This document shows positions 1-64,000 of a stretch of DNA of 64,000 nt, piece by piece. Numbering within the stretch: position 1 is the first letter of the stretch; each line of letters starts with the position of its first letter. The translations under genes were made by a program, and so were the position numbers. Location: positions 41,334-105,333 of the forward strand of contig CAYTPX010000001.1 of NCBI GenBank assembly GCA_964439955.1, given 5' to 3'. This stretch comes from an uncultured Bacteroidaceae bacterium (lineage in GTDB: Bacteria; Bacteroidota; Bacteroidia; Bacteroidales; Bacteroidaceae). The notes below the pieces were generated by a model. The model saw only the letters and a program-made list of their open reading frames with translations, did not search any database and was not told the origin of the DNA.

Positions 1-1045
1 GCTGCGCGCCCTGCTGCAGGCAGTCCGTCCACAGGGGCGGCACTTTCATCGGCACCGCCCCCCGCGCACCGCGCGCCTTGGCTTTCGCCGCCCGCGCCAC
101 GGCAGGCGACCGGGAGTCCGAAGTCTTCCGCAGGAGGCAGCAGAAGAATCCCTCGCCCCGCAGCCGGTGGGGCAGGAAACGGCAAGCCGGGAGTGGCATC
201 TCCTCCCCGCCTTCGGGGAGGCTACCCGCTATGCCCCACCCGGGCGCGGCGGGCAGAACCACGGGCTCCGCCCCAAGATGGCGGCAGATCCAGCGCACGT
301 TGTCCTCGTTTTCGTCCGTGTTGAAAGTGCAAGTACTATAAAGGAACAGCCCCCCGGCGCGCAGGGCCGGCCAGACCCCGGCCACGATGTCGCGCTGCCG
401 CCGCGCACATTGCTCCACGTTGCGCAGGCTCCATTGGGCCACGGCCTCGGCATCCTTCCGGAACATGCCCTCGCCCGAGCAGGGCACGTCGGCCACCACC
501 AGGTCGAACACGCCGCCCAAAGCGCCCCATTCCCCAGCATGGGCGGAAGCGACGATGCAGCCGGGATGGCCCCACTTCTGCATGTTCTCGCGCAAGACGG
601 CAGCACGCTGGGGCACTACCTCGTTGCTCACGAGCAAGCTACCCGAGGGCAGCACGCCGCAAAGCAGCGTACTCTTGCCGCCCGGCGCGGCACACAGGTC
701 CAAGACGCGCTGCGGCCCGTCGAGGAAACGGGACAGGAGGGCGAGGGACATGGAGGAGGCTTCCTGCACGTAGTAGGCACCGGCATGGAAAAGGGGGTCA
801 AACGTGAAGGGGAAACGCCGCGCCAGATAGAACCCCTCGCCACACCAAGGCACCCGCCCCACCTCCGTCCCGGCGGCAAAGCCGCGCACCGTGCCGCCCG
901 CAGCAGCGGCGGATTGCAGCTTGGCGCGGTTGAGGCGGACGCTCGTGTGCGGCTCTTCGGCCGCGACGGCTTGCAGGAAATCGGCACATTCCCCTTCGGG
1001 GAAAAGGCGGCGGGCGGCGGCTATGAAATCTTCGGGCAGGGTCAT
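1..1045 (-). CDS. RsmB/RsmF-type (NOL1/NOP2/Sun) RNA cytosine-C5 methyltransferase, C-terminus cut by window edge
   Basis: Absent from ORF track (no stop in window). Hand translation of minus strand from ATG 1045-1043 gives MTLPEDFIAAARRLFPEG... with DLCAAPGGKS (SAM motif), VADVPCSGEG and LYSTCTF (catalytic Cys motifs). Confidence 0.8.
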   Translation of the reverse strand, partial: MTLPEDFIAAARRLFPEGECADFLQAVAAEEPHTSVRLNRAKLQSAAAAGGTVRGFAAGTEVGRVPWCGEGFYLARRFPFTFDPLFHAGAYYVQEASSMSLALLSRFLDGPQRVLDLCAAPGGKSTLLCGVLPSGSLLVSNEVVPQRAAVLRENMQKWGHPGCIVASAHAGEWGALGGVFDLVVADVPCSGEGMFRKDAEAVAQWSLRNVEQCARRQRDIVAGVWPALRAGGLFLYSTCTFNTDENEDNVRWICRHLGAEPVVLPAAPGWGIAGSLPEGGEEMPLPACRFLPHRLRGEGFFCCLLRKTSDSRSPAVARAAKAKARGARGAVPMKVPPLWTDCLQQGAQ

Positions 1046-1047
1046 GG

Positions 1048-1140
1048 AGGGAAAAGGGCTAAGGGTTTCGGGAAAAAGGGGCAAGGCTTCCGGGGAAAAG
1101 TGCCGCCGTTTCCCGCGGGAAGCGGCAGCGTTCCCCCTCC
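1048..1140. repeat. GGAAA..TTTCC palindromic intergenic repeat cluster (approximate bounds)
   Basis: gggaaaagggctaagggtttcgggaaaaaggggcaaggcttccggggaaaagtgccgccgtttcccgcggg; shares GGCAAGGCTTCC and AAAGTGCCGCC..TTTCCCGC modules with 8192-8254 and other loci. Confidence 0.7.
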
Positions 1141-1156
1141 GGGGCGGGCAAGGGCG

Positions 1157-2125
1157 TCAGCGGCGGAACTTGCGCGCCACGCGGTCGTAGGCGGGGGTTT
1201 CCACGCCGTGCGCCCGCGCCGCGTCAATCAGGTCGAAGAGTTGTCCTTGGATCTCCGACTCATGTCCGCGGGCCAAGTCCTTCTGTAGCGAAGCAGTGCT
1301 GGCCGAGTCGAGCGCGTCGATGACGCGGAGGTTGGCTTCCACCGGGTCTTCGCGGAAGGTGATGCCCATCTTCTCGCCCAAGGCGCTACTCTCGCGGGTA
1401 AGGGCCACGAAGGTATCGCGCTCGGGGCCCGGGCGTTGGAGCGCGCCCATGGGCACGTCGTAATAAGCCCCGGTGCAGGCCATGGCGCTGATGAAGCCCC
1501 ATTTTGCGAACGTGTCCCGCACGATGTCGTCGGAAAGCACGGCCTTGATGCCAGCCGCCCGCAACGTTTCCCGCAGCAACTCCAGTTCCCCGCGCCGCAC
1601 GCCGTCGCCCTCGCGCGCACCGAACACCAGCCGGAGCACCGGCCCCATCTGCGTGATTTCCCCGGGAGCATTGACGAAACCCACGATATAGATGCACCCG
1701 TCGATGACGCGCGCCCCGGGACAGGCGCGGGCGATGCGGGAGCCCGTGCCAAACACGTTGAGCACGGGCAGGACAATGCTGTCGGGTCGTGCGGCACGGG
1801 TGATGCACCCGGCCACGCCAGCCACGGAATAACCTTTCACGCAGACCAGCACCAGGTCGGCCGTCCCACGGTAGTCGTCGGCCGTACAGGCGGCCAGGAA
1901 GGGGGCGCCCGGCGTCTCCCCGCCCGCAGGGCGCGGCTCCTGTCCGGGCGCATATACGGGCAAGACGACCTCGCCCTTCAAGTCGGAGTGGAACTTGAGC
2001 CCGCTGTCGAGCATGCGGCGCAGGTGCTCGCCGCGGGCTATGCAGCATACTTCATGGCCGGCCAGCGCCAGGAATGCGGCCAACGAGCCGCCCACGCCGC
2101 CGGTGCCTACGATGAGACATTTCAT
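1157..2125 (-). CDS. panE: 2-dehydropantoate 2-reductase (ApbA/PanE family)
   Basis: ORF 1157..2224 trimmed to ATG at 2125 (MKCLIVGTGGVGGSLAAFLALAGHEV, N-terminal Rossmann GxGxxG); the discarded N-terminal part lies in the repeat-filled spacer. Confidence 0.8.
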   Translation of the reverse strand: MKCLIVGTGGVGGSLAAFLALAGHEVCCIARGEHLRRMLDSGLKFHSDLKGEVVLPVYAPGQEPRPAGGETPGAPFLAACTADDYRGTADLVLVCVKGYSVAGVAGCITRAARPDSIVLPVLNVFGTGSRIARACPGARVIDGCIYIVGFVNAPGEITQMGPVLRLVFGAREGDGVRRGELELLRETLRAAGIKAVLSDDIVRDTFAKWGFISAMACTGAYYDVPMGALQRPGPERDTFVALTRESSALGEKMGITFREDPVEANLRVIDALDSASTASLQKDLARGHESEIQGQLFDLIDAARAHGVETPAYDRVARKFRR

Positions 2126-2144
2126 AACGTACGGTATTTTTGAG

Positions 2145-2215
2145 GAAAACGTGCGGCGCTTTTTCCGAAAACCTCCGGCACTTTTGTACCAAAGTGCCGC
2201 CTGCTTTCGCCCGGT
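2145..2215. repeat. palindromic intergenic repeat cluster
   Basis: cgctttttccgaaaacctccggcacttttgtaccaaagtgccgcctgctttcgcc. Confidence 0.6.
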
Positions 2216-2241
2216 GCGCCGCATCCCGGGGCGGGAGGGGG

Positions 2242-3345
2242 CTACACGTTGAAACGGAAGTGCATGATGTCGCCGTCCTGAACGACATAGTCCTTCCCCT
2301 CGATGGCCAACTTCCCGGCCTCACGCACGGCGGCTTCCGAACCGTAGCGGATGAAGTCGTCGTATTTGATGACCTCCGCGCGGATGAAGCCCTTCTCGAA
2401 GTCGGAATGGATGATGCCCGCGCACTGCGGGGCCTTGCTGCCCTTGCGGTACGTCCAAGCCTTCACTTCCATCTCTCCGGCCGTGAAATACGTCTCAAGT
2501 TGCAGCAGTCGGAAGGCCGACTTGATGAGCCGGTTGACGCCCGACTCCTGCAAGCCGACGGACTCGAGGAACATTTTCCGGTCTTCATACGTGTCCAGCT
2601 CGGCTATGTCTTCCTCCGTCTTGGCAGCCACCACAAGCACCTCGGCCTCTTCACCGGCGACCGCCGCGCGCACCGCCTCGACATATTGGTTCCCGTCCAC
2701 GGCCGAAGCCTCGTCCACGTTGCATACGTACAAAACAGGCTTGTTGGTCAGCAGGAAAAGGCCGTGCGCTATTTGCTGTTGCTCCTTGCTTTCCCACCGC
2801 ACCGTCCGCGCGGGGCGGCCTTGGGACAGCGCTTCGCGGTAGGCCTCCAGCACCTCGCACGCGGCGCGCGCCTCCTTGTCGCCGCCCGTCTCGGCCTGTT
2901 TCCTGACGCGCTGGAGGCGGCCCTCCACGGTCTCAAGGTCTTTCAGCTGGAGCTCCGTGTCGATGATTTCCTTGTCCCGCACCGGATCGACACGGCCATC
3001 GACATGTACGACATTGCCATCGTCGAAACAACGGAGCACATGGATGATCGCGTCCGTTTCCCTTATGTTTGCCAAGAACTTGTTGCCGAGGCCTTCGCCT
3101 TGGCTCGCCCCTTTCACCAAGCCCGCTATGTCTACTATCTCAACCGTGGCCGGTACGACGCGGCCGGGATGGACTATCGCGGCCAAGCGCCCGAGCCTTT
3201 CGTCGGGGACGTTGATGACGCCCACGTTAGGCTCAATGGTACAGAAAGGAAAGTTGGCCGATTGCGCCTTTGCGCTCGACAAACAGTTGAAAAGGGTGGA
3301 CTTCCCCACGTTGGGCAGCCCGACTATTCCGCATTGGAGGCTCAT
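2242..3345 (-). CDS. ychF: ribosome-binding ATPase YchF (OLA1 family)
   Basis: ORF 2242..3645 trimmed to ATG at 3345: MSLQCGIVGLPNVGKSTLFN (P-loop), 367 aa, C-terminal ...DGDIMHFRFNV typical of YchF. Confidence 0.93.
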   Translation of the reverse strand: MSLQCGIVGLPNVGKSTLFNCLSSAKAQSANFPFCTIEPNVGVINVPDERLGRLAAIVHPGRVVPATVEIVDIAGLVKGASQGEGLGNKFLANIRETDAIIHVLRCFDDGNVVHVDGRVDPVRDKEIIDTELQLKDLETVEGRLQRVRKQAETGGDKEARAACEVLEAYREALSQGRPARTVRWESKEQQQIAHGLFLLTNKPVLYVCNVDEASAVDGNQYVEAVRAAVAGEEAEVLVVAAKTEEDIAELDTYEDRKMFLESVGLQESGVNRLIKSAFRLLQLETYFTAGEMEVKAWTYRKGSKAPQCAGIIHSDFEKGFIRAEVIKYDDFIRYGSEAAVREAGKLAIEGKDYVVQDGDIMHFRFNV

Positions 3346-3389
3346 ATCTTCTTCTTGAGTTAATGGGGTCTGTATTGTTGATGCAGGCG

Positions 3390-3397
3390 CAAAGATA
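3390..3397 (-). promoter_or_regulatory. Bacteroidota-type -7 promoter box (TATCTTTG) for ychF
   Basis: Plus strand caaagata = minus TATCTTTG, matches TAnnTTTG consensus, about 45 nt upstream of the ychF ATG. Confidence 0.45.
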
Positions 3398-3414
3398 CGA
3401 AGAACAAACCGTTC

Positions 3415-3510
3415 GGCGAAACCCCTTGCCGCTTTTCGCGAAAAGCGGCAAGGCTTTTGCAGGGAAACGCACGCGCTTCCCGCGGAAAGGGGCGGCACTT
3501 CCCCCAAGGA
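3415..3510. repeat. palindromic intergenic repeat cluster
   Basis: ccttgccgcttttcgcgaaaagcggcaaggcttttgcagggaaacgcacgcgcttcccgcggaaaggggcggcacttcccc. Confidence 0.7.
3424..3453. terminator. perfect 30-nt palindrome, probable bidirectional terminator between the nuclease gene and the ychF promoter
   Basis: CCTTGCCGCTTTTCG/CGAAAAGCGGCAAGG, 15-bp perfect arms, T-rich on both flanks; built from two inverted repeat modules. Confidence 0.45.
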
Positions 3511-3541
3511 GGCGTGCCCCCCGGAGGCCAGCCCCGGGACG

Positions 3542-3566
3542 CCGGGGAAGGCGGCGGAGGGGCTCA
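3542..3566. repeat. left copy of short direct repeat flanking the MTase-nuclease cassette
   Basis: ccggggaaggcggcggaggggctca; compare 6223-6239 gcgggggaaggggctca; in both copies the final tca is the stop codon (TGA) of a minus-strand gene. Confidence 0.4.
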
Positions 3567-4688
3567 ACGGGCGGACTTGCGGCGGTTGCACGTGCGGCAG
3601 AGCATCTGGCAGTTCTCTTCCACGGTGCGCCCGCCCTTGGCCCACGGCACAATGTGGTCGGCCTCCATCTGCCCGTAATCGAATTCCCCGTGGCAGAGCG
3701 GGCAGACGTGCCCCTGTTTCTCCCAGGCGGCGAGCTTGATGTCTTCGGGAAAGGCGCGCAAGTCAAGGTGGCGCTCGTCGCCCGTCAGGACATAGGGTAT
3801 GATGCCTTTCGGGCGTTGCACCTCGCCGTCGAGCAGGAGTTGCGCGATGCGTCGGCCGAGGGCGGCAGTGTCGAGCGCCTGCGTGCCGTAGGTGTCGTAG
3901 TAAAGGGCCCAGTCGTGGCCTTTCATGATGCGGCGGAACTTCTTCGGGTCGAAGTTGGTCAGGGCCCAATTCAGCACGTTTTGGAAGTACGTCCACAGGT
4001 TGTTTGCGTTGGGGTCGTGCTGGTGGCCGGCCATGTAGCCCACGGCGGTCTGCGGCTTGCCTTGGCGCGTCTCGTGCCCGGCCATCCACTCCAGCGCCTT
4101 CCGCAGGAAGTCTTGGCGGATGGGCGTACCGTCCACCAAGTCCTTGCCCAAGCGGTAGGCGCCGCAATTGGACTTGGAAAAGTGGCGTTTCGCGTCCGAA
4201 ACGAACGGGCCGGCATAGACCGCGTTGCGTATTTCCTGCTCGTTGAGCGGCTTGCCCGCTATGTTGATGGTCTTGAACCACTCCAGCTTTTCCGAGGGTT
4301 CGCCCGCGCAGACGTAGACTATAAGGGGATAGTCGAGGATGCGCCGCTGCACATCGGAGGGCTGGTTGAAGAAGTTCTTGAAATCGACCGAGAACTTTCC
4401 GGCCACATACTGGCACAGCGAGAGCGTGCGCTGCTGCCCGTCCATCACCTCGTAGGGGCATTCCGCGTCGTCGCTGCGGCGCACCCAGTACATCACGTTG
4501 AGCGGATAGCCTTGGAGCACAGCGCGGATGACGGCCTGCTGCTCCGCTTCGCTGTAGATGAACTCGCGTTGGTAGGGAGGGCGGATGTCCAATTGGCCGT
4601 GATAGCCGCGCACGCCCTGCTCTTCGTTGTTGGTATAGCCGTCGACTACTTCGCCTACGGTTATTTTCTTTTGCTCAATGGTCATCAT
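3564..4688 (-). CDS. DUF262 (ParB/Srx-like, GmrSD N-terminal type) domain protein fused to a C-terminal HNH endonuclease
   Basis: 374-aa ORF; IRPPYQREF and VMDGQQRTLSL (DUF262 signatures); C-terminus CPLCHGEFDYGQMEADHIVPWAKGGRTVEENCQMLCRTCNRRKS (CxxC..DH..N..CxxC HNH). Confidence 0.85.
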   Translation of the reverse strand: MMTIEQKKITVGEVVDGYTNNEEQGVRGYHGQLDIRPPYQREFIYSEAEQQAVIRAVLQGYPLNVMYWVRRSDDAECPYEVMDGQQRTLSLCQYVAGKFSVDFKNFFNQPSDVQRRILDYPLIVYVCAGEPSEKLEWFKTINIAGKPLNEQEIRNAVYAGPFVSDAKRHFSKSNCGAYRLGKDLVDGTPIRQDFLRKALEWMAGHETRQGKPQTAVGYMAGHQHDPNANNLWTYFQNVLNWALTNFDPKKFRRIMKGHDWALYYDTYGTQALDTAALGRRIAQLLLDGEVQRPKGIIPYVLTGDERHLDLRAFPEDIKLAAWEKQGHVCPLCHGEFDYGQMEADHIVPWAKGGRTVEENCQMLCRTCNRRKSAR

Positions 4689-4724
4689 GGGACTGCTGCT
4701 TTTTTGGTTTTTCTTACTTACATC

Positions 4725-5765
4725 TTAGATTCTGCGCTTGATAAATAGACGCTTATACTTACGTTTCCCGTCAACAAGGGGCTGGGCAACACGACTCGTA
4801 GCAAGCCACAATCCATTAGAAAAGCCTTTCCCTTCGCTTTCTGTTGCACCTATTATTTCGAATTGCTCAGGGTTATATTTGTCGAGGAACGTGACGGGTA
4901 TGCCCATTACGCCGTCGTAATCGCACGGGATATCAGCGGTTTTGCTTACTTCTATGGCATCGTAGTTGTCATACTTCGGGTACTCTACGGGTGAATAGTG
5001 GCATACGAGGTCAAGTTCCTCGTAGCGTTTAGGTATTTCTATATTGGTGAACCAAGTAACACCCGATACACGTATCATCCCCTTCCTATGGTCATTTGCC
5101 ACAGCAGTGTCCTCATAAGGGGAAAGAAAATGCGCCGCATTTCCCTTGAAGCCATAGCCTAACCAAAGTTTATTACCTCGTATTAAGGGAAATATCTCCT
5201 TATAAGTCAAGGCATTCTGGTGGCCGATTATGAGAAATTTCTTGCCGTGCTCCATCAGTTGTGCCACGTATTCGCGGAAAAGGGAGAAGGGCGGATTGGT
5301 CACTACGATGTCGGACTGCTTCAAGAGCTCTATGCATTCGTGCGAGCGGAAGTCGCCCGTTTCGAGCTGGGAGCAGACGTTCTTTCCGTTTTGCAGCAGG
5401 ACACGCACATCGGAGAGGTCGACCGCGCCGTCGCCGTTGAGGTCCTTCACTTCGGTAATCTCTACCTTGTAGGCCGGTTTCGCCGGGGCTCCGGCAAATC
5501 CGTCGAAGGGAAGGAGCAGCTCGTTGCCCTGCACGGGCGAGCCATCGTAGCAGGTGCAGATGAGCCGGCGAAGGCCGAGCTGGTTGAAGTGGAGGGCGAA
5601 ATACTTGAAGAAGTTGCTCTCATAGGGGTCGTCGCAGTTGCAAAGCACGGTTTTGCCCCGGAAATGCGGCCAATAGTGCTGCAACTCGCGCTCGATGTCG
5701 GAGAGTTGCGTGTAGAACTCGTCCTTCTTTGCCGCCTTCGCGGCGTTGAGTCGTTTGTTTGCCAT
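4725..5765 (-). CDS. DNA N6-adenine methyltransferase, EcoRI-methylase-like family
   Basis: ORF 4725..5804 starts at TTG; preferred ATG at 5765 (MANKRLNAAKAAKKDEFYTQ); motif IV IVVTNPPFSLF; family assignment from memory of similar Bacteroidales proteins; 36 bp upstream of and co-oriented with the DUF262-HNH gene. Confidence 0.85.
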   Translation of the reverse strand: MANKRLNAAKAAKKDEFYTQLSDIERELQHYWPHFRGKTVLCNCDDPYESNFFKYFALHFNQLGLRRLICTCYDGSPVQGNELLLPFDGFAGAPAKPAYKVEITEVKDLNGDGAVDLSDVRVLLQNGKNVCSQLETGDFRSHECIELLKQSDIVVTNPPFSLFREYVAQLMEHGKKFLIIGHQNALTYKEIFPLIRGNKLWLGYGFKGNAAHFLSPYEDTAVANDHRKGMIRVSGVTWFTNIEIPKRYEELDLVCHYSPVEYPKYDNYDAIEVSKTADIPCDYDGVMGIPVTFLDKYNPEQFEIIGATESEGKGFSNGLWLATSRVAQPLVDGKRKYKRLFIKRRI

Positions 5766-5769
5766 GGGC

Positions 5770-5947
5770 GATTGATAGTCTAAACGCGGCATCGGTGCTA
5801 TCAATCGCCTGCACGCAATAAGAAAAGGGCATGGCCATCTTATTGCGTCCTGCGAGGCAGCCTAGGAATGAAGCCTCTCCACATTTAATAAGCGCCACAC
5901 CCTTATGGGCGTGAGCATAGCTTATTCCAAATGTGGAGAGCATTCCT
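5770..5947 (-). promoter_or_regulatory. structured leader/operator region upstream of the MTase: three consecutive inverted repeats
   Basis: IR1 gattgatag 5770-5778 / ctatcaatc 5798-5806. IR2 gcaataaga 5815-5823 / tcttattgc 5838-5846. IR3 aggaatg+ctctccacattt+aataagc 5864-5893 pairing with gcttatt+aaatgtggagag+cattcct 5920-5947. Confidence 0.4.
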
Positions 5948-6124
5948 GGGCGGAATTCCTTACCTATTATTTTCGGTATCCTTATATCTTTTGCTACAAA
6001 GTTTCCTAGGCTTTTAGCAGAACGCGAAATAATAGCTAATGCTTCGTATGGGTCAATATGTCGTTTGTCTCTCGTTAGTTTACTTCATAGGCAGTGGTTT
6101 CGTGTCCCGCGGCGGGGACGTTTG

Positions 6125-6232
6125 GGGCAAAAGTAGGGAATTTCTGCAAAAAAGTGCCTGCGCTTCCCGGAAAAAGCGCTTGCGCCCCACGGCAAAAGCG
6201 GCAAGGCGGCCGGCAGGGAGGCGCGGGGGAAG
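6125..6232. repeat. palindromic intergenic repeat cluster
   Basis: gcaaaaaagtgcctgcgcttcccggaaaaagcgcttgcgccccacggcaaaagcggcaaggcgg. Confidence 0.65.
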
Positions 6233-6239
6233 GGGCTCA
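6223..6239. repeat. right copy of short direct repeat flanking the cassette
   Basis: gcgggggaaggggctca, ends in the murI stop codon; see 3542-3566. Confidence 0.4.
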
Positions 6240-7058
6240 GAGGCGTATGTGGCGCGCCGAAACAGGCTGGCGGAGGAAGAGGGAAGCCGAGGCGTCGAAC
6301 TTGCCGGCGGCCTCGGTGGTGAGGTAAACGCACTGCCCGCCGCGCGCGCAACGCTGCTCGATTTCGGGATGGCGGCGGAGGTAAGCGTCCAGGCTGGCAG
6401 CCACGTAGCCGCCTTGTGCCAGGACTTCCACCCCGGGAGGGAGGACTTGGCGTATCTTGGGCAGGAGCAGGGGGTAGTGGGTGCAGCCCAGAATGAGCGT
6501 GTCGATGAGGGGGTCGCGGGCAAGGAGCTGGCCGAGGTACTTATGCACGAAGTAGTCGGCGCCAGGCGAGTCGTGTTCGCCGTTCTCCACCAGCGGCACC
6601 CACAGGGGGCAGGCCTGCCCGTTGACCACGATGCCGGGGTAGAGTTTGTGTATTTCGAGCGTATAGCTCTGCGAAAGGATGGTGCCCGCCGTGGCCACAA
6701 CGCCCACGTGGCGGCTGCGGGTGAGCGCCCCGAGGGCTTCGACGGTGGGGCGGATCACGCCCAGCACGCGGCGCGAAGGGTCGATAAGTGGCAGGTCGCG
6801 CTGCTGGATGGTGCGCAAGGCCTTGGCCGAAGCGGTGTTGCAGGCCAAGATAACCAGCGGGCAGCCCATGGAGAAGAGCTGCCCGACGGCTTCTTTGGTG
6901 AACTCATATACGACGTCGAAAGAGCGTGTCCCGTAAGGCGCACGGGCGTTGTCACCCAAGTAGAGGTAGTCATACTGGGGCAAGCGGGCGCGGATGCTCT
7001 CGAGTATCGTAAGGCCGCCATAGCCGGAGTCGAAGACTCCTATCGGCCCAGTGCTCAT
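6237..7058 (-). CDS. murI: glutamate racemase
   Basis: GVFDSGYGGLT, ILACNTASA and LGCTHYPLL motifs; 273 aa. Confidence 0.93.
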   Translation of the reverse strand: MSTGPIGVFDSGYGGLTILESIRARLPQYDYLYLGDNARAPYGTRSFDVVYEFTKEAVGQLFSMGCPLVILACNTASAKALRTIQQRDLPLIDPSRRVLGVIRPTVEALGALTRSRHVGVVATAGTILSQSYTLEIHKLYPGIVVNGQACPLWVPLVENGEHDSPGADYFVHKYLGQLLARDPLIDTLILGCTHYPLLLPKIRQVLPPGVEVLAQGGYVAASLDAYLRRHPEIEQRCARGGQCVYLTTEAAGKFDASASLFLRQPVSARHIRL

Positions 7059-7074
7059 GTCTGCGTGAGGGGGC

Positions 7075-7584
7075 TTATTGCGCGCCGACTTTGGCCTTGA
7101 TCTCGTCGGTAAGATCGATGCTTACCTTGTCGTTCACGTAGGGGATGCTGGTGGAATTGAGGTCGAAGATGTAGGTCATTCCCTGCGTATCGCCCACGGA
7201 CTTCACCGCATCATTGATCTTGAGCACGATGGGTTCCATCAGCTTCTGCTGCAACTGGGAGAGGTCCTGGTCGGCGAACTGGGCGTACTCCTGCACCTTT
7301 TGCGCCATGTCCTGCAGCTCCTTCTGGCGGCGTTCGGCAATGTTCTGCGGCAAGGAGTCTTGCGCGCTCAGGAATTCCTCCAGTGTCTTCTGGTATTCGG
7401 TGGTGATGCGCTTGTACTCGTCGTCGTGCATTTTGCTCTGCCTGTTCATCTCATTTTGTGCTTGGGTGAACTCGGGCATGCCTTGGAGCACGTCGCTGCT
7501 CCTGAAATGTCCGAGCTTGATGGTTTGTGCCGCAGCACTCATAGGCAGCGCGATGAGCGCCGCCAAGGCAAGTTTCTTGATCAT
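7075..7584 (-). CDS. skp: OmpH/Skp family periplasmic chaperone
   Basis: 169 aa, signal peptide, coiled-coil K/E/Q-rich body, position downstream of bamA as in other Bacteroidota. Confidence 0.85.
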   Translation of the reverse strand: MIKKLALAALIALPMSAAAQTIKLGHFRSSDVLQGMPEFTQAQNEMNRQSKMHDDEYKRITTEYQKTLEEFLSAQDSLPQNIAERRQKELQDMAQKVQEYAQFADQDLSQLQQKLMEPIVLKINDAVKSVGDTQGMTYIFDLNSTSIPYVNDKVSIDLTDEIKAKVGAQ

Positions 7585-7645
7585 GATTCGCTTTTGGTTT
7601 ATAGTTTATTGTTTTGGATGCATGCAAGGTAACACAAAAAGGCGG

Positions 7646-8161
7646 TCAGTTGGCATAACCGAGCTTGGTGAGCACTTCGTTGCTGATGTCGATTTTGGGC
7701 GTGGCATATATGACGCTGCTGGCCGAGGCGCGGTCGATGACCATGGAATAGCCCTTCAACTCGGCCACTTCCTTCACGGCATTGTAGATTTCGTCCTGTA
7801 TGGGCGCCATGAGGCTCTCGCGCTTCTTGTAGAGTTCGCCCTCGGGGCCGAAATATTTGTGCTTGAGGTCGCGGGCTTCCTTCTCCTTGGTCGTGATTTC
7901 TTCCTCGCGCTTGGTCTTCTGCTCGGCAGAGAGGAAGACGCTTTCGCTCTGGTAGTTCTTGTAGAGCGTCTCGGCCTCCTTGGCCAAGGTCTCCACTTCC
8001 GCCTGCCAGCGGCGGGAGGACTGGTTCAACTGCTCGTTGGCACGCTCATAGGCGGGTATGTTCTTCAGGATATACTCCATGTCGACTAACGCGTACTTCT
8101 GCGCGGAAGCAAATGAAGCGGCGCAGAAAAGGACGATGAGGATAAGAAATGTCTTTTTCAT
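7646..8161 (-). CDS. skp: OmpH/Skp family periplasmic chaperone (second tandem copy)
   Basis: 171 aa, signal peptide MKKTFLILIVLFCAASFASAQ, coiled-coil body, directly downstream of bamA. Confidence 0.85.
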   Translation of the reverse strand: MKKTFLILIVLFCAASFASAQKYALVDMEYILKNIPAYERANEQLNQSSRRWQAEVETLAKEAETLYKNYQSESVFLSAEQKTKREEEITTKEKEARDLKHKYFGPEGELYKKRESLMAPIQDEIYNAVKEVAELKGYSMVIDRASASSVIYATPKIDISNEVLTKLGYAN

Positions 8162-8191
8162 AATGCGTGCGTTTTTTTAGGTTGTTGCAAA

Positions 8192-8254
8192 GGTTTTTCC
8201 AAAAAGTGCCGCCGGTTTCCCGCAAAAGGGGCAAGGCTTCCGGAGGAAAGTGCT
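8192..8254. repeat. palindromic intergenic repeat cluster
   Basis: ggtttttccaaaaagtgccgccggtttcccgcaaaaggggcaaggcttccggaggaaagtgc. Confidence 0.7.
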
Positions 8255-10903
8255 TCAGAATTCTTGGCCCAGGACGAAGTGGAACTGGCTGCCGCCATAC
8301 TCTTTCGACCCGAATACCTTGTCGAACCCGTATCCCCAGTCTACGCCCATCAGCCCCACCATGGGCAAATACAGGCGAAGGCCAAAGCCGGCCGAACGTT
8401 TGAGGTCGAAAGGATTGAAACTGCTCGTGCGCGTCCAGCAATTCCCGCCTTCGAGGAAGCCGAGGGCGTATATAGTCGTGCTTGCTTCGAGCATGAGGGG
8501 GAAACGTAACTCAAGCCCCAAGCGGGTGTAAGCATAGCCATAATAGGCACTGTTCGGCGTAAGGGCGTTGTTCTCGTAGCCGCGCAGGGCGATGTTCTCC
8601 GTGGCATACGTCGTATAGCTCGTCATTCCGTCGCCACCCATCATGAAGGTTTCAAACGGGGAGCGCTTGTTTTTGTCGTAACAGCCCACGAAACCGAATT
8701 CGGCGCGGGTCATCAGCACCAAGTTGTGCGTCCCGCCCGTCAGCGGAGTATAGGTCTTGGACTTGAACTTCCACTTGTGGTACTCGACCCACTTGAACAT
8801 CTTGTTGTAATCGTCTTGGTTGCTCTGGTCGTAGGCCGAGTAATCCACCCCGTCCCACAAGGAGTAAGGCGGAGTCACCTGCACGGAAAGGGAAAATTCG
8901 GAGCCCCGGCGCGGGTAAATCGGGTTGTCCGTAGAATTCCGGCTCAGCGTCAATGTCAAGTTCAGGTTGTTGCACGTGCCGTCCGTGACGGGGAAATAGG
9001 CCCAATCCTTCAGGATATAGCGCGTATACGCCAGCTCGGCCATGATTTGGAAGTAGTTGTCCGGCCAAGAGAGGCGCTTTCCCCAGCCGACCGACACGCC
9101 AATGAGCTGGACAGACTTGTCCGGATCGTAATAGTTCGCGTAGTTGCTGTAATAACTATTGTAGCTCCCATAGCCGTAGTAGCCGCTATAAAGCGTGTTG
9201 TAGTAGTTATCGTAATAACTGCTATTGTAATACAGGCTGTTCACGTCCGTTTGTTTCGAATAGAAGGCCGATACCGTGAAAGAGTTCGGGCGCTTTCCGC
9301 CAAACCACGGGTCGTAATACGAAATACTGTAGCTCTGGTAGTATGCGGCATTCGTCTGTCCGCTCAGGCTCAGGGTCTGCCCGTCGCCTTGGGGCAGTAT
9401 TCCCCGGCTGTTGCGCCCGGGGTGGAAGATATTGGCGACGGAGAAGTTCGTGAACTTCAAGCCGATTCTCCCGATAAGCCCCGTCTGCCCCCAGCCCAAG
9501 GAGAACTCCACTTGGTCGCTACCCTTGGGCGTCAAGCCATAATGGAGGTCGACTGTCCCGTTCTCCGGGTTCGGTATTTGGCTGAAGTCTTGGGCTATTC
9601 TCTCTTGGTCGAAGTGTCCCATCTGCATCAGCTCGCGCATGGAACGCATGATGGCGTCGCGGCTGTACAGCTGCCCCGGCTTGGTATACAATTCGCGGCG
9701 GATGACGTTTTCGTAGACCCGGTCGTTTCCGCTGATGACTACCTTGTTTATCGTCGCTTGCCTGTCCTCGTGGATTTGGATCTCCAAGTCTATCGAATCG
9801 CCGTCTATATTGGTTTCCACCGGGATTACCTGCGCCCACAGGTAACCGTTGTTGGCATAAGCGGCGCTCACTGCATCTTCGTCCTGGAAGAGGCGCTCGT
9901 TCAACATTTTCTGGTTGTATACGTCGCCATTGCCGAGGCGGAGCGTATGATTGAGGTAGTCGGTCGGGTAGACAGTGTTGCCGAGCCACGTCACATTGCG
10001 CAAGTAATATTTCTGCCCCTCCGAAAGAGTCAGGTAAATGTCCACCGTTTTTTCGTCATAGTGAGCCACGCTGTCGAAAACGATCTCGGCATCGCGGTAT
10101 CCGAGCTCGTTGTATTTTTCAATGATCAAGGCCTTGTCTTCCTCGTAGTTGCTCTCTATGAATTTCTTCGTGCGGAAGAAGTTGCGCAGCTTTCCCTTTT
10201 CGTTTGTCTTCTTCATCACCCGTTGCAACTTGGAGGGGGTCATGGCCGCAACACCGTCGATATAGATCTTGTGGACTTTGATTTTCTCCTTTTTATCTAT
10301 ATGTATATTGACGAAGACTTGGTTTTCGCTGGAAATGTCGGGCTGCTGGTCGATGATTACTTCCGCGTTCTTGAACCCTTTGCTGTAGAAATAGCGCTTG
10401 ATGTAGGTCTCGGCGCGGTCAGTCATGTCGGGGGTTATCTGGTTTCCCTTTATGAAGCCTATCTGTGCCTCCAGCTCTTCCTTCTCTTTCTTCTTGACCC
10501 CGGAGTAGGTGATGCCGGAGATCCTCGGCCGTTGCGTAAGGGCTATTTGCAGATAGGCTTTGTTCCCCTCGACGCGTTCCAGCAGGACACGCACGTCGGA
10601 AAAGAGGCCGTTTGCCCAGAAGCGCTTGCAGGCGTTCGTCACTTCGTCACCCGGGATGGTGATAATCTGCCCCAGGCTCAGGCCCGAAATGCCGAGCAGG
10701 AGCGTCTGGTCTTGGTCTTTGATTCCGGTGAAGTTGATACCCGCCAATTCGTATTGCCTCGGCCTTTCGTAATCGACCTCAGGCGTTTCGCCTCTCAGCT
10801 CGGGCACGTCGGCCGCCAGCGTGTCGGGGCTTGTAGTTTGTGCCGCTGCTGCGCAGAACGGCAAGATGCAGAGAACCCAGAATATGCGTTGGAGTCGGTT
10901 CAT
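8255..10903 (-). CDS. bamA: outer membrane protein assembly factor BamA
   Basis: 882 aa, signal peptide, POTRA-like N-terminal repeats, C-terminal beta-barrel ending ...HFVLGQEF; synteny with uppS and skp. Confidence 0.93.
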   Translation of the reverse strand: MNRLQRIFWVLCILPFCAAAAQTTSPDTLAADVPELRGETPEVDYERPRQYELAGINFTGIKDQDQTLLLGISGLSLGQIITIPGDEVTNACKRFWANGLFSDVRVLLERVEGNKAYLQIALTQRPRISGITYSGVKKKEKEELEAQIGFIKGNQITPDMTDRAETYIKRYFYSKGFKNAEVIIDQQPDISSENQVFVNIHIDKKEKIKVHKIYIDGVAAMTPSKLQRVMKKTNEKGKLRNFFRTKKFIESNYEEDKALIIEKYNELGYRDAEIVFDSVAHYDEKTVDIYLTLSEGQKYYLRNVTWLGNTVYPTDYLNHTLRLGNGDVYNQKMLNERLFQDEDAVSAAYANNGYLWAQVIPVETNIDGDSIDLEIQIHEDRQATINKVVISGNDRVYENVIRRELYTKPGQLYSRDAIMRSMRELMQMGHFDQERIAQDFSQIPNPENGTVDLHYGLTPKGSDQVEFSLGWGQTGLIGRIGLKFTNFSVANIFHPGRNSRGILPQGDGQTLSLSGQTNAAYYQSYSISYYDPWFGGKRPNSFTVSAFYSKQTDVNSLYYNSSYYDNYYNTLYSGYYGYGSYNSYYSNYANYYDPDKSVQLIGVSVGWGKRLSWPDNYFQIMAELAYTRYILKDWAYFPVTDGTCNNLNLTLTLSRNSTDNPIYPRRGSEFSLSVQVTPPYSLWDGVDYSAYDQSNQDDYNKMFKWVEYHKWKFKSKTYTPLTGGTHNLVLMTRAEFGFVGCYDKNKRSPFETFMMGGDGMTSYTTYATENIALRGYENNALTPNSAYYGYAYTRLGLELRFPLMLEASTTIYALGFLEGGNCWTRTSSFNPFDLKRSAGFGLRLYLPMVGLMGVDWGYGFDKVFGSKEYGGSQFHFVLGQEF

Positions 10904-10960
10904 TTATCTATTTCGTTTGTCCGGCCGCCCTTGCGGCCCTTTTGTTAGTTTGATGCAGTA

Positions 10961-11025
10961 CTTTTTCGCCTTTCCCTTGCCGCTTTTTCCCGGAAGCCTT
11001 GGGGGAAAAGCGTGCCGGGGCAGGC
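10961..11025. repeat. palindromic intergenic repeat cluster
   Basis: cctttcccttgccgctttttcccggaagccttgggggaaaagcgtgccgggg. Confidence 0.65.
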
Positions 11026-11029
11026 ATTT

Positions 11030-11764
11030 TCACTTCAGTTGTTCGCTTGTCCGCCCGAAGCGCCGCTCGCGCCTTTGGTATTCCGCGACGGCTTTCCTCA
11101 GTTCCTCCTCCCGGAAGTCCGGCCAGTAGGTATCGCAGAAATAAAGTTCGGAATAGGCGCTTTGCCAAAGCAGGTAGTTGCTCAGGCGTTGTTCGCCGCC
11201 CGTCCGGATGAGGAGGTCGGGGTCGGGCATGTAGGAGGTGGCCAGGTTCCGGTCAATGACCTGTTCGTCGATGTCCGCGGGCTTCAGGGTCCCGTCCTCC
11301 ACCTGCTGTGCCAAGAGGCGCATCGTGCGCGTCAGTTCCCAGCGGGAGGAGTAGCTCAAGGCCAAGGTCATGCACATGCCCGTATTCGAGGCAGTACGCC
11401 GGATGCAGTGGCCAAGGGCTTGCCTGACGGGGGCTGCCAGTTTCTCCTCTTCCCCGATAATGCAGAAGCGGATGTTGTTCTTCATGAAAATCTCTTCCTC
11501 CAGCCTTTCGATAAGGAGGTTCATGAGTGCGGCCACTTCTTCCGCCGGGCGGCTCCAGTTCTCCGTGGAGAAGGTATAAAGCGTGAGGAACTTGATGCCC
11601 ATGCGGGCAGCCTCCTCGGCCACGGCGTGTACGCTGTCGGCCCCGGCTTGGTGGCCGAAACTGCGTTCCCGCCCCCGTTGTTTGGCCCAACGCCCGTTGC
11701 CATCCATGATGATGGCCACATGGGCGGGCAAGCGCCCTTGGTCTATTTGCTCTGAGAATGCCAT
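11030..11764 (-). CDS. uppS: isoprenyl transferase (undecaprenyl diphosphate synthase)
   Basis: [13 protein letters not shown] and [23 protein letters not shown] motifs; 244 aa. Confidence 0.95.
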
Positions 11765-11776
11765 TTCGTACCCATT

Positions 11777-12469
11777 TCAGTCATCTAATTTATTACAATT
11801 CGCGCACCGCGGGAAAAGGTCATACGAGACATATATCACGGTGAACGCATAGCTGTCGCGGTTCTTGAAGAACCCGCTCTTGATCCGGTAGGGGTCTACG
11901 AGAGGGGCAGCCCCGTCCGTCACGTCGAGCTCGTCGCTTAGCGAGAAACGCAAGGAGAGTTCCAAGCCGACGTTCCAGCGCGGGCGGAACTTATACTTCA
12001 CCCCCACGCCCACAGGCACGTTCATCGTGACAATCCTGCGGGCGGGAGCAGGGGCAAACGTAAGCCCGAGGCCGCCGGTTATGTAGGGAGTGAAACGGCG
12101 GTAGCCCAAGAATTCCTGGCCAATGCCGTAACCCCAGAAATTAGCCTCGAGCTGCACGCCGAGGTCGTACAGCGTGCGCGAGAAACTGCTCTCGTAGGGG
12201 AAGCCGTCGCTCCTGTCCACTCCTCCGCTAATGCCTGCCATCGCCAAGTTTCCTTTCAAGGCCAAACGGGGATTGAGCACGTAGCGTGCCAAGATTCCTC
12301 CCATCGGGCGTGTATTCTTGTAGGGCGTCGTGTAGTTTGCGTCGCCCAAATAGTAAGACCCCCCAGCCATCACGCCCAGCTCCATGCGGTACACTTCCTC
12401 CTGTGCCGCAACGCCAATAGGGGCGAGGAGCAGGAGTGTGGTACAAAAGAACTGGAAGCAACGTATCAT
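11777..12469 (-). CDS. outer-membrane beta-barrel protein, DUF6089-like
   Basis: 230 aa, signal peptide, alternating beta-strand pattern, conserved position upstream of uppS in Bacteroidota (family name from memory). Confidence 0.65.
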   Translation of the reverse strand: MIRCFQFFCTTLLLLAPIGVAAQEEVYRMELGVMAGGSYYLGDANYTTPYKNTRPMGGILARYVLNPRLALKGNLAMAGISGGVDRSDGFPYESSFSRTLYDLGVQLEANFWGYGIGQEFLGYRRFTPYITGGLGLTFAPAPARRIVTMNVPVGVGVKYKFRPRWNVGLELSLRFSLSDELDVTDGAAPLVDPYRIKSGFFKNRDSYAFTVIYVSYDLFPRCANCNKLDD

Positions 12470-12504
12470 CGGCAGGCATCATTTCAAGCATTATACCGGG
12501 GGAT

Positions 12505-13815
12505 TCAGATGTTATAACTGTTCAACCTTCCCCGGAAAAGCGTGGCGGACCCGCGTGAGCTGGAGCAGAAGACAATCCAGATGTAGCGTTCGTCGTCGGT
12601 AAAGGCCGAGAAATACGACCTGCCTTGGAAAGTCTCGGGGAAGAAAGTGTAGTTTGCATGGTAATCCCAATAAAGCCCTTTCGAGGTGTAGTACTCGGTG
12701 AAAGCGTCGCTGCCCGTGCCGCCGAAGACGTAGAAGTCGTCATCCCCGTAACGGATCATCTCGTGGTTTTCGTCAAAAGGAAGGTAATATCCCACCGAAT
12801 CCACCGGCCCCCATGCGCTCCAGTTGAGCAAGCTGTCTTCGGCCGCCAGCAGGCAGTGCCGCCCGAGCGTCTCGTCGGTCAGCCGCCCGAGCAGGGCAAC
12901 CTGTTCTATCCCGCTGTTGGTGGAGAGCGTATAGAGGCACGGATTGGTCCCGGTACGCGTGAATCCTTCGGCCGAGAAGCTCGTTTGCCACTCGTTGCCC
13001 TGCGTGGAGCAATAGAGCCCGCCCTTGATGCCGGACAGGTAGTCGGAGGTCGCGCCGAGCAACGTCTCCACGTCGCCGTCGCGGCTTAGCGACTCTTGGA
13101 GCGTCCATGTGCTCCCGTCGGAAGAGACATACACGTTTCCTTCGCCCACGATATAGAGCCTTCCGGCAAAGACGATGGGGGAATTATAGTCAAATTGCCC
13201 CGGCGTACTTTCCGAGCGCCAAGCCGTGGGGTCGTCGGACGGGGCGGAATAGATGTCCCCGTCTTCGGTAAAGATATAGACACGCCCTTGGTAGAGCAGG
13301 GTCTTGAGGCGGCAAGAAAAATCGGGCACGCCCTCGAATTCCGTCCATACGACGGAATCGGTATCTATCTGGTGGACTCTGAACTCAAGTTTTATGACGC
13401 TCCACGTCACGGTGCCCGACGCGTCATAGCCCATTGCGCGGAACAAGACGGGGCGGCGGCAATCGACCGAGGAGTCGCTCTGCAAGAGTTGGAACTCGCC
13501 CGACTCCAGCTCGAGGTACATGGTGGCGGAGGTACTGATCGTCAGCATCGCGCGGCTCAGGTCACTCTGGTAGGGAAGCGAGTCGGTATTGTAGACCAAT
13601 ACGGTGTCATTCAAGCCGCTCGTCTCGTCAACCGTAAGAGGGTAGTCGGTATAGTCGATGGCATTTCCATAACGGTCGAAGACAGAATCATAAAGGATGG
13701 AGTAGATGGTGGTCGATATTTCGACATAGTCCGTGTCGTAATCACGGCACGCAGGCAACGAAAGGAGACCGCCTAAAAGGAACAAAAGAAGTGTGAAATG
13801 GGATAAAATCTTCAT
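12505..13815 (-). CDS. putative lipoprotein, beta-propeller-like repeats, function unknown
   Basis: 436 aa; lipobox LLSLPAC at N-terminus; repeated G(R)LY/VY-type strands (GRVYIF, GRLYIVG, GGLYCS). Confidence 0.7.
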   Translation of the reverse strand: MKILSHFTLLLFLLGGLLSLPACRDYDTDYVEISTTIYSILYDSVFDRYGNAIDYTDYPLTVDETSGLNDTVLVYNTDSLPYQSDLSRAMLTISTSATMYLELESGEFQLLQSDSSVDCRRPVLFRAMGYDASGTVTWSVIKLEFRVHQIDTDSVVWTEFEGVPDFSCRLKTLLYQGRVYIFTEDGDIYSAPSDDPTAWRSESTPGQFDYNSPIVFAGRLYIVGEGNVYVSSDGSTWTLQESLSRDGDVETLLGATSDYLSGIKGGLYCSTQGNEWQTSFSAEGFTRTGTNPCLYTLSTNSGIEQVALLGRLTDETLGRHCLLAAEDSLLNWSAWGPVDSVGYYLPFDENHEMIRYGDDDFYVFGGTGSDAFTEYYTSKGLYWDYHANYTFFPETFQGRSYFSAFTDDERYIWIVFCSSSRGSATLFRGRLNSYNI

Positions 13816-13848
13816 CTTTTTGGTTCGTCGCTAAGACATTATGACGGG

Positions 13849-13856
13849 CAAAAGTA
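13849..13856 (-). promoter_or_regulatory. -7 promoter box (TACTTTTG) for the lipoprotein gene and downstream operon
   Basis: Plus caaaagta = minus TACTTTTG, about 34 nt upstream of ATG 13815. Confidence 0.4.
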
Positions 13857-13949
13857 GGAACTTTTCCTACTCCACCTTGTTCAATCACGCAAGTTTTATA
13901 ATAAATTAGTGTTACTCGCCTGCCGTTTAAGGTCATTCATGCAAGAGTT

Positions 13950-14012
13950 TGCGCGGAAACCGCCTGCACTTTCGCACGGAAGCGCAGGCGGTTTCCCGCA
14001 AAAACGGCAAGG
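13950..14012. repeat. palindromic intergenic repeat cluster
   Basis: gcggaaaccgcctgcactttcgcacggaagcgcaggcggtttcccgcaaaaacggcaaggctttttt. Confidence 0.7.
13956..13997 (-). terminator. hairpin downstream of patB
   Basis: ggaaaccgcctgc 13956-13968 pairs perfectly with gcaggcggtttcc 13985-13997 (13 bp). Confidence 0.4.
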
Positions 14013-14018
14013 CTTTTT

Positions 14019-15200
14019 TCAGTTTCCGCCCAGTGCCGCGCGCAGCCCGTCCAAGGCTTTGCGCAGGTAGGCACGGGGGCATCCGCAATTAAGCCGCATG
14101 AACCCTTCCCCCTCGCGGCCGAACATCGTGCCGCTGTTGAGCGCCATCCGGGCTTTCGTGCTGAAGAGCCGTTCCAATCCCTGCTGCGGCAAGCCCAAGG
14201 CGCGGCAGTCGAGGAACATCAGGTAGGAGGCCTCGGGCACGACGGGGCGTATGGCGGGCAGGTGCTCGCGGCAGTACTGCTCGACGAAACGGAAGTTGCC
14301 CTCCACGTAGTCCAGCATCTGGACGAGCCAATCCGTGCCGTGGCTGTAGGCCGCCTCGGTGGCAATGGGGCAAAAGAGGTTGCCGCTGGCCAGTTCGTTC
14401 TCGTCGAGGAAGCGGAAGAAAGGCTCACGTAGCTCCGGGTTGGGCACGAAGCAGTGGGCGCTGCCCAGCCCGGGCAGGTTGAAAGCCTTGCTGGGGGCCT
14501 GGAAGGTGAGGGAAATCTGCCGGGCCTCCTCTCCGGTCGAGGCGAAGGGCGTATGCACGCGGGGCTTGAAAGTAAGGTCGGCATGGATTTCATCGGAGCA
14601 TACGAGGACGCCTTCCTCGTGGCATACGGCGGCAATCGTTGCCAGCTCTTCCCGTTTCCACACCATGCCGCCGGGATTGTGCGGGTTGCAGAGGAACAAC
14701 ATGCGGCAGCCCCGTATGTCGTGGCGGAAGCGGCCTTCGTTGAAATGGTAGTGCCCCTCGCCGTCGTAGTCCAGCGCGCTCCATACCACCTGGCGCCCGT
14801 TGTGCGCCGGAAGCAGGTGGAAGGGGTGGTAGACAGGAGGCATGACCATCACTTTCTCGCCCTCCCGCGTGAAGAAAAGCAGGGCCATGGCCAACGCCGG
14901 CACGACGCCGGGCATGAAATGTATCCACTCCCGCTCGACCCGGAAGCCATACCGGTCGCGGTTCCAGCCTATGATGCTCTCGAAATAGGAGTCGCCCTTC
15001 AGGCTGTAGCCCAGCACCTCGTGGTCGAGGCGGCGGCGCAGGGCGTCGATGATGAAGGGGGGCGTCTTGAAGTCCATGTCGGCTATCCAGAAAGGCATCA
15101 GGTCGTTCCGCCCGTAGAAGGGCTCCATCCCGTCCCATTTGATGCAACCCGTGCCCCGGCGCTCCACCGGTGTGTCGAAATCGTACTGTACGTGTTCCAT
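14019..15200 (-). CDS. PLP-dependent aminotransferase, MalY/PatB cystathionine beta-lyase type
   Basis: ORF 14019..15338 trimmed to ATG at 15200 (MEHVQYDFDTPVERRGTGCIKWD); PLP-lysine context QAPSKAFNLPGL. Confidence 0.85.
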   Translation of the reverse strand: MEHVQYDFDTPVERRGTGCIKWDGMEPFYGRNDLMPFWIADMDFKTPPFIIDALRRRLDHEVLGYSLKGDSYFESIIGWNRDRYGFRVEREWIHFMPGVVPALAMALLFFTREGEKVMVMPPVYHPFHLLPAHNGRQVVWSALDYDGEGHYHFNEGRFRHDIRGCRMLFLCNPHNPGGMVWKREELATIAAVCHEEGVLVCSDEIHADLTFKPRVHTPFASTGEEARQISLTFQAPSKAFNLPGLGSAHCFVPNPELREPFFRFLDENELASGNLFCPIATEAAYSHGTDWLVQMLDYVEGNFRFVEQYCREHLPAIRPVVPEASYLMFLDCRALGLPQQGLERLFSTKARMALNSGTMFGREGEGFMRLNCGCPRAYLRKALDGLRAALGGN

Positions 15201-15210
15201 GTTTCTATCG

Positions 15211-16377
15211 TCATTTGAGGTTGTTTCCTTCCTGTCCCCCCGCGCCCTTCCTCTCGGCCCATTCTTCCAAGAGGCGGCGCAAGAAGGGTTTCGGCTCGCG
15301 GCCGCGGTCGAAAAGCAGGGGGTAGTCGTGCCGCCCATGCACGGGGAAATTGTTCTTCCACGAGTCTCCGTCAGTCAATCCCCATGCGGTCACGCGGCTG
15401 ATGCAGTCCGCGTTGCGCACAAAGAGGTCGAAAAACTGGCGCATGCGTGCATTCCATTCCTGCGAGACCTCCGCGGGAAGGCCGTCGGGATAAGGGTCGA
15501 TTTCCCGGCGGTAGGCAGCCGTATCGGAGACGTCGGCACTGGCGGTAACAAAAGGAAGGGCGCTCATGTCCCATTCTGTCACCATTACTTTCACGCCCGC
15601 CCCGGCAAAGGCGCGGATGCTTTGCTCGAACTGCCCGGCGTCGGGGTAGTCCATGCCCATATGACCCTGCATCCCGACGGCATCGATGCGGATTCCTTCC
15701 GATTTCAGCCGGCGCACAAGGCGTACCACGGCATCACGCCGCCCGGGAACGTCCATCCCGTAGTCATTATAATAAAGCTCTGCCTCCGGGTCCGCCTCAT
15801 GGGCGTAGCGGAAGGCGAGCGCGATGAACTCCTCGCCGAGGATCTCGTAGAATGGGGAGCGGCGGAAAGAGCCGTCTTCGAGAATGGCTTCGTTCACGAC
15901 ATCCCACCCTTTCACCCGGCCACGGTAACGGGATACGATGGTTTGTATGTGGGTTTTCATACGCTGCCGGAGTATTTCGGGCGAGACATCATGCCCTTTC
16001 CCGTCTTTGCAGAACCACGATGCCAACTGGGAGTGCCAGATGAGGCAATGACCGACGACAAACATGCCGTTTTCCTCGCCGAAACGGACAAAGCGGTCAG
16101 CCGCTTCAAAGTCGAACCGCCCCTCCTCGGGATGGATCGTCTGGCACTTCATGCAGTTTTCCGCCACGATGGAATTGAAATGCGTGCGTATCAGCGCGCA
16201 ATCCGCCCCCTCCGGATGCCTCATCTGCCAGTCGTTTACGGCAACCCCGACAAGGAATTTCCCTTCGACCGCTTCCCGCAACGGGGGGAAAGCACTCCCC
16301 CCTTGGGGAGAAGTGCCAAGGACGCCAGGCTGCAGCCCGGCACAACAGAGTAAGAAAAGAAGTAATTTTGCCTTCAT
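15211..16377 (-). CDS. glycoside hydrolase family 10 endo-1,4-beta-xylanase, secreted
   Basis: 388 aa, signal peptide; IVAENCMK, WDVVNEAI (acid/base Glu) and VTEWDM (nucleophile Glu) motifs. Confidence 0.88.
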   Translation of the reverse strand: MKAKLLLFLLCCAGLQPGVLGTSPQGGSAFPPLREAVEGKFLVGVAVNDWQMRHPEGADCALIRTHFNSIVAENCMKCQTIHPEEGRFDFEAADRFVRFGEENGMFVVGHCLIWHSQLASWFCKDGKGHDVSPEILRQRMKTHIQTIVSRYRGRVKGWDVVNEAILEDGSFRRSPFYEILGEEFIALAFRYAHEADPEAELYYNDYGMDVPGRRDAVVRLVRRLKSEGIRIDAVGMQGHMGMDYPDAGQFEQSIRAFAGAGVKVMVTEWDMSALPFVTASADVSDTAAYRREIDPYPDGLPAEVSQEWNARMRQFFDLFVRNADCISRVTAWGLTDGDSWKNNFPVHGRHDYPLLFDRGREPKPFLRRLLEEWAERKGAGGQEGNNLK

Positions 16378-16404
16378 TGCCTATTCCTCCATAAATCCCT
16401 CCCT

Positions 16405-16470
16405 TTGCAGGAAAACACCCCGCCTTGCCCTTCCGGGCAAACGGCGGCAGAGGTTTCCCCGCAAAGGGAG
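16405..16470. repeat. palindromic intergenic repeat cluster
   Basis: ggaaaacaccccgccttgcccttccgggcaaacggcggcagaggtttccccgc. Confidence 0.6.
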
Positions 16471-16477
16471 GATTGGC

Positions 16478-17597
16478 CTATTCGCCCGACTTGCCTCCAA
16501 ACTCCATGAGATAAGCCTTGATGAAAGCATCAATCTTGCCGTCCATCACGCCCGACACGTCGCTTGTCTGGTAGTTCGTGCGGTGATCTTTCACGCGGCG
16601 GTCGTCAAACACATAACTGCGTATCTGCGAACCCCATTCGATCTTCTTCTTTCCCGCCTCGATTTTGGCCTTTTCGGCCAAACGGTGCTGCATTTCCTTG
16701 TCATATAATATGGAACGCAGCAGGCGGAGGGCATTTTCCTTGTTCTTCGGCTGGTCGCGCGTCTCGGTGTTCTCGATGAGGATTTCCTCTTGCTCGCCGG
16801 TATACGGGTCCGTGTACTGGTAGCGCAAGCGGACACCCGACTCTACCTTATTTACATTCTGCCCTCCCGCGCCACCGGAACGGAACAAATCCCAAGAGAT
16901 CAAGGCCGGATTGACCTGCACCTCAATAGTATCGTCTACAAGCGGCGTGACGAACACGGAAGCGAAGGAGGTCATGCGTTTTCCCTGGGCGTTGTAGGGC
17001 GAAACCCGCACCAGGCGGTGCACGCCGTTCTCGCCCTTCAGGTAGCCATAGGCCGATTCGCCGAGGATTTCCATGGTGACCGTCTTGATGCCCGCCTCGT
17101 CTCCTTCCTGGAGGTTGGAGACCGTGAGCTTATAGCCATGCGCCTCTGCCCAGCGCATGTACATGCGCATCAACATTTGCGCCCAGTCCTGGCTTTCCGT
17201 GCCGCCAGCCCCCGAGTTTATCTTCAACACGCAGTCCATCTGGTCGGCCTCCTCCTGGAGCATGTTGCGCAACTCCAAGTCTTCCACGGCCTTGAGGGCG
17301 GCGGAATAGGCGGCATCGACTTCCTCTTCCGTCACGAGTTCCTCGTGCGCGTACTCGTAGGCCAGTTCCAGTTCCTCGCACAAGGAGTCCACCTTGCGGT
17401 AGCTTCCAATCCAATTTTGCAGGCTTTTCACCTTTTTCATCTGCGCCTCGGCGCGCTTGGCGTCGTCCCAAAAGTCGGGAGCCTGCGTGCGCAGTTGCTC
17501 TTCTTCCAGTTCTATTTGCTTCTGGTCGATGTCAAAGATACCTCCTCAGCGCATCCTTGCGCTCTTTCACGTCTTTTAATTGGTCTGTGGTAATCAT
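16478..17597 (-). CDS. prfB: peptide chain release factor 2, requires programmed +1 frameshift (17597..17535 joined to 17533..16478)
   Basis: Frame 0 from ATG 17597: MITTDQLKDVKERKDALRRYL then TGA. After +1 shift: DIDQKQIELEEEQLRTQAPDFWDD...MKKVKSLQNW (track ORF 16478..17440). GGQ motif SGGAGGQNVNKV. Confidence 0.9.
17531..17546 (-). promoter_or_regulatory. RF2 autoregulatory +1 frameshift site with internal Shine-Dalgarno-like element
   Basis: Minus strand reads AGGAGG TAT CTT TGA C; compare the classical E. coli prfB site AGGGGG TAT CTT TGA C. Confidence 0.85.
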
Positions 17598-17644
17598 ACT
17601 TTTTTTGTTTTTATATAGGTTAATACTCCATTTGAGCCCGTGGT

Positions 17645-17716
17645 TTTCGGGAAAAGCGCCAAGGCTTTTCCCCAAGGGTTCCGGCACTTCCGGGAAAAAG
17701 CGCCGGGACTTTTCCC
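17645..17716. repeat. palindromic intergenic repeat cluster (three tandem modules)
   Basis: ttcgggaaaagcgccaaggcttttccccaagggttccggcacttccgggaaaaagcgccgggacttttcccg. Confidence 0.75.
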
Positions 17717-17717
17717 G

Positions 17718-19172
17718 TCAGCGCCGCTCCCTCCCGGCATCGATGCGCAGGAAGATAAACAACAACAGCGTGAACCCCCAGAGCGACGAGCCCCCGTAAC
17801 TGAAAAAGGGGAGGGGGATGCCGATGACCGGCGTGAGCCCCAAAACCATCCCCACGTTGATAAGCAAGTGGAAGATGAATATGGAAGCCACGCAATAGCC
17901 ATAGATCCGGCCAAAGGCATGCGACTGCCGCTCGGAAAGGGCGATAATCCGCAAGATAAGAGCCAGGAACAAGACGAGGACCAAAGCGCTCCCGATGAAG
18001 CCCTCCTCCTCGCCCACGGTGCAGAAGATGAAGTCCGTGTCTTGCTCCGGCACATACTTCAGCTTCGTCTGCGTACCGTTGAGGAAGCCTTTCCCGCCCA
18101 GCCCACCGGAGCCAATGGCTATCATCGACTGCCTTACGTTGTAGCCCGCCCCAGCCGGGTCATCCTTCATGCCCAACAAAACCTCTATGCGGATACGCTG
18201 GTGGTCTTTGAGCCCGCTATAAAAGAGGCGCTCGCCTGAAAAGATAAATACGGTGCTCCCCAGGACGAAAGCGCCGATGAGCAGGTATTTGTAGTCACGG
18301 TCGGCCAGCCACCAGTAAGCCAAATAAAGCGCAATGGCCGCACAAAGGCCGACAAGCGCGTAATTGATATTGAAAGGCACGAAACAGTCGGACACGACCG
18401 CCACGAGCAACACGCCTGCGGCTCCCAGCAAGATGTGGCGGGCGATGCCCTTGCGCTTGGGCAGGTAGAGCTTAAGCATGCCGAGCACGGAGAGCGGGAC
18501 CGTGAGCAGCATGGCAAACGAGCCGACAGGCGTAACCTGGTCGGGCAGGAAGGTAGTCCCGAAACGAATGGTGACGACAAAATAGGCCACCGCGCAAAAG
18601 CAAGAGTAGAGAATCGCCCCCGGCATTCCCTCGCGATAGAGCATTAGCAAGAAAGAGAGGTAGACCAACGCGGAACCGGTCTCACTCTGGGCAATGATGA
18701 GCAGGATGGGAAGCAAGATGATGGCTGCCATCTGCAGGCAATGCCTTGGGTTGTTCATTGAAAACCCGTACGTACTCATGTATTTGGCCAAGGCCAAAGC
18801 CGTGGTGCACTTGGCAAATTCCGCAGGTTGCAGGCGCACGGGGCCAAGGTCAAGCCACGAATGGGAACCTTTTACGTCGCTGGAGACGAAAATGGTGACG
18901 AAAAGCAGCAAAAGCATGATGAAGTAGGCGGGAAAGGCGAACATATCGTACAAACGCACTTCGAGCATCAGCAAAATGAAGCCTATCCCGCAGGCACAAC
19001 ATATCCACACCATCTGTTTCCCTGTCCGCGAGTCCCAGCTGAACAGCTCGGTTTCGCCAAAATCGTAGCTCGCGCCGTAAATGCTCACCCAGCCAAATGC
19101 GACAAGGACCACGTAAAGTACGATAACCGCCCAGTCTATGTTCCTAAAGAGGCTACCTTTCCTGGATTCCAT
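17718..19172 (-). CDS. rodA: rod shape-determining protein RodA (FtsW/RodA/SpoVE family)
   Basis: 484 aa polytopic membrane protein, downstream of and overlapping mrdA by 20 nt. Confidence 0.9.
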   Translation of the reverse strand: MESRKGSLFRNIDWAVIVLYVVLVAFGWVSIYGASYDFGETELFSWDSRTGKQMVWICCACGIGFILLMLEVRLYDMFAFPAYFIMLLLLFVTIFVSSDVKGSHSWLDLGPVRLQPAEFAKCTTALALAKYMSTYGFSMNNPRHCLQMAAIILLPILLIIAQSETGSALVYLSFLLMLYREGMPGAILYSCFCAVAYFVVTIRFGTTFLPDQVTPVGSFAMLLTVPLSVLGMLKLYLPKRKGIARHILLGAAGVLLVAVVSDCFVPFNINYALVGLCAAIALYLAYWWLADRDYKYLLIGAFVLGSTVFIFSGERLFYSGLKDHQRIRIEVLLGMKDDPAGAGYNVRQSMIAIGSGGLGGKGFLNGTQTKLKYVPEQDTDFIFCTVGEEEGFIGSALVLVLFLALILRIIALSERQSHAFGRIYGYCVASIFIFHLLINVGMVLGLTPVIGIPLPFFSYGGSSLWGFTLLLFIFLRIDAGRERR

Positions 19173-21012
19173 AGTGTATTACGGTATTACTGATGCGCTC
19201 GGCCACAGCTTCGTTGCGCTCCGAAAGTTTCCCTTCCAAGTATTGCTGCATGAGAAGCCCGCCGATGGGGACGGCAAAGGTAGCCCCGAAGCCGCCATTC
19301 TCCACATATACGGCGATGGCTATCTTGGGGTCATCCATCGGGGCGAAGCCCATGAAAGCGCCATGGTCGCGCCCTTTGTTCTCCGCCGTGCCCGTTTTTC
19401 CACAGGCCTGCAGCTCGGGCATGGTATTGAGCCAATGGCAAGTCCCACCGATGGCGGCGGACCTCATCCCTTGCCGGACGGGGTCGTAATATTGGGGCTG
19501 CACAGTCGTGTGGCGGGGGAGGCGAAAGCGTCCTTCGATGGAAGCATCTTCGATGTCCCGCACCAAGTGGGGCGTGATGAAGTAGCCACGGTTGGCTATC
19601 GTAGCGCCTAGGTTGGCTATCTGGAGCGGCGTAAGTCCTATCTCGGCCTGCCCTATGCCGATATGGACAATGGTAGCGCCATTCCAACGTCCAGCCCCAT
19701 ACCGCCTGTCGTAGAAGTTCGCATTCGGGATGAAGCCCCTCACCTCTTCGTACAAATCGGTGCCGAGCTTGTACCCGAAGCCCATGGAAACCATGTGATC
19801 CTTCCAGACAGTCAAGGCAGAATCCGCATCGGGATACTTGTTGTTCCGCATCATGTAGTAAAGCCCCCAGCAGAAATAAGCATTACACGAGGTGGAAATG
19901 GCCGGGACCAAGGAGACAGGCGAAGCGTGGCCATGGCATCTCACCGTGAGACGCCCCAAGCGGAAACCGTGGGGGCAGGGGTAAGGCGTGGAAGCATTGA
20001 CGATTTCCTCTTGGAGGAACACCAGTCCTTGGGCAGGCTTGAAGGTGGAACCGGGAGGATACACGCCCTGCACGGCACGGTTGTATAGCGGTTTGTAGGG
20101 ATCGGTAAAGAGGCGTGAGAAAGTCTTCCGCCGCTGTTTTCCCGACATCTGCCGCAAATCGTAGGTCGGCGAGGAGACCATGCAGAGAATCTCCCCCGTG
20201 GCCGGCTCGATGGCTACGATGGCGCCGATTTTGTTCCTCATCAACCGCTCGCCAAGAGCCTGCAAGCCGCTGTCGATGGTAAGCGTCAGGTTCTTCCCCG
20301 GGACAGGCTTCTGGTCGTATTCCCCGTCCATGTATTGCCCTTTGATGCGTCCGCGCACGTCGCGGAGCAAGATTTTGACTCCTTTCGTGCCCCGGAGTTC
20401 TTTTTCATAGTAACGCTCTACCCCGGCTTTGCCTACATAATCGCCCGGGCTGTAATAGTTAAGCGTGTCGTGGTCGAGCTCCCGTTGGCTAATCTCCCCC
20501 ACGTCGCCCAGCAGGTGGCTGGCTATCGGGCTGTTATATTGCCGTATGTTGCGTTGCCGCACATAGAACCCGTGGAATTTGAACAGTTTCTCTTGCAAGA
20601 CGCCGCATTCCTCGGCCGTCAGCATGCTTAGGAAAAGCTGGGGCGTATAGCGGGAATAGCCCGGGTTCTTGTTCAGGTTCTTCATATCCGCCATGCCCGT
20701 GTCGAATTCTTCCTTGGAGATTTTCACCGTGCGGCAAAAGTCGAGCGTATCCAAGTCCCTGATTTCCGAGACGACAACCATCACGTCGTACATCGGCTGG
20801 TTATAGACGAGCAATCGCCCGTTGCGGTCATAGATAATGCCACGCGAGGGGTATTCGACCTGCTTGAGCAAGGCATTGCTCTCCGCGTTCTTCTTGTAGT
20901 CGTCGGTCGATACCTGCAAAAGGAAGAGGCGCACCATATAGACCAGCACGACTCCGACAAGGAAGCCGGAGATTACGTACTTGCGGTTTTCGAATTGGGG
21001 TCTTTCTTCCAT
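19153..21012 (-). CDS. mrdA: penicillin-binding protein 2
   Basis: 619 aa; transpeptidase motifs STFKP, SCN (STSCNAYF) and KTGT (GKTGTAE). Confidence 0.92.
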   Translation of the reverse strand: MEERPQFENRKYVISGFLVGVVLVYMVRLFLLQVSTDDYKKNAESNALLKQVEYPSRGIIYDRNGRLLVYNQPMYDVMVVVSEIRDLDTLDFCRTVKISKEEFDTGMADMKNLNKNPGYSRYTPQLFLSMLTAEECGVLQEKLFKFHGFYVRQRNIRQYNSPIASHLLGDVGEISQRELDHDTLNYYSPGDYVGKAGVERYYEKELRGTKGVKILLRDVRGRIKGQYMDGEYDQKPVPGKNLTLTIDSGLQALGERLMRNKIGAIVAIEPATGEILCMVSSPTYDLRQMSGKQRRKTFSRLFTDPYKPLYNRAVQGVYPPGSTFKPAQGLVFLQEEIVNASTPYPCPHGFRLGRLTVRCHGHASPVSLVPAISTSCNAYFCWGLYYMMRNNKYPDADSALTVWKDHMVSMGFGYKLGTDLYEEVRGFIPNANFYDRRYGAGRWNGATIVHIGIGQAEIGLTPLQIANLGATIANRGYFITPHLVRDIEDASIEGRFRLPRHTTVQPQYYDPVRQGMRSAAIGGTCHWLNTMPELQACGKTGTAENKGRDHGAFMGFAPMDDPKIAIAVYVENGGFGATFAVPIGGLLMQQYLEGKLSERNEAVAERISNTVIHYGIQER

Positions 21013-21033
21013 GGCGAACGTCCGGGCAAAGGG

Positions 21034-21552
21034 TCAGGATATGGGGCGGGGCCTGCCGTCTTGCGCCAAGGAGTCAAGCAGCAAGATGCAGGCTATGGAT
21101 AGCAAAGCGCTCCCCCCTATGCGGGCGAGCAGCGTGTCGGCCTCGGCGAAGGAGAACGACTGGATGGAAAACAGCGCCACGTGGTGGAGCAAGACGGCAG
21201 TGACGCAGTAACGGAGGAAGAAGCCGAAGCCCACACTGTGGATGCCAGGGACGTATTCCTCCGCATCGCCCTTGGCCATGTACAAGCCCAAGACCGAGGG
21301 GCGCAAGAAGGCAAGCAGCGTAGTGGCCGCGGCGTTCATGCCCGGCGTGTCGGAAAACATGTCGATGGCGAGGCCCGAACAGAAACCCCATACGAGCAAC
21401 TTGTTGCGGGAGGCCGACGAAGGCAGCTTCAGGAGCACGTAGAAATACACGAGCGGCGTAGCGTAGCCGAAGACATGTATCTTGTTAAGCACCAAAACCT
21501 GCAGCAAGGCCAACAAGACGAAGTTCCCGGTCTGTTTGAAAATATCAGGCAT
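21034..21552 (-). CDS. mreD: rod shape-determining protein MreD
   Basis: 172 aa hydrophobic protein between mreC and mrdA. Confidence 0.8.
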   Translation of the reverse strand: MPDIFKQTGNFVLLALLQVLVLNKIHVFGYATPLVYFYVLLKLPSSASRNKLLVWGFCSGLAIDMFSDTPGMNAAATTLLAFLRPSVLGLYMAKGDAEEYVPGIHSVGFGFFLRYCVTAVLLHHVALFSIQSFSFAEADTLLARIGGSALLSIACILLLDSLAQDGRPRPIS

Positions 21553-21554
21553 TT

Positions 21555-21604
21555 CTGGAAAAAGTTATGCGGCTTCCGGCGGAAAGCCTCGGGGCTTTCC
21601 ACCA
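21555..21604. repeat. palindromic intergenic repeat (short)
   Basis: ctggaaaaagttatgcggcttccggcggaaagcctcggggctttcc. Confidence 0.55.
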
Positions 21605-21620
21605 CTTGCCTTGCGTGTTC

Positions 21621-22475
21621 CTATTCATTCTGGTCAATGCTTTGCACGGCTTCCTCCTGCAAGCTGCGCAGTTCCGGGTCGAACGTCCGCTCAATCACCC
21701 GCGCCTCCGAAAGGTTGCCAAAGTCGGTAGAGAGGATGACTTGCAAACGGAAAGAAAGGCCGTCGTCGGAAGTCGCCACCTCCCCGATGCGCCCCACCGG
21801 TATCCCCGAAGGGAAGACTTCCGAATACCCGCTCGTCACGATGCGCCCCCCCTTGCTGAACTTGGCATGGCGCGGTATCCCCTCCAGATAGGCGCAACGC
21901 GCGTCGCGCCCGTCCCACGCCAAGGTGCCGAAGTAGTCCGTACCCGCTATCTTGCAGCTGATGCGGCTGTCCGTGTTGAGCAGGGGGATAACCACGGAAT
22001 AGCGGGACGAGGTAAGATAAACGATGCCTATCACCCCGGAACTTCCCACTACGCCCAACCCGCTCCGCACCCCGTCGGCAGAACCCCGGTTGAGGGTCAG
22101 GAAATTCTTGCGCCGGGACAACGAATTATGGACCACCCCGCAATCAATGAGCCGTATCCCCTCCAAAGGGCGGGACAACAGGCTGTCCACCGGGGCCGCA
22201 CCTGCCTTGAGGAGCGCGTCCTGGAGCTGGCTCAACTGCAACTCGAGGCGCAAATTCTGGTCGGCCAGCTCCTTGTTCTTCTGGCGGAGGCTGAAATAGG
22301 AAAGGACTGCGGCTTCCGCCTCGTAAATCTTTCCCGAGACCACATTGGCCGTAGTAAAGAATACACCCTGTTGGTAGCGGTTGAAACGGAATAACAAAGC
22401 AAAACTGGCTGCTTCGAGCAAGACGAACAGCAACCAGTAGTTATACCTTACCAGGAAGTCGAGCAGCTTCTTCAT
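21621..22475 (-). CDS. mreC: rod shape-determining protein MreC
   Basis: 284 aa, N-terminal TM helix, coiled coil (LRLELQLSQLQDALL), downstream of mreB. Confidence 0.88.
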   Translation of the reverse strand: MKKLLDFLVRYNYWLLFVLLEAASFALLFRFNRYQQGVFFTTANVVSGKIYEAEAAVLSYFSLRQKNKELADQNLRLELQLSQLQDALLKAGAAPVDSLLSRPLEGIRLIDCGVVHNSLSRRKNFLTLNRGSADGVRSGLGVVGSSGVIGIVYLTSSRYSVVIPLLNTDSRISCKIAGTDYFGTLAWDGRDARCAYLEGIPRHAKFSKGGRIVTSGYSEVFPSGIPVGRIGEVATSDDGLSFRLQVILSTDFGNLSEARVIERTFDPELRSLQEEAVQSIDQNE

Positions 22476-22524
22476 TCCCCGTATGCCCCGAAATGTTCCG
22501 ATTCCCCCTATCGATTACGCGCCC

Positions 22525-23544
22525 CTACCTCATTAGGAAAGAAAAACGGTCTACATTCTTCAATGCCACGCCCGTGCCCCTCGCCACGGAAAGCAGGGGA
22601 TCCTCGGCCACATGGAAGTTTATGTTTATCTTATCAGTAAGCCGCTTGTCCAACCCGCGCAGGAGCGCGCCGCCGCCAGCCAGCCAGATTCCATTTTTCA
22701 CGATGTCGGCATACAATTCGGGCGGCGTGTCTTCCAAGGCGGCCAGCACCGCGGCCTCAATACGCGAGATGGACTTGTCCAGGCAGTGCGCTATTTCCTG
22801 ATAGTTCACGGCCACCTTCGTGGGAAGGGCGGTCATGCGGTTCGGCCCATCCACTATATAAGGCTCCGGTTCCTCCTTCAGCTGCGGGAGGGCCGCGCCC
22901 ACGTTAATCTTGATGCGCTCCGCCATCCGCTCGCTTATGCGTATGTTGTGTGTCCGGCCCATGAACTCCTGGATGTCGTAATTGAAGTCATCTCCGGCCA
23001 CCCGGATGGAGTGGTTCGAAACGATACCGCCCAAGGAAATGACCGCGATCTCCGTACTGCCCCCGCCGATGTCTACCACCATGTTGCCCTCGGGCTTTTC
23101 GACATCAATGCCGATCCCTATGGCGGCCGCCATAGGCTCGAAGAGCAAATAAACGTCGCGCCCGCCCGCATGCTCGGCCGAGTCGCGCACGGCACGGAGT
23201 TCCACCTCGGTACTGCCCGAAGGGACACCGATGACCATCCGCAGCGAAGGGGTGAAAAGCCGCCGCCGGGAATTGGCTTTTTTTATCAACCCGCGCATCA
23301 TTTGCTCGCAAGCGTTGAAGTCCGCTATCACGCCATTCCGCAGTGGGCGCACAGTCCGTATGTTGGGCTGGGTCTTTTCGTGCATGAGCGCGGCCTCTTT
23401 CCCCACGGCTATCATCTTGTCCGTACGGCGGTCAAGGGCGACCACCGAGGGCTCGTCCACCACAATCTCCCCGTTGTTGATGATGACCGTATTGGCCGTG
23501 CCGAGATCCATCGATATCTCTTGTGTGAAGGAGAAGAATCCCAT
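22525..23544 (-). CDS. mreB: rod shape-determining protein MreB
   Basis: 339 aa actin-like ATPase; DLGTANTV, VVDIGGGSTE motifs. Confidence 0.95.
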   Translation of the reverse strand: MGFFSFTQEISMDLGTANTVIINNGEIVVDEPSVVALDRRTDKMIAVGKEAALMHEKTQPNIRTVRPLRNGVIADFNACEQMMRGLIKKANSRRRLFTPSLRMVIGVPSGSTEVELRAVRDSAEHAGGRDVYLLFEPMAAAIGIGIDVEKPEGNMVVDIGGGSTEIAVISLGGIVSNHSIRVAGDDFNYDIQEFMGRTHNIRISERMAERIKINVGAALPQLKEEPEPYIVDGPNRMTALPTKVAVNYQEIAHCLDKSISRIEAAVLAALEDTPPELYADIVKNGIWLAGGGALLRGLDKRLTDKININFHVAEDPLLSVARGTGVALKNVDRFSFLMR

Positions 23545-23573
23545 CTTGATTGTCCTCTTTTGTTTTGTTCGGA

Positions 23574-24185
23574 TTAGCGTAGCCCTTTCTCGTATGCCTC
23601 AAAGTAAGCATGGATAGCCGTATCGTAGCGCGAGGATACCCCGAAAGCCTCCTTGGCAAAAGCGCAACGCTCCTGGAGCGTTGTCTCGGCGCCCCGGCTG
23701 GAAAGGATGTCCATCAAGGGCAGGTACTGCTGCTTGGAAGCGACGATGACCACGTCTTTGTAGTTCTTGGCCCCGGCGCGGATCAGCGAAATCCCGCCTA
23801 TGTCGATCTTTTCTATGATGTCTTGGTGCGAAGCCCCGCTGGCCACCGTCTGCTCGAACGGATACAAATCCACGACCACGAGGTCTATCTCCGGAATCCC
23901 ATATTGGGCCATTTGGGCCAAGTCCCCCTCCTCTTCCCGGCGGCAGAGGATGCCTCCGAAGATTTTGGGGTGCAACGTCTTCACCCGCCCCCCGAGGATG
24001 GAAGGATAGGTAGTCAGGTCTTCGACAGCCTGGCATGGCAACCCAAGGCTCTCGATGAACTTACGCGTACCTCCGGTGGAGAGGAGCGCCACGCCTTCTG
24101 CGTGAAGTTTCTTGAGGATCTCGTCTAATCCGTCTTTGTGGAAGACCGACACCAAAGCGGTCTTGATTTTTCTTGTTTCCGCCAT
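23574..24185 (-). CDS. purH: IMP cyclohydrolase domain protein (PurH N-terminal MGS-like domain only, 203 aa)
   Basis: ORF 23574..24503 trimmed to ATG at 24185 (MAETRKIKTALVSVFHKDGL...LSTGGTRKF...GGRVKTLHPKIFGGIL...DLYPFEQT...IDIGGISLIRAGAKNYKDV); ends at ...YFEAYEKGLR where the AICAR transformylase domain would begin. Confidence 0.8.
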   Translation of the reverse strand: MAETRKIKTALVSVFHKDGLDEILKKLHAEGVALLSTGGTRKFIESLGLPCQAVEDLTTYPSILGGRVKTLHPKIFGGILCRREEEGDLAQMAQYGIPEIDLVVVDLYPFEQTVASGASHQDIIEKIDIGGISLIRAGAKNYKDVVIVASKQQYLPLMDILSSRGAETTLQERCAFAKEAFGVSSRYDTAIHAYFEAYEKGLR

Positions 24186-24228
24186 CGCTATAGAATGAGT
24201 TTTTGATTTATGCGCCGATAAACTGGCG

Positions 24229-24236
24229 CAAAGGTA
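24229..24236 (-). promoter_or_regulatory. -7 promoter box (TACCTTTG) for the purH-mreBCD-mrdA-rodA operon
   Basis: Plus caaaggta = minus TACCTTTG, about 44 nt upstream of ATG 24185. Confidence 0.45.
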
Positions 24237-24309
24237 CGAAAAAAAGCATTTCCCCTTGCTGACTTTATCCCCAAAACTATTAGTAAAAAAAGGTGTAAAG
24301 GCAAAACAG

Positions 24310-24525
24310 GGGCGCAGTGCCGCAATGGGAAAAGCCTGCCGCAACCGGAAAGGCGGAAGCCTCCGTAACTGTCCTTGCGAGCCCCGGCGTCCGGAAAGGC
24401 TGGAAGCCGCGGCTTCACGGGGCATCCCCCTACCCTCCCTTCCTGCAAGAGTCTTCCCGGAAGCCCCCGCACTTCCCCAAAATCCCTGCAGGGCTTTTCC
24501 CAAAAAGTGCCGCAGGGATTCACAC
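24310..24525. repeat. palindromic intergenic repeat cluster (long)
   Basis: gggaaaagcctgccgcaaccggaaaggcggaagcc ... cccggaagcccccgcacttccccaaaatccctgcagggcttttcccaaaaagtgccgcaggg. Confidence 0.7.
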
Positions 24526-24542
24526 GAGCCCTCGCAGGAAAT

Positions 24543-25613
24543 TCAGCCTTCACCCGCCGGGTTGGAGACGGTCAGCCCCAGCAAGCGCACAGGGCGTCCC
24601 TCCTCCCACCCCTCCTGCAGGAGCCGCTTTGCCAAGGGGAGGAGGTCTTCCTTGCGCCGGAGCGGGACACCGGGGACCGTGAGGCTGCGCGTGTGTTGCG
24701 AAAAGTCGGCATACTTTATTTTCAACGTCAGGGTATTGCCTTGGAAACCGGCACTTTCCAGCCGTTCGAGCAGCTCGACGGCCACGTGGTACAGCTCGAT
24801 GATGAGCTGGCCGCGCTCCGTACGGTCCGCCTCGAAGGTGCGTTCGCAGCCCACCGACTTGCGGTCGGAAAAAGGCTCTACGCGCCTGCGGTCGATGCCT
24901 CGGGCAAATTCATAGAAAAGTTGCCCCGCCTTGCCGAACTCGGCACGCAACGACTGCAATGCGTACTGCCTGAGATGCCAACCCGCATGGATGCCCATCC
25001 GGTGCATGCGGCGCGCGGTGACTTTCCCCACGCCCCAGAACGACTCGATGGGCAGCAGGTCGATGAACAACTGCTGCTCGTCGGGACGGACCACGAAGAG
25101 CCCGTCGGGCTTGCGCTGCTCGGAAGCCACCTTGGCCAGGAAGAGGTTTTGCGCCACGCCGGCAGAGGCCGTCAAGCCGAGCTCATCCCGGATGCGGCGG
25201 CGGATGCGGCGGGCAATCTCCACCGGGTTGCCGATTCCCTGTTTGTCCTGCGTCACATCGAGAAAAGCCTCATCGATGGAGAGGGCTTCCACCAAGCCGG
25301 TATATTCGCGGAATATGGCGAACACCTGCCCCGACACGGCGCGGTAGCGGTCGAAGTCGGGGGCAACGAAATGCAAGTCCGGGCAGAGCTGCCGGGCTTT
25401 CAGCGCGGGCATGGCCGAACGCACCCCGTATTTCCGCGCCTCGTAGCTGGCCGTAGCCACCACGCTGCGGGCGGACTCGTGGCCTACGGCCACGGGTTTC
25501 CCGCGGAGTTCCGGGTGGTCCCGCTGCTCTACGGAAGCGTAAAACGCATCCATGTCTATGTGGATTATCTTTTGCCCCGGGAAAAGGCCGTCTTCCTCAA
25601 AGCCGCACATCAT
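24543..25613 (-). CDS. dinB: DNA polymerase IV (Y-family)
   Basis: KIIHIDMDAFYASVEQRD near N-terminus; ORF 24543..25679 trimmed to MMCGFEEDGLFPGQKIIHID (start uncertain by a few codons). Confidence 0.9.
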   Translation of the reverse strand: MMCGFEEDGLFPGQKIIHIDMDAFYASVEQRDHPELRGKPVAVGHESARSVVATASYEARKYGVRSAMPALKARQLCPDLHFVAPDFDRYRAVSGQVFAIFREYTGLVEALSIDEAFLDVTQDKQGIGNPVEIARRIRRRIRDELGLTASAGVAQNLFLAKVASEQRKPDGLFVVRPDEQQLFIDLLPIESFWGVGKVTARRMHRMGIHAGWHLRQYALQSLRAEFGKAGQLFYEFARGIDRRRVEPFSDRKSVGCERTFEADRTERGQLIIELYHVAVELLERLESAGFQGNTLTLKIKYADFSQHTRSLTVPGVPLRRKEDLLPLAKRLLQEGWEEGRPVRLLGLTVSNPAGEG

Positions 25614-25929
25614 GAAACGCCACTCCTCCCGCCCGGCCCGCACAGGCAAATCCCGGACACCCCTTCCTCGTTCCCGCACGAGACGGAAATCCCTTTGGCA
25701 GGGACTCCCAACTCCGGGCTACTATATATAATATGTGCGCCCGAGCGCGGCATAGGCCCAGACGCGGCGAGGCCATGCTCCCCGCCCAAACGAGCCTCCG
25801 ATTCCGCGCCGGCCGCCCCCGGCAAAACGCAGTAACCGGAAGGCAGCCCGCCGACACCGCGGCTGGAATATCCACATCCCGTCTCCATAAGGCACAAAAA
25901 CCAATAGCAATCCAAGCGCGTAAATATAC

Positions 25930-25937
25930 TATCTTTG
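25930..25937 (+). promoter_or_regulatory. -7 promoter box TATCTTTG
   Basis: Exact TAnnTTTG match 25 nt upstream of ATG 25962. Confidence 0.5.
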
Positions 25938-25961
25938 CGGCGAAACAACGGTATTTTTCCC

Positions 25962-26480
25962 ATGAAAAGAATCGGAATCCTTTCAGACACCCATGGCTTT
26001 TGGGACGACAAGTACGCCAAATACCTCGGCGGCTGCGACGAAATCTGGCACGCGGGCGACTTCGGCTCCACGGAGCTTGCCGACCGCCTCGCCTCCTTGG
26101 GAGCTTTGCTGCGCGGGGTCTACGGGAACTGCGACGGATACGACCTCCGCCTGCGCTTCCCCGAGGTACTCCGCTTCCGGTGCGAGGGCGTGGAAGTCCT
26201 AATGAAGCACATCGGAGGCTATCCGGGCCGCTACGACCCCTCCATCCGCAACCGCATCTACACGAACCCTCCGCAACTCTTCGTCAGCGGGCATTCGCAC
26301 ATTCTGAAAGTCATGAACGACCGCAACCTGCACCTGCTGCACATCAACCCCGGGGCCGCAGGCATGCAGGGAATCCACAAGGTGCGGACGCTCGTCAGGC
26401 TCACCGTGGACCAAAGCGACATGCGCGACCTGGAAGTCATCGAACTGGCCGAAAAGACCGACGGCTACCTCACTTGCTGA
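25962..26480 (+). CDS. metallophosphoesterase, YfcE/MJ0936 family
   Basis: ORF trimmed to MKRIGILSDTHG; motifs DTHG, HAGDFG, GNCD, GHSH. Confidence 0.85.
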   Translation: MKRIGILSDTHGFWDDKYAKYLGGCDEIWHAGDFGSTELADRLASLGALLRGVYGNCDGYDLRLRFPEVLRFRCEGVEVLMKHIGGYPGRYDPSIRNRIYTNPPQLFVSGHSHILKVMNDRNLHLLHINPGAAGMQGIHKVRTLVRLTVDQSDMRDLEVIELAEKTDGYLTC

Positions 26481-26489
26481 CCTGGGAGG

Positions 26490-26635
26490 CGTCCCCCGCC
26501 CGGAAAAGGCACAAGGCTTCCGGGGCAAGGCGCAGGCATTTCCCATAAGAAGCGCCTGCACTTCCCGCGGGAATCCCCGCAGCTTTCCCCTCCCGGGTAC
26601 GCCGCCCCGCCCGGCACGGGGCAAGGCGGGAAAAG
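26490..26635. repeat. palindromic intergenic repeat cluster
   Basis: cccggaaaaggcacaaggcttccggggcaaggcgcaggcatttccc ... agcgcctgcacttcccgcggg. Confidence 0.65.
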
Positions 26636-26765
26636 AAATATGTAAGCCGAAACGGCTGGGATGGCGACATTTTGCAAAAAACAGGGGCATAATTTGTCCA
26701 ATCAAAAGAACTTTCCGAAATTTGCGCCGTTATAACGGAAGACACCCTCATAATCGATACCTTTT

Positions 26766-28628
26766 ATGACAAACAACATGATGGTAAAAGAATTGGAGAA
26801 AGTCGTAGTACGCTTCTCCGGAGATTCCGGCGACGGCATGCAGTTGGCCGGGAACATCTTCTCGAATGTCTCAGCCACGGTAGGCAACGACATTTGCACT
26901 TTCCCCGACTATCCTGCCGACATCCGCGCCCCGCAAGGTTCCCTGACGGGCGTCTCCGGATTCCAGGTGCATATCGGCGCGGACAAGGTGCACACGCCCG
27001 GCGACCGCTGCGACGTGCTCGTGGCCATGAACCCCGCGGCGCTCAAAACCCAGTACAAGTTCTGCAAACCCGAGGCCGTTATCATCATCGACACCGACAA
27101 CTTCACACGAAAAGACCTCGACAAGGCACTCATCGCCTCCGACGACCCCTTCGAAGAACTGGGGATTAAGAACGAAGTCATCGCAGCCCCCATCTCTTCC
27201 ATGTGCAAGGAGAGCCTGAAGGACAGCGGCATGGACAACAAATCCATACTCCGCTGCAAGAACATGTTTGCCTTGGGCTTGGTATGCTGGCTCTTCAACC
27301 GGCAAATCCCCCTCGCCGAAAACATGCTCCGCGAGAAGTTTGCCAAGAAACCCGCCATCGCCGAAGCCAACATCAAAGTACTCAACGACGGCTACAACTA
27401 CGGGCACAACACACACGCCAACGGCGCCGTCACCTACAAGATAGAGAGCAAAAGCCCCAAAGCCGCAGGCCGCTACATGGACATCAACGGCAACAAGGCC
27501 ACTTGCTACGGCCTCATCGCCGCAGCCGAGAAGGCCGGGTTGGAACTCTACCTAGGGTCTTACCCCATCACGCCCGCCACGGATATCCTGCACGAGCTAA
27601 GCAAACACAAATCGCTGGGCGTGAAAACCGTGCAGTGCGAAGACGAAATCGCAGGATGCGCCTCGGCCGTGGGTGCTTCATTTGCTGGAGCCTTGGCAGT
27701 GACTTCCACTTCCGGCCCCGGAGTCTGCCTGAAAAGCGAAGCGATGAACTTGGCCGTCATCGCCGAGTTGCCCCTCGTGGTGGTGGACGTGCAAAGAGGC
27801 GGCCCCTCGACCGGCATGCCTACCAAGTCGGAACAGACCGACTTGCTCCAAGCCCTCTACGGGCGCAACGGGGAAAGCCCCATGCCGGTGATTGCCGCGA
27901 CCTCGCCTACCAACTGCTTTGACGCAGCGTACATGGCGGCCAGGATAGCCGTCGAGCACATGACCCCCGTAGTGCTCCTGACGGACGCTTTCGTGGCAAA
28001 CGGCGCGGCGGCATGGAAACTGCCCGACATCGAAAAGGACTATCCCGCAATCACCCCCCACTACGTCGCACCGGACATGGCCGGGACGTGGACTCCCTAC
28101 CAGCGCGACCCGGAAACCCTCGTCCGCTATTGGGCCGTGCCCGGCACTCCCGGCTTCAGCCACCGCATCGGCGGCTTGGAGAAGAGCAACGAAACGGGCA
28201 GCATCTCTACCGAACCGGAAAACCACAACCTCATGACGCAGCTTAGGGCTGCAAAAGTGGCAAAAATAGCAGACGAGTTGCCCCTGCAAGAAGTAGAGGG
28301 GGCGGCCGACGGGGCAGACCTCCTCATCGTAGGATGGGGCGGAACCTACGGCCACCTATACTCCGCCATGGAAGAGCTCAACGCCCAAGGATACAAAGTG
28401 GCGCTGACCCAGTTCCAATACATCAACCCGCTGCCCAAAAATACGGCCGAATTGCTCTGCCGGTACAAGAAAATCGTCGTAGCCGAACAGAACTGCGGGC
28501 AGTTTGCCGCCTACCTGCGCAGCAAAATCCCCGCCGCACCCATTATCGGGCAGTACAACGAAGTGAAGGGACAACCGTTCGTCACGCAAGAACTCGTTGC
28601 CGCATTCAAAAAATATCTGGAGGACTAA
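26766..28628 (+). CDS. korA: 2-oxoglutarate/2-oxoacid:ferredoxin oxidoreductase subunit alpha
   Basis: 620 aa; VVRFSGDSGDGMQLAG N-terminus, followed immediately by the TPP-binding beta subunit. Confidence 0.9.
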   Translation: MTNNMMVKELEKVVVRFSGDSGDGMQLAGNIFSNVSATVGNDICTFPDYPADIRAPQGSLTGVSGFQVHIGADKVHTPGDRCDVLVAMNPAALKTQYKFCKPEAVIIIDTDNFTRKDLDKALIASDDPFEELGIKNEVIAAPISSMCKESLKDSGMDNKSILRCKNMFALGLVCWLFNRQIPLAENMLREKFAKKPAIAEANIKVLNDGYNYGHNTHANGAVTYKIESKSPKAAGRYMDINGNKATCYGLIAAAEKAGLELYLGSYPITPATDILHELSKHKSLGVKTVQCEDEIAGCASAVGASFAGALAVTSTSGPGVCLKSEAMNLAVIAELPLVVVDVQRGGPSTGMPTKSEQTDLLQALYGRNGESPMPVIAATSPTNCFDAAYMAARIAVEHMTPVVLLTDAFVANGAAAWKLPDIEKDYPAITPHYVAPDMAGTWTPYQRDPETLVRYWAVPGTPGFSHRIGGLEKSNETGSISTEPENHNLMTQLRAAKVAKIADELPLQEVEGAADGADLLIVGWGGTYGHLYSAMEELNAQGYKVALTQFQYINPLPKNTAELLCRYKKIVVAEQNCGQFAAYLRSKIPAAPIIGQYNEVKGQPFVTQELVAAFKKYLED

Positions 28629-28633
28629 TAAAA

Positions 28634-29635
28634 ATGGAATACACAGCAAACGACTATAAAGCCGGGCAACCCCGTTGGTGCCCGGGGTGCGGCGACCATG
28701 CGTTCTTGGCCTCGCTGCACAAGGCCATGGCCGCAATCGGGACGAACCCCGACGACATCGCCGTAATCTCGGGAATCGGCTGCTCCTCGCGCCTGCCTTA
28801 CTACATGAACACCTATGGCTTCCACACGATACACGGACGCGCCGCAGCCATAGCCACGGGGGTAAAAGTGGCCAACCCGAGGCTTACCGTATGGCAGATA
28901 TCGGGCGACGGCGACGGCCTTGCCATCGGCGGAAACCACTTCATCCACGCCTTGAGGCGGAATATAGACTTGAAGATGATCCTGCTGAACAACCGCATCT
29001 ACGGGCTTACCAAAGGGCAATATTCGCCCACCTCGCCCCGCGGGTTCGTGAGCAAGTCTTCGCCTTACGGCACGGTGGAAGACCCATTCCACCCGGCAGA
29101 GTTGGCATTTGGGGCGCGCGGGCAGTTTTTTGCGCGGTGCGTTGCCACAGACGCACCCGGCTCCGTGGAAGTCCTCACTGCGGCAGCGCGCCATAAGGGC
29201 GCATCCGTGGTCGAAGTGTTGCAGAACTGCGTCATATTCAACAACGGCACGTACGACAGCATCTACACCAAAGAAGGAAGAGCCAAGAACGCCATCTATC
29301 TGGAACATGGGAAACCGATGATTTTCGGCGAGAACCGGGAATTCGGCCTTATGCAAGAGGGCTTCGGCCTGAAGGTGGTGAAAATCGGCGAAGGCGGGAT
29401 CAGCGAAAAGGACATCCTCGTCCACGACGCGCACTGCCCCGACAATACGCTCCACCTGAAGCTTGCCCTCATGGAAGGCCCCGATTTCCCCACGGCGTTG
29501 GGCGTAATCCGTGACGTGGAGGCTCCTTCGTATGAAGCCGCCGTAGAAGCCCAGATAGAAGAGGTGCGGGCGAAGAAACCGTACCATGACTTTGCCGGGC
29601 TGCTGGACACGAACGACACGTGGGAGGTGAAGTAA
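28634..29635 (+). CDS. korB: 2-oxoglutarate/2-oxoacid:ferredoxin oxidoreductase subunit beta
   Basis: ORF 28334..29635 trimmed to ATG 28634 (MEYTANDYKAGQPRWCPGCGDHAF); GDGDGLAIGGNH TPP motif. Confidence 0.9.
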   Translation: MEYTANDYKAGQPRWCPGCGDHAFLASLHKAMAAIGTNPDDIAVISGIGCSSRLPYYMNTYGFHTIHGRAAAIATGVKVANPRLTVWQISGDGDGLAIGGNHFIHALRRNIDLKMILLNNRIYGLTKGQYSPTSPRGFVSKSSPYGTVEDPFHPAELAFGARGQFFARCVATDAPGSVEVLTAAARHKGASVVEVLQNCVIFNNGTYDSIYTKEGRAKNAIYLEHGKPMIFGENREFGLMQEGFGLKVVKIGEGGISEKDILVHDAHCPDNTLHLKLALMEGPDFPTALGVIRDVEAPSYEAAVEAQIEEVRAKKPYHDFAGLLDTNDTWEVK

Positions 29636-29639
29636 ACCT

Positions 29640-29880
29640 TTCCCGCCGCCCCGCGCAGGCAGACAAGACAAGCAAGGCTTCCGCCCGCTGGGCGGAAGCC
29701 TTGCCGTTTATACCTACGGCAGAAGCAGCATGGAGCGCCGCCGGTTTCCCGGAATTGTGCCCGCACTTTTCCCGGAAAGGGACAACCCTTTCCCGCAAGA
29801 CGCCCGCCGGAGGGACGGGAAGATGCCGACCGGCCACGCCCCGCGGCGGGGCTTCCGCAAGGCCGACGGCCGGGGGAAGG
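29640..29880. repeat. palindromic intergenic repeat cluster (long)
   Basis: gcaaggcttccgcccgctgggcggaagccttgcc ... ccggtttcccggaattgtgcccgcacttttcccggaaaggg. Confidence 0.7.
29672..29710 (+). terminator. hairpin terminator after korB
   Basis: gcaaggcttccgccc 29672-29686 / gggcggaagccttgc 29690-29704, 15-bp perfect stem, 3-nt loop, followed by cgttta. Confidence 0.55.
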
Positions 29881-29926
29881 GGAGGAAAGTTAGGAGTTTT
29901 TTGTTTGCGGCTTCGCGAGATATGCG

Positions 29927-29934
29927 TATTTTTG
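29927..29934 (+). promoter_or_regulatory. -7 box TATTTTTG with a TTTG -33 element at 29904-29907
   Basis: Exact TAnnTTTG 12 nt upstream of ATG 29946; TTTG 19 nt upstream of the box. Confidence 0.5.
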
Positions 29935-29945
29935 CAGAAAAAAGA

Positions 29946-31178
29946 ATGGTCTTAAACTACATTTGGGTCGGTTTCTTCCTCGCCGCTTTCGCAGTGGCCC
30001 TCGCCCGCCTCTGCATCATGGGGGACACGGAAATATTCACCGACATCATGAACTCCACTTTCGCCGCATCCAAGAATGCGTTTGAGATAAGCATCGGCCT
30101 GACGGGGGTGCTCTCCTTGTGGATGGGGCTCATGAAAATCGGCGAGGCGGGCGGGCTGATCCAAGTGTTCTCGCGGCTGCTCGACCCGGTTTTCCGGCGG
30201 CTTTTCCCTGACATCCCCAAGGGGCATCCAGCTTCGGGCGCCATCTTCATGAACATCACGGCCAACATGCTCGGCCTCGACAATGCGGCCACCCCGCTGG
30301 GACTGAAGGCCATGCAAGAGTTGCAAAGCATCAATCCGCGGAAAGACACGGCGAGCAACCCGATGATCATGTTCCTCGTGCTCAACTCCTCGGGGCTGGT
30401 ACTCATACCCGTGGGCATCCTCGTCTACCGGGCGCAGCAAGGCGCGGCGCAACCTACCGACGTGTTCATCCCCATACTCATCGCCACGTTCATTTCCACC
30501 CTCGTAGGCATCATCGCCGTCAGCGCCTACCAGCGCATCAACCTGTTGAACCGCACGATCGTCTGCTTCCTTGGCGGGACAGCCTTGTTCATCGCCGCGA
30601 TTATGGCCGCCTTTTCCCAATTGGACAAAGACCAAATGAACACATACAGCACGCTTGCGGCCAACTGCCTGCTGTTCTTCATCATCATAGGCTTCATCGC
30701 ATGGGGGATGTGCAAGCGGGTCAATGTCTACGAGCAGTTCGTCGAAGGAGCGAAGGAGGGCTTTTCCACAGCCGTGCGCATCATTCCCTACTTAGTGGCC
30801 ATCCTCGTGGCCGTAGGCGTGTTCCGCGCATCGGGAGCCATGGGCTTTTTGGTCGAAGGCATACGCTGGATGCTCGACAGCTGCGGCATCGACAGCCAGT
30901 TCGTGGGCGCCCTCCCCACCGCGCTGATGAAGCCCCTGAGCGGAAGCGGCTCGCGCGGAATGATGGTAGACGCGATGGCTACCTATGGCGCCGACTCGTT
31001 TGTCGGAAGGCTGGCCTGCATGGTACAAGGCTCTACCGACACGACGTTCTACATACTGGCCGTCTATTTCGGGAGCGTAGGCATCCGCAAGACGCGGCAC
31101 GCCGTGGCATGCGGATTGCTGGCCGACTTCTCCGGGACGATAGCCGCCATTTTCCTCTGCTATTTCTTCTTCGGATAA
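29946..31178 (+). CDS. nucleoside recognition (Gate) domain membrane protein, SpmA/SpmB fusion type
   Basis: ORF 29730..31178 trimmed to MVLNYIWVGFFLAAF; ...ISIGLTGVLSLWMGLMKIGE..., NITANMLGLDNAATPLGLKAM. Confidence 0.8.
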   Translation: MVLNYIWVGFFLAAFAVALARLCIMGDTEIFTDIMNSTFAASKNAFEISIGLTGVLSLWMGLMKIGEAGGLIQVFSRLLDPVFRRLFPDIPKGHPASGAIFMNITANMLGLDNAATPLGLKAMQELQSINPRKDTASNPMIMFLVLNSSGLVLIPVGILVYRAQQGAAQPTDVFIPILIATFISTLVGIIAVSAYQRINLLNRTIVCFLGGTALFIAAIMAAFSQLDKDQMNTYSTLAANCLLFFIIIGFIAWGMCKRVNVYEQFVEGAKEGFSTAVRIIPYLVAILVAVGVFRASGAMGFLVEGIRWMLDSCGIDSQFVGALPTALMKPLSGSGSRGMMVDAMATYGADSFVGRLACMVQGSTDTTFYILAVYFGSVGIRKTRHAVACGLLADFSGTIAAIFLCYFFFG

Positions 31179-31263
31179 ACAAGAAGAATGCGACTTCACC
31201 GCCCGGCAGGCAACTAACCGCACGGATTCCCCGTACTGCAACATAAATAAAAGGACGCACTAA

Positions 31264-31695
31264 ATGATCACATACCAGACAGACGGCACACGGATGCCCA
31301 AACTAAAGAAACGCGAGACGAACGCATGGATACGGAAAGTGGCCGACCGCTACGGAAAAGAGATAGGCGAAATAGCCTACATCTTCTGCAGCGACGAGCG
31401 GATCTTAGGGATAAACCGCCAATACCTGCAGCACGATTATTATACGGACATCATCACTTTCGATTACAGCGAAGGCAACCGGCTTTCGGGCGACCTCTTC
31501 ATCAGCTTAGACACCGTGCGCTCCAACGCCGGGCTCTACGGGACTCCTTACGAGACGGAACTGCACCGCGTACTCATCCATGGCATCCTGCACCTTTGCG
31601 GCATCGATGACAAGAAACCCGGCGCGCGCGCCATCATGGAAGCCGCCGAAAACGAAGCGTTGGCCCTACTCACTCACGAACCACCCAAGCAATAA
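31264..31695 (+). CDS. ybeY: rRNA maturation RNase YbeY
   Basis: 143 aa; zinc motif HGILHLCGIDD. Confidence 0.92.
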   Translation: MITYQTDGTRMPKLKKRETNAWIRKVADRYGKEIGEIAYIFCSDERILGINRQYLQHDYYTDIITFDYSEGNRLSGDLFISLDTVRSNAGLYGTPYETELHRVLIHGILHLCGIDDKKPGARAIMEAAENEALALLTHEPPKQ

Positions 31696-31710
31696 AACGG
31701 CAAGAGAAGT

Positions 31711-34344
31711 ATGGCAAAAGACATCGTCCTGACCCCCATGATGAAACAATACTTTGAGCTGAAGGAGAAACATCCCGACGCGCTCATGCTGTTTCGCTGT
31801 GGAGATTTCTACGAAACCTATTCCGACGATGCCGTCGTGGCTGCCGAAATACTCGGCATCACCCTCACGCGAAGGGGAAACGGGAAAGGGAAAACCATCG
31901 AAATGGCAGGATTCCCCCACCATGCCCTCGACACTTACCTGCCCAAGCTCATACGTGCCGGACGTAGAGTGGCTATCTGCGACCAGTTGGAAGACCCGAA
32001 ACTCACCAAAAAACTCGTCAAACGCGGGATAACCGAGCTCGTCACCCCGGGAGTTGCCATGAACGACACCGTGCTGAGCTACAAAGAAAACAATTTCCTC
32101 TGCGCCGTCAGTTTCGGGAACAGCAAGCCCCAAGGGTTATGCGGCATTGCACTGCTCGACATCTCCACCGGGGAATTCCTCCTCTCGGAGGGAAAGGAAG
32201 AGTACATAGAGAAGCTGCTTGGCAATTTCAGCCCCAAAGAAATCCTGCTCATGCGCGGCACACTGCCACGCTTCAAAGCCACTTTCGGCCACGGGAAGCA
32301 GCCTTTTACCTATGAACTGGAAGATTGGGCCTTCAACGAAAGCTCGGCCCGAGAACGATTGCTGAAGCACTTCGAGACAAAAAACCTGAAGGGGTTCGGT
32401 GTGGAATGCCTCCGCTTAGGGCAAACCGCCGCCGGAGCTATCCTGCACTACCTCGACATTACGCAACACACGCAGACCAAACACATATTGGCCTTGCGCC
32501 GCATCGAAGAAGAACGCTTCGTCCGGCTCGACCGCTTCACCACCCGTAGCCTGGAGCTCACGGAAAGCATGAGCGGCGAGGGGAAAAGCCTGCTGGACAT
32601 CATCGACCACACGGACAGCCCCATGGGAGCCCGGCTCTTGCGCCGCTGGATACTCTTCCCGCTGAAGGAGAAAAGGGAAATCGACGCCCGCCTCGACGGG
32701 GTAGAACACTTCTTCCGTCATCCGCAGGAGCATGAGGTCCTCAGGCAACACCTGCAGCAAGTGGGCGACATGGAACGCATCCTGTCGAAAACCGCCACCG
32801 GGCGCGTCTCCCCGCGCGAGCTGAACCAGCTGAAGACGGCGCTCCAATGCGTACAAGCCATCAAAGCCATCTGCACGGAAGCCGGCAACGAGACCCTGCA
32901 CACGCTGGGGGAAAAACTGGACGACTGCGCCACCCTGCGCGAGTCCATCGCCCGCACCCTGCGCGAAGACCCGCCCGCCGTAAGCGGACGGCCCAATACC
33001 ATACGCGACGGGGTCAACGCCGAACTCGACGAACTGAGGCACATTGCCTACGAAGGCAAGGACTACCTGCTCCGGATACAGCAGCGCGAGAGCGAAACGA
33101 CCGGCATACCTTCGCTGAAGGTAGCCTACAACAACGTGTTCGGCTACTACATCGAGGTGCGCAACACGCATAAAGACAAAGTGCCCGCCGAATGGATACG
33201 CCGCCAGACGCTGGTCAATGCCGAACGGTACATCACCCCGGAACTAAAAGAATACGAAGAAAAAATACTGGGCGCAGAGGAAAAGATACTATCCATCGAG
33301 ACCCAAATCTACAACCAACTCGTCGCCGAGGTGGCCGGAGGCATCCCGCAGATGCAAACCGACGCCCTCGCACTGGCCCGCCTCGACTGCCTCTGCTCTT
33401 TCGCCACCACCGCCAAGGAACGGCACTACGTGCGCCCCGTCGTCGCCGACGACAACCTGCTCACCATACGCCAAGGAAGGCATCCCGTCATCGAAGCCCA
33501 AATGCCCGCCGGCGAGCGTTACGTGGCCAACGACGTGGAACTTAGCGGGAACAAACAGCAGATCCTCATCATAACCGGCCCCAATATGGCCGGGAAGTCC
33601 GCCCTCCTCCGCCAAACGGCACTCATCACCCTGCTGGCCCAAGCGGGCAGTTTCGTGCCCGCCGAGAGCGCGCACATAGGAACCGTGGACAAGATATTCA
33701 CCCGCGTAGGCGCCAGCGACAATATCTCTGCCGGAGAATCCACCTTCATGGTAGAAATGAGCGAAGCGGCTAATATCCTAAACAACGTCACGCCGCGCAG
33801 CCTCGTACTATTCGACGAGCTCGGGCGCGGTACCTCCACCTACGACGGCATTTCCATTGCATGGGCCATCGTAGAGTACCTCCACGAAAAAGAACAGGCA
33901 CAGGCCCGTACCCTTTTCGCCACGCACTACCACGAACTGAACGAGATGGAAAAAAGCTTCCCCCGCATCCGCAACTACAACGTCTCGGTGCGGGAGGTGG
34001 ACAACAAGGTCGTTTTCCTGCGCAAGCTCATCCCCGGCGGCAGCGAGCACTCGTTCGGCATCCACGTGGCCAAGCTCGCCGGCATGCCGCGCAGCATCGT
34101 ACAGCGCGCGGAACGCATCCTCAAGCAACTGGAAAGCGGCTCCGGAGGGAAGGACGCGGGGAAAAACATAAAAAACGTGGCCGAAAACGCCGGAAGGGGC
34201 ATGCAGCTCAGTTTCTTCCAGCTGGACGACCCGGTGCTCTCCCAAGTGCGCGACGAGATACTCACCTTGGACGTAGACAACCTAACCCCCATCGAGGCGC
34301 TCAACAAGTTGAACGAAATAAAAAAAATAGTACGGGGAAAATGA
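31711..34344 (+). CDS. mutS: DNA mismatch repair protein MutS
   Basis: 877 aa; N-terminal [28 protein letters not shown], Walker A GPNMAGKS. Confidence 0.95.
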
Positions 34345-34346
34345 AA

Positions 34347-34405
34347 AAGCACCCGCCGCTTTTCCCCGGAAGTGCCTGCACTTTCCCTTAAAAGCGGCAC
34401 AGGTT
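34347..34405. repeat. palindromic intergenic repeat
   Basis: ccgccgcttttccccggaagtgcctgcactttcccttaaaagcggcac. Confidence 0.65.
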
Positions 34406-34418
34406 CCAGACGAAAGAC

Positions 34419-35459
34419 ATGACAGAAGATTTCGACATACGCGAACAAGCCTACACCAAGCGCGAGCGTGACTACGAAAACGTATTGCGCCCCTTGGATT
34501 TCGACGACTTCAAAGGGCAAGACAAGGTAGTAAAGAACCTGCGCATCTTCGTGCAAGCAGCCAAACTGCGCGGCGAAGCGCTCGACCACACCCTCCTCCA
34601 CGGGCCTCCGGGACTGGGCAAGACGACACTCTCGCAAATCATCGCCAACGAACTCGGCGTGGGATTCAAGATAAGCTCCGGCCCCGTGCTCGACAAGCCC
34701 GGCGACCTGGCCGGCGTGCTTACCTCACTGGAACCAAACGACGTGCTTTTCATCGACGAGATACACCGCCTTTCGCCCGTGGTGGAAGAGTATTTGTATT
34801 CGGCCATGGAGGATTACCGGATAGACATCATGATTGACAAGGGACCCTCGGCGCGCTCCATACAAATCGACCTCAACCCGTTCACTTTGGTAGGCGCTAC
34901 CACGCGCAGCGGCATGCTTACCGCCCCGCTCCGCGCACGCTTCGGCATCAACCTGCACCTGGAATACTACAACGACGACATGCTCCAGTCCATCATCCTC
35001 CGCTCCGCCTCCATCCTGCGCGTGCCTTGCTCGGGCGAGGCTGCCGCCGAAATCGCCTCGCGCAGCCGCGGGACGCCGCGCATAGCCAACGCCTTGCTCC
35101 GTAGGGTGCGCGATTTCGCGCAAGTTGAAGGACAAGGCGAGATCAACACCGCCATTGCCCGGTACGCCCTCGAAGCGCTCAACATAGACCGCCATGGGCT
35201 GGACGAAATCGACCATAAGATTTTGCTCACCCTCATCGACAAATTCGGCGGAGGCCCCGTGGGATTATCCACCATCGCCACCGCCATCGGCGAAGACCCC
35301 GGCAGCCTGGAAGAAGTCTACGAACCCTTCCTCATAAAAGAAGGATTCCTCAAGCGCACCCCCCGGGGGCGCGAAGCCACCGGACTGGCCTTCCGCCACC
35401 TCGGGCGCACGCCGCGTGCCCGGCAGGCTGACTTCTTCGGGCAAGACCCCGAGGAATAA
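34419..35459 (+). CDS. ruvB: Holliday junction branch migration helicase RuvB
   Basis: 346 aa; [12 protein letters not shown] Walker A, FIDEIHRL. Confidence 0.95.
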
Positions 35460-35500
35460 CCACGAAAAAACAACCACAAAACAAAGAAAAGTCCCTACCT

Positions 35501-36979
35501 ATGGCCGGACTGAAATCATTGGCAAAAGAAACGTTCATCTATGGGGCGAGCAGCATCATAGGCCGCTTCCTCAACTACCTGCTCGTCCCGCTCTACACCC
35601 TCAAGCTCCAAGCCGACACCGGCGGCTACGGTATCATCACGAACCTATACGCTTTTACAGCCTTGCTACTCGTAATCCTCACCTACGGCATGGAGACCGG
35701 CTATTTCCGCTTCGCCAACCGCAAGGAGGAACAAGCCGGCACGGTGTATGCCACGACGCTTTGCTCCGTAGGCTTTACCAGTTTGCTGTTCGTGGCGCTT
35801 GTCGCGTTGTTCTTGCCCACGGTTTGCCACCTCCTACGCTACGACGCCCACCCGGAGTTCATCATGATGATGGCTGTCGTGGTGGCGATGGATGCCTTCC
35901 AGAGCATACCTTTCGCCCGGCTACGCCTGCAAAAGCGCGCATACCTCTTCGTGGGCATCAAGTTCCTCTTCATCTTTCCCAACATACTGCTCAACCTTTT
36001 CTTCTACGTGGGCTGCCCGTGGCTCATGGAGCACGTGCCATCAGCCGTAAGCTGGTTCTACAATCCCAACTATGGCGCCGGTTACGCCTTCGTGGCCAAT
36101 CTGGTTTGCACGTCACTACAGATGGTGGCCCTGCTTCCCCAGCTACGCGGCTTCCGCTGGCGCTTCGACGGGAAACTGTTGCGCCGCATGCTGCGCTACT
36201 CCCTGCCGCTGCTCGTGTTGGGAATCGCCGGCATCCTGAACCAAACGGTCGACAAAATCCTCTATCCCTTCCTGGTGGACGACGCACAAGAGGCCAAGGT
36301 ACAACTCGGGATTTACGGCGCGGCCAGCAAAATCGCCATGCTCCTGGCCATGATGACGCAGGCCTTCCGCTACGCCTACGAGCCCTTCGTCTTCGGAAGC
36401 CAGCGGGAAGAGGGCGACAAGCGCCCCATGTATGCCCGGGCCATGAAGTTCTTCGTCATCTTCGGGCTTCTGGCTTTCCTCGGGGTCATGTTCTACCTCG
36501 ACCTGCTCAAGTACCTCATCGGGCGGGACTACTGGGAGGGTCTCCGCGTCGTGCCCGTCGTCATGGCCGCAGAGTTGCTCATGGGTGTGTATTTCAACCT
36601 CTCCTTCTGGTACAAACTGAGCGACCAGACGCGCTGGGGCGCCTATTTTTCAATCATAGGATGCGCCGTCGTCATCCTGCTCAACGTGTCTTTCGTCCCC
36701 ACCTACGGCTACGTGGCCTGCGCCTGGGCGGGCTTTGCCGGATACGGCATTGCCGCCCTGCTTTCCTACCTCGTGGGGCAACGCCGCTACCCTATCGCCT
36801 ATGACGTGCGGGGCATCATGCGCTACGTCTTCCTGGCGGCGGCACTCTACATCGCCGCCGAGTATTTGCCCATCGACCAGCTCTGGCTCAGCCTCTCCTA
36901 CAAGACCTTCCTGCTCGCCCTCTACGTCCTCTACGCCTACCAGCGGGAGTTTGCACACCGCCCGGTAAAGGCTTCCTAA
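35501..36979 (+). CDS. polysaccharide biosynthesis protein / oligosaccharide flippase (MOP superfamily)
   Basis: 492 aa, many predicted TM helices, N-terminus ...LAKETFIYGASSIIGRFLNYLLVPLYT typical of Wzx-like flippases. Confidence 0.75.
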   Translation: MAGLKSLAKETFIYGASSIIGRFLNYLLVPLYTLKLQADTGGYGIITNLYAFTALLLVILTYGMETGYFRFANRKEEQAGTVYATTLCSVGFTSLLFVALVALFLPTVCHLLRYDAHPEFIMMMAVVVAMDAFQSIPFARLRLQKRAYLFVGIKFLFIFPNILLNLFFYVGCPWLMEHVPSAVSWFYNPNYGAGYAFVANLVCTSLQMVALLPQLRGFRWRFDGKLLRRMLRYSLPLLVLGIAGILNQTVDKILYPFLVDDAQEAKVQLGIYGAASKIAMLLAMMTQAFRYAYEPFVFGSQREEGDKRPMYARAMKFFVIFGLLAFLGVMFYLDLLKYLIGRDYWEGLRVVPVVMAAELLMGVYFNLSFWYKLSDQTRWGAYFSIIGCAVVILLNVSFVPTYGYVACAWAGFAGYGIAALLSYLVGQRRYPIAYDVRGIMRYVFLAAALYIAAEYLPIDQLWLSLSYKTFLLALYVLYAYQREFAHRPVKAS

Positions 36980-37090
36980 GCGGGAAGCCCGCGGCAAACG
37001 GGGGAAAGGCACGGCGCTTTCCCGGGAAAAGGGAAGGGCTTCCTGGAAAAAGAGGCAAGGCAAAAGCTCGCCGGCGGAAGGGCAAAAAAG
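36968..37090. repeat. palindromic intergenic repeat cluster
   Basis: ggggaaaggcacggcgctttcccgggaaaagggaagggcttcctggaaaaagaggcaaggc. Confidence 0.65.
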
Positions 37091-37177
37091 AACCGGCGCG
37101 GCTCCGGAATTGAACGGGTCGCGCCGGTTTTGCTCCGTGCTGGCTCGCCCTCGCGGCATGCGGGGCGGCAAACGGGT

Positions 37178-39142
37178 TTATTTCACGAACTTGTAGACGG
37201 CAAACGTCTTGGCCCCGAGGGTGGTTTCAAACACGTTCCCCTCGGCATAGGCCACGCCTTCCTGCGGGAGGACGTTGCCCGGGGCTTCCAAGGTGTTCAC
37301 GATTTGCTGGTCGTCGGCATGCAGGAGGGTCATTGTCCCTTTCGAGAACTGCTCTTGTCCCTTGAAGGTTATCTTCAGCGGTTGCTCCTCGTCGGACGTG
37401 TTGGCCACCTTCACGATGAAAGCCTGCTCGCCCGCGTCGTACACCGCGCTGGCATACAAACCGCCCTCACCGGCCACGGTTGCCTTGTTCTCCGTCAGTT
37501 TCAACACGTTCGTGCCCTTGTTGTGGCTGTAGAGTTGCTGCACGTAGTAGTTGATGGAGCGCACCGAGTTAAGATTGTCGAACCAGATGAGGTCGGGACG
37601 CCACTGCCAGCCGTCAACATGGGCAAAGAGCGGGGCATAAGTGGCCATGGGCACCACGTCGGCGTTGCGCTCCAAGCCGGTCATGAAAGCAGCCTCGCAA
37701 AGCGCGGACTCAAAGCTATTGGGCGTTTGGGCGTGGCAAGCATACTCCCCGGCAAAGACTTTCGGCCCCTTGCGGTCGTAGTTGTCGTAGCGGCGGGCGT
37801 TGTTGAGGAACCAGTCGGCGGGGCGGTAGTAATGCTCGTCCACAAGATCCACCTTCAAGCGCTTCATCTCAGGCCAAAGGTAATCGAAATCTTTGCCGTC
37901 GGATGAAGGCCCGGAAGAGCCCACTATCTGGATATCGGGATAAGCTGCGCGTATGGCTTTCACGAAAAGCTCCAGCCGTTCGGGATAAACTTCCCCCCAT
38001 TGTTCGTTGCCGATACCGATGAACTTCAGGTTGAACGGCTCGGGATGGCCCATTTCGGCGCGCAACTTGCCCCATTCCGTAGAGGCATCCCCATTGGCGA
38101 ACTCGATGAGGTCGAGCGCATCGTCAATATAAGGTTGCAACTCATCAAGCGGTACCCACCCACTTTCATTGTTGGTCTGGTATTGGCAGGCAAGGCCGCA
38201 GTTGAGGATGGGGAGGGGTTCTGCGCCGATATCCTCGGCAAGTTGGAAATATTCAAAGAATCCGAGGCCATAGGTCTGGTAATAATCGGGACTGTTGCGG
38301 TGCGCGAACGTATAGTTCCAGCGGTTCTCGTTCAAGGGGCGGTTCTCCACGGGACCCACGCTGTTCTTCCATTGGTAACGGGTGGCGAGGTCGATGCCTT
38401 CCACTATACATCCCCCGGGGAAACGGAATACTCCGGGTTTTAAGTCATAGAGCGCCTGCACCAAGTCTTTGCGCAACCCGCCCGGACGGCCTTTCCATGT
38501 GTCGGCCGGGAAGAGCGAAATGTGGTCAAGGTCGAGCGAACCCCTGCCCAAATAGAAGAGGCGCAACTTACCGCCCTTCATGTCCTGCGAAGCGGTCAGG
38601 CTGGCGGAGACCTTCGTCCAGCCGCTTCCGGAGGGGACGGCCACCTCTTGGGAGGCTATCACCTCGTTGCCTGGATTGACGAGCTCCACGCGTATCTTCT
38701 TCTCGCCGCCCTCACTGTCCGGCACGCGCGCCCACGTGGAGAAATTGTAGACTCCATCTTTCTTCACGGCCATGCCGAAGAACCCTTCGTTCTGCAGGCC
38801 GGTACGGCGCTCGCGATGGCCGGGCCAGGAAAGGCGCACGTAAGTCGGGTTGCGGTCGAAAGCCGGTTGGTCGGTACGCAACTCCACTTCTCCGAACGTG
38901 TCCCAGCCCATTAGCTTTTGGGGGAACTCGAACGAGCGGTTCTTCACCATCTCGGCATACAGGCCGCCGTCGGCGCCGTAGTTGATATCCTCAAAAAAGA
39001 CGCCATACATGGTAGGCTGCACGGCAACGCCCTTCTCCGGTTTGGAAGCATCTACCAGCAATTCGCGTACAACCTGGGCCTGTGCGGAAGACAGCGCGGC
39101 ACCCGTTGCCAAAACCGCAAGGAATGTTTTGTAGTTTTTCAT
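37178..39142 (-). CDS. glycoside hydrolase family 51 alpha-L-arabinofuranosidase, secreted
   Basis: ORF 37178..39340 trimmed to ATG 39142 (MKNYKTFLAVLATGAALSSAQA); YGVFFEDINYGADGGLYAEMVKNRSFEF, GIGNEQWG (acid/base Glu). Confidence 0.88.
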   Translation of the reverse strand: MKNYKTFLAVLATGAALSSAQAQVVRELLVDASKPEKGVAVQPTMYGVFFEDINYGADGGLYAEMVKNRSFEFPQKLMGWDTFGEVELRTDQPAFDRNPTYVRLSWPGHRERRTGLQNEGFFGMAVKKDGVYNFSTWARVPDSEGGEKKIRVELVNPGNEVIASQEVAVPSGSGWTKVSASLTASQDMKGGKLRLFYLGRGSLDLDHISLFPADTWKGRPGGLRKDLVQALYDLKPGVFRFPGGCIVEGIDLATRYQWKNSVGPVENRPLNENRWNYTFAHRNSPDYYQTYGLGFFEYFQLAEDIGAEPLPILNCGLACQYQTNNESGWVPLDELQPYIDDALDLIEFANGDASTEWGKLRAEMGHPEPFNLKFIGIGNEQWGEVYPERLELFVKAIRAAYPDIQIVGSSGPSSDGKDFDYLWPEMKRLKVDLVDEHYYRPADWFLNNARRYDNYDRKGPKVFAGEYACHAQTPNSFESALCEAAFMTGLERNADVVPMATYAPLFAHVDGWQWRPDLIWFDNLNSVRSINYYVQQLYSHNKGTNVLKLTENKATVAGEGGLYASAVYDAGEQAFIVKVANTSDEEQPLKITFKGQEQFSKGTMTLLHADDQQIVNTLEAPGNVLPQEGVAYAEGNVFETTLGAKTFAVYKFVK

Positions 39143-39189
39143 GCAATTTGAAAATTTAGTTAGCACTTGGTTATCTGTATTCATGGAGG

Positions 39190-39197
39190 CAAACTTA
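39190..39197 (-). promoter_or_regulatory. -7 promoter box (TAAGTTTG) for the GH51 gene
   Basis: Plus caaactta = minus TAAGTTTG, about 48 nt upstream of ATG 39142. Confidence 0.45.
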
Positions 39198-39244
39198 CTA
39201 AATGTTTGCGGATTATACAAGGGAAAGGCGGCGCATCCCCCCGG

Positions 39245-39358
39245 GAAGCAGCAAAAAGGAAGTGTTTCCCACGGGCATCTACACAAAAAGCCTTGCCGCT
39301 TTCTCCGGAAAGCGGCAAGGGAAACGGGAAAAAACGGCAAGGCTTTTGCGGGAAAGCC
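39245..39358. repeat. palindromic intergenic repeat cluster
   Basis: ccttgccgctttctccggaaagcggcaagggaaacgggaaaaaacggcaaggcttttgcgggaaagcc. Confidence 0.7.
39291..39320 (-). terminator. hairpin downstream of folA
   Basis: ccttgccgctttc 39291-39303 / gaaagcggcaagg 39308-39320, 13-bp perfect stem, 4-nt loop. Confidence 0.45.
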
Positions 39359-39880
39359 TCAAGGTATCCGTTCCAAAGTGAGGAAAGTAAAGGGATAAGG
39401 ATTGCGGTCGTCGGCCGGATGGGCCTCCATTTCCACCGTCCGCCATGCGGAAGGGTCGAAATCGGGGAAGAAAACATCGGCACCTGCCCCGTCGTATTCC
39501 ACGGAGGTAAGGTACAAACGCCCAGCATAGGGAAGGGCATCGCGGTAAACGCTATGGCCGCCTATGACAAACACCTCCCCCGCCCCGTCCGAAGCCTCCC
39601 CGCCTTCGGGAAAACGGCACGCGCCGATTGCCTCGTCGAGGCTGGCAAAACATTCGGCGCCGGGGAACTTGGCCCCGGGCCGCCTGCTCAAGACAAGGTT
39701 GCGGCGATTGGGAAGAGCCCCCTTGGGCAGGGACTCGAACGTGCGGCGCCCCATGATTATGGGATGCCCCGTGGTGAGTTGCTTGAAGCGGCGCAAGTCG
39801 GCCGGAAGGGGGCATAGCAGACCGCCGTCGCGGCCGATGCCCCCATTTTGCGCAACCGCGGCAATGAGCGATATCATCAT
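39359..39880 (-). CDS. folA: dihydrofolate reductase
   Basis: 173 aa; ISLIAAVAQNGGIGRDGGLLCPLPADLRRFKQLTTGHPIIMGRRTFESL. Confidence 0.9.
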   Translation of the reverse strand: MMISLIAAVAQNGGIGRDGGLLCPLPADLRRFKQLTTGHPIIMGRRTFESLPKGALPNRRNLVLSRRPGAKFPGAECFASLDEAIGACRFPEGGEASDGAGEVFVIGGHSVYRDALPYAGRLYLTSVEYDGAGADVFFPDFDPSAWRTVEMEAHPADDRNPYPFTFLTLERIP

Positions 39881-39892
39881 CGTCCTGCCCTT

Positions 39893-40381
39893 TCAATTTT
39901 CCCCGCCACCAGAGTCCGAGACATCGGGTATCGACATCGGACGGTTCAGGGCTTCGTGGAAAGAGATGAGCGTCTCCGTACGGGAAAGGCCGAGGGGTTG
40001 CAGCTTTTCATGGATGATTTGGAGCAAATGTTCATTATTATATGCGTAAATCTTGATGAACATGTCGTACTGCCCCGTAGTATAATGGCACTCCACTACC
40101 TCGGGAATGGCCTTCAACGCTTCCAATACTTGCTCGAAGGCGGCAGGGTCTTTCAGATTCAGCCCCATGTAGGCGCACGTATCGTAGCCTACTTTTTCAG
40201 GATCAATGACATATTGCGAACCCTTGACCACGCCCAACGCACCCAACTTCTGTATGCGTTGGTGGATTGCTGCGCCCGAAACGTTGCATGCGCGGGCTAC
40301 TTCAAGAAAAGGGATACGGGCATCGCGGGCAATCATCCGCAAAATTTGCACGTCGAGCTTGTCTAATTGTGAATGTCTCAT
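39893..40381 (-). CDS. Lrp/AsnC family transcriptional regulator
   Basis: ORF trimmed to MRHSQLDKLDVQILRMIARDARIPFLEVARACNVSGAAIHQRIQKL (HTH) followed by an RAM/ACT-like domain. Confidence 0.85.
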   Translation of the reverse strand: MRHSQLDKLDVQILRMIARDARIPFLEVARACNVSGAAIHQRIQKLGALGVVKGSQYVIDPEKVGYDTCAYMGLNLKDPAAFEQVLEALKAIPEVVECHYTTGQYDMFIKIYAYNNEHLLQIIHEKLQPLGLSRTETLISFHEALNRPMSIPDVSDSGGGEN

Positions 40382-40447
40382 AGCATGAATTTTCGGCGAA
40401 TATACGGAAAATCCCACCAAGACAAGGCTTTTCCCTGAGAAATGTGC

Positions 40448-40455
40448 TATTTTTG
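40448..40455 (+). promoter_or_regulatory. -7 promoter box TATTTTTG
   Basis: Exact TAnnTTTG 29 nt upstream of ATG 40484. Confidence 0.5.
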
Positions 40456-40483
40456 CACCAAAATACCCATATCTGATATAAAA

Positions 40484-41737
40484 ATGAAACCACTTTTATT
40501 ATCCATGGCCCTATTCCTCTGTGCCACAGGGCAAGCACAAACCTTCGACGAGTACTTTACCGACCAAACTTTGCGCTTGGACTATCAATTTGCGGGCTTC
40601 CGCGAACCGAGAAGCAACACTGGAGAACAATTCATTTACTTGCAGGATCTCTACAAACTGCCGGGATGGGCAGGCAGGAGGCAGCACCTTTCGGAACTCC
40701 CCCTTGCCGGAAACTACCAACTGACAGTAACCGACGCCGAAACCCAGCAAGTCATCTACCGGTACTCCTTCAGCACCTTGTTCAGCGAATGGCTTGACAC
40801 CGACGAAGCGCAGCACCTGCAACGCGCCTTCCCCAACACTTTCCTCGTGCCCTACCCCAAAAAGCCGGTAGACATCAGCATCTCTTGCCGGACGAAGAAA
40901 GGCACATACGAAAACAAGATAACCCACCGGGTCGATCCCTCCGACATTCTCATCCGCCCATTGGGGGAAAAGGGCACAACCCCCTATGAAGTTATCCAAC
41001 ACTGCGGCACTCCGGACCAATGCATCGACCTCGTTTTCGTGGCCGAGGGCTATAAAGAGTCAGAGATGGACAGTTTTATCGTCGATGTGAAACGCTGTTG
41101 CGAATCGCTCTTCAACCACGAGCCGTTCAAGCAAATGAAAGACCGGTTCAACGTGCTGGCCGTGAAAAGCCCCTCCCCCGAAAGCGGCGTAAGCATACCG
41201 CGCAACAACGACTGGAAGCAGAACCTCTTCGGCTCCCACTTCGACACATTCTACTCCGACCGCTACCTCACGAGCAGCGCCATCCATAAGATCAACGATG
41301 TATTGGCGGGCATCCCCTACGAACAAATCATCGTTTTAGCCAACAGTACCACCTATGGCGGTGGCGGGGTCTACAACTCTTTCACCTTGGCCGACGCGCG
41401 CAACGAGAAAACCCCGGCCGTCGTGGTCCACGAGTTCGGGCACACCTTCGGCGGACTGGCCGACGAATATTTCTACGAACAAGACCTCATGACCGACACC
41501 TACCCGCTCGACGTGGAGCCATGGGAGCAAAACATCACCACCAAGGTGGACTTCGCCTCGAAATGGGAAGACCTCTACAAAGAAGGCAAGGCCGAACTCC
41601 ACGAAGGCGGCGGCTACTCCACGAAAGGAATCTGGCGCCCGATGTTCGACTGCCGCATGCGCACCAACGAATGCAAGGAATTCTGCCCCGTTTGCCAACG
41701 CGCGCTGACCCGAATCATCGACTTCTATACGCGTTAA
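40484..41737 (+). CDS. M64 family metallopeptidase (IgA-peptidase-like), secreted
   Basis: ORF trimmed to MKPLLLSMALFLCATGQAQ; zinc motif VVHEFGHTFGGLADEY. Confidence 0.88.
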   Translation: MKPLLLSMALFLCATGQAQTFDEYFTDQTLRLDYQFAGFREPRSNTGEQFIYLQDLYKLPGWAGRRQHLSELPLAGNYQLTVTDAETQQVIYRYSFSTLFSEWLDTDEAQHLQRAFPNTFLVPYPKKPVDISISCRTKKGTYENKITHRVDPSDILIRPLGEKGTTPYEVIQHCGTPDQCIDLVFVAEGYKESEMDSFIVDVKRCCESLFNHEPFKQMKDRFNVLAVKSPSPESGVSIPRNNDWKQNLFGSHFDTFYSDRYLTSSAIHKINDVLAGIPYEQIIVLANSTTYGGGGVYNSFTLADARNEKTPAVVVHEFGHTFGGLADEYFYEQDLMTDTYPLDVEPWEQNITTKVDFASKWEDLYKEGKAELHEGGGYSTKGIWRPMFDCRMRTNECKEFCPVCQRALTRIIDFYTR

Positions 41738-41777
41738 GCCCCGGCGGTTTCCTTAACCGGACGAGCCATTTACCAGA

Positions 41778-41813
41778 ACGCCCCCTTGCCTGCCAGGACG
41801 GACAAGGGGGCGT
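41778..41813 (+). terminator. hairpin after the M64 peptidase gene
   Basis: acgcccccttg 41778-41788 / caagggggcgt 41803-41813, 11-bp perfect stem; weak T tract. Confidence 0.4.
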
Positions 41814-42019
41814 CTTCGTCCCTTACCGCGGGAACGGGCCGCACAAGGCTGCCAAACACATTATGGGCAGACCTTCAGCAACAGGGAGCAATACAGGCTG
41901 TCCGCGAATAAAGCCGCGCCACTCTCCGACAATTCATGCAGCGCTTTCTAGGAAAAGCGTTGCATCTTTTTATCACTCCCCGTAGCGGAAAAGAATTTGC
42001 ATAATCTTCAGGAAAACGT

Positions 42020-42027
42020 TACCTTTG
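42020..42027 (+). promoter_or_regulatory. -7 box TACCTTTG with TTTG -33 element at 41996-41999, promoter of tRNA-Leu
   Basis: Exact TAnnTTTG 25 nt upstream of the tRNA 5' end; 20-nt spacing to upstream TTTG. Confidence 0.5.
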
Positions 42028-42051
42028 CGCCACATTTTGGAAAGACACGTT

Positions 42052-42133
42052 GCGGCTGTGGCGTAATTGGTAGCCGCGCCAGACTTAGGATCTGGTGTTT
42101 CACGACGTGCAGGTTCGAGTCCTGTCAGCCGCA
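42052..42133 (+). tRNA. tRNA-Leu (anticodon TAG), class II with long variable arm
   Basis: Acceptor GCGGCTG/CAGCCGC + discriminator A; anticodon arm CCAGA-CTTAGGA-TCTGG (TAG at 42086-42088); T-loop GGTTCGAGTCC; CCA not encoded. Confidence 0.9.
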
Positions 42134-42139
42134 CCCAGC

Positions 42140-42184
42140 AAAAAGGAATCCTTCCGCCGACCATGGGGAAGGATTCCTTTTTTC
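42140..42184. terminator. bidirectional hairpin terminator (tRNA-Leu on + strand, hydrolase on - strand)
   Basis: aaaaaggaatccttcc 42140-42155 / ggaaggattccttttt 42167-42182, perfect stem flanked by A and T runs. Confidence 0.6.
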
Positions 42185-42255
42185 GTTTCGTTGCAAGTTG
42201 GCGGCACTTTCCCCCGACTGCGCTGCCGGGACACCACCTGCGGGGAAGCGGAGAC

Positions 42256-43083
42256 CTACCTGCCAAGCCGCAGGAAGTCGGCCACCTGCCCGAGGGCTTC
42301 CTCCCAAGCCCCGCCCGCGAAGCCATGGCCTGCCCCGCGGACCACGTGGAGTTGCGCGTCGGGGTACACTTGGAGCGCGCGCCGCGAGTAACCGAGCGGC
42401 ACGACGGGATCCTCGTCGCCATGCACGATGAGCACCGGGCCGCCATAACGCCCGATCTGCGGGTAGACCTCCATGCCGCGTAGCTCGCGGAAGAAACGCC
42501 GACCGAGGGGCACACCCCACACGAACGTGGTGTCGGGGATGTCCGCCTCGCGGACGTAACGGCTGTTCCAGTTGTCGGGAATACAGAAAGCAGGATAGAC
42601 CAGCACCAAACGGCTTATGAGCTGGGATTGCCCGGCTGCGGCAAGTGCCGCGACCAGCCCGCCTTGGCTCTCGCCTATGACGGCGACCGCGGTGCTGTCC
42701 ACGTCGGGGCGGGCGCGGAAGTAGCGCACGATGGCCTCCAAGTCGCCCACCTCGTCCCGGACGGACATGTCCATCGTATCCCCTGCGCTGCGGCTGTGCG
42801 CCGCACCGCAGGGGAAGTCGAAGGCATAACAGCGGTATCCCAGCGCGCAAAGCGTGTCGAAGTAGTTGCGCCCGGAGTGGTGGCTGCCGTTGAAGCCATG
42901 CGCGATGATGGCCACGGGAAGCCGCCCGTCGGTTTCCCCGGGCGAGGCCAGCAGGCCATAGATGCGGCGTCCGCCATGTTCAATCCATATTTCTTCGACC
43001 ACCGGGCCGGCGGCCGTGGCCAACTGCCTTGCGCCAAGCATCCAGGCCAAGCAGAGCAAGATGGTGGGGAGGGTGTGTCTCAT
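42256..43083 (-). CDS. alpha/beta hydrolase (secreted, dienelactone hydrolase/esterase-like)
   Basis: ORF 42256..43347 trimmed to ATG 43083 (MRHTLPTILLCLAWMLGARQLATA); nucleophile elbow GESQGG, HGDEDPVVP, GAGHGF. Confidence 0.8.
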   Translation of the reverse strand: MRHTLPTILLCLAWMLGARQLATAAGPVVEEIWIEHGGRRIYGLLASPGETDGRLPVAIIAHGFNGSHHSGRNYFDTLCALGYRCYAFDFPCGAAHSRSAGDTMDMSVRDEVGDLEAIVRYFRARPDVDSTAVAVIGESQGGLVAALAAAGQSQLISRLVLVYPAFCIPDNWNSRYVREADIPDTTFVWGVPLGRRFFRELRGMEVYPQIGRYGGPVLIVHGDEDPVVPLGYSRRALQVYPDAQLHVVRGAGHGFAGGAWEEALGQVADFLRLGR

Positions 43084-43120
43084 AGCAATCCGATGCGTCA
43101 GGTGGTTTGGGGTGATTATC

Positions 43121-43192
43121 GCCTTCCCGGGAAAAGGCCGGGCGTTTTTCCCGGAAAGCCTTGGCACTTCCCCCTGGAAACGCCAAGGCTTT
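43121..43192. repeat. palindromic intergenic repeat cluster
   Basis: cttcccgggaaaaggccgggcgtttttcccggaaagccttggcacttccccctggaaacgccaaggctttt. Confidence 0.7.
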
Positions 43193-44707
43193 TCACTCCC
43201 CGTTGAGGCGGAGTATCTCGTCGATGTACGTGCGGTCGTTGCATAGGCGCGGCACCTTGTGCTGCCCGCCCAGCTTCCCTTTCTGTGCCAGCCAGTCGTG
43301 GAAGAGGTTTTCCCTAGCCACCACGATTTCCGGCATCTGCAGGGCAATGTCCTTCCAGCGCTTGGCTTCGTAGTCGGAGTTCAACTCCTTGAGGGAAGCG
43401 TCGAGCACGGAAGCGAAGTGCGCCACGCTGTCGGGCATCCGCGCGAACTCAATGACCCACTGGTGCCGGCATTTCGCCCGGCTGTCCATGAAGACCGGCG
43501 CAGCGGTGTAGTCCGCTACCAGCGCGCCGCAGGCGCTGCAGGCGCGCGCCAAGGCCTTGTCGGCGTTATCCACCACGAGTTCCTCGCCGAAGGCATTGAT
43601 GAAATGCTTCGTCCGGCCGGAGATTACGAATTTCCACGGGGCCTTCGAGGTGAAGCGCACCGTGTCGCCGATGAGGTAGCGCCACAGTCCCGCGCAGTTG
43701 TTCAGCACCAAGGCGTAATTCTTCCCTATCTCCACGCCGGAGAGCGGCACGGTACGCGGGTTTTCCGAGCCGAATTCGTCCATCGGGAGGAACTCGTAAA
43801 ACATCCCGTAGTCCACCATCAGCAACATTGCCGGGTCGCCCGGGTCATCCTGCACGCCGAAAAAGCCCTCGCTCGCGTTGTAAGTCTCCATGTAGTGCAT
43901 GTCTTCCTTCCGGATCACCTGCCGGTATTGCTCGCGGTAGGGCGTGAAAGCCACGCCACCATGGAAGAAAACCTCCAGGTTGGGCCATACTTCCTCGAGC
44001 CCTTCCTTGCCCGTCTTGTGCAGGATATGCTTGATGAGCACCAAGAACCACGAGGGCACGCCGCTCAAGTTGGTCACGTTGGCCGGGATTACCGCGTCGG
44101 CCATCACGCGGAGCTTGGACTCCCACTCGCCCATGAGGGCTATTTCCTTCGAAGGCACCCGGATGAGATTGACCAACGGGGGGATGTTTTCCATCAAGAT
44201 GGCCGAGAGGTCGCCCACCAGGCTGTGGGGCGTGTTCAGGTTCGGGCTGTGGCTGCCGCCCAATATCAGCCCCTTGCCGTCGAAAAAGCGGCTACGCGGG
44301 TTCACCTTATGCAAGTACAAGGCAACGCAGTCCTGCCCCCCGCGGTAGTGTATCGTCCGCAACGCGTCGGCCGTCACGGGCAGGTATTTGCTCTTGTCGT
44401 TCGTCGTGCCGCTCGATTTGGCAAACCACTTCGTGCGGCCCGGCCAGAGGATGTCACTCCCGCCTTGGCGCACGCGCTCCACGTAGCCTTTCACTTCCTC
44501 GTACGTCTGCAAGGGCACGCGGCGGCAATACTCCTCATAGCTGCGGATCTCGCCATAGCCGTAGGTGCGGCCCCACTCCGTGTTGCGCGCACGGTGGAGC
44601 AATGAGCGGAAAGCGGCCTCCTGCAAGGCCTCCGACTCCGTGGCATAACGGTCGATGGCATGGACGCGGCTTTTAAAAAAAGGGGATATCAAGGGGGTTA
44701 TTTTCAT
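43193..44707 (-). CDS. GH3 auxin-responsive-promoter family protein (acyl-adenylate-forming enzyme fold)
   Basis: ORF 43193..45079 trimmed to ATG 44707 (MKITPLISPFFKSRVHAIDRY...); 504 aa, full-length resemblance to Bacteroidota GH3-family proteins (from memory). Confidence 0.85.
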   Translation of the reverse strand: MKITPLISPFFKSRVHAIDRYATESEALQEAAFRSLLHRARNTEWGRTYGYGEIRSYEEYCRRVPLQTYEEVKGYVERVRQGGSDILWPGRTKWFAKSSGTTNDKSKYLPVTADALRTIHYRGGQDCVALYLHKVNPRSRFFDGKGLILGGSHSPNLNTPHSLVGDLSAILMENIPPLVNLIRVPSKEIALMGEWESKLRVMADAVIPANVTNLSGVPSWFLVLIKHILHKTGKEGLEEVWPNLEVFFHGGVAFTPYREQYRQVIRKEDMHYMETYNASEGFFGVQDDPGDPAMLLMVDYGMFYEFLPMDEFGSENPRTVPLSGVEIGKNYALVLNNCAGLWRYLIGDTVRFTSKAPWKFVISGRTKHFINAFGEELVVDNADKALARACSACGALVADYTAAPVFMDSRAKCRHQWVIEFARMPDSVAHFASVLDASLKELNSDYEAKRWKDIALQMPEIVVARENLFHDWLAQKGKLGGQHKVPRLCNDRTYIDEILRLNGE

Positions 44708-44714
44708 ACTGTCT

Positions 44715-45025
44715 TTCCTTTCCGACCGGAAGCCTCCCCAAGGCAGCACAGCAAGGCCTGCCCGGGGAAACGGTCCAGTCCGGCGCAAAATTACCTCTAT
44801 TTTCCAGAACAACCGCCCGCCAAGGCTCTTTTTCGCCGCAGGAAGGGAAAATAGCCCACCGGCGTGGCAAAAAATAAACGCCGGCCGCCCGGAAGAGCCG
44901 CACGAGGCCTCCCTCTCCGCTCCGCACCCGCCGGGAAAAAGCCCTGTCGGCCTTCCCGGAAAGCCTTGCGGGTTTCCCAAAAAAGGGCTGCCGCCCTTTC
45001 CCGGAAACGCAGGAAGGGGAAATGG
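44715..45025. repeat. palindromic intergenic repeat cluster (long; clearest copies 44925-45025)
   Basis: ccgggaaaaagccctgtcggccttcccggaaagccttgcgggtttcccaaaaaagggctgccgccctttcccggaaacgc. Confidence 0.65.
44786..44793 (-). promoter_or_regulatory. -7 promoter box (TAATTTTG) for the GH3-family gene
   Basis: Plus caaaatta = minus TAATTTTG, about 79 nt upstream of ATG 44707. Confidence 0.4.
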
Positions 45026-45064
45026 ATTCCTATAAACATTTCTTGTCGTTTGCGCAGGAATGCG

Positions 45065-45072
45065 TAACTTTG
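45065..45072 (+). promoter_or_regulatory. -7 promoter box TAACTTTG for rfbA-rfbB
   Basis: Exact TAnnTTTG 39 nt upstream of ATG 45111. Confidence 0.5.
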
Positions 45073-45110
45073 CCCCCATACCCGCAATCGAACCTCAACG
45101 ACAAAGACAA

Positions 45111-45974
45111 ATGAAAGGCATCATCCTTGCGGGGGGCAGCGCGACGCGCCTGTACCCGCTCTCCAAGGCTATCTCGAAACAAATCATGCCGGTCTACGAC
45201 AAACCCATGATCTACTACCCGCTCTCCACGCTCATGCTGGCGGGAATCAGGGAAGTACTCATCATTTCCACCCCACGTGACCTGCCCATGTTCCGCAACC
45301 TCCTCGGGAGCGGGGAGGAGCTGGGCATGGCGTTCAGCTACAAGGTGCAGGAAACCCCCAATGGGTTGGCGCAAGCCTTCGTGCTCGGGGCCGACTTCCT
45401 CGCCGGGGGGCCGGGATGCCTCATCCTCGGCGACAACATGTTTTACGGGCAGAACTTCTCGGCAATGCTCCACCGCGCGGCGAACACACGGCAGGGGGCG
45501 TGCATCTTCGGCTACTACGTAAAAGACCCCCGCGCCTACGGAGTGGTAGAGTTCGACGAAGGGGGAAAAGTCATTTCCATCGAAGAAAAACCCGGACAGC
45601 CCAAGAGCAACTATGCCGTCCCGGGGCTCTATTTCTACGACGCTTCCGTTACCGAAAAGGCCGCCTCCCTCAAACCCTCGGCACGGGGAGAATATGAAAT
45701 CACCGACCTCAACCGCCTGTACATGGAGGAGGGCACATTACGCGTCGAACTGTTCGGACGCGGCTTCGCATGGCTCGACACAGGCAACTGCGACAGCCTC
45801 CTCGACGCGGGAAACTTCGTGGCCACCATACAGAACCGGCAGGGATTCTACGTAGGTTGCATCGAAGAAATCGCATGGCGCAACAAATGGATTGACGACA
45901 TGCAGCTGCGCACCCTCGGCGAACGGCTGCAGAAAACCCACTACGGCCAGTACATCCTAGGGCTGCTCCAATAG
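45111..45974 (+). CDS. rfbA: glucose-1-phosphate thymidylyltransferase
   Basis: ORF trimmed to MKGIILAGGSATRLYPLSKAISKQIMPVYDKPMIYYPLS; 287 aa. Confidence 0.93.
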   Translation: MKGIILAGGSATRLYPLSKAISKQIMPVYDKPMIYYPLSTLMLAGIREVLIISTPRDLPMFRNLLGSGEELGMAFSYKVQETPNGLAQAFVLGADFLAGGPGCLILGDNMFYGQNFSAMLHRAANTRQGACIFGYYVKDPRAYGVVEFDEGGKVISIEEKPGQPKSNYAVPGLYFYDASVTEKAASLKPSARGEYEITDLNRLYMEEGTLRVELFGRGFAWLDTGNCDSLLDAGNFVATIQNRQGFYVGCIEEIAWRNKWIDDMQLRTLGERLQKTHYGQYILGLLQ

Positions 45975-46033
45975 GGACGGCCACCACATCAGATAATACC
46001 AAAAGCCAAAAGACATCTATCAAACGAGCGAAC

Positions 46034-47173
46034 ATGAAGACTTATTTAGTTACCGGAGCTGCCGGGTTCATCGGCGCGAACTACTTGAAATACATACTTG
46101 CCAAGCACAACGACATACGCGTCGTGGTACTCGATGCGCTCACCTACGCCGGAAACTTTGGCACCATCGCCCAAGACATCGACAACACGCGCTGCTTCTT
46201 CGTCAAAGGGGACATCTGCGACCGCGAACTCGCCGGGAGGCTTTTCGACGAATACCAGTTCGACTACGTGGTGAACTTCGCCGCCGAAAGCCATGTGGAC
46301 AGGAGCATCGAAAATCCCCAGCTCTTCCTCGCCACAAACATCCTCGGGACGCAAAACCTCCTCGACGCGGCACGCCGCGCATGGGTCACGGGGAAAGACG
46401 CACAGGGCTATCCCACATGGCGCCCCGGGACACGCTACCACCAAGTCTCCACCGACGAAGTCTACGGAAGCCTCGGGCGCGAAGGCTATTTCACCGAGCA
46501 GACCCCCCTCTGCCCGCATAGCCCCTACAGCGCATCGAAGGCCAGTGCCGACTTTGTCGTCATGGCCTACCACGACACCTACAAGATGCCTGTCTCCATT
46601 ACACGCTGTTCCAACAACTACGGCCCCTACCACTTCCCCGAGAAACTCATCCCGCTCATCATCAACAACATCCTCGAAGGCAAGCAACTCCCCGTCTATG
46701 GAGACGGGAGCAACGTGCGCGACTGGCTCTACGTCGAAGACCACTGCAAGGCAATCGACCTCGTCCTGCGCGAAGGGAAGGAAGGAGAAATATACAACGT
46801 AGGGGGGCACAACGAACGGACGAACATCGACATCGTGAAGCTCACCATCAGCACCATACACCGCCTCATGGAAGAAACCCCCGACTACCGGCAAGTACTC
46901 CGGAAGCGCGTGCCAGGCCCCGACGGGCAACCTGCCATTGACTGGATTGACGACAGCCTCATCACGTTTGTCGCAGACCGCCTCGGCCATGACCAACGCT
47001 ACGCCATCGACCCGGCGAAGATAAAGGAAGAACTCGGCTGGTATCCGGAAACGACTTTCGAAGTAGGTATCGTAAAGACCATACGCTGGTATCTCGAACA
47101 CCAAGATTGGGTGAAAGACGTCACCTCGGGCGACTATCAAAAATACTACGAACGCATGTACGCCAACCGGTAA
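46034..47173 (+). CDS. rfbB: dTDP-glucose 4,6-dehydratase
   Basis: 379 aa; TGAAGFIGANY, YSASKASAD (YxxxK). Confidence 0.95.
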   Translation: MKTYLVTGAAGFIGANYLKYILAKHNDIRVVVLDALTYAGNFGTIAQDIDNTRCFFVKGDICDRELAGRLFDEYQFDYVVNFAAESHVDRSIENPQLFLATNILGTQNLLDAARRAWVTGKDAQGYPTWRPGTRYHQVSTDEVYGSLGREGYFTEQTPLCPHSPYSASKASADFVVMAYHDTYKMPVSITRCSNNYGPYHFPEKLIPLIINNILEGKQLPVYGDGSNVRDWLYVEDHCKAIDLVLREGKEGEIYNVGGHNERTNIDIVKLTISTIHRLMEETPDYRQVLRKRVPGPDGQPAIDWIDDSLITFVADRLGHDQRYAIDPAKIKEELGWYPETTFEVGIVKTIRWYLEHQDWVKDVTSGDYQKYYERMYANR

Positions 47174-47235
47174 AGCGTGTGTCTCGGCGTGCCCGCCCAG
47201 AGATACCTCTTCCACCGGATATCACCCGGCATATC

Positions 47236-47287
47236 CCCCCTGCCTGTCCGACCCGACGCCACCGACAAGCAGGGGGAACTCTTTTTT
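47236..47287 (+). terminator. hairpin plus T-run after rfbB
   Basis: ccccctgc 47236-47243 / gcaggggg 47269-47276 followed by aactctttttt; large loop, so moderate confidence. Confidence 0.45.
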
Positions 47288-47402
47288 GCTTCCACTCCCG
47301 GGGGAACGCTGTTTGGACACCCTTATAAAAAAGCACAAGTGCCGAAGCGCAAGGAATCTGCAATTTGCGCCCTAAAAACTTGGCACACGGGGAAATTAAT
47401 AC

Positions 47403-47410
47403 TATCTTTG
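47403..47410 (+). promoter_or_regulatory. -7 promoter box TATCTTTG for rpsF-rpsR-rplI
   Basis: Exact TAnnTTTG 48 nt upstream of ATG 47458. Confidence 0.5.
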
Positions 47411-47457
47411 CGCCCGCAAATTCAACTACATTTCATTTTTTTACATTCACTATTATT

Positions 47458-47811
47458 ATGAACCAGTACGAAACCGTTTTCATTTTGACTCCCGTTTTGT
47501 CTGATGTCCAGATGAAGGAAGCGGTAGAGAAGTTCAAGGGCATTCTCACTGCAGAAGGCGCCGAGATCATCAACGAAGAGAGCTGGGGCCTGAAAAAACT
47601 GGCATATCCCATCCAAAAAAAGTCTACCGGGTTCTATCAACTGATAGAGTTCAAAGCCGAACCCTCCACTATCGACAAGCTGGAAATCAACTACCGGCGT
47701 GACGAGCGCGTGATTCGTTTCTTGACATTCCGCCAAGACAAATATGCAGCCGAGTACGCTGCTAAAAGAAGGAATATATTAGCCAACAAACAAGAGGAGA
47801 AGCAAGCATGA
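47458..47811 (+). CDS. rpsF: 30S ribosomal protein S6
   Basis: ORF trimmed to [16 protein letters not shown]...; 117 aa. Confidence 0.93.
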
Positions 47812-48089
47812 CACAGAACACCCAAACCCACCAATCCGAAATACGCTACCTCACGCCTCCCACAGTAGACGTGAAGAAGAAAAAATACTGCCGGTTTAAG
47901 AAAAGCGGTATCAAGTACATCGACTACAAAGACCCCGAATTCCTGAAAAAGTTCCTCAACGAACAAGGCAAAATACTGCCCCGGCGCATTACCGGCACTT
48001 CGCTCAAGTTCCAACGCCGCGTGGCAAAGGCCGTGAAACGTGCGCGTCATTTGGCATTGCTGCCCTACGTTACCGATTTGATGAAATAA
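47808..48089 (+). CDS. rpsR: 30S ribosomal protein S18
   Basis: 93 aa; ...[39 protein letters not shown]...; ATGA overlap with the rpsF stop. Confidence 0.93.
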
Positions 48090-48107
48090 GACAAGGAGGA
48101 AGAAGCA

Positions 48108-48578
48108 ATGGAAGTAATACTGAAAGAAGACATAGCAAACCTCGGTTATAAGAACGATATTGTAACCGTGAAGAACGGATACGGACGCAACTACCTCATC
48201 CCTCAAGGAAAAGCCGTCATCGCTTCCCCCTCGGCCAAGAAGATGCTGGCTGAAGAACTCAGGCAACGCGCCCACAAGCTGGCCAAGATCAAGCAAGACG
48301 CGGAAGAGCTCGCAGCCAAAATCAACGGGCTGAAACTCACCATCGCCACCAAAGTTAGTTCCACGGGGACAATCTATGGTTCCGTTTCCAACATACAAGT
48401 AGCAGAGAAACTTGCTGAAAAAGGCTTTACCATTGACCGAAAGACCATCATCATCAAAGATGCAGTGAAAGAAGTCGGCACTTACACAGCTACGGTAAAG
48501 CTCCATAAGGAAGTTACTGCGGAAATTTCTTTCGAAGTGGTAGCGGAAGGAGCAGAACCTGAAAAGGCTGCGGAATAA
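48108..48578 (+). CDS. rplI: 50S ribosomal protein L9
   Basis: 156 aa; MEVILKEDIANLGYKNDIVTVKNGYGRNYLIPQGKAV. Confidence 0.93.
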   Translation: MEVILKEDIANLGYKNDIVTVKNGYGRNYLIPQGKAVIASPSAKKMLAEELRQRAHKLAKIKQDAEELAAKINGLKLTIATKVSSTGTIYGSVSNIQVAEKLAEKGFTIDRKTIIIKDAVKEVGTYTATVKLHKEVTAEISFEVVAEGAEPEKAAE

Positions 48579-48605
48579 ACCACAACCATAAACAGCCATA
48601 TGCAA

Positions 48606-48640
48606 AGGCATACCCGCTTCGGCAGGTATGCCTCTTTTTT
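48606..48640 (+). terminator. rho-independent terminator after rplI
   Basis: aggcatacc 48606-48614 / ggtatgcct 48625-48633 followed by cTTTTTT 48634-48640. Confidence 0.7.
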
Positions 48641-48834
48641 ACCCGTACCAACCTCGGAATCCACCATAAGCAAGTATAATATCCGTCCACCACTTGCGCA
48701 ATAGGCCGCCAGCTACAACCGAACAGGTTTCGGCCACCAACCTGCCCGCATGGCAGATGAGCGTTTCATTCCCATAGTCCGACCCTGTTCCCATATAAGC
48801 ACGGTTAAGGGAGAATCTGCCTATATGGGTGGAA

Positions 48835-49005
48835 ACAGAAAGCACAAAGGCTTTTCCCAAGGAACAGCAAAAGAAACAGGCAAAAGGCAAGCCCCTTCCC
48901 GGCAACAGGGCAACGGGAAAAAGGGCGGTAGCAGGCAACGACGGGAGAAACAAATGCAAAGGAGACGGAAAAACGGCAGTTTCAGGCGGAAAAAGCGGGC
49001 GGTAT
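48835..49005. repeat. degenerate, A-rich copies of the intergenic repeat
   Basis: cacaaaggcttttcccaagg ... ggcaaaaggcaagccccttcccggc ... cgggaaaaagggcgg. Confidence 0.45.
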
Positions 49006-49017
49006 CGTTTTTTTCGC

Positions 49018-49025
49018 TACTTTTG
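49018..49025 (+). promoter_or_regulatory. -7 promoter box TACTTTTG
   Basis: Exact TAnnTTTG 27 nt upstream of ATG 49052. Confidence 0.5.
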
Positions 49026-49051
49026 TTGCGCGCATCTACCCAAAACGCTTT

Positions 49052-51685
49052 ATGAAGAAACCCCTGTCCCGCCTCCTGCTGGCCACCCTCGCGCTGGCTT
49101 TGGCCGCCGCTCCCTCCCTTGCCCAGAACATGCGTGGGGCTGCCGCAAACCGTTATTTTGAAGAGGGCGCGGCCTACTACCGTGCCGGCAACTACGCCGC
49201 AGCCAAGCAGTCGCTGACACGCTTCCTCTCGCGGGGCGTGCAGTCGGAGGCCTCCGAAGAGGCACGCTACCTGCTATGCTGCTGCGGCTATGCCCTCCAG
49301 GACGCGGACCGCGTGGCACAGATGAGGCAATTCATAAGGCGTTATCCGTCGAGCCGCATGCGCCACCACGTGTCGGCACTCTTGGGCTCGACGCTCTACT
49401 ATGCGCAAGACTACGCCGGGGCGGCGGAGGCTTTCGCCTCGTGCAAATGGGACTACCTGCCCTCGTCCGAAGCAGCCCAAGACTTCCGCCTGCAACAGGG
49501 GCTCTCGCTGCTGGCACTAGGGCGGAACACGGAAGCCTTGCAGGCCTTTACCGAACTGGCGGGCGAGACGGACCGCTACGACGAAGCATGCCGCTACTAC
49601 ATGGCTACCATATATTACTTAGAAGGGAACTACCGCCCGGCATTGGGCGGCTTCTTGGAGTTGGCCGCGAACGGGGGCTACGCGTTCCGCGCAGCTTGCC
49701 GGGCGGCAGACATCTACCTGAAGACAAAGCAATACGGGCAGGCCGTGACACGCTGCCCGCAAGGGTTGCCCCCGGCCGAAGAAGCGGCGCAGACGCCCCC
49801 CGAGGAGCAACCGTTGCTGCGCGCCGAGCCGCACCGCATACGCGGCGAGGCACTCTACCATACGGGCAATTACACGGAGGCCGTGGAAGAGTTGCAAGCG
49901 TATATCGCCGAGGTGGGAGAACCGGCACGCGAAGCCCTCTACGCGTTGGGAGCTTCGTACCTCGAATGCGGCGCACCGCTGCAGGCACGGGAGACGCTTG
50001 CGCGGGTGACGGCGCAACAAGGGCACACGGACGACGCACTGGCGCAGAGCGCCTACCTGAAGCAGGGGCACGCCTTCCTCGCCTTACAGGAGCGGGACGA
50101 AGCGCAAAAGGCTTTTGCACAAGCGGCAGCCCTGCCCCACGACGCACAGGTGGCAGAGGAGGCGGAGTTCAACATCGCACTGGCCTTACACCAAGAGAAA
50201 CGCGCCAATTACTCCGACCGGGCGGCACGCTGGGAAGCATTCCTGGCGGCACACCCGGAGTCGCCCTACCGCTCCCGTGCGGCGGGCTACCTGGCCGAGC
50301 TGTACCTAGATGACTTCCCCGCCAAAGAAGCCTTGGCACGCCTCAGGAATCCGGGCCTACGGGACAGCAGCCTGCTACGGGCGCATCAAGTGGTGGCGGC
50401 GCGGATGGGCATGGCAGCCGTAGGACAAGACCCGCGGGAAGCGCTGGCCCTGTTGGACGAGTCGCTGCAAATAGGCCTCGACGAAGAGGCACGCACGCAG
50501 GCCCTCTACTGGCGCGGTGAGGCGAACTACCGCGTGGGGGGCACGCAGGAAGCGGAACAGGACTTCAAGAACTACATAGCCCTCTCGGGAGGCACCGCAG
50601 GGGGCGGATATGCACAGGCGTACTACAACCTGGGCTACTTAGCATTCAACGCGCAACGCTACGCTGAGGCCGACAGTATTTTCTCTCTTTATCTCCAAGC
50701 AGAGCCTGAGCGGGCGTTGCGCGCGGATGCTTTGTGCCGTATAGGCGATTGCCGCTACCAGCGGCGGGCGTTTGACGAAGCGGTGGCAGCATACCGCGCG
50801 GCAGCCGAGGCCGACACGGGAAAACTTCCCTATGCCCTTTACCAAGAGGCATACATCGCAGGCCTGCGCAAGGACTACGCCACAAAAATAGCACTGCTCG
50901 AGCAGCTGGCAGCGCAATACCCACAAGAACAGGGGATAATGCCCGACGCACTCTACGAGCTGGGAAGGGCGTATGTGCTGACAGGGGCAAACGACCGGGC
51001 ACTGGCCACCTATGAACAACTGGAGGCACGCTTCCCGCAGGGCGAAAAGGCACGGTTAGCAGCCACGGAGCGGAGCATGCTCCTCGCACAGGCCGGACGA
51101 ACGGACGAGGCGGCAAGGGCATACAAAGCAATAGCCGAACGATACCCGGGCACACCAGAAGCACGGCAATCGCTACAGGAACTGAAATCGTGGGCCATAG
51201 AAAACTTGAAAGTGGAGCAGTACTTGGCGTATGTGGACACGCTGCGGGGTGGACAGTATGCCGTAGCGACGGACGAACGGGAGGCGCTCCTCGAGGGCGA
51301 GCGGGTGGCCTTGGAACAAGCAGCCGAGGCGCGGCGCATAATGCTAGCAGACTCGCTCTACGAAGCCGGGGCATTGGAGGAATTACGGCAGATGGGGGCG
51401 GACTCGGCGCAAGAGAGCGGAGCCAAGGCGCACTACCTGGCCTGCCAACTGCTGCACGACCGGGGTGAAAACGGCGAGGCGGAGACAGAGACCGCAACGT
51501 TCATAGACCAAGGAAGCCGCTACGGATACTGGCTCGCACGCCACTTCCTGCTATTGGCAGAGATATGCCGGGCAGAAGGACGCACGGCAGAAGCCAAGGG
51601 ATACCTGCACGGATTGGAAGAAACGTATGCGGGCGAAGACGACATCGCGGGACGGATAAGGGAAGCGTTGCAGGCAATGGAATGA
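49052..51685 (+). CDS. secreted tetratricopeptide (TPR) repeat protein, function unknown
   Basis: 877 aa; signal peptide MKKPLSRLLLATLALALAAAPSLAQ; many A/L/Y/E-rich 34-residue TPR-like units (e.g. AAYYRAGNYAAAKQSLTRFL, ALYHTGNYTEAVEELQAYI). Confidence 0.8.
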   Translation: MKKPLSRLLLATLALALAAAPSLAQNMRGAAANRYFEEGAAYYRAGNYAAAKQSLTRFLSRGVQSEASEEARYLLCCCGYALQDADRVAQMRQFIRRYPSSRMRHHVSALLGSTLYYAQDYAGAAEAFASCKWDYLPSSEAAQDFRLQQGLSLLALGRNTEALQAFTELAGETDRYDEACRYYMATIYYLEGNYRPALGGFLELAANGGYAFRAACRAADIYLKTKQYGQAVTRCPQGLPPAEEAAQTPPEEQPLLRAEPHRIRGEALYHTGNYTEAVEELQAYIAEVGEPAREALYALGASYLECGAPLQARETLARVTAQQGHTDDALAQSAYLKQGHAFLALQERDEAQKAFAQAAALPHDAQVAEEAEFNIALALHQEKRANYSDRAARWEAFLAAHPESPYRSRAAGYLAELYLDDFPAKEALARLRNPGLRDSSLLRAHQVVAARMGMAAVGQDPREALALLDESLQIGLDEEARTQALYWRGEANYRVGGTQEAEQDFKNYIALSGGTAGGGYAQAYYNLGYLAFNAQRYAEADSIFSLYLQAEPERALRADALCRIGDCRYQRRAFDEAVAAYRAAAEADTGKLPYALYQEAYIAGLRKDYATKIALLEQLAAQYPQEQGIMPDALYELGRAYVLTGANDRALATYEQLEARFPQGEKARLAATERSMLLAQAGRTDEAARAYKAIAERYPGTPEARQSLQELKSWAIENLKVEQYLAYVDTLRGGQYAVATDEREALLEGERVALEQAAEARRIMLADSLYEAGALEELRQMGADSAQESGAKAHYLACQLLHDRGENGEAETETATFIDQGSRYGYWLARHFLLLAEICRAEGRTAEAKGYLHGLEETYAGEDDIAGRIREALQAME

Positions 51686-51737
51686 CCCCCGGCCAAAGGA
51701 GTGGAAAAAACCTGAAAAGACGTTCAAGAAACACTTT

Positions 51738-53564
51738 ATGAAGATACAGATTTTACCTATGTACTCCGCCACATTTCTTTTGGGGAGCGTGGCTTTCCCG
51801 ACTGTTTTGCAGGCACAAACGGACGAGAAAGAGCAAATCGTGACCGTAGAGAAAGAATACGACCCCGAGGTTGGGCGCGAGGAACGCATGGAAGTCCTGC
51901 CCGTGGGCGTACTGCCTTCAGGCGAACGGCAAGCCATCGAATACGGCAGCGGAGCAAGGGCGTACACCGACTCACGCTACCGACTGGGGCCGGACATCTT
52001 GCGCCTGACACAAGACGAGGCGACGCAAGGCTATGTGCTCGGTGGTATCGGCAACTACGGGCAAGTAGACTTGCGCGCAGGATACTTGTTTAATATCGGA
52101 GACCGCGACGAGCTGGGCGTGAACGCCTCCTTCGGCGGAACGAACAAGTCACGCACAGTGGAACCACTTGCAGAATACCCGGCCTACGGGTACAGCAAGT
52201 GGGACAACCATTTCTACCGCACGGAAGCGTCCATGGACTACGCGCACTATTTCGACCAGCTCACGCTGCGCGTGACAGGGGGTGTAGGGCTTGACAACTT
52301 CAGCTACTACCGCTTCATCCAGTCGCCAGCCGCAGACCCATTGGGGATTGGCTACCTCTACCCGGCTGCCACGGCAAACCAAGGACACCGCAAGTATAAT
52401 GTGGGTGCAAACCTGCGCACCAATGAAATGAGCGACCTGCCACTACGCTTCGAAGTGGGCGTGGGTTACTCCTCATTCCGCCGCAGCCACATGGCAGACG
52501 GGGAAGCGCTGACAGAACACCTCATCCATACAACGGCGGATTTCTGCGGCGATTTGGACGAAGACCAAAGCGTCGGGCTGCGGCTGGAGATGGACAACTT
52601 GCTCTATTCCCGCAAGTACGCTGGCTACACGGCATTACAGGCAAACCCCTACTACCAGCTCTTCGGGGCAGGTTTCAAGGCACGTATCGGCGCAAAGATA
52701 CACTATAACGTGGGCCGGGGGCAATTCGTGCAATTCGCGCCCGACGTAGCGACAGAATATGTGTTCTTCGGCGATTACGCGGTTTATGCGGACATCGGCG
52801 GGGGACACGTGCTGAACGACTTCCGAAGCCTCGAAGAGAAAAACCCATACTGGATGTCAGGACGGCTGAAAGACGCGCATGAACGGCTGAATGCCGCAGT
52901 AGGCATCAAAGGGAACATAGGCCCGGTGTTCTCGTTCGACGTGCGCGGAGGCTATGTCGATACGAAGAACGATGCCTGTTTCTACAACCTTTTTTCGAAC
53001 TTGACCGACGTAGCATACCTATATGTAGGCAACGCCGACACAAAACACGGGTATGCAGAAGCGAAAATCAACCTGTATATGGGACCGGTAAGCCTCTCCG
53101 CACGCGGAAAGGCATATAAATGGAAAAATGAGGAACGCGCATACCACGTAGCCAAGCCTAAGAACGAGGTGGAAGCGTCGCTGCATTTCCCTATAACAGA
53201 CCATGTACAGGTAGGCATCACTTATAGCTACATTCAACGAAACCGGGTGAACCTGACGCACTACCTGCTGCAACCGGACGGCCAAAACCTGGTAAGTTTC
53301 CAGTCGGCGCTGTACAACATGGATTGTAATTCCCTCACTCCCGACCAAATAAGCACGCTATATGCACTGGACGGTACGGTGAATACCTTATCCTACCGCA
53401 TGAGGGCGGTGAACAACCTGAGCGCAAACATCTCGTTTGCCATCACCCCGTACCTCTCCCTCTACGCGCAAACGGGCAACCTGCTGAACCGGGACTATGA
53501 GGACTTTTACTCGTACCCGACAAACGGCATCAATTTCTTGGGCGGGCTGTCGGTACGGTTCTAA
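51738..53564 (+). CDS. putative outer-membrane beta-barrel protein, function unknown
   Basis: 608 aa; signal peptide ...FPTVLQAQ; alternating aromatic/polar strands; C-terminal ...FLGGLSVRF with terminal Phe. Confidence 0.7.
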   Translation: MKIQILPMYSATFLLGSVAFPTVLQAQTDEKEQIVTVEKEYDPEVGREERMEVLPVGVLPSGERQAIEYGSGARAYTDSRYRLGPDILRLTQDEATQGYVLGGIGNYGQVDLRAGYLFNIGDRDELGVNASFGGTNKSRTVEPLAEYPAYGYSKWDNHFYRTEASMDYAHYFDQLTLRVTGGVGLDNFSYYRFIQSPAADPLGIGYLYPAATANQGHRKYNVGANLRTNEMSDLPLRFEVGVGYSSFRRSHMADGEALTEHLIHTTADFCGDLDEDQSVGLRLEMDNLLYSRKYAGYTALQANPYYQLFGAGFKARIGAKIHYNVGRGQFVQFAPDVATEYVFFGDYAVYADIGGGHVLNDFRSLEEKNPYWMSGRLKDAHERLNAAVGIKGNIGPVFSFDVRGGYVDTKNDACFYNLFSNLTDVAYLYVGNADTKHGYAEAKINLYMGPVSLSARGKAYKWKNEERAYHVAKPKNEVEASLHFPITDHVQVGITYSYIQRNRVNLTHYLLQPDGQNLVSFQSALYNMDCNSLTPDQISTLYALDGTVNTLSYRMRAVNNLSANISFAITPYLSLYAQTGNLLNRDYEDFYSYPTNGINFLGGLSVRF

Positions 53565-53630
53565 GCAGATACAAGGAATCCCGGGATTCCCCCATGCCAG
53601 CCCCGGGATTTTCTTACCCACATCCATGAG

Positions 53631-53668
53631 AAAAGGGAAGGATTCATTTTGATGAATCCTTCCCTTTT
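53631..53668. terminator. bidirectional hairpin terminator (OMP gene on + strand, tRNA-Leu on - strand)
   Basis: aaaagggaaggattcat 53631-53647 / atgaatccttccctttt 53652-53668, 17-bp perfect stem, 4-nt loop, A/T runs on both sides. Confidence 0.65.
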
Positions 53669-53676
53669 CTCGTCAG

Positions 53677-53760
53677 TGCTCGAAGCGGGACTCGAACCCG
53701 CACAGCTGCAATAGCCAAGGGATTTTAAGTCCCTCGTGTCTACCATTCCACCATTCGAGC
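53677..53760 (-). tRNA. tRNA-Leu (anticodon TAA), class II with long variable arm
   Basis: Minus strand GCTCGAA...TTCGAGC+A acceptor; anticodon arm AGGGA-CTTAAAA-TCCCT; T-loop GGTTCGAGTCC. Confidence 0.9.
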
Positions 53761-53764
53761 GTGA

Positions 53765-53882
53765 AACCCTTCCGCTTCCCGGCCGTAAGCCTACGCCTTT
53801 CCACCGAAAGGTGAAGCCGTGCGGGGAGAAAGCCTTGGCACTTTTATCCCAAAGCGCCCGCACTTTTTCCAGAAAGCGGCAG
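53765..53882. repeat. palindromic intergenic repeat cluster
   Basis: gggagaaagccttggcacttttatcccaaagcgcccgcactttttccagaaagcggcagc. Confidence 0.65.
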
Positions 53883-53979
53883 CAAAGATAGGGATATTCC
53901 ACGAGACGGCAAAACACAAAGCGCACTCCTTCGCACAGAAAAGGCACTGCAAGATAGAAAAAAGGAAAGCGGGAGAGGC

Positions 53980-54504
53980 CTAATTGGTAATGCGCAAGAT
54001 GCGATTTACACTACTATACACCGTGCTATACACTTGGAGTTGGCTGCCAGGCCCGTCCATGCAGTTGCCAAAACCTTGGGAAATGTCGTAGACAGAACCG
54101 CACTCTTCGCAAATGGCCTGCATGCCACCCTCCTGGGCGTGCACGCACGGACGGGGCGAAGCGCTGCTTCGGTAGTAGCAATAAGGGCAGGCCATGTCGT
54201 AGGCCGCGAAGGGAGTGGAAGGATCGAGCGGCAGCACGGAATGCACGACAAGCACCCCTCCCACACCGAGGTAGGCCGTAGACACGCCCCGTGCGGAAGT
54301 TATCTCAAGGAACTCGCCCAAATTCTGCAAGTGAGCATATTGCGCGTCGTCCAAGCGCAACGTGATGCTCACGGTGTAGTCCGGCAATACATCTTCCGGC
54401 TCGTCGCCCGAGCAGGCGACAAGGGAAGCGAGCAGGCACACGCCCGCCGCCACAATCCGGAAACGGCTGAGGCAACGGGACGGGGCGATGGGGCAAAACC
54501 TCAT
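53980..54504 (-). CDS. small lipoprotein with four-Cys (zinc-ribbon-like) motif, function unknown
   Basis: 174 aa; lipobox LASLVAC; CPYC...CEEC; ATGA start/stop overlap with argH. Confidence 0.65.
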   Translation of the reverse strand: MRFCPIAPSRCLSRFRIVAAGVCLLASLVACSGDEPEDVLPDYTVSITLRLDDAQYAHLQNLGEFLEITSARGVSTAYLGVGGVLVVHSVLPLDPSTPFAAYDMACPYCYYRSSASPRPCVHAQEGGMQAICEECGSVYDISQGFGNCMDGPGSQLQVYSTVYSSVNRILRITN

Positions 54505-55847
54505 CGGGCAAGAAGGCTTTGCTCGGCCTCGTGTACGCGGTCGAAACCGAAAGACGCGTAAATTTCTTCCATACGCTGCCGGATTTCAGCATTGCAGAGG
54601 TTGCCGATACTGCCTTCGTGCGTATGGTGTACGTCCTTGCAAGGCACGAAACGCCCCTCCTCGATGTCGATCCCCACTTTCCGGTAGGCGTCACGGAAGG
54701 GCATGCCCGCGGCAGCCAGTCGGTTCACTTCTTCCACACTGAACATGGCGTCGTAGCGCGGGTCGTCGAGGATATGGTCATTAACTTGGATGCGCTCGAT
54801 GATGTAGCTCGTCATCCGCAGGCAATCAAGCAGCTCGTCGAAGGCGGGCAGGAAAGCCTCCTTGATGATTTGCAGGTCCCGGAAGTAACCGCAAGGCAAA
54901 TTATTCATGACTGCCACCACCTGCTGCGGCAGGGTCTGGAGCTTATTGCAGCGTGCCCGGATCAATTCGAACACGTCGGGGTTCTTCTTGTGCGGCATGA
55001 TACTGGAGCCGGTGGTGCATTCGTCGGGCAGTTTCACAAAGCCGAAGTTCTGCGAGTTGTAGAGGCAGTTGTCAAAAGCGAGCTTCGCGAGCGTCCCCGC
55101 TATGCCGGCCAAGGCGAACGCCACGTTGCGTTCCATCTTGCCGCGCCCCATCTGGGCATAGACCACGTTGTAGTTCAGCCCATCGAAGCCCAACAGGCGC
55201 GTCGTCATCATGCGGTTCAAGGGAAACGAAGAGCCGTATCCGGCAGCAGAACCCAATGGGTTACGGTTGCACATGCGATAAGCCGACTGAAGGAAGAGCA
55301 TGTCGTCCACCAGACTCTCCGCATAGGCCCCCAGCCAAAGGCCGAAGGAACTGGGCATGGCCACTTGGAGGTGCGTATAACCAGGCATGAGGACTTCCTT
55401 ATAGCGCTCACTCTGCGCCTGCAAATGCCCGAAGAGGGACTTCACTTCCCCGGCCACTTCTTCCAGCTTGGCCCGCGTGAAGAGCTTCAAGTCCAGCAAC
55501 ACTTGGTCGTTGCGCGAGCGCCCGCTGTGGATTTTCTTGCCTATGTCGCCCAATTTGCGGGTCAATTCCAGTTCAACCTGCGAGTGTACGTCCTCTACAC
55601 CTTCCTCTATCGTGAAAGCGCCGCCCCCTTGGCGTGCCCGGGCGTAGATGACTTTCAGCTCGGCGAGCAACACATCCAGCTCTTCAGCTTTGAGCAAACC
55701 GATGGACTCCAGCATGACGATATGGGCCATGGAGCCCATTACGTCGTAGGGCGCAAGGTACAAATCCATTTCACGGTCGCGCCCGACAGTAAAGCGCTCG
55801 ATGTCTTCCGCCATCTGCACTTTCTTTTCCCACAACTTCTGAGGCAT
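54501..55847 (-). CDS. argH: argininosuccinate lyase
   Basis: ORF 54501..56030 trimmed to ATG 55847 (MPQKLWEKK...); fumarate-lyase signature GSSIMPHKKNPD. Confidence 0.93.
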   Translation of the reverse strand: MPQKLWEKKVQMAEDIERFTVGRDREMDLYLAPYDVMGSMAHIVMLESIGLLKAEELDVLLAELKVIYARARQGGGAFTIEEGVEDVHSQVELELTRKLGDIGKKIHSGRSRNDQVLLDLKLFTRAKLEEVAGEVKSLFGHLQAQSERYKEVLMPGYTHLQVAMPSSFGLWLGAYAESLVDDMLFLQSAYRMCNRNPLGSAAGYGSSFPLNRMMTTRLLGFDGLNYNVVYAQMGRGKMERNVAFALAGIAGTLAKLAFDNCLYNSQNFGFVKLPDECTTGSSIMPHKKNPDVFELIRARCNKLQTLPQQVVAVMNNLPCGYFRDLQIIKEAFLPAFDELLDCLRMTSYIIERIQVNDHILDDPRYDAMFSVEEVNRLAAAGMPFRDAYRKVGIDIEEGRFVPCKDVHHTHEGSIGNLCNAEIRQRMEEIYASFGFDRVHEAEQSLLAR

Positions 55848-55855
55848 TTCTTTTC

Positions 55856-56323
55856 CTATTCGTAATTGATAAGCGCCAACATGTCGGCCAGTTTTTCCAC
55901 ACCTTCCTGCATCCGGTCGAGCTTCCCCTTGAGCATCATTTTCATAAAGAAAGGTATATCGTAACGCACCGTTACTTTCAACCGGGAAGCGCTGCTGCCG
56001 TCCGCCTCCAATGGGAGGAGCTGAATCCAAAGATTGGCGTCGAGGGGAATCCCTTCGAAGCCGAATTTCAGCATCTTATCCGGCGTCCGTCCGCAAATGG
56101 CCAGCCGGAGCTGCCCGATTTGCGGGGCGGGGAAGGTGATACTGTCTGCATCACATACAACCGAGTCCAAATCAAAATCCAACCCTTTCTCCCGCATGGC
56201 GTCCAAAGCCTCGGGAGGGACACGCCGTTTCAACTCCTCCACGTTGCGCAGGTCGGAGAGCTTGGCATAGACCTGCGCAGGGGGATAAGGCAACTGCTTT
56301 ACCGAACTTTCAAACTGTTCCAT
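55856..56323 (-). CDS. hypothetical protein, possibly SRPBCC-fold
   Basis: 155-aa ORF between pyrE and argH in the same orientation; fold guess from length and beta-alpha pattern only. Confidence 0.55.
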   Translation of the reverse strand: MEQFESSVKQLPYPPAQVYAKLSDLRNVEELKRRVPPEALDAMREKGLDFDLDSVVCDADSITFPAPQIGQLRLAICGRTPDKMLKFGFEGIPLDANLWIQLLPLEADGSSASRLKVTVRYDIPFFMKMMLKGKLDRMQEGVEKLADMLALINYE

Positions 56324-56333
56324 CGGAATCCGG

Positions 56334-56972
56334 TCATTTTCCCAAGTCCCAGTGGGCTGGATCCTTGCGCCACTCGACCAAGACTGCCTTGTCAGCCTCG
56401 GTGATGTACTCCGTTTTCAGGGCCACGTCAAGCACAGCCTCGTAGTTTGTCAGCGTCACGAGATTGACCTTCGCGGCCTTAAATGCCTTTTCCGCCACAT
56501 CGAACCCATAAGTGAAAGCGGCAATCATCCCGATCACGTCGCACCCGTCACGCCGGATGGCTTCGACGGCTTTCAGGCTGCTGCCGCCCGTGGAGACCAA
56601 ATCCTCCACGACCACGACCTTCATGCCCGGGCGGAGCTCGCCTTCGATGAGGTTCTCCAACCCGTGGTCCTTAGGGCTCGAACGGACATATACAAAGGGG
56701 AGGTTCAACTCGTCGGCCACCAATGCCCCTTGGGGTATGGCGCCGGTTGCCACGCCCGCTATCGCATCGACCGTCGAGAAACGTTCAATGATAAGGCGGG
56801 ATATTTCGATTTTGACAAAATTGCGTAAAGAAGGGTACGACAACGTCTTACGGTTGTCGCAATAGAACGGCGATTTCCAGCCAGACGCCCATGTGAAAGG
56901 GTTGGACGGCTGCAACTTGATAGCTTTGATTTTCAATAACTTTTCAGCAAAGATTCTCTCTAAATTTTTCAT
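56334..56972 (-). CDS. pyrE: orotate phosphoribosyltransferase
   Basis: ORF trimmed to MKNLERIFAEKLL...; ASGWKSPFYCDNR, PRPP motif VVVVEDLVSTGGSS. Confidence 0.92.
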   Translation of the reverse strand: MKNLERIFAEKLLKIKAIKLQPSNPFTWASGWKSPFYCDNRKTLSYPSLRNFVKIEISRLIIERFSTVDAIAGVATGAIPQGALVADELNLPFVYVRSSPKDHGLENLIEGELRPGMKVVVVEDLVSTGGSSLKAVEAIRRDGCDVIGMIAAFTYGFDVAEKAFKAAKVNLVTLTNYEAVLDVALKTEYITEADKAVLVEWRKDPAHWDLGK

Positions 56973-57002
56973 TGTTGCCAAGATGCTAAACGTTCTCGCC
57001 TG

Positions 57003-57010
57003 CAAAAATA
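57003..57010 (-). promoter_or_regulatory. -7 promoter box (TATTTTTG) for the pyrE operon
   Basis: Plus caaaaata = minus TATTTTTG, about 31 nt upstream of ATG 56972. Confidence 0.45.
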
Positions 57011-57082
57011 ATCAATCCACATGTAACGGCCTTACAAAATGTATACTTTTTCGCCGACTCGTTCCGCAGCATGCTGCAAAAC

Positions 57083-57236
57083 AGGAAAAGACCCTTGCAA
57101 GGGAAATGCAACCCTCCTGCCTGGAAATGCCTGCGCTTTCCCCGAAAAAAGGCGGCACTTTTCCACAAAAGCGCCCCGCCTTTTCCAAACGGAATCCGCA
57201 AGAAGCCCTCAGGACAAGGCATAGGAAAAGGGGCTT
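57083..57236. repeat. palindromic intergenic repeat cluster
   Basis: ctggaaatgcctgcgctttccccgaaaaaaggcggcacttttccacaaaagcgccccgccttttcc. Confidence 0.65.
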
Positions 57237-58022
57237 TCACCCCCTCGAATAAGCCAAAGAAAGGACGGAGAGCATGACAGGATCCCGGGAAACGGAAGCA
57301 ACCGGTTCCTCCCGCAGGGCGCGGCACAAGGCTTCGGCACAGGCGGCGACGGTGGCGCCAGTCGTCACCACGTCATCCACCAACACGACATGCCTGCCGT
57401 GCAGGGATTCGGCCACGCCCTTGTCCCAACGGAACGCGCCTTGCACGTTTTCAAAGCGGCGCGAGTGGGAAAGGGTCGTCTGGGAAGACGTGTCCGCCAC
57501 ACGGCGCACGCCCGACTCAAGCACGGGCGCGGAAATCCGGCGGCCGACGGCCCGGGCGATGTAGCTGCTCTGGTTGTAGCCGCGACGCCCACGTTTCTTC
57601 CAATGGATAGGCACAGGCACGACGAAATCCGCGCCCTCCGGGAAGAGGAGGGACGGATCATTTTCCCGGAACATCTGCTCCACGACCGCCCGTGCCATGC
57701 CGCGGCGGTGGCGGTACTTGAGATCTGTGACCAAATGGGTATAGGGCGTCCCCGGCGTATAGTAGAAGAATGCGGCAACAACCCGCAGGCGTATGTCGGG
57801 CACGACAGGCAGCAGCCCGGCAAACAGTTCCTCCATCTCATTGCCCCGGCAGGCGCAAAACCCCGTGCGCGGCAACTGCAACAAGCAACGGGGGCAAAGC
57901 AAGTCCACCCCTTCGGGCAAGCAATGCCCGCACACCGGGCATACCCGGGGGAAAAGCAGCGAGCGGAAAGCCCCGGCCAGCCGGGCCAACGAGCCGTGGA
58001 GGGCACGCCTCACTCCAAGCAT
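57237..58022 (-). CDS. comF: ComF family protein (phosphoribosyltransferase-like)
   Basis: 261 aa; N-terminal CPVCGHCL...CPRCLL zinc-finger pairs; PRT motif VVLVDDVVTTGAT. Confidence 0.8.
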   Translation of the reverse strand: MLGVRRALHGSLARLAGAFRSLLFPRVCPVCGHCLPEGVDLLCPRCLLQLPRTGFCACRGNEMEELFAGLLPVVPDIRLRVVAAFFYYTPGTPYTHLVTDLKYRHRRGMARAVVEQMFRENDPSLLFPEGADFVVPVPIHWKKRGRRGYNQSSYIARAVGRRISAPVLESGVRRVADTSSQTTLSHSRRFENVQGAFRWDKGVAESLHGRHVVLVDDVVTTGATVAACAEALCRALREEPVASVSRDPVMLSVLSLAYSRG

Positions 58023-58462
58023 TCGCTGATGGCCGCCGACTCAAAGCCGCGGCTTTGCGCGTAGCGGTAGAGCTTCTCGCGGCGCACCTCCGCATCCATT
58101 CCCTTGAGGGAGCGGTCCTTCGACTTGAGGATATTGCGTAAAGTGGCCATATAGTCCTCGTCGGAAATGTTCATCAAGGCAGCATCCACGTAGACTTCCT
58201 TCACCTTTTTCACGTAAAGCGCCTCGCGTATCTTGCGTTTCCCCCACTTCTCGAGGCGGAACTTGTCGCTCACGAAAGCACGACAGTAGCGGGCGTCGTC
58301 GATGAAGCCCCCCTCCTTTAGTTTTTTCATGATGCGTTCCACCTCATCGGGGTCGAAGCTCCAGAGTTTCAACTTGGAAACCGCCTCGCTTTCGCAACGC
58401 TCCGCGGCAGAACACCAAGAAGTCAGTTTCTGCAGGGCTTGTTCTTCTGTAAGGTCTAACAT
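58010..58462 (-). CDS. recX: regulatory protein RecX
   Basis: ORF trimmed to MLDLTEEQALQKLTSWCSAAERCESEV...; helical repeat pattern and size (150 aa) typical of RecX; start choice uncertain. Confidence 0.7.
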   Translation of the reverse strand: MLDLTEEQALQKLTSWCSAAERCESEAVSKLKLWSFDPDEVERIMKKLKEGGFIDDARYCRAFVSDKFRLEKWGKRKIREALYVKKVKEVYVDAALMNISDEDYMATLRNILKSKDRSLKGMDAEVRREKLYRYAQSRGFESAAISECLE

Positions 58463-59424
58463 AAGAAATGGTTTGTTCCTTTTATAAATCGCTGTTTTTT
58501 TGCAAAGTCTTCCACCAAACATACCTCGCCGAAGCCCGCCTCACACAGCAGCCTCTCGACCTGGGCTGCCAAGAGGGGATTGATTTCCAGGTAGATTTTT
58601 CCTCCTTCGACGAGGCGTTCCCTCCCAATCCGGCATAGGGCGCGGTACGGGAGTAGCGGGTCGGTAGCCGGCACGAACAGGGCTTCACGCGGCTCCCACC
58701 TGCTGACTTCGGGCTGCATGTCTGCCTCCTCCGAAGGGAGCACGTAGGGCGGATTGCTCACAAGGGCGGCATATTGCACGCGTTCCGCCCCGGGATTTGC
58801 CGGGAAGCGCCCCGTGTCTTCCGGGAAAGTGCCTGCGTTTTCCTCCGCGGGCGTCCCGGCTTCTTGCCGGGGCATCCCGCCCAACCGGGCCTCGTGCAGC
58901 ATGTCGCACCGGCGAAAGCATACCTGCGCGCCGTGGCGGGCAGCGTTTTCGCGAGCCACCTGCAGGGCCGTTTCCGAAATGTCCCACGCCTCCACGCGGG
59001 CGGCGGGAAAGAGCTTGGCCATCGTCACAGCAATACATCCGGATCCCGTGCCCACATCCAACAAGTTGGGACGCCCCCCGGTAGCGGGCAGGCCGTCGGC
59101 GGCCAGCATTTCCACCAACTGCTCCGTCTCGGGACGCGGTATCAGCACACCGGGACGCACGTGGAAAGCACGGTCGCAGAACGTGGCTTCGCCCAAGACA
59201 TACTGTACCGGTTCGCGCAAATCCAACAGGCGGTGCAGGAAACCGGCAAGGCGGCGGCGTTCGTCCGCCGACAAATCGCTATCTTTGCCCGTAAAAACCG
59301 CCGCGACACCCCACCCCATCCCCCGGGAAAGCAGCAACCGTGCCACGGCCGAGGCTTCGCCTGGGGAATAAATCGCAGAGAGATGATGGGAAACGTCGTG
59401 CAGTAATGTACGCGAAATGCTCAT
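58456..59424 (-). CDS. prmC: release factor glutamine N5-methyltransferase PrmC (HemK) with internal insertion
   Basis: 322 aa; LDVGTGSGCIA (SAM motif), LVSNPPYV (NPPY); extra segment ...GMPRQEAGTPAEENAGTFPEDTGRFPANPGAE... upstream of NPPY. Confidence 0.88.
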   Translation of the reverse strand: MSISRTLLHDVSHHLSAIYSPGEASAVARLLLSRGMGWGVAAVFTGKDSDLSADERRRLAGFLHRLLDLREPVQYVLGEATFCDRAFHVRPGVLIPRPETEQLVEMLAADGLPATGGRPNLLDVGTGSGCIAVTMAKLFPAARVEAWDISETALQVARENAARHGAQVCFRRCDMLHEARLGGMPRQEAGTPAEENAGTFPEDTGRFPANPGAERVQYAALVSNPPYVLPSEEADMQPEVSRWEPREALFVPATDPLLPYRALCRIGRERLVEGGKIYLEINPLLAAQVERLLCEAGFGEVCLVEDFAKKQRFIKGTNHFLC

Positions 59425-59434
59425 TGTCTGGCTG

Positions 59435-59442
59435 CAAAGATA
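59435..59442 (-). promoter_or_regulatory. -7 promoter box (TATCTTTG) for prmC-recX-comF
   Basis: Plus caaagata = minus TATCTTTG, 11 nt upstream of ATG 59424. Confidence 0.45.
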
Positions 59443-59500
59443 GGGATAAAACCGGAATACGCCGACCGCGGGCGGGGGAAAGATAAGAAATTTTAGAAAG

Positions 59501-60643
59501 ATGGACGCAAGAGACGAACTTTACATGCGCCGCTGCCTGCAACTGGCAGCCGCAGGAATCCCCACCACGAAGCCCAACCCCGTGGTCGGGGCAGTAGTGG
59601 TTTTTGGAGACCGCATCATAGGCGAGGGCTACCACATACGCCCCGGCGAAGGGCATGCCGAGGTGAACGCCCTGCGGAGCGTGCGCCCCGAGGACGAACG
59701 GCTGCTGCCCGGCGCCACCCTCTACGTGAGCCTTGAGCCGTGTGCGCACTACGGGAAGACGCCGCCCTGCGCCGACCTCATCGTAAGGAAGCGGCTGAAA
59801 CGGTGCGTGGTAGGCTGCGGCGACCCCTTTCCCGCGGTCAATGGGGGCGGGATACGCAAGCTGCGCGAGGCGGGCATCGAGGTGGAAACGGGCGTGCTGG
59901 AGGCGGAATGCCGGCGAATCAATGCGCCTTTCTTCACCTACCATCTGCGGAAACGCCCGTATGTCACGCTGAAATGGGCCGAAAGCGCCGACCATTTCAT
60001 CGACACCGCCCGCCCCCTGCCCGGACGCCCCGGCGGAAGCGGGCAAGCCACACGCATCTCCACACCGCTCACACAGATGCTGGCCCACAAACTGAGGGCG
60101 GAAAACCAGGCAATCCTCGTGGGGAGGCGCACCGTGCTGCTCGACAATCCGGCACTCACCCTGCGCCACTGGCCGGGAAGCAACCCGCTGCGTTGCATCT
60201 TGGCGCCATCCGGAGGGATATCGGGGGAAGCGCACGTGGCTGACGGCAGCACGCCGACGCTCATCTTCGCCTGCACAACGACGGAAAACCGCCAGCACTT
60301 TCCCGGAAAAGCGGCAGCGGAAACACTCCCAAGCGGCGGCGTTCCTTTCCCTCCCGAGCACGCCACGCTGAAGGCCACCCGCCCCATCCTGCCACAAGTG
60401 ATGGAGGAACTACACCAGAGGGGCATACAATCGCTTCTCGTGGAGGGCGGTTCGACCACGTTGCAGGGCTTCATTGACGCCGACCTGTGGGACGAAGCCT
60501 ACGTGGAGTGCGGCACATTTTCCCTCGGGCAGGGCGTGCCTGCTCCCGTGCTCCCAAGCCCGGGCAGCAAACGCCCCTACCGGAGCGAGGCGGAATACGC
60601 CTTCGGGCGGACGCGGCTGCATCACTTTCGCCTGCGCGACTAA
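59501..60643 (+). CDS. ribD: bifunctional riboflavin biosynthesis deaminase/reductase RibD
   Basis: 380 aa; deaminase zinc motifs HAEVNAL and PCAHYGKTPPC; C-terminal reductase domain ...LLVEGGSTTLQGF. Confidence 0.92.
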   Translation: MDARDELYMRRCLQLAAAGIPTTKPNPVVGAVVVFGDRIIGEGYHIRPGEGHAEVNALRSVRPEDERLLPGATLYVSLEPCAHYGKTPPCADLIVRKRLKRCVVGCGDPFPAVNGGGIRKLREAGIEVETGVLEAECRRINAPFFTYHLRKRPYVTLKWAESADHFIDTARPLPGRPGGSGQATRISTPLTQMLAHKLRAENQAILVGRRTVLLDNPALTLRHWPGSNPLRCILAPSGGISGEAHVADGSTPTLIFACTTTENRQHFPGKAAAETLPSGGVPFPPEHATLKATRPILPQVMEELHQRGIQSLLVEGGSTTLQGFIDADLWDEAYVECGTFSLGQGVPAPVLPSPGSKRPYRSEAEYAFGRTRLHHFRLRD

Positions 60644-60758
60644 GCAGGAATCCCCCATGGCCGGACGTTCCGCCGCGGCCATGGGGGAAAAATTACGGCG
60701 CGACCCTATGGAGTCGCGCCGTAAATACTATGGTTAAATCCCTAAATATACGGTAGGA

Positions 60759-62366
60759 TTAAAGCTGCGGGCCTGCGGCAACCAATGCCTTGCCAGCTTC
60801 GTTCCCGGTGAACTTCGTAAAGTTCTTGATGAAACGCCCAGCAAGATCCTTGGCTTTCTCTTCCCATTGCGCAGCGTCGGCATACGTGTCACGCGGATCG
60901 AGGATAGCGGAATCTACGCCCGGCAACTCGGTCGGGACTACGAAGGAGAAGTAAGGAATCGTCTTGGTCGGGGCCTTATCGATAGAGCCATCGAGGATGG
61001 CGTCGATAATGCCGCGCGTATCCTTGATAGAGATGCGTTTCCCGGTACCGTTCCAGCCTGTATTTACCAAATATGCCTTGGCTCCTACGCGTTCCATCTT
61101 CTTAACCAGCTCTTCGGCGTACTTCGTCGGGTGCAAGCTCAAGAAGGCTGCGCCGAAACATGCGGAGAAAGTCGGGGTAGGCTCGGTGATTCCACGCTCA
61201 GTGCCGGCGAGTTTCGCTGTAAAGCCGGACAAAAAGTAATATTTCGTCTGTTCTGCGTTCAAAACCGAAACGGGAGGCAACACTCCGAAGGCATCGGCTG
61301 ACAAGAAGATTACCTGATGTGCGTGCGGGCCTTTCGAGATTGGCTTAACAATGTTCTTGATATGGTCAATAGGATAGGACACACGGGTATTTTCGGTAAC
61401 GCTCTTGTCGGCGAAGTCAATCTTCCCGTTTGCGTCTACCGTAACATTCTCCAAGAGGGCATCGCGGCAGATAGCATTGTAGATGTCCGGTTCGCTTTCC
61501 TTGTCGAGGTTGATAACCTTAGCGTAGCATCCCCCTTCGTAGTTGAACACGCCTTCGTCGTCCCAGCCATGCTCGTCGTCGCCGATGAGCAAGCGTTTCG
61601 GGTCGGTGGAGAGGGTGGTCTTGCCGGTTCCGGAGAGGCCGAAGAAGATAGCCGTATCCGTCCCTTCCATGTTGGTATTGGCCGAGCAGTGCATGGATGC
61701 GATGCCGCGCAACGGGTTCAGGTAGTTCATGATGGAGAAGATGCCCTTCTTCATCTCACCGCCGTACCAGGTATTGAGGATAACCTGCTCATTGGTCTTG
61801 AGGTTGAACACGGTGGCCGTCTCGGAATTCAAGCCGAGTTCCTTGTAATTGTCCACCTTGGCTTTTGCCGCGTTGAAGGACACGAAGTCAGGCTCACCGT
61901 AGCTTTCGAGTTCTTCCGCAGTGGGGCGGATGAACATGTTCGTCACAAAATGGGCTTGCCATGCCACTTCCATGATGAAGCGCACCTTCAAGCGGGTAGC
62001 GGGGTTGGCGCCGCAGAACGTATCCACCACGAAAAGGCGCTTCCCGGAGAGCTGCTCCACGGCTTTTGCCTTGAGGTCGGCCCATGCTTCCTCCGAGCAA
62101 GGCTTGTTGTCATTCTTATATTCGTCAGAAGTCCACCAGATCGTGTCCTTGCTGGCCTCGTTCATCACAAAGAATTTGTCCTTAGGAGAACGACCCGTGT
62201 AAATACCCGTCATCACGTTTACTGCGCCAAGTTCAGTAACTTGGCCTGCTTCATAGCCCTCGAGGCTGGACTTGGTCTCTTCTTCGAAGAGTACTTCGTA
62301 AGAAGGATTGTGCAGGATTTCGGTCACACCGGTGATGCCGTACTTGCTTAAATCTAAGTTTGCCAT
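60759..62366 (-). CDS. pckA: phosphoenolpyruvate carboxykinase (ATP)
   Basis: 535 aa; kinase-1a [19 protein letters not shown]. Confidence 0.95.
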
Positions 62367-62497
62367 TGCTTTGTATTTATAAAAAGTGAATAATTGTACT
62401 GTTCAAAGGACTAAATCATGCTTGCGTCGTTATCTTTCTATGCGGTACACGCTTCAAAAAGAGGAAGCGCATTCATATGCCCCTTGTATATCGCGTA

Positions 62498-62505
62498 CAA
62501 AGATA
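62498..62505 (-). promoter_or_regulatory. -7 promoter box (TATCTTTG) for pckA
   Basis: Plus caaagata = minus TATCTTTG, about 130 nt upstream of ATG 62366 (long low-GC leader). Confidence 0.45.
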
Positions 62506-62619
62506 CGGCAATATTTTCAAGGGGGAAACGCACAACAAGGAAAATTTTTCCTAACGGGCTTCCTTTTTATAGTTACATAACAAATCGTTTGCCCGTTCCC
62601 CGCTTACGGAGGAGCAGCC

Positions 62620-62795
62620 CTGCGCCGACCGAGGCGACCGGAAGCGGAGGCGGCGGAAAGTGCCGGGGCTTTTCCCGGACAGCCCCGGCACTTTCCCGCA
62701 AAAACCTCTCCGCTTTCCGACGGCCGGCGGGACGCGTTGGAAAGGGAGGGGACGCAACTTTTCGGGGAAAGCCGGGGTTATTCCGCCCGTTTCCC
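62620..62795. repeat. palindromic intergenic repeat cluster containing a 15-bp perfect inverted repeat
   Basis: ggaaagtgccggggc 62655-62669 / gccccggcactttcc 62682-62696; context ggcggaaagtgccggggcttttcccggacagccccggcactttcccgcaaaaacctctccgctttcc. Confidence 0.75.
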
Positions 62796-62796
62796 G

Positions 62797-62804
62797 TACA
62801 TTTG
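62797..62804 (+). promoter_or_regulatory. -7 promoter box TACATTTG
   Basis: Exact TAnnTTTG 23 nt upstream of ATG 62827. Confidence 0.5.
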
Positions 62805-62826
62805 CGCGTCATTCACGCAATCCGCC

Positions 62827-64000
62827 ATGCTCACCGTCTACTCCCGTTCCCACACCCCGCGCTTGAGTTACGTCCTGCGCTTCTTCCTCGATTCGGAAGA
62901 GTTCCGCGTCACCGACTCGCCCGAAGCATACCTTGCCGCCGAACGGCCCGCCATCTGCTACGACAAGAAGCCCCTCGGGCGCGGCGTACACATAGCCCCC
63001 TGCGGCCTCCTCGAAGGGCACACGCCCCACATACCCCGCCCTTCCGTGGGAAAAGACGCGGGGGGGAATCCCGTATTATACCCCGATACCTTGTCCGACA
63101 TGGGCTTCGACCCCCTGGGCGCGGCGTTCTACCTGCTCGCCCGCTGCGAGGAATACGCCTCCAAGGACTTAGACCAGCACAAGAGATACCTGCCCGAAAG
63201 TTCCGTCCTCCACGCAATGGGCTGCCTCGGACGCCCCCTCGTCGACGAATGGGGCCTGCGGCTCCGCCGCCTCATCCGCGCCGCCTGCCCGGGCGCGCTG
63301 CCCCGCGAACGGCAAGGGCGCGTGGTGCTCACCCACGACATCGACCTCCCTTTCCGCTACCGTGCCCGCGGGCCTATCCACAGCACGGGAGCCTTGTTGC
63401 GCGACCTGCTCGCCCGCCGCGACCCGGCCGAAGCGCTCCGCAGGCTGAAATGCATGCTCCACCTCGACCCCGACCCGTACTTCAACCTCGAAGCCTTGGC
63501 GCAAGCCGGGAAAGACGCAGGCCTGGAACCCCTGTTCTTCATACACTGCGGCCCATGCAGCCGCCACGACCGGAAAGACCGCATGCCCTCACGCCGCTAC
63601 GCGCGCCTCCTCAGGGAAATGGCACAAGGGGGATGCCTCATCGGGCTGCACCCGTCCTACGAGACATGGAACGACCCCCAAAAAACCGCAGCCGAAAAGA
63701 AGAAACTGGAAAAGCGCATCCGGCAAGAGGTATGCGCCTCGCGCCAACACTTCCTGCGCTTCCGGATTCCCTATACGCCCCGCGCCCTGCTCCAGTGCGG
63801 CCTGACCGACGACTACTCCCTAGGCTACTCCACAAAGCCCGGCTTCCGCGCGGGGACCGCCCGCCCTTTCCCCTATTTCGACCTCGGGTTCAACGTGGGG
63901 ACGGAGCTGGTCCTCCACCCTCTCACGGCAATGGACCTCACCCTGCGGCGGGACTTGCACCTCTCCGCCAGCGAGAGCGCAGAAAAGATGCTCGGCCTAG
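62827..64000 (+). CDS. polysaccharide deacetylase-like protein (N-terminal DUF7033-like region), C-terminus beyond window
   Basis: Absent from ORF track (no stop in window). Codon-by-codon check from ATG 62827 over the first ~100 codons found no stop; the rest is taken as open because the track lists no + strand ORF here. MLTVYSRSHTPRLSYVLRFFLDSEEF...DMGFDPLGAAFYLLARCEEY...VVLTHDIDLPF...IGLHPSYETW...SRQHFLRF; family name from memory. Confidence 0.7.
   Translation, partial: MLTVYSRSHTPRLSYVLRFFLDSEEFRVTDSPEAYLAAERPAICYDKKPLGRGVHIAPCGLLEGHTPHIPRPSVGKDAGGNPVLYPDTLSDMGFDPLGAAFYLLARCEEYASKDLDQHKRYLPESSVLHAMGCLGRPLVDEWGLRLRRLIRAACPGALPRERQGRVVLTHDIDLPFRYRARGPIHSTGALLRDLLARRDPAEALRRLKCMLHLDPDPYFNLEALAQAGKDAGLEPLFFIHCGPCSRHDRKDRMPSRRYARLLREMAQGGCLIGLHPSYETWNDPQKTAAEKKKLEKRIRQEVCASRQHFLRFRIPYTPRALLQCGLTDDYSLGYSTKPGFRAGTARPFPYFDLGFNVGTELVLHPLTAMDLTLRRDLHLSASESAEKMLGL

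Follow-up and report, generated by a model that had tools for sequence, protein, structure and literature searches.

The window analysed here is a stretch of 64,000 nucleotides from the genome of an uncultured Bacteroidales bacterium of the bird gut (G000, 97.7% complete), and the public runs found for this organism are bird-metagenome DNA only. As seen in Table 1, short arrays of a palindromic repeat lie in spacers next to genes such as ychF, a panE-like gene and tRNA-Leu, and also within prmC and ribD. The window holds 23 arrays, an array being at least two units in the strict count.

Table 1. Repeat arrays in the window and their state in relatives (G003 and G004, sister species; G001, a species of the same genus)
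Position	Strand	Feature	Setting	Relatives
1050..1137	.	4-unit array; PWM matches of 16-22 bits, spaced exactly 22 bp	operon-internal spacer, upstream ORF / panE-like gene	orthologous arrays in G003 and G004 differ in unit number; array-free G001 spacer ~25 nt
2144..2209	.	3-unit array	between ychF stop and panE-like start	spacer 116 nt in G000, 16 nt in G001; G003 +22 nt
3417..3504	.	4-unit array; perfect inverted pair CCTTGCCGCTTTTCGCGAAAAGCGGCAAGG	just upstream of ychF promoter box	
6148..6213	.	3-unit array	adjoins stop of gene 6237-7058	
8200..8243	.	2-unit array		G003 +44 nt
13954..14019	.	3-unit array; inverted neighbour pair	abuts stop codon	G003 +90 nt, G004 -26 nt
17650..17715	.	3-unit array		colinear arrays in G003 and G004
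21558..21601	.	2-unit array (PWM)		
24457..24500	.	2-unit array	spacer also includes position 24310	
26502..26589	.	4-unit array	3' of stop codon	G003: four near-identical direct units
29729..29794	.	3-unit array	downstream of classical terminator hairpin	
34343..34387	.	2-unit array		colinear with G004, equal length; G003 +23 nt via duplicated unit
37002..37045	.	2-unit array	convergent spacer	
39284..39349	.	array with perfect inverted pair		G003 +45 nt
43130..43195	.	3-unit array (PWM)		
44935..45000	.	3-unit array	divergent spacer, upstream of promoter box	
48836..48901	.	degenerate array (PWM)		
53826..53869	.	2-unit array	between predicted -7 box and tRNA-Leu	
57121..57186	.	3-unit array (PWM)		
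58775..58890	-	in-frame degenerate array, ~5 units	prmC; ~29-33 extra residues	present in G003, G004; absent from G001, G002, G005, G018
60284..60352	+	in-frame array (GGAAAACCGCCAGCACTTTCCCGGAAAAGCGGCAGCGGAAAC...)	ribD, RibD reductase domain; ~18 extra residues	present in G003, G004; absent from G001, G005, G018; G002 ribD match only partial
62654..62720	.	3 strong units incl. perfect inverted pair	divergent spacer, just upstream of + strand gene	

The repeat unit is 22 bp long. Its position weight matrix (PWM; 22 columns, 16.2 bits) has the consensus GGRAAAG-N8-CTTTYCC with a GC-rich 8-nt core, and the unit is equally describable as two 11-bp half-units that are inverted relative to each other. 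The distance between adjacent PWM matches is exactly 22 bp in 601 of about 690 cases, 21 bp in 57 and 23 bp in 21. By regular expression, GGAAA-to-GGAAA distances peak at 22, 44 and 66 nt, and peaks are also found for GAAA-N(10-12)-TTTC and TTTC-N(2-4)-GAAA, in each case in spacers only. The TTTC-to-GAAA junction varies in length (N2, 101; N3, 119; N4, 68). Units abut at 22 bp with no linker motif apart from the units themselves, and neighbouring units follow in random order of orientation (391 the same, 408 opposite). Three recurrent module types, as had been proposed from the sequence alone, can be recognised: AAAGCCTTGCCGCTTT (n=36), AAAGCGGCGGCACTTT (n=26) and the GCGCAGGCAC type (n=17). 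Otherwise the units are degenerate, with very variable cores, and only the purine and pyrimidine runs are fixed. The exact phasing, the alternately inverted half-units and the gain and loss of whole units described below go beyond that sequence-only reading.

Across the genome, 330 intergenic arrays were found in real spacers against 1-2 in shuffled ones. PWM matches reach 4.2 per kb in spacers, compared with 1.0 in coding DNA and about 0.67 in dinucleotide-shuffled spacers. An untrained pattern (RAAR-N10-YTTY-N4, twice) gave 205 matches and its reversed control 1; TRF reported 51 period-22 arrays in the whole genome. No arrays were present in 80 other Bacteroidales loci (1.3 Mb), including loci at 55-63% GC. 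The claim of a genuine, abundant and lineage-specific family of palindromic intergenic repeats, more frequent than base composition predicts, is thus borne out by the shuffled controls. Its details fared unevenly. Of the 22 loci that had been named in the window, 19-20 were recovered, 18 of them with an array no more than about 90 nt from the given start; for 24310 and 44715 the spacer does hold an array, 150-220 nt beyond the given position. At 10961 a recognisably similar sequence scores below threshold, and 16405 shows two weak out-of-phase matches only. Arrays in the window contain at most 4-5 units, not up to about ten, and genome-wide the strict arrays account for 6.6% of intergenic bp rather than most of it and are present in 36% of spacers 100 bp or longer. 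About 20-25 more arrays lie inside well-scoring ORFs.

The modules had been described as small stem-loops that might act as terminators or 3' stabilisers. The invariant A and T runs can indeed pair, and folding is predicted at about -9.5 kcal/mol per unit (mean z -2.5 against shuffles). The pairing rests on the runs only: Watson-Crick pairing does not exceed the column-shuffled expectation in 11 of 11 pairs, in the unit and junction registers alike, so covariation is absent from both. An RNA-level role, in which hairpin stacks 3' of genes stop transcription from either side or shield 3' ends from exonucleases like the REPs of E. coli, would fit the resemblance of the unit to a miniature bidirectional terminator (A run, GC core, T run) and the position of arrays in tandem spacers, where the median distance is 28 nt to the stop codon and 100 nt to the next start. 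A hairpin with a T-run was found within the array in 22 of 55 array-bearing convergent spacers and in 30 of 187 tandem ones; array-bearing convergent spacers tend to have classical terminators elsewhere less often (16% versus 28%), a difference that is not significant. Against such a role, arrays show no orientation bias relative to transcription, and no spacer type is preferred: divergent spacers, upstream of both promoters, are about as dense (0.99 arrays per kb) as convergent (1.16) and tandem ones (1.25). Arrays also occur inside operons where the spacer of a congener measures 16 nt, and classical terminators share spacers with arrays, as at 29636-29945. These observations weaken the proposed terminator and stabiliser functions, and we consider an RNA-level role quite unlikely.

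Comparison with relatives indicates how the arrays change. In the two sister species, at about 80% nucleotide identity, arrays stand at orthologous sites. In 22 of the 38 comparisons of orthologous spacers, the lengths agree to within 3 nt; the remaining differences cluster at approximately 22, 44, 66 and 88-93 nt. The arrays predate the split of the three species, were inherited vertically at the same spacers, and have changed by gain or loss of whole 22-bp units. In G003, direct neighbours are near-identical at 26481 and 34345, and the four such units at the first of these sites (Table 1) indicate local tandem duplication. In the congener G001, the pattern has 0 matches and the orthologous spacers are just 16-25 nt long. 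To judge from the pair of 16 nt against 116 nt, the arrays are additional DNA rather than a rebuilt functional site. Among the genomes surveyed (301 in the family, 251 in the order), array bursts are lineage-specific and patchy. Arrays of identical 22-bp period with different cores exist in other genera and across the order, including families unrelated in sequence such as TTTCGTCCGCAGACGAAA+4 and TTTTCCTGGTCAGAGAAA+4.

Within orthologous arrays, core identity (0.61/0.66) is close to that of 4-fold degenerate sites (0.62/0.64); unit cores drift at the synonymous, neutral rate. The A/T runs are somewhat more conserved (0.75/0.72, with 0.71/0.75 in other spacer DNA), which could reflect selection, although the alignment of periodic sequence inflates this value. 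Such selection is the basis of a second alternative, in which arrays are loading sites for a putative host DNA-binding or architectural protein, and phasing and runs are kept because of it. Candidates would be a filament-forming nucleoid, partition-type or insulator protein touching the DNA once per two helical turns. The phasing is rigid at 22 bp although cores vary widely, the alternately inverted half-units look like dimers lined up along one side of the helix, the period is common to unrelated units in other genera, and arrays end at promoter boxes. Moreover, the junction TTTCCCGGGAAA matches the core sequence bound by Noc in Bacillus. A comparable period is known from plasmid iterons (R6K, pPS10), contiguous repeats in which a spacing of 22 bp, or two helical turns, keeps the bound proteins on the same side of the double helix; iterons, however, are well-conserved direct repeats bound by Rep at one replication origin, whereas the units here are degenerate, palindromic and scattered over hundreds of chromosomal spacers. 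Several observations oppose protein sites: a species of the same genus does without arrays in its very short spacers, cores drift neutrally, in-frame arrays are tolerated within enzymes, and a rigid dimer site would not permit the 2-4 nt variation between TTTC and GAAA. We regard this alternative as unlikely. A specific site of the Noc/ParB type (NBS/parS) is not supported, since the spacing varies from N2 to N4 where a fixed 14-16-bp palindrome with a TTTCCCGGGAAA core, bound by a ParB-family dimer, would be expected.

A mobile origin must also be considered. In general form the arrays recall the REP and BIME repeats of Enterobacteriaceae and Pseudomonas, with palindromic units (20-40 bp) that number in the hundreds, extragenic mosaics with both orientations, lineage specificity and occasional intragenic copies. 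To this extent the earlier label of a REP-like family was apt, and its precedents (REP/BIME, Correia and RPE elements) lie in the right neighbourhood. The label fails in other respects: the arrays have no RAYT, no GTAG or CGTC tag in the PWM consensus and far more degenerate units, their hairpin has no covariation support, their strict phasing lacks linker motifs, and neighbour orientation is random rather than alternating as in BIMEs. The proposed link to a RAYT transposase was not supported. The Y1 transposase domain (PF01797, Y1_Tnp) has no match in G000, G003, G004, G018 or G011, while control genomes match, and in the family it matches 3 of 17 array-rich versus 3 of 10 array-poor genomes. 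Spread of REPs by RAYT is largely refuted by its absence from the array-rich genomes G000, G003 and G004. REP families that lack a dedicated transposase (CGTC-tagged) and intragenic REPs are nevertheless documented (Di Nocera et al. 2013, PMC3733652), and some inverted doublets here resemble REPINs.

MITEs mobilised in trans by an IS transposase are the other form of this explanation. The model is BrickBuilt of Porphyromonas gingivalis, a minisatellite-MITE present in about 19 copies (Klein et al. 2015, PMC4596501). Its 23-nt unit (AGAYCATARTATCCTCTCRTRTG) is well conserved and not palindromic, and the element carries a leader, a tail and terminal inverted repeats like those of an IS. Both systems belong to the order Bacteroidales and consist of intergenic tandem bricks of about 22-23 nt in variable copy number. 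Unlike BrickBuilt, the present arrays are palindromic, degenerate, short and number in the hundreds. In the flanks of 244 arrays of at least three units, no terminal inverted repeats and no conserved leader, tail or flanking sequence were found; information there is no higher than 0.17 bit per position and reflects only a weakening trace of the 22-bp composition. Additionally, near-identical copies are not shared between loci: the best 2-unit identity was 33.4 of 44, against 33.2 under a re-paired-unit null, so recent block copying of several units between loci is not seen. The Rfam look-up suggested earlier returned no relevant family, with tRNAs only at gathering threshold and nothing else relevant at E<=1 over positions 1-45200. 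Although the units are short, palindromic, abundant and extragenic, a classical REP/REPIN or MITE origin is highly improbable.

The two in-frame arrays are confined to the three array-bearing species among the genomes compared. In prmC, the insert splits the PrmC methyltransferase domain ahead of the NPPY motif. These inserts recall the Rickettsia palindromic elements (RPEs) that Ogata et al. reportedly described in 2000, which are said to lie in frame in protein genes and to add a peptide that leaves the protein intact. In both systems, palindromic inserts occur in conserved genes and are absent from the orthologues of relatives; RPEs are single elements of 100-150 bp, unlike the 22-bp unit arrays found here. 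Stop codons make up 0.74% of codons in arrays versus 3.1% in spacers overall, and 48% of arrays lack a stop codon in every one of the six frames. Because units almost never contain a stop codon in any frame, surface loops of proteins may also tolerate arrays.

The reading we prefer, to which we give about an even chance, is that the arrays form a near-neutral or selfish, lineage-specific interspersed minisatellite that has no transposase of its own and evolves by slippage. Units would be gained and lost through slippage during replication, unequal exchange and strand switching templated by hairpins, all acting between the invariant runs that flank each unit as direct and inverted repeats. Perfect inverted copies make up 4% of adjacent pairs in G000 compared with 0.2% of random pairs. 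Direct duplicates among adjacent units are rare there and recent block copying is lacking, so it is from the sister species that activity in this genome can be inferred. Slippage alone cannot account for the seeding of hundreds of separate loci, nor does it explain the period shared by sequence-unrelated families in other genera.

Under this minisatellite reading, arrays would survive wherever extra DNA is tolerated, that is, in spacers of every polarity and between a stop codon and the next promoter. Effects on transcripts or DNA shape, for which 3'-end hairpins, insulation of transcription units and bent DNA are candidates, would be a by-product. No description of these arrays was found in the literature, and they behave like an apparently undescribed relative of E. 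coli REP/BIME repeats that lacks a transposase.

The spacers of the source genome (G000; a draft of 2.15 Mb in 70 contigs, 54.8% GC) contain an abundant palindromic repeat, and its description as lineage-specific, vertically inherited, quantised in 22-bp steps and without a RAYT transposase is well supported. In spacers and not in coding DNA, the distance from GAAA to TTTC peaks at 10-12 nt, from TTTC to GAAA at 2-4 nt, and between GGAAA words at 22, 44 and 66 nt. TRF detected 51 period-22 arrays, and fragments of the unit, CCGGGAAAAG, GGCAAGGCTT and AAAAGCGGCA among them, are the 10-mers with the strongest over-representation in spacers, with a rank similar to that of the promoter box. Hard-threshold EM was used because soft EM drifted to a diffuse motif; the resulting 22-column matrix (16.2 bits) gives as consensus GGRAAAG, then 8 GC-rich bases, then CTTTYCC. 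Matches per kb were 4.2 in spacers, 1.0 in coding DNA and about 0.67 in shuffled spacers, and the spacing of adjacent matches is exactly 22 bp 601 times, vs 57 times for 21 bp and 21 times for 23 bp. Phased arrays of at least 2 units number 330 in G000 spacers compared to 1-2 in shuffles, and 1.3 Mb of sequence drawn from 80 other genomes of Bacteroidales, GC-rich ones included, yielded none. An untrained degenerate pattern matched 205 times in G000 vs once for its reversed control. The shuffles, the reversed pattern and the 80 loci from other Bacteroidales, whose GC is similar, rule out a composition artefact of a GC-rich genome.

The window, which lies at C1:41334-105333, holds 23 arrays. 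Of the 22 palindromic intergenic loci named by the sequence-only reading, 19-20 were confirmed; two are weak, and at two others the array is displaced within the same spacer. The three module types proposed there are the commonest core combinations. The extent had been overestimated: up to about ten modules per spacer were described and the maximum in the window is 4-5 units, and in place of nearly every spacer being filled, strict arrays account for 6.6% of spacer DNA and, among spacers of 100 bp or longer, 36% have one.

Only the A run and the T run, both invariant, make up the apparent stem of the unit. Each core is composed of two outward-in 5-mers, nearly a free draw from GTGCC, GCGGC, GCGCC, GCCTT and GCCCC, and the unit can therefore be regarded as two 11-bp half-units in inverted orientation. 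The orientation of adjacent units is random (391 same vs 408 opposite). In the array flanks a residual trace of the period fades out, and neither a conserved leader or tail nor a terminal inverted repeat was found. Genome-wide, CGGGGCGG and similar words are the most frequent 8-mers in these flanks. Very G+C-rich CCGGGGCGGGAGGGGG-type tails are also seen in the window, and could represent either degenerate units or another element, distinct from the arrays.

Array density per kb is the same in convergent (1.16), tandem (1.25) and divergent (0.99) spacers. In tandem spacers, arrays lie a median of 28 nt from the upstream stop codon and 100 nt from the next start, occupying the portion free of promoter and leader; promoter boxes of the Bacteroidetes type, TAnnTTTG, are seen in window spacers. 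Classical terminators were found in 16% of convergent spacers with arrays vs 28% of those without, a difference that is not significant. Predicted RNA folding is about -9.5 kcal/mol per unit (mean z -2.5), owing to the palindromic consensus. Among 1,272 units, complementarity at every symmetric pair did not exceed the expectation from column composition, either within the unit or across the unit junction, and asymmetric core words have no orientation bias relative to transcription. A conserved RNA hairpin was rejected for lack of covariation in either register, of a matching Rfam family and of orientation bias. A hairpin role of the arrays at the transcript level, with which the predicted folding would agree, is quite improbable, and a weaker rival than a protein acting on the DNA. 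For one minus-strand tRNA, the sole promoter-like -7 box upstream sits past an array; the array would therefore be in the tRNA leader, or the true promoter is unrecognised. The window DNA is present in sequencing runs only from bird-gut metagenomes, and when RNA-seq and Term-seq were sought, all matching runs were of DNA.

In Proteobacteria, short interspersed repeats are well studied and are spread by RAYT transposases. To our knowledge, such repeats have hardly been described in Bacteroidales, a dominant gut order, and full-text literature searches gave no description of such 22-bp arrays. Involvement of a RAYT had been suggested for the present family. No match to PF01797 (Y1_Tnp) was obtained in G000, its sister species G003 and G004, or two further genomes (G018, G011), while control genomes matched; in a wider set, Y1_Tnp is present in 3 of 17 array-rich vs 3 of 10 array-poor genomes. 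The suggestion was not borne out: a RAYT-driven REP is ruled out by the absence of the gene, of any tracking with arrays and of a GTAG/CGTC tag. A MITE or BrickBuilt type is ruled out by the absence of terminal inverted repeats or conserved flanks and by the unrelated BrickBuilt unit, and a Noc/ParB-type site by variable junction spacing. In behaviour the arrays are nearest to REP/BIME elements, among them the CGTC class, which lacks a transposase and likewise has copies within genes (PMC3733652), and they also resemble Bacteroidales minisatellites such as BrickBuilt (PMC4596501). The features that define membership in either group are lacking.

Among named relatives, the nearest to G000 by YchF are uncultured Bacteroides/Bacteroidaceae MAGs at no more than 80% identity. 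The congeneric sister species G003 and G004 are closer (YchF 93-94%; proteins 86-90% across the syntenic window part), and their arrays, which differ in core and in number of units, occupy the same spacers. Orthologous spacer lengths differ by at most 3 nt in 22 of 38 comparisons, and the other differences cluster near 22, 44, 66 and 88-93 nt. The panE-ychF spacer is 16 nt in the more distant, array-free congener G001 vs 116 nt in G000, and the arrays are therefore added DNA. Aligned array cores have an identity of 0.61/0.66, the same as 4-fold degenerate sites (0.62/0.64); the values are 0.75/0.72 for runs and 0.71/0.75 for other spacer DNA. Several arrays of G003 consist of near-identical direct units, indicating local tandem duplication. 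Direct duplicates are rare in G000, where perfect inverted copies form 4% of neighbour pairs. A simple tandem-duplication minisatellite in G000 was rejected, since neighbours are alike at 5.9 of 10 positions vs 5.3 for random pairs and direct duplicates occur only in the sister G003; recent block copying between loci was also rejected, as multi-unit block similarity in G000 is not above the null. With 945 pattern matches in G003 and 608 in G004, G000 looks like a decaying member of a clade with richer sisters. Two other differences were observed in the colinear part. A segment coding for a putative nuclease and a putative DNA methyltransferase is kept in G004 and missing in G003, and is therefore a variable cassette, and one array-bearing spacer is enlarged in G004 by about 0.75 kb of apparently coding sequence between the promoter region and the array.

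Copies are also present inside genes. PrmC contains about 29-33 extra residues dividing the methyltransferase domain before the NPPY motif, and RibD about 18 in the reductase domain. Both inserts are coded by recognisable 22-nt-phased units and are present in G000, G003 and G004 and missing in G001, G005 and G018; the PrmC insert is also missing in the lower-GC congener G002, in which the RibD match is cut short. Genome-wide, about 43 arrays lie inside ORFs scoring well as coding on both sides, and about 20-25 of these are convincing, with a non-coding-like array segment. Stop codons are 4-fold fewer in arrays than in general spacers, and nearly half of the arrays are open in all six frames, which explains both why ORF calls come out too long and why arrays are tolerated within genes. 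In the gene with the heaviest invasion seen, three arrays lie in well-scoring coding sequence.

Coordinates of individual features (window positions unless a contig is named)
Feature	Position	Observation
CCGGGGCGGGAGGGGG-type tails	1138-1156, 2210-2241, 3505-3563, 6214-6236	between arrays and minus-strand gene stop codons
Part colinear with G003, G004	1-41800	
Variable segment, ~2.7 kb	3456-6192	~117 bp instead in G003
Genes of variable segment	3564-4688, 4725-5804	
Gene after which cassette is inserted	6237-7058	
Weak loci	10961, 16405	
Loci with displaced array	24310, 44715	
Spacer longer in G004	24186-24542	357 nt in G000, 1102 nt in G004
tRNA, minus strand	53677-53760	
Region upstream of tRNA	53761-53890	contains the array
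Most invaded ORF	C32:6950-12778	1,942 residues; arrays at 8374, 10185, 12283
AAGA...TCTT family of G002	G002:C181 ~11990-12100 (L094)	upstream of ychF promoter
Homogeneous arrays of G116	G116:C43:6429-6512	one example

The favoured explanation is that the arrays are a near-neutral or selfish interspersed minisatellite, because lengths change by whole units, neighbours include direct and inverted duplicates, cores are neutral, and the arrays are indifferent to spacer polarity and strand, present in genes and absent from close relatives. Slippage, unequal exchange and hairpin-templated switching, acting between the invariant runs, would add and remove units. This minisatellite does not account for the seeding of hundreds of sites, for the period shared by unrelated families, or for runs being modestly more conserved, and for these reasons a protein reading two-turn-phased sites is still a live, though rather unlikely, rival.

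The shared period can be observed beyond the clade. Among 301 genomes of 35 genera of the family, scattered lineages are strongly enriched for the A4-N10-T4-N4 doublet, among them 3 of 5 species of the source genus, individual genomes in four further genera, and many species of another, cultured genus, with the unit GAAAAGCTCGGCATCTTTTC and a core close to that of G003. G002 is nearly negative by this strict pattern, which misses its different 22-nt family (AAGA...TCTT); AAGATGCTTACCTTCTTAGG / AAGACTTCAGCATCTTTCGAT units of 22-nt period were seen there at the same place upstream of ychF. In other genera of the family the opposite phase, T-run-N10-A-run-N4, is enriched, as homogeneous units of an 18-bp palindrome plus a 4-nt linker with a 22-bp period (TTTCGTCCGCAGACGAAA, TTTTCCTGGTCAGAGAAA). 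The very homogeneous arrays of these units in G116 and G095, with A/T linkers, were probably active recently; the G116 unit has CGTC...GACG ends, as in CGTC-class REPs. In an order-wide sample of 251 genomes, most equal the control, with sporadic bursts (e.g. 63 vs 1, 82 vs 3).

One broad and quite improbable proposal is that Bacteroidales share a mechanism measuring DNA two helical turns (21-22 bp) at a time, which would create and maintain palindromic arrays from any available sequence; the arrays would mark transcription-unit boundaries. Candidates for the mechanism are a conserved protein, either architectural or of partition-like type, and a process of replication or repair that runs in a 22-bp register. 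Sequence-unrelated families of different genera would then converge on one period, and the GGAAAAG...CTTTTCC bricks of G000 would be one GC-rich dialect.

The arrays represent an unusual bacterial repeat: without a transposase, 22-bp-quantised, with sequence "dialects" in related genera and in frame within housekeeping enzymes. If the arrays prove neutral, they still extend ORF calls, since nearly all their frames are open; they can break assemblies, add variable peptide loops to proteins, and are usable as strain-typing markers. A shared mechanism behind the 22-bp step, if true, would add something new to the chromosome biology of Bacteroidales.

Follow-up and report, generated by a model that had tools for sequence, protein, structure and literature searches.

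The murI-ychF spacer of an uncultured Bacteroidaceae bacterium harbors two minus-strand genes, one of which encodes a DNA methyltransferase (MTase) and the other a nuclease with an N-terminal ParB-like DUF262 domain and a C-terminal zinc HNH domain. The question raised by this locus is whether the pair constitutes a restriction-modification (R-M) system of a known type or, as proposed in a preliminary description of the same DNA, an architecture outside Types I-IV. Here, "the window" refers to the whole stretch of DNA that was analyzed, i.e., 64,000 nucleotides. Comparisons of the encoded proteins with curated profiles and with relatives in other genomes indicate that the pair is very probably a mobile two-gene Type II R-M cassette, horizontally acquired and located in the spacer between murI and ychF. 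The features of the cassette are listed in Table 1.

Table 1. Positions in the window of the cassette genes, their domains and motifs, and the leader.
Feature	Position	Strand	Basis
M gene, N6-adenine DNA methyltransferase, EcoRI_methylase family	4725..5765	-	PF13651 and PADLOC MTase_II
Catalytic NPPF motif (motif IV), MTase residues 157-160	5286..5297	-	translation VVTNPPFSLF
R gene, DUF262(ParB-like)-helical-HNH nuclease, 374 aa	3564..4688	-	ORF, PADLOC, AlphaFold
DUF262 / GmrSD_N ParB-like domain, residues 34-158	4215..4589	-	PF03235, E 1.6e-16
Central all-helical region, residues about 160-315	3744..4211	-	AlphaFold secondary structure
Zinc-finger HNH nuclease domain, residues 329-374	3567..3704	-	PF01844, E 9.4e-14
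AT-rich 5' leader and promoter region, travels with the cassette	5766..6100	-	GC, alignment
Perfect 12-bp inverted repeat GGCGATTGATAG-N19-CTATCAATCGCC, abuts the MTase ATG	5767..5809	.	repeat pair I19

Gene layout and domain composition

The MTase gene is located upstream of the nuclease gene, and 36 bp separate the MTase stop from the nuclease start. The open reading frame (ORF) of the MTase spans 4725-5804 when read from a TTG, while the ATG at 5765 yields a protein of 346 residues; the nuclease ORF starts with ATG. The cassette is flanked by ychF (start near 3345) and murI (6237-7058), beyond which two OmpH genes, BamA and UppS are found. The gene pair recognized in the preliminary description is borne out by the ORF list and by Pfam, and all motifs quoted there, i.e., KKDEFYTQ, DIVVTNPPFSLF, DIRPPYQREF, VMDGQQRTLSL and CPLC...DHIVPWAKGG...N...CRTCN, are found in the translations. 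Also in agreement with that description, no ORF for an integrase, transposase, specificity subunit or helicase adjoins the cassette.

The MTase matches the Pfam family EcoRI_methylase (PF13651) with an E value of 1.1e-142 and a score of 475.8 bits (gathering cut-off 26.4), and this likeness to M.EcoRI extends over 343 of the 345 profile positions (2-344). It also matches the PADLOC model MTase_II PDLC03297 (E 1.6e-117), and at least 80% of the 16 MTase family members compared retain the NPPF motif. A sequence search of the PDB with the MTase gave no match. Unlike in the EcoRI system, the MTase is accompanied by a nuclease that has no relation to R.EcoRI, which has a PD-(D/E)XK fold.

Conservation in the nuclease was determined from 66 sequences (46-86% identity) with the window nuclease as the reference. 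Residues Q40, R41 and D83-G84-Q85-Q86-R87 of the DUF262 domain are invariant in 66/66 sequences, i.e., the ParB-type nucleotide motif noted previously is real and strictly conserved. The HNH residues in the window nuclease are C329, C332, D344-H345, N359, C364, C367 and N368, where C329, D344, H345, N359, C364 and N368 are invariant in 66/66 sequences, C332 is conserved in at least 90%, and C367 is read from the window's own CRTCN only and is not a conserved column. The C-terminus matches the HNH family PF14279 in addition to PF01844; Pfam gave no match to DUF1524 (PF07510) at E<=0.01, and the central region is without a Pfam match. In the AlphaFold model of the nuclease (pLDDT 86.6) this region is composed of helices, H161-H302, with a pLDDT of about 86-97, and from the model it is a candidate DNA-recognition or dimerization module and the likeliest reader of the DNA sequence. 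In a Foldseek search with the same model, the DUF262 part matched CTP-binding ParB N-domains. A sequence search of the PDB returned isolated HNH domains, with alignments to the Gme HNH (4h9d) and a group II intron maturase HNH, and a marginal match to BrxU (E 0.2) only, and neither Foldseek nor the PDB search found a solved structure that matches the whole nuclease. By analogy to BrxU, GmrSD and SspE, the most likely role of the DUF262 domain with its invariant DGQQR sequence is to bind a nucleotide and to gate the nuclease or position it.

Probable assignment to Type II

The assignment of the pair rests on profiles that cover both proteins. The nuclease matches the PADLOC model REase_II PDLC03418 with an E value of 2.6e-126, where residues 2-373 align to positions 1-371 of 372. 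The same model spans 20/20 diverse relatives end to end, with scores of 283-486 bits and down to 38% identity, and because there is no near-identical exemplar among these 20 relatives, it is a family-level model. Two shorter HNH-type REase_II models (PDLC03566 and PDLC03478) weakly match the C-terminus of the nuclease. The MTase and endonuclease are encoded by separate, adjacent genes, both proteins match curated REBASE-based PADLOC Type II profiles, and the catalytic motifs are intact in the MTase (NPPF) as well as in the nuclease (HNH and zinc cysteines). The earlier view of an architecture outside Types I-IV does not hold, as the Type II models span both proteins end to end. A match to a catalogued REBASE-type system, which the preliminary description had set against its own proposal, is essentially what was obtained, because the REBASE-based PADLOC models cover both proteins. 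The first of the two alternatives in that description, i.e., a methylation-blocked, R-M-like nuclease with a cognate MTase, is the best explanation.

Classical Type II (IIP-like) systems with HNH/beta-beta-alpha-Me endonucleases include KpnI, Hpy99I, PacI and NlaIII/SphI. The pair resembles these in having M and R as separate neighboring genes, an NPPF-containing adenine MTase and a zinc-stabilized HNH domain, and in its carriage on plasmids and phages. In contrast to the classical enzymes, the window nuclease harbors the N-terminal ParB-like DUF262 domain with DGQQR and a helical middle of ~150 residues. This conserved NTP-binding-type motif is not a textbook Type II feature. Textbook Type II enzymes need Mg2+ only, and the invariant DGQQR sequence raises the possibility of NTP-dependent cleavage by the window nuclease. 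A literature search found no account of a Type II enzyme of the DUF262-HNH kind, of its biochemistry or of its structure.

Other defense proteins share the DUF262 region. The PADLOC models of Menshen NsnA (E 7.9e-25) and PD-T4-2_A (E 7.5e-10) match the nuclease over residues 3-163 only and 30-97 only, respectively. Identity with Menshen (NsnABC) was considered and fails; the match to NsnA is confined to the N-terminal ~160 residues, and the partners NsnB and NsnC are absent, the neighbors being the MTase, ychF and murI.

Linkage, mobility and probable acquisition of the cassette

The nuclease family comprises 394 clusters at 50% identity (E<=1e-30), and a genome scan confirmed at least 579 related stretches, from which 80 loci were kept; 75 of these contain any upstream DNA and are informative. 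The same MTase family is found directly upstream on the same strand in 74/75 of the informative loci, the sole exception being a locus with a 5'-truncated nuclease. The expectation that nucleases of this kind would lack a neighboring cognate MTase is not supported for this family. In other hosts the MTase and nuclease genes share 1-11 bp, which, together with the 36-bp gap found here, suggests that the downstream nuclease gene is probably co-transcribed with the MTase gene. In one case, the pair is seen as a single fused EcoRI_methylase-DUF262-HNH protein of 688 residues. According to Makarova et al. (2013, PMC3632139), fusion of ParB-like COG1479 domains to HNH nucleases and their linkage with DNA-modification systems are common.

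The linkage also bears on whether the nuclease could be a Type IV enzyme of the GmrSD/BrxU kind that attacks modified phage DNA, with the MTase being an independent or orphan enzyme. Like GmrSD, BrxU and SspE, the nuclease has an N-terminal DUF262 domain with QR and an invariant DGQQR, matched by the Pfam model GmrSD_N and followed by a C-terminal His-Me-finger nuclease, and BrxU (7p9k) is the top PDB match with Foldseek, albeit a weak one (E 1.1e-3, TM 0.21). However, the C-terminus of the window nuclease is a CxxC zinc HNH (PF01844) rather than DUF1524, its length of 374 residues compares with 580 for the BrxU chain, and the best full-length profile is that of a Type II REase, while NsnA and PD-T4-2_A match N-terminal segments only. 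Unlike in GmrSD, BrxU and SspE, the nuclease is paired with a cognate MTase in nearly all loci; this near-obligate, same-strand and often overlapping linkage across phyla, as well as the M-R fusion, would be unexpected for independent genes, and a nuclease that required its partner's own m6A mark would kill the host. A Type IV role is thus very improbable, and the logic of the window pair is presumably methylation-blocked and not modification-dependent.

The hosts of the pair include Bacteroidales, Campylobacterota, Neisseria, Hyphomicrobiales, Flavobacteriia and one CPR bacterium. Gut and rumen Bacteroidales are rich in the family (at least 8000 candidates in each of two clade-seeded searches), and a profile search from a diverse alignment again gave the Prevotella clade only. 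Plasmids and prophages of many phyla bear the pair. It is found on small plasmids, e.g., one of 7.5 kb in L. agilis, whose only other genes are rep and a MerR regulator, and in the Flavobacterium phage laban6-1; in Staphylococcus it is a prophage moron next to three different recombinases. Many Type II R-M systems are known to behave as addiction modules, and the presence of the pair as the sole cargo of very small plasmids, on prophages and at unrelated chromosomal sites would fit a mainly selfish toxin-antidote module that stabilizes mobile carriers and has little anti-phage role. However, the window cassette is chromosomal, with no mobile-element genes seen near it in the window, and in Microcella the pair adjoins another defense gene (SMODS). 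An addiction module is therefore an unlikely description of the pair, and one that concerns the selective benefit rather than the mechanism, the biochemistry being the same as that of a Type II R-M system.

The best reading of the chromosomal context is that the cassette was acquired horizontally and inserted into the murI-ychF spacer. In two distant relatives murI and ychF are direct neighbors, separated by 122-123 bp and without the cassette, which was found at 0/80 of the loci selected by relationship to MurI. The metagenome collection holds no MurI relative closer than about 70% identity, and no true sister genome was found there; the contigs of the same organism in Logan end at about 6016 and about 5714 and resolve no cassette-free allele. 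Host-type intergenic repeats are found on both sides of the cassette. The GC content is atypically low in the 3' half of the MTase gene and in the leader, and the MTase gene is a GC3 mosaic, while the GC3 of the nuclease gene, 0.84, matches the host.

The mosaic points to a history of recombination, and decay is seen elsewhere in the family: the nuclease of locus L070 is 5'-truncated, L067 gives a split match, and in L041 a PIN-type gene pair is inserted between M and R. The window cassette could similarly be decaying, with an inactive nuclease and the MTase acting as an orphan or regulatory methylase. However, both window ORFs are full length relative to the profiles, and the host-like GC3 of the nuclease gene suggests long residence under selection. 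The nuclease also retains every invariant column, which is a consequence of its use as the reference for invariance. Decay in this genome is accordingly a remote prospect, and an intact Type II cassette is the preferred reading.

Proposed mode of action, specificity and leader

As judged from family membership, the EcoRI-family MTase would introduce N6-adenine methylation at a short recognition sequence in the host DNA and thereby protect the host, while the C-terminal zinc HNH domain would cut unmethylated copies of this sequence, at the site itself or close by. Incoming phage or plasmid DNA would then be destroyed by the nuclease, and loss of the cassette would also be penalized, as with other Type II systems.

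Palindrome avoidance in carrier DNA was used to search for the recognition sequence. GATC is depleted in the window (observed/expected, O/E, 0.38) and in every carrier locus, with 0 sites within the cassette. This depletion is not specific, because GGCC is depleted as consistently and GATC is likewise scarce in control Bacteroidales loci, which were picked through MurI rather than the cassette (median O/E 0.38 vs 0.26 in carriers); GATC depletion was thus rejected as specific evidence for the recognition site. GTCGAC and CTCGAG are low in all three sets, and the k-mer avoidance analysis identified no specific site. Because carrier DNA shows no depletion of GAATTC (O/E 1.11, 0.93 and 0.73), the specificity of the cassette is probably other than GAATTC.

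The pair is ordinary save for the little-studied design of its nuclease, and the widespread family is already present in defense databases as Type II. As found, the cassette is a further example of a mobile Type II R-M system and matters little beyond its use in annotating the host genome and in alerting anyone transforming the organism. A more far-reaching proposal, which we consider doubtful, is that DUF262-HNH nucleases with EcoRI-family methylases form a distinct subclass, where a ParB-type nucleotide (CTP/GTP) switch licenses the HNH domain at unmethylated sites. If true, the pair would stand between Type II and Type IV, as a methylation-blocked equivalent of the GmrSD/BrxU enzymes, which depend on modification; NTP dependence of the nuclease bears on whether ParB-type switches operate in methylation-blocked restriction.

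The leader has a GC content of 0.35-0.54 vs 0.71 in the host spacer, and in Bacteroidales relatives the ~170 nt preceding the MTase gene are conserved and rich in hairpins. An alignment of the leaders of 8 cassettes from different hosts revealed 13 predicted pairs with compensatory changes; an Rfam search of the leader gave no match. The core of the inverted repeat, GATTGATAG...CTATCAATC, is absent outside Bacteroidales and is conserved in sequence in L002, L003, L007, L022, L038, L042 and L066, while L076 has a related inverted repeat. The 12-bp repeat is a candidate operator or translational hairpin.

The gene pair and its classification

Two co-oriented genes, M and R, are found on the minus strand between murI and ychF, separated by 36 bp (ORF list). 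The Pfam family EcoRI_methylase spans the entire M product (E 1.1e-142), and the R product carries a GmrSD_N/DUF262 domain at residues 34-158 (E 1.6e-16) and an HNH domain at residues 329-374 (E 9.4e-14). All motifs quoted in the preliminary description are present in the translations, and the housekeeping-only surroundings reported there are also seen, i.e., ychF downstream, murI, two OmpH genes, BamA and UppS upstream, and no mobility, specificity or helicase genes near the pair in the ORF list.

Coordinates of the gene pair, the repeat and the leader (window positions unless a locus is named)
Feature	Position	Strand	Basis or remark
Nuclease gene (R)	3564-4688	minus	ORF list; 374 aa
MTase gene (M)	4725-5765	minus	ORF list; 346 aa from ATG at 5765; frame open up to TTG at 5804
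Repeat CCTTGCCGCTTTT, cassette ends	3419-3478, 6152-6206		flanks both ends; copies at 3424-3453 and 6194-6206
Repeat CCTTGCCGCTTTT, other positions	1074, 8224, 10975, 14000, 17652, 37048, 39291-39342		
Conserved leader, window copy	within 5766-5965	minus	
Conserved leader, other carriers	L002, L003, L007, L022, L038, L042, L066, L076		upstream of their MTase genes

Across 66 sequences with 46-86% identity to the window nuclease, residues Q40-R41 and D83-G84-Q85-Q86-R87, which form the DUF262/ParB-type nucleotide-binding signature, are invariant, as are C329, D344-H345, N359, C364 and N368 of the zinc HNH centre, where C332 is conserved in at least 90%. These invariant columns indicate, at the level of the alignment, that both modules are under selection. 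The cassette is unlikely to be decaying in the window genome because both open reading frames are full length and all family-invariant residues are present.

The AlphaFold model of the nuclease (pLDDT 86.6 with a diverse alignment, 39.5 with a shallow one) predicts three parts, a ParB-like alpha/beta domain at the N-terminus, an entirely helical middle (approximately residues 160-315) and a beta-beta-alpha HNH domain at the C-terminus. A Foldseek comparison of this model with the PDB gave no match at E<=1e-3; the top match was BrxU, a Type IV enzyme of the GmrSD family (7p9k, E 1.1e-3, TM 0.21), with the N-domains of CTP-binding ParB and Noc and the HNH nickase of Gme (4h9d) also among the best hits. 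When the PDB was searched by sequence, HNH domains and a marginal match to BrxU were all that was returned. By both types of search, the nuclease family lacks a representative solved structure.

In PADLOC-DB, the model PDLC03418 ("REase_II, Type II restriction enzyme") matches nuclease residues 2-373 over profile positions 1-371/372 (E 2.6e-126), and PDLC03297 ("MTase_II") matches the methylase (E 1.6e-117). The former also covers all 20 diverse relatives tested (identity down to 38%, 283-486 bits) and is therefore a family-level profile rather than a chance match. In contrast, the PADLOC models for other DUF262 defence proteins, Menshen NsnA and PD-T4-2_A, match only the N-terminal domain. 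As judged from these profile matches, the architecture of the pair is thus already filed as Type II restriction-modification (R-M), which very likely explains the pair. The PADLOC R-M models, including those that match here, presumably derive from REBASE. REBASE is cited in the PADLOC papers. The preliminary description had proposed an R-M-like pair as one option, which holds, but had been unable to place the architecture in Types I-IV; the full-length matches to nuclease and methylase contradict this.

Makarova et al. 2013 (PMC3632139) had described ParB-like COG1479/DUF262 domains as frequent fusion partners of HNH nucleases with links to DNA-modification systems. Given this statement and the Type II profile in PADLOC, the pair belongs to an already known kind, and the general idea that DUF262-HNH proteins are tied to DNA modification is not new. 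The remaining interest lies in the nuclease architecture itself, for which we found neither biochemistry nor a structure in the part of the open-access full-text literature that was searched.

Linkage, spread and proposed mechanism

The nuclease family is large. At a cut-off of E<=1e-3, a 50%-identity library contains 10,279 of its representatives, of which 394 pass E<=1e-30, and the majority of the best 150 are full length. A genome scan with one genome per species confirmed at least 579 related stretches and returned 80 loci, which were then searched with the window MTase. This neighbourhood survey, proposed in the preliminary description, found the same MTase family directly upstream of the nuclease, in the same orientation, in 74 of the 75 loci holding any upstream DNA; the sole exception (L070) has a 5'-truncated nuclease, and four remaining loci start at or within the nuclease gene. 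A Type IV assignment of the nuclease is disfavoured by this obligate MTase partner, by a nuclease domain that is not DUF1524 and by the full-length Type II profile match.

Among the 80 loci, carriers at 72-84% identity include Prevotellaceae and other Bacteroidales, and those at ~50-54% include Helicobacteraceae, Sulfurimonas, Sulfurovum, Neisseria, a Hyphomicrobiales MAG, Ulvibacter, Saccharicrinis and a Campbellbacteria MAG. Mobile carriers of the pair comprise plasmids of Bacillota, Actinomycetota, Pseudomonadota and Bacteroidota, including the 7.5-kb L. agilis plasmid pLa3_1, which has no genes other than rep, the pair and a MerR regulator, as well as a cfr plasmid of Mammaliicoccus and Flavobacterium phage laban6-1. 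In Staphylococcus pettenkoferi prophages and a metagenome contig (L168-L171) it is a moron between an integrase/recombinase and a lysogeny module (an HTH repressor with an ImmA peptidase, or an S24-peptidase repressor). Three distinct recombinases adjoin it in these loci, of which two are tyrosine integrases and one is a serine recombinase. On a Microcella chromosome it adjoins a SMODS gene. In a rumen Prevotella MAG (L041, 5247-5994), the MTase and nuclease genes are separated by an inserted putative toxin-antitoxin pair made up of a 108-aa ORF and a PIN-like ORF of 167 aa.

M and R overlap by 1-11 bp in several pairs from mobile elements or other hosts, and the 688-aa library representative P0386 holds EcoRI_methylase, DUF262 and HNH in one polypeptide, which reflects either a fusion of M and R within this family or read-through in the gene call. 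Linkage, mobile carriage, overlaps and P0386 mark the pair as a mobile M-R module whose two parts are functionally coupled. Describing the pair as an addiction module invokes the same biochemistry as Type II R-M, seen from the viewpoint of a selfish element.

The analysis establishes domain content, motif integrity, linkage, mobility and profile membership. From what is known of Type II R-M, the MTase would introduce N6-methyladenine into a short sequence, the nuclease would cleave the same sequence if unmethylated, and cells losing the cassette would be penalised. DUF262 binds nucleotides in BrxU, GmrSD and SspE (EcoSal review, PMC12707154) and, by analogy, may gate or position the HNH domain in the window nuclease; if cleavage needs NTP, the nuclease would be an atypical Type II enzyme.

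Probable insertion between murI and ychF, and the conserved leader

In two distant relatives (MurI 67%, YchF 77% identical) 122-123 bp separate murI from ychF, none of the 80 murI-relative loci holds the cassette, and the cassette looks inserted between these genes. A GC-rich intergenic repeat with the core CCTTGCCGCTTTT is present in 12 copies in the window (0.21 expected), dispersed and often as an inverted pair or hairpin, and looks like a REP/MITE-like element of the host. Because this host-type repeat is found on both sides, the foreign segment is bounded to ~3564-6100.

GC3 is 0.84 throughout the nuclease gene, 0.75-0.82 in host genes, and 0.82 in the 5' half of the MTase gene (codons 1-150) versus 0.52-0.54 in its 3' half (codons 150-300); the leader at 5766-6100 is AT-rich. 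Given the values for the nuclease and the MTase 5' half relative to host genes, and a relative's locus (L002) that is also 60% GC, the cassette has apparently resided in a high-GC Bacteroidales lineage for a long time, with part of its MTase gene replaced later by recombination; the compositional mosaic suggests a swap of the 3' part. In Logan assemblies SRR7039258, SRR7039261 and SRR7039263 (contigs L001, L082-L084), the murI-side contig stops ~220 bp past murI (~6016), and in SRR7039261 the cassette contig starts inside the MTase gene (~5714), with ~300 bp of leader unassembled. Strain variation, or a repeat where the cassette joins the host DNA on its upstream side, could account for these breaks.

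Approximately 170 nt 5' of the MTase gene are kept across different Bacteroidales hosts, base pairs in the leader hairpins change in a compensatory manner, and the MTase start codon is abutted by the palindrome GATTGATAG-N-CTATCAATC. Leader and palindrome both travel with the cassette in Bacteroidales. The leader has no match in Rfam and is absent from non-Bacteroidales cassettes. We infer that it is a clade-specific regulatory element, perhaps an operator or attenuator for delaying or balancing the expression of the two genes.

Palindrome avoidance and the recognition site

GATC is present 67 times in the window versus 175 expected (O/E 0.38), is also low in every carrier locus and in the carrier plasmid and phage, and does not occur in the cassette. 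However, GGCC is depleted just as uniformly, and Bacteroidales loci selected via MurI, independently of the cassette (L088-L167), are nearly as GATC-poor (median O/E 0.38 versus 0.26 in cassette carriers). The signal is thus not specific, and GATC depletion was rejected as evidence on the site. Since the depletion is general in related loci, other GATC-directed systems probably act in these Bacteroidales lineages. An EcoRI-like specificity is unlikely because GAATTC, CAATTG and AATT show no general avoidance, with CAATTG low in the window only (3 observed versus 6.8 expected). The window is also strongly depleted in CTAG (O/E 0.12) and GTCGAC (O/E 0.20).
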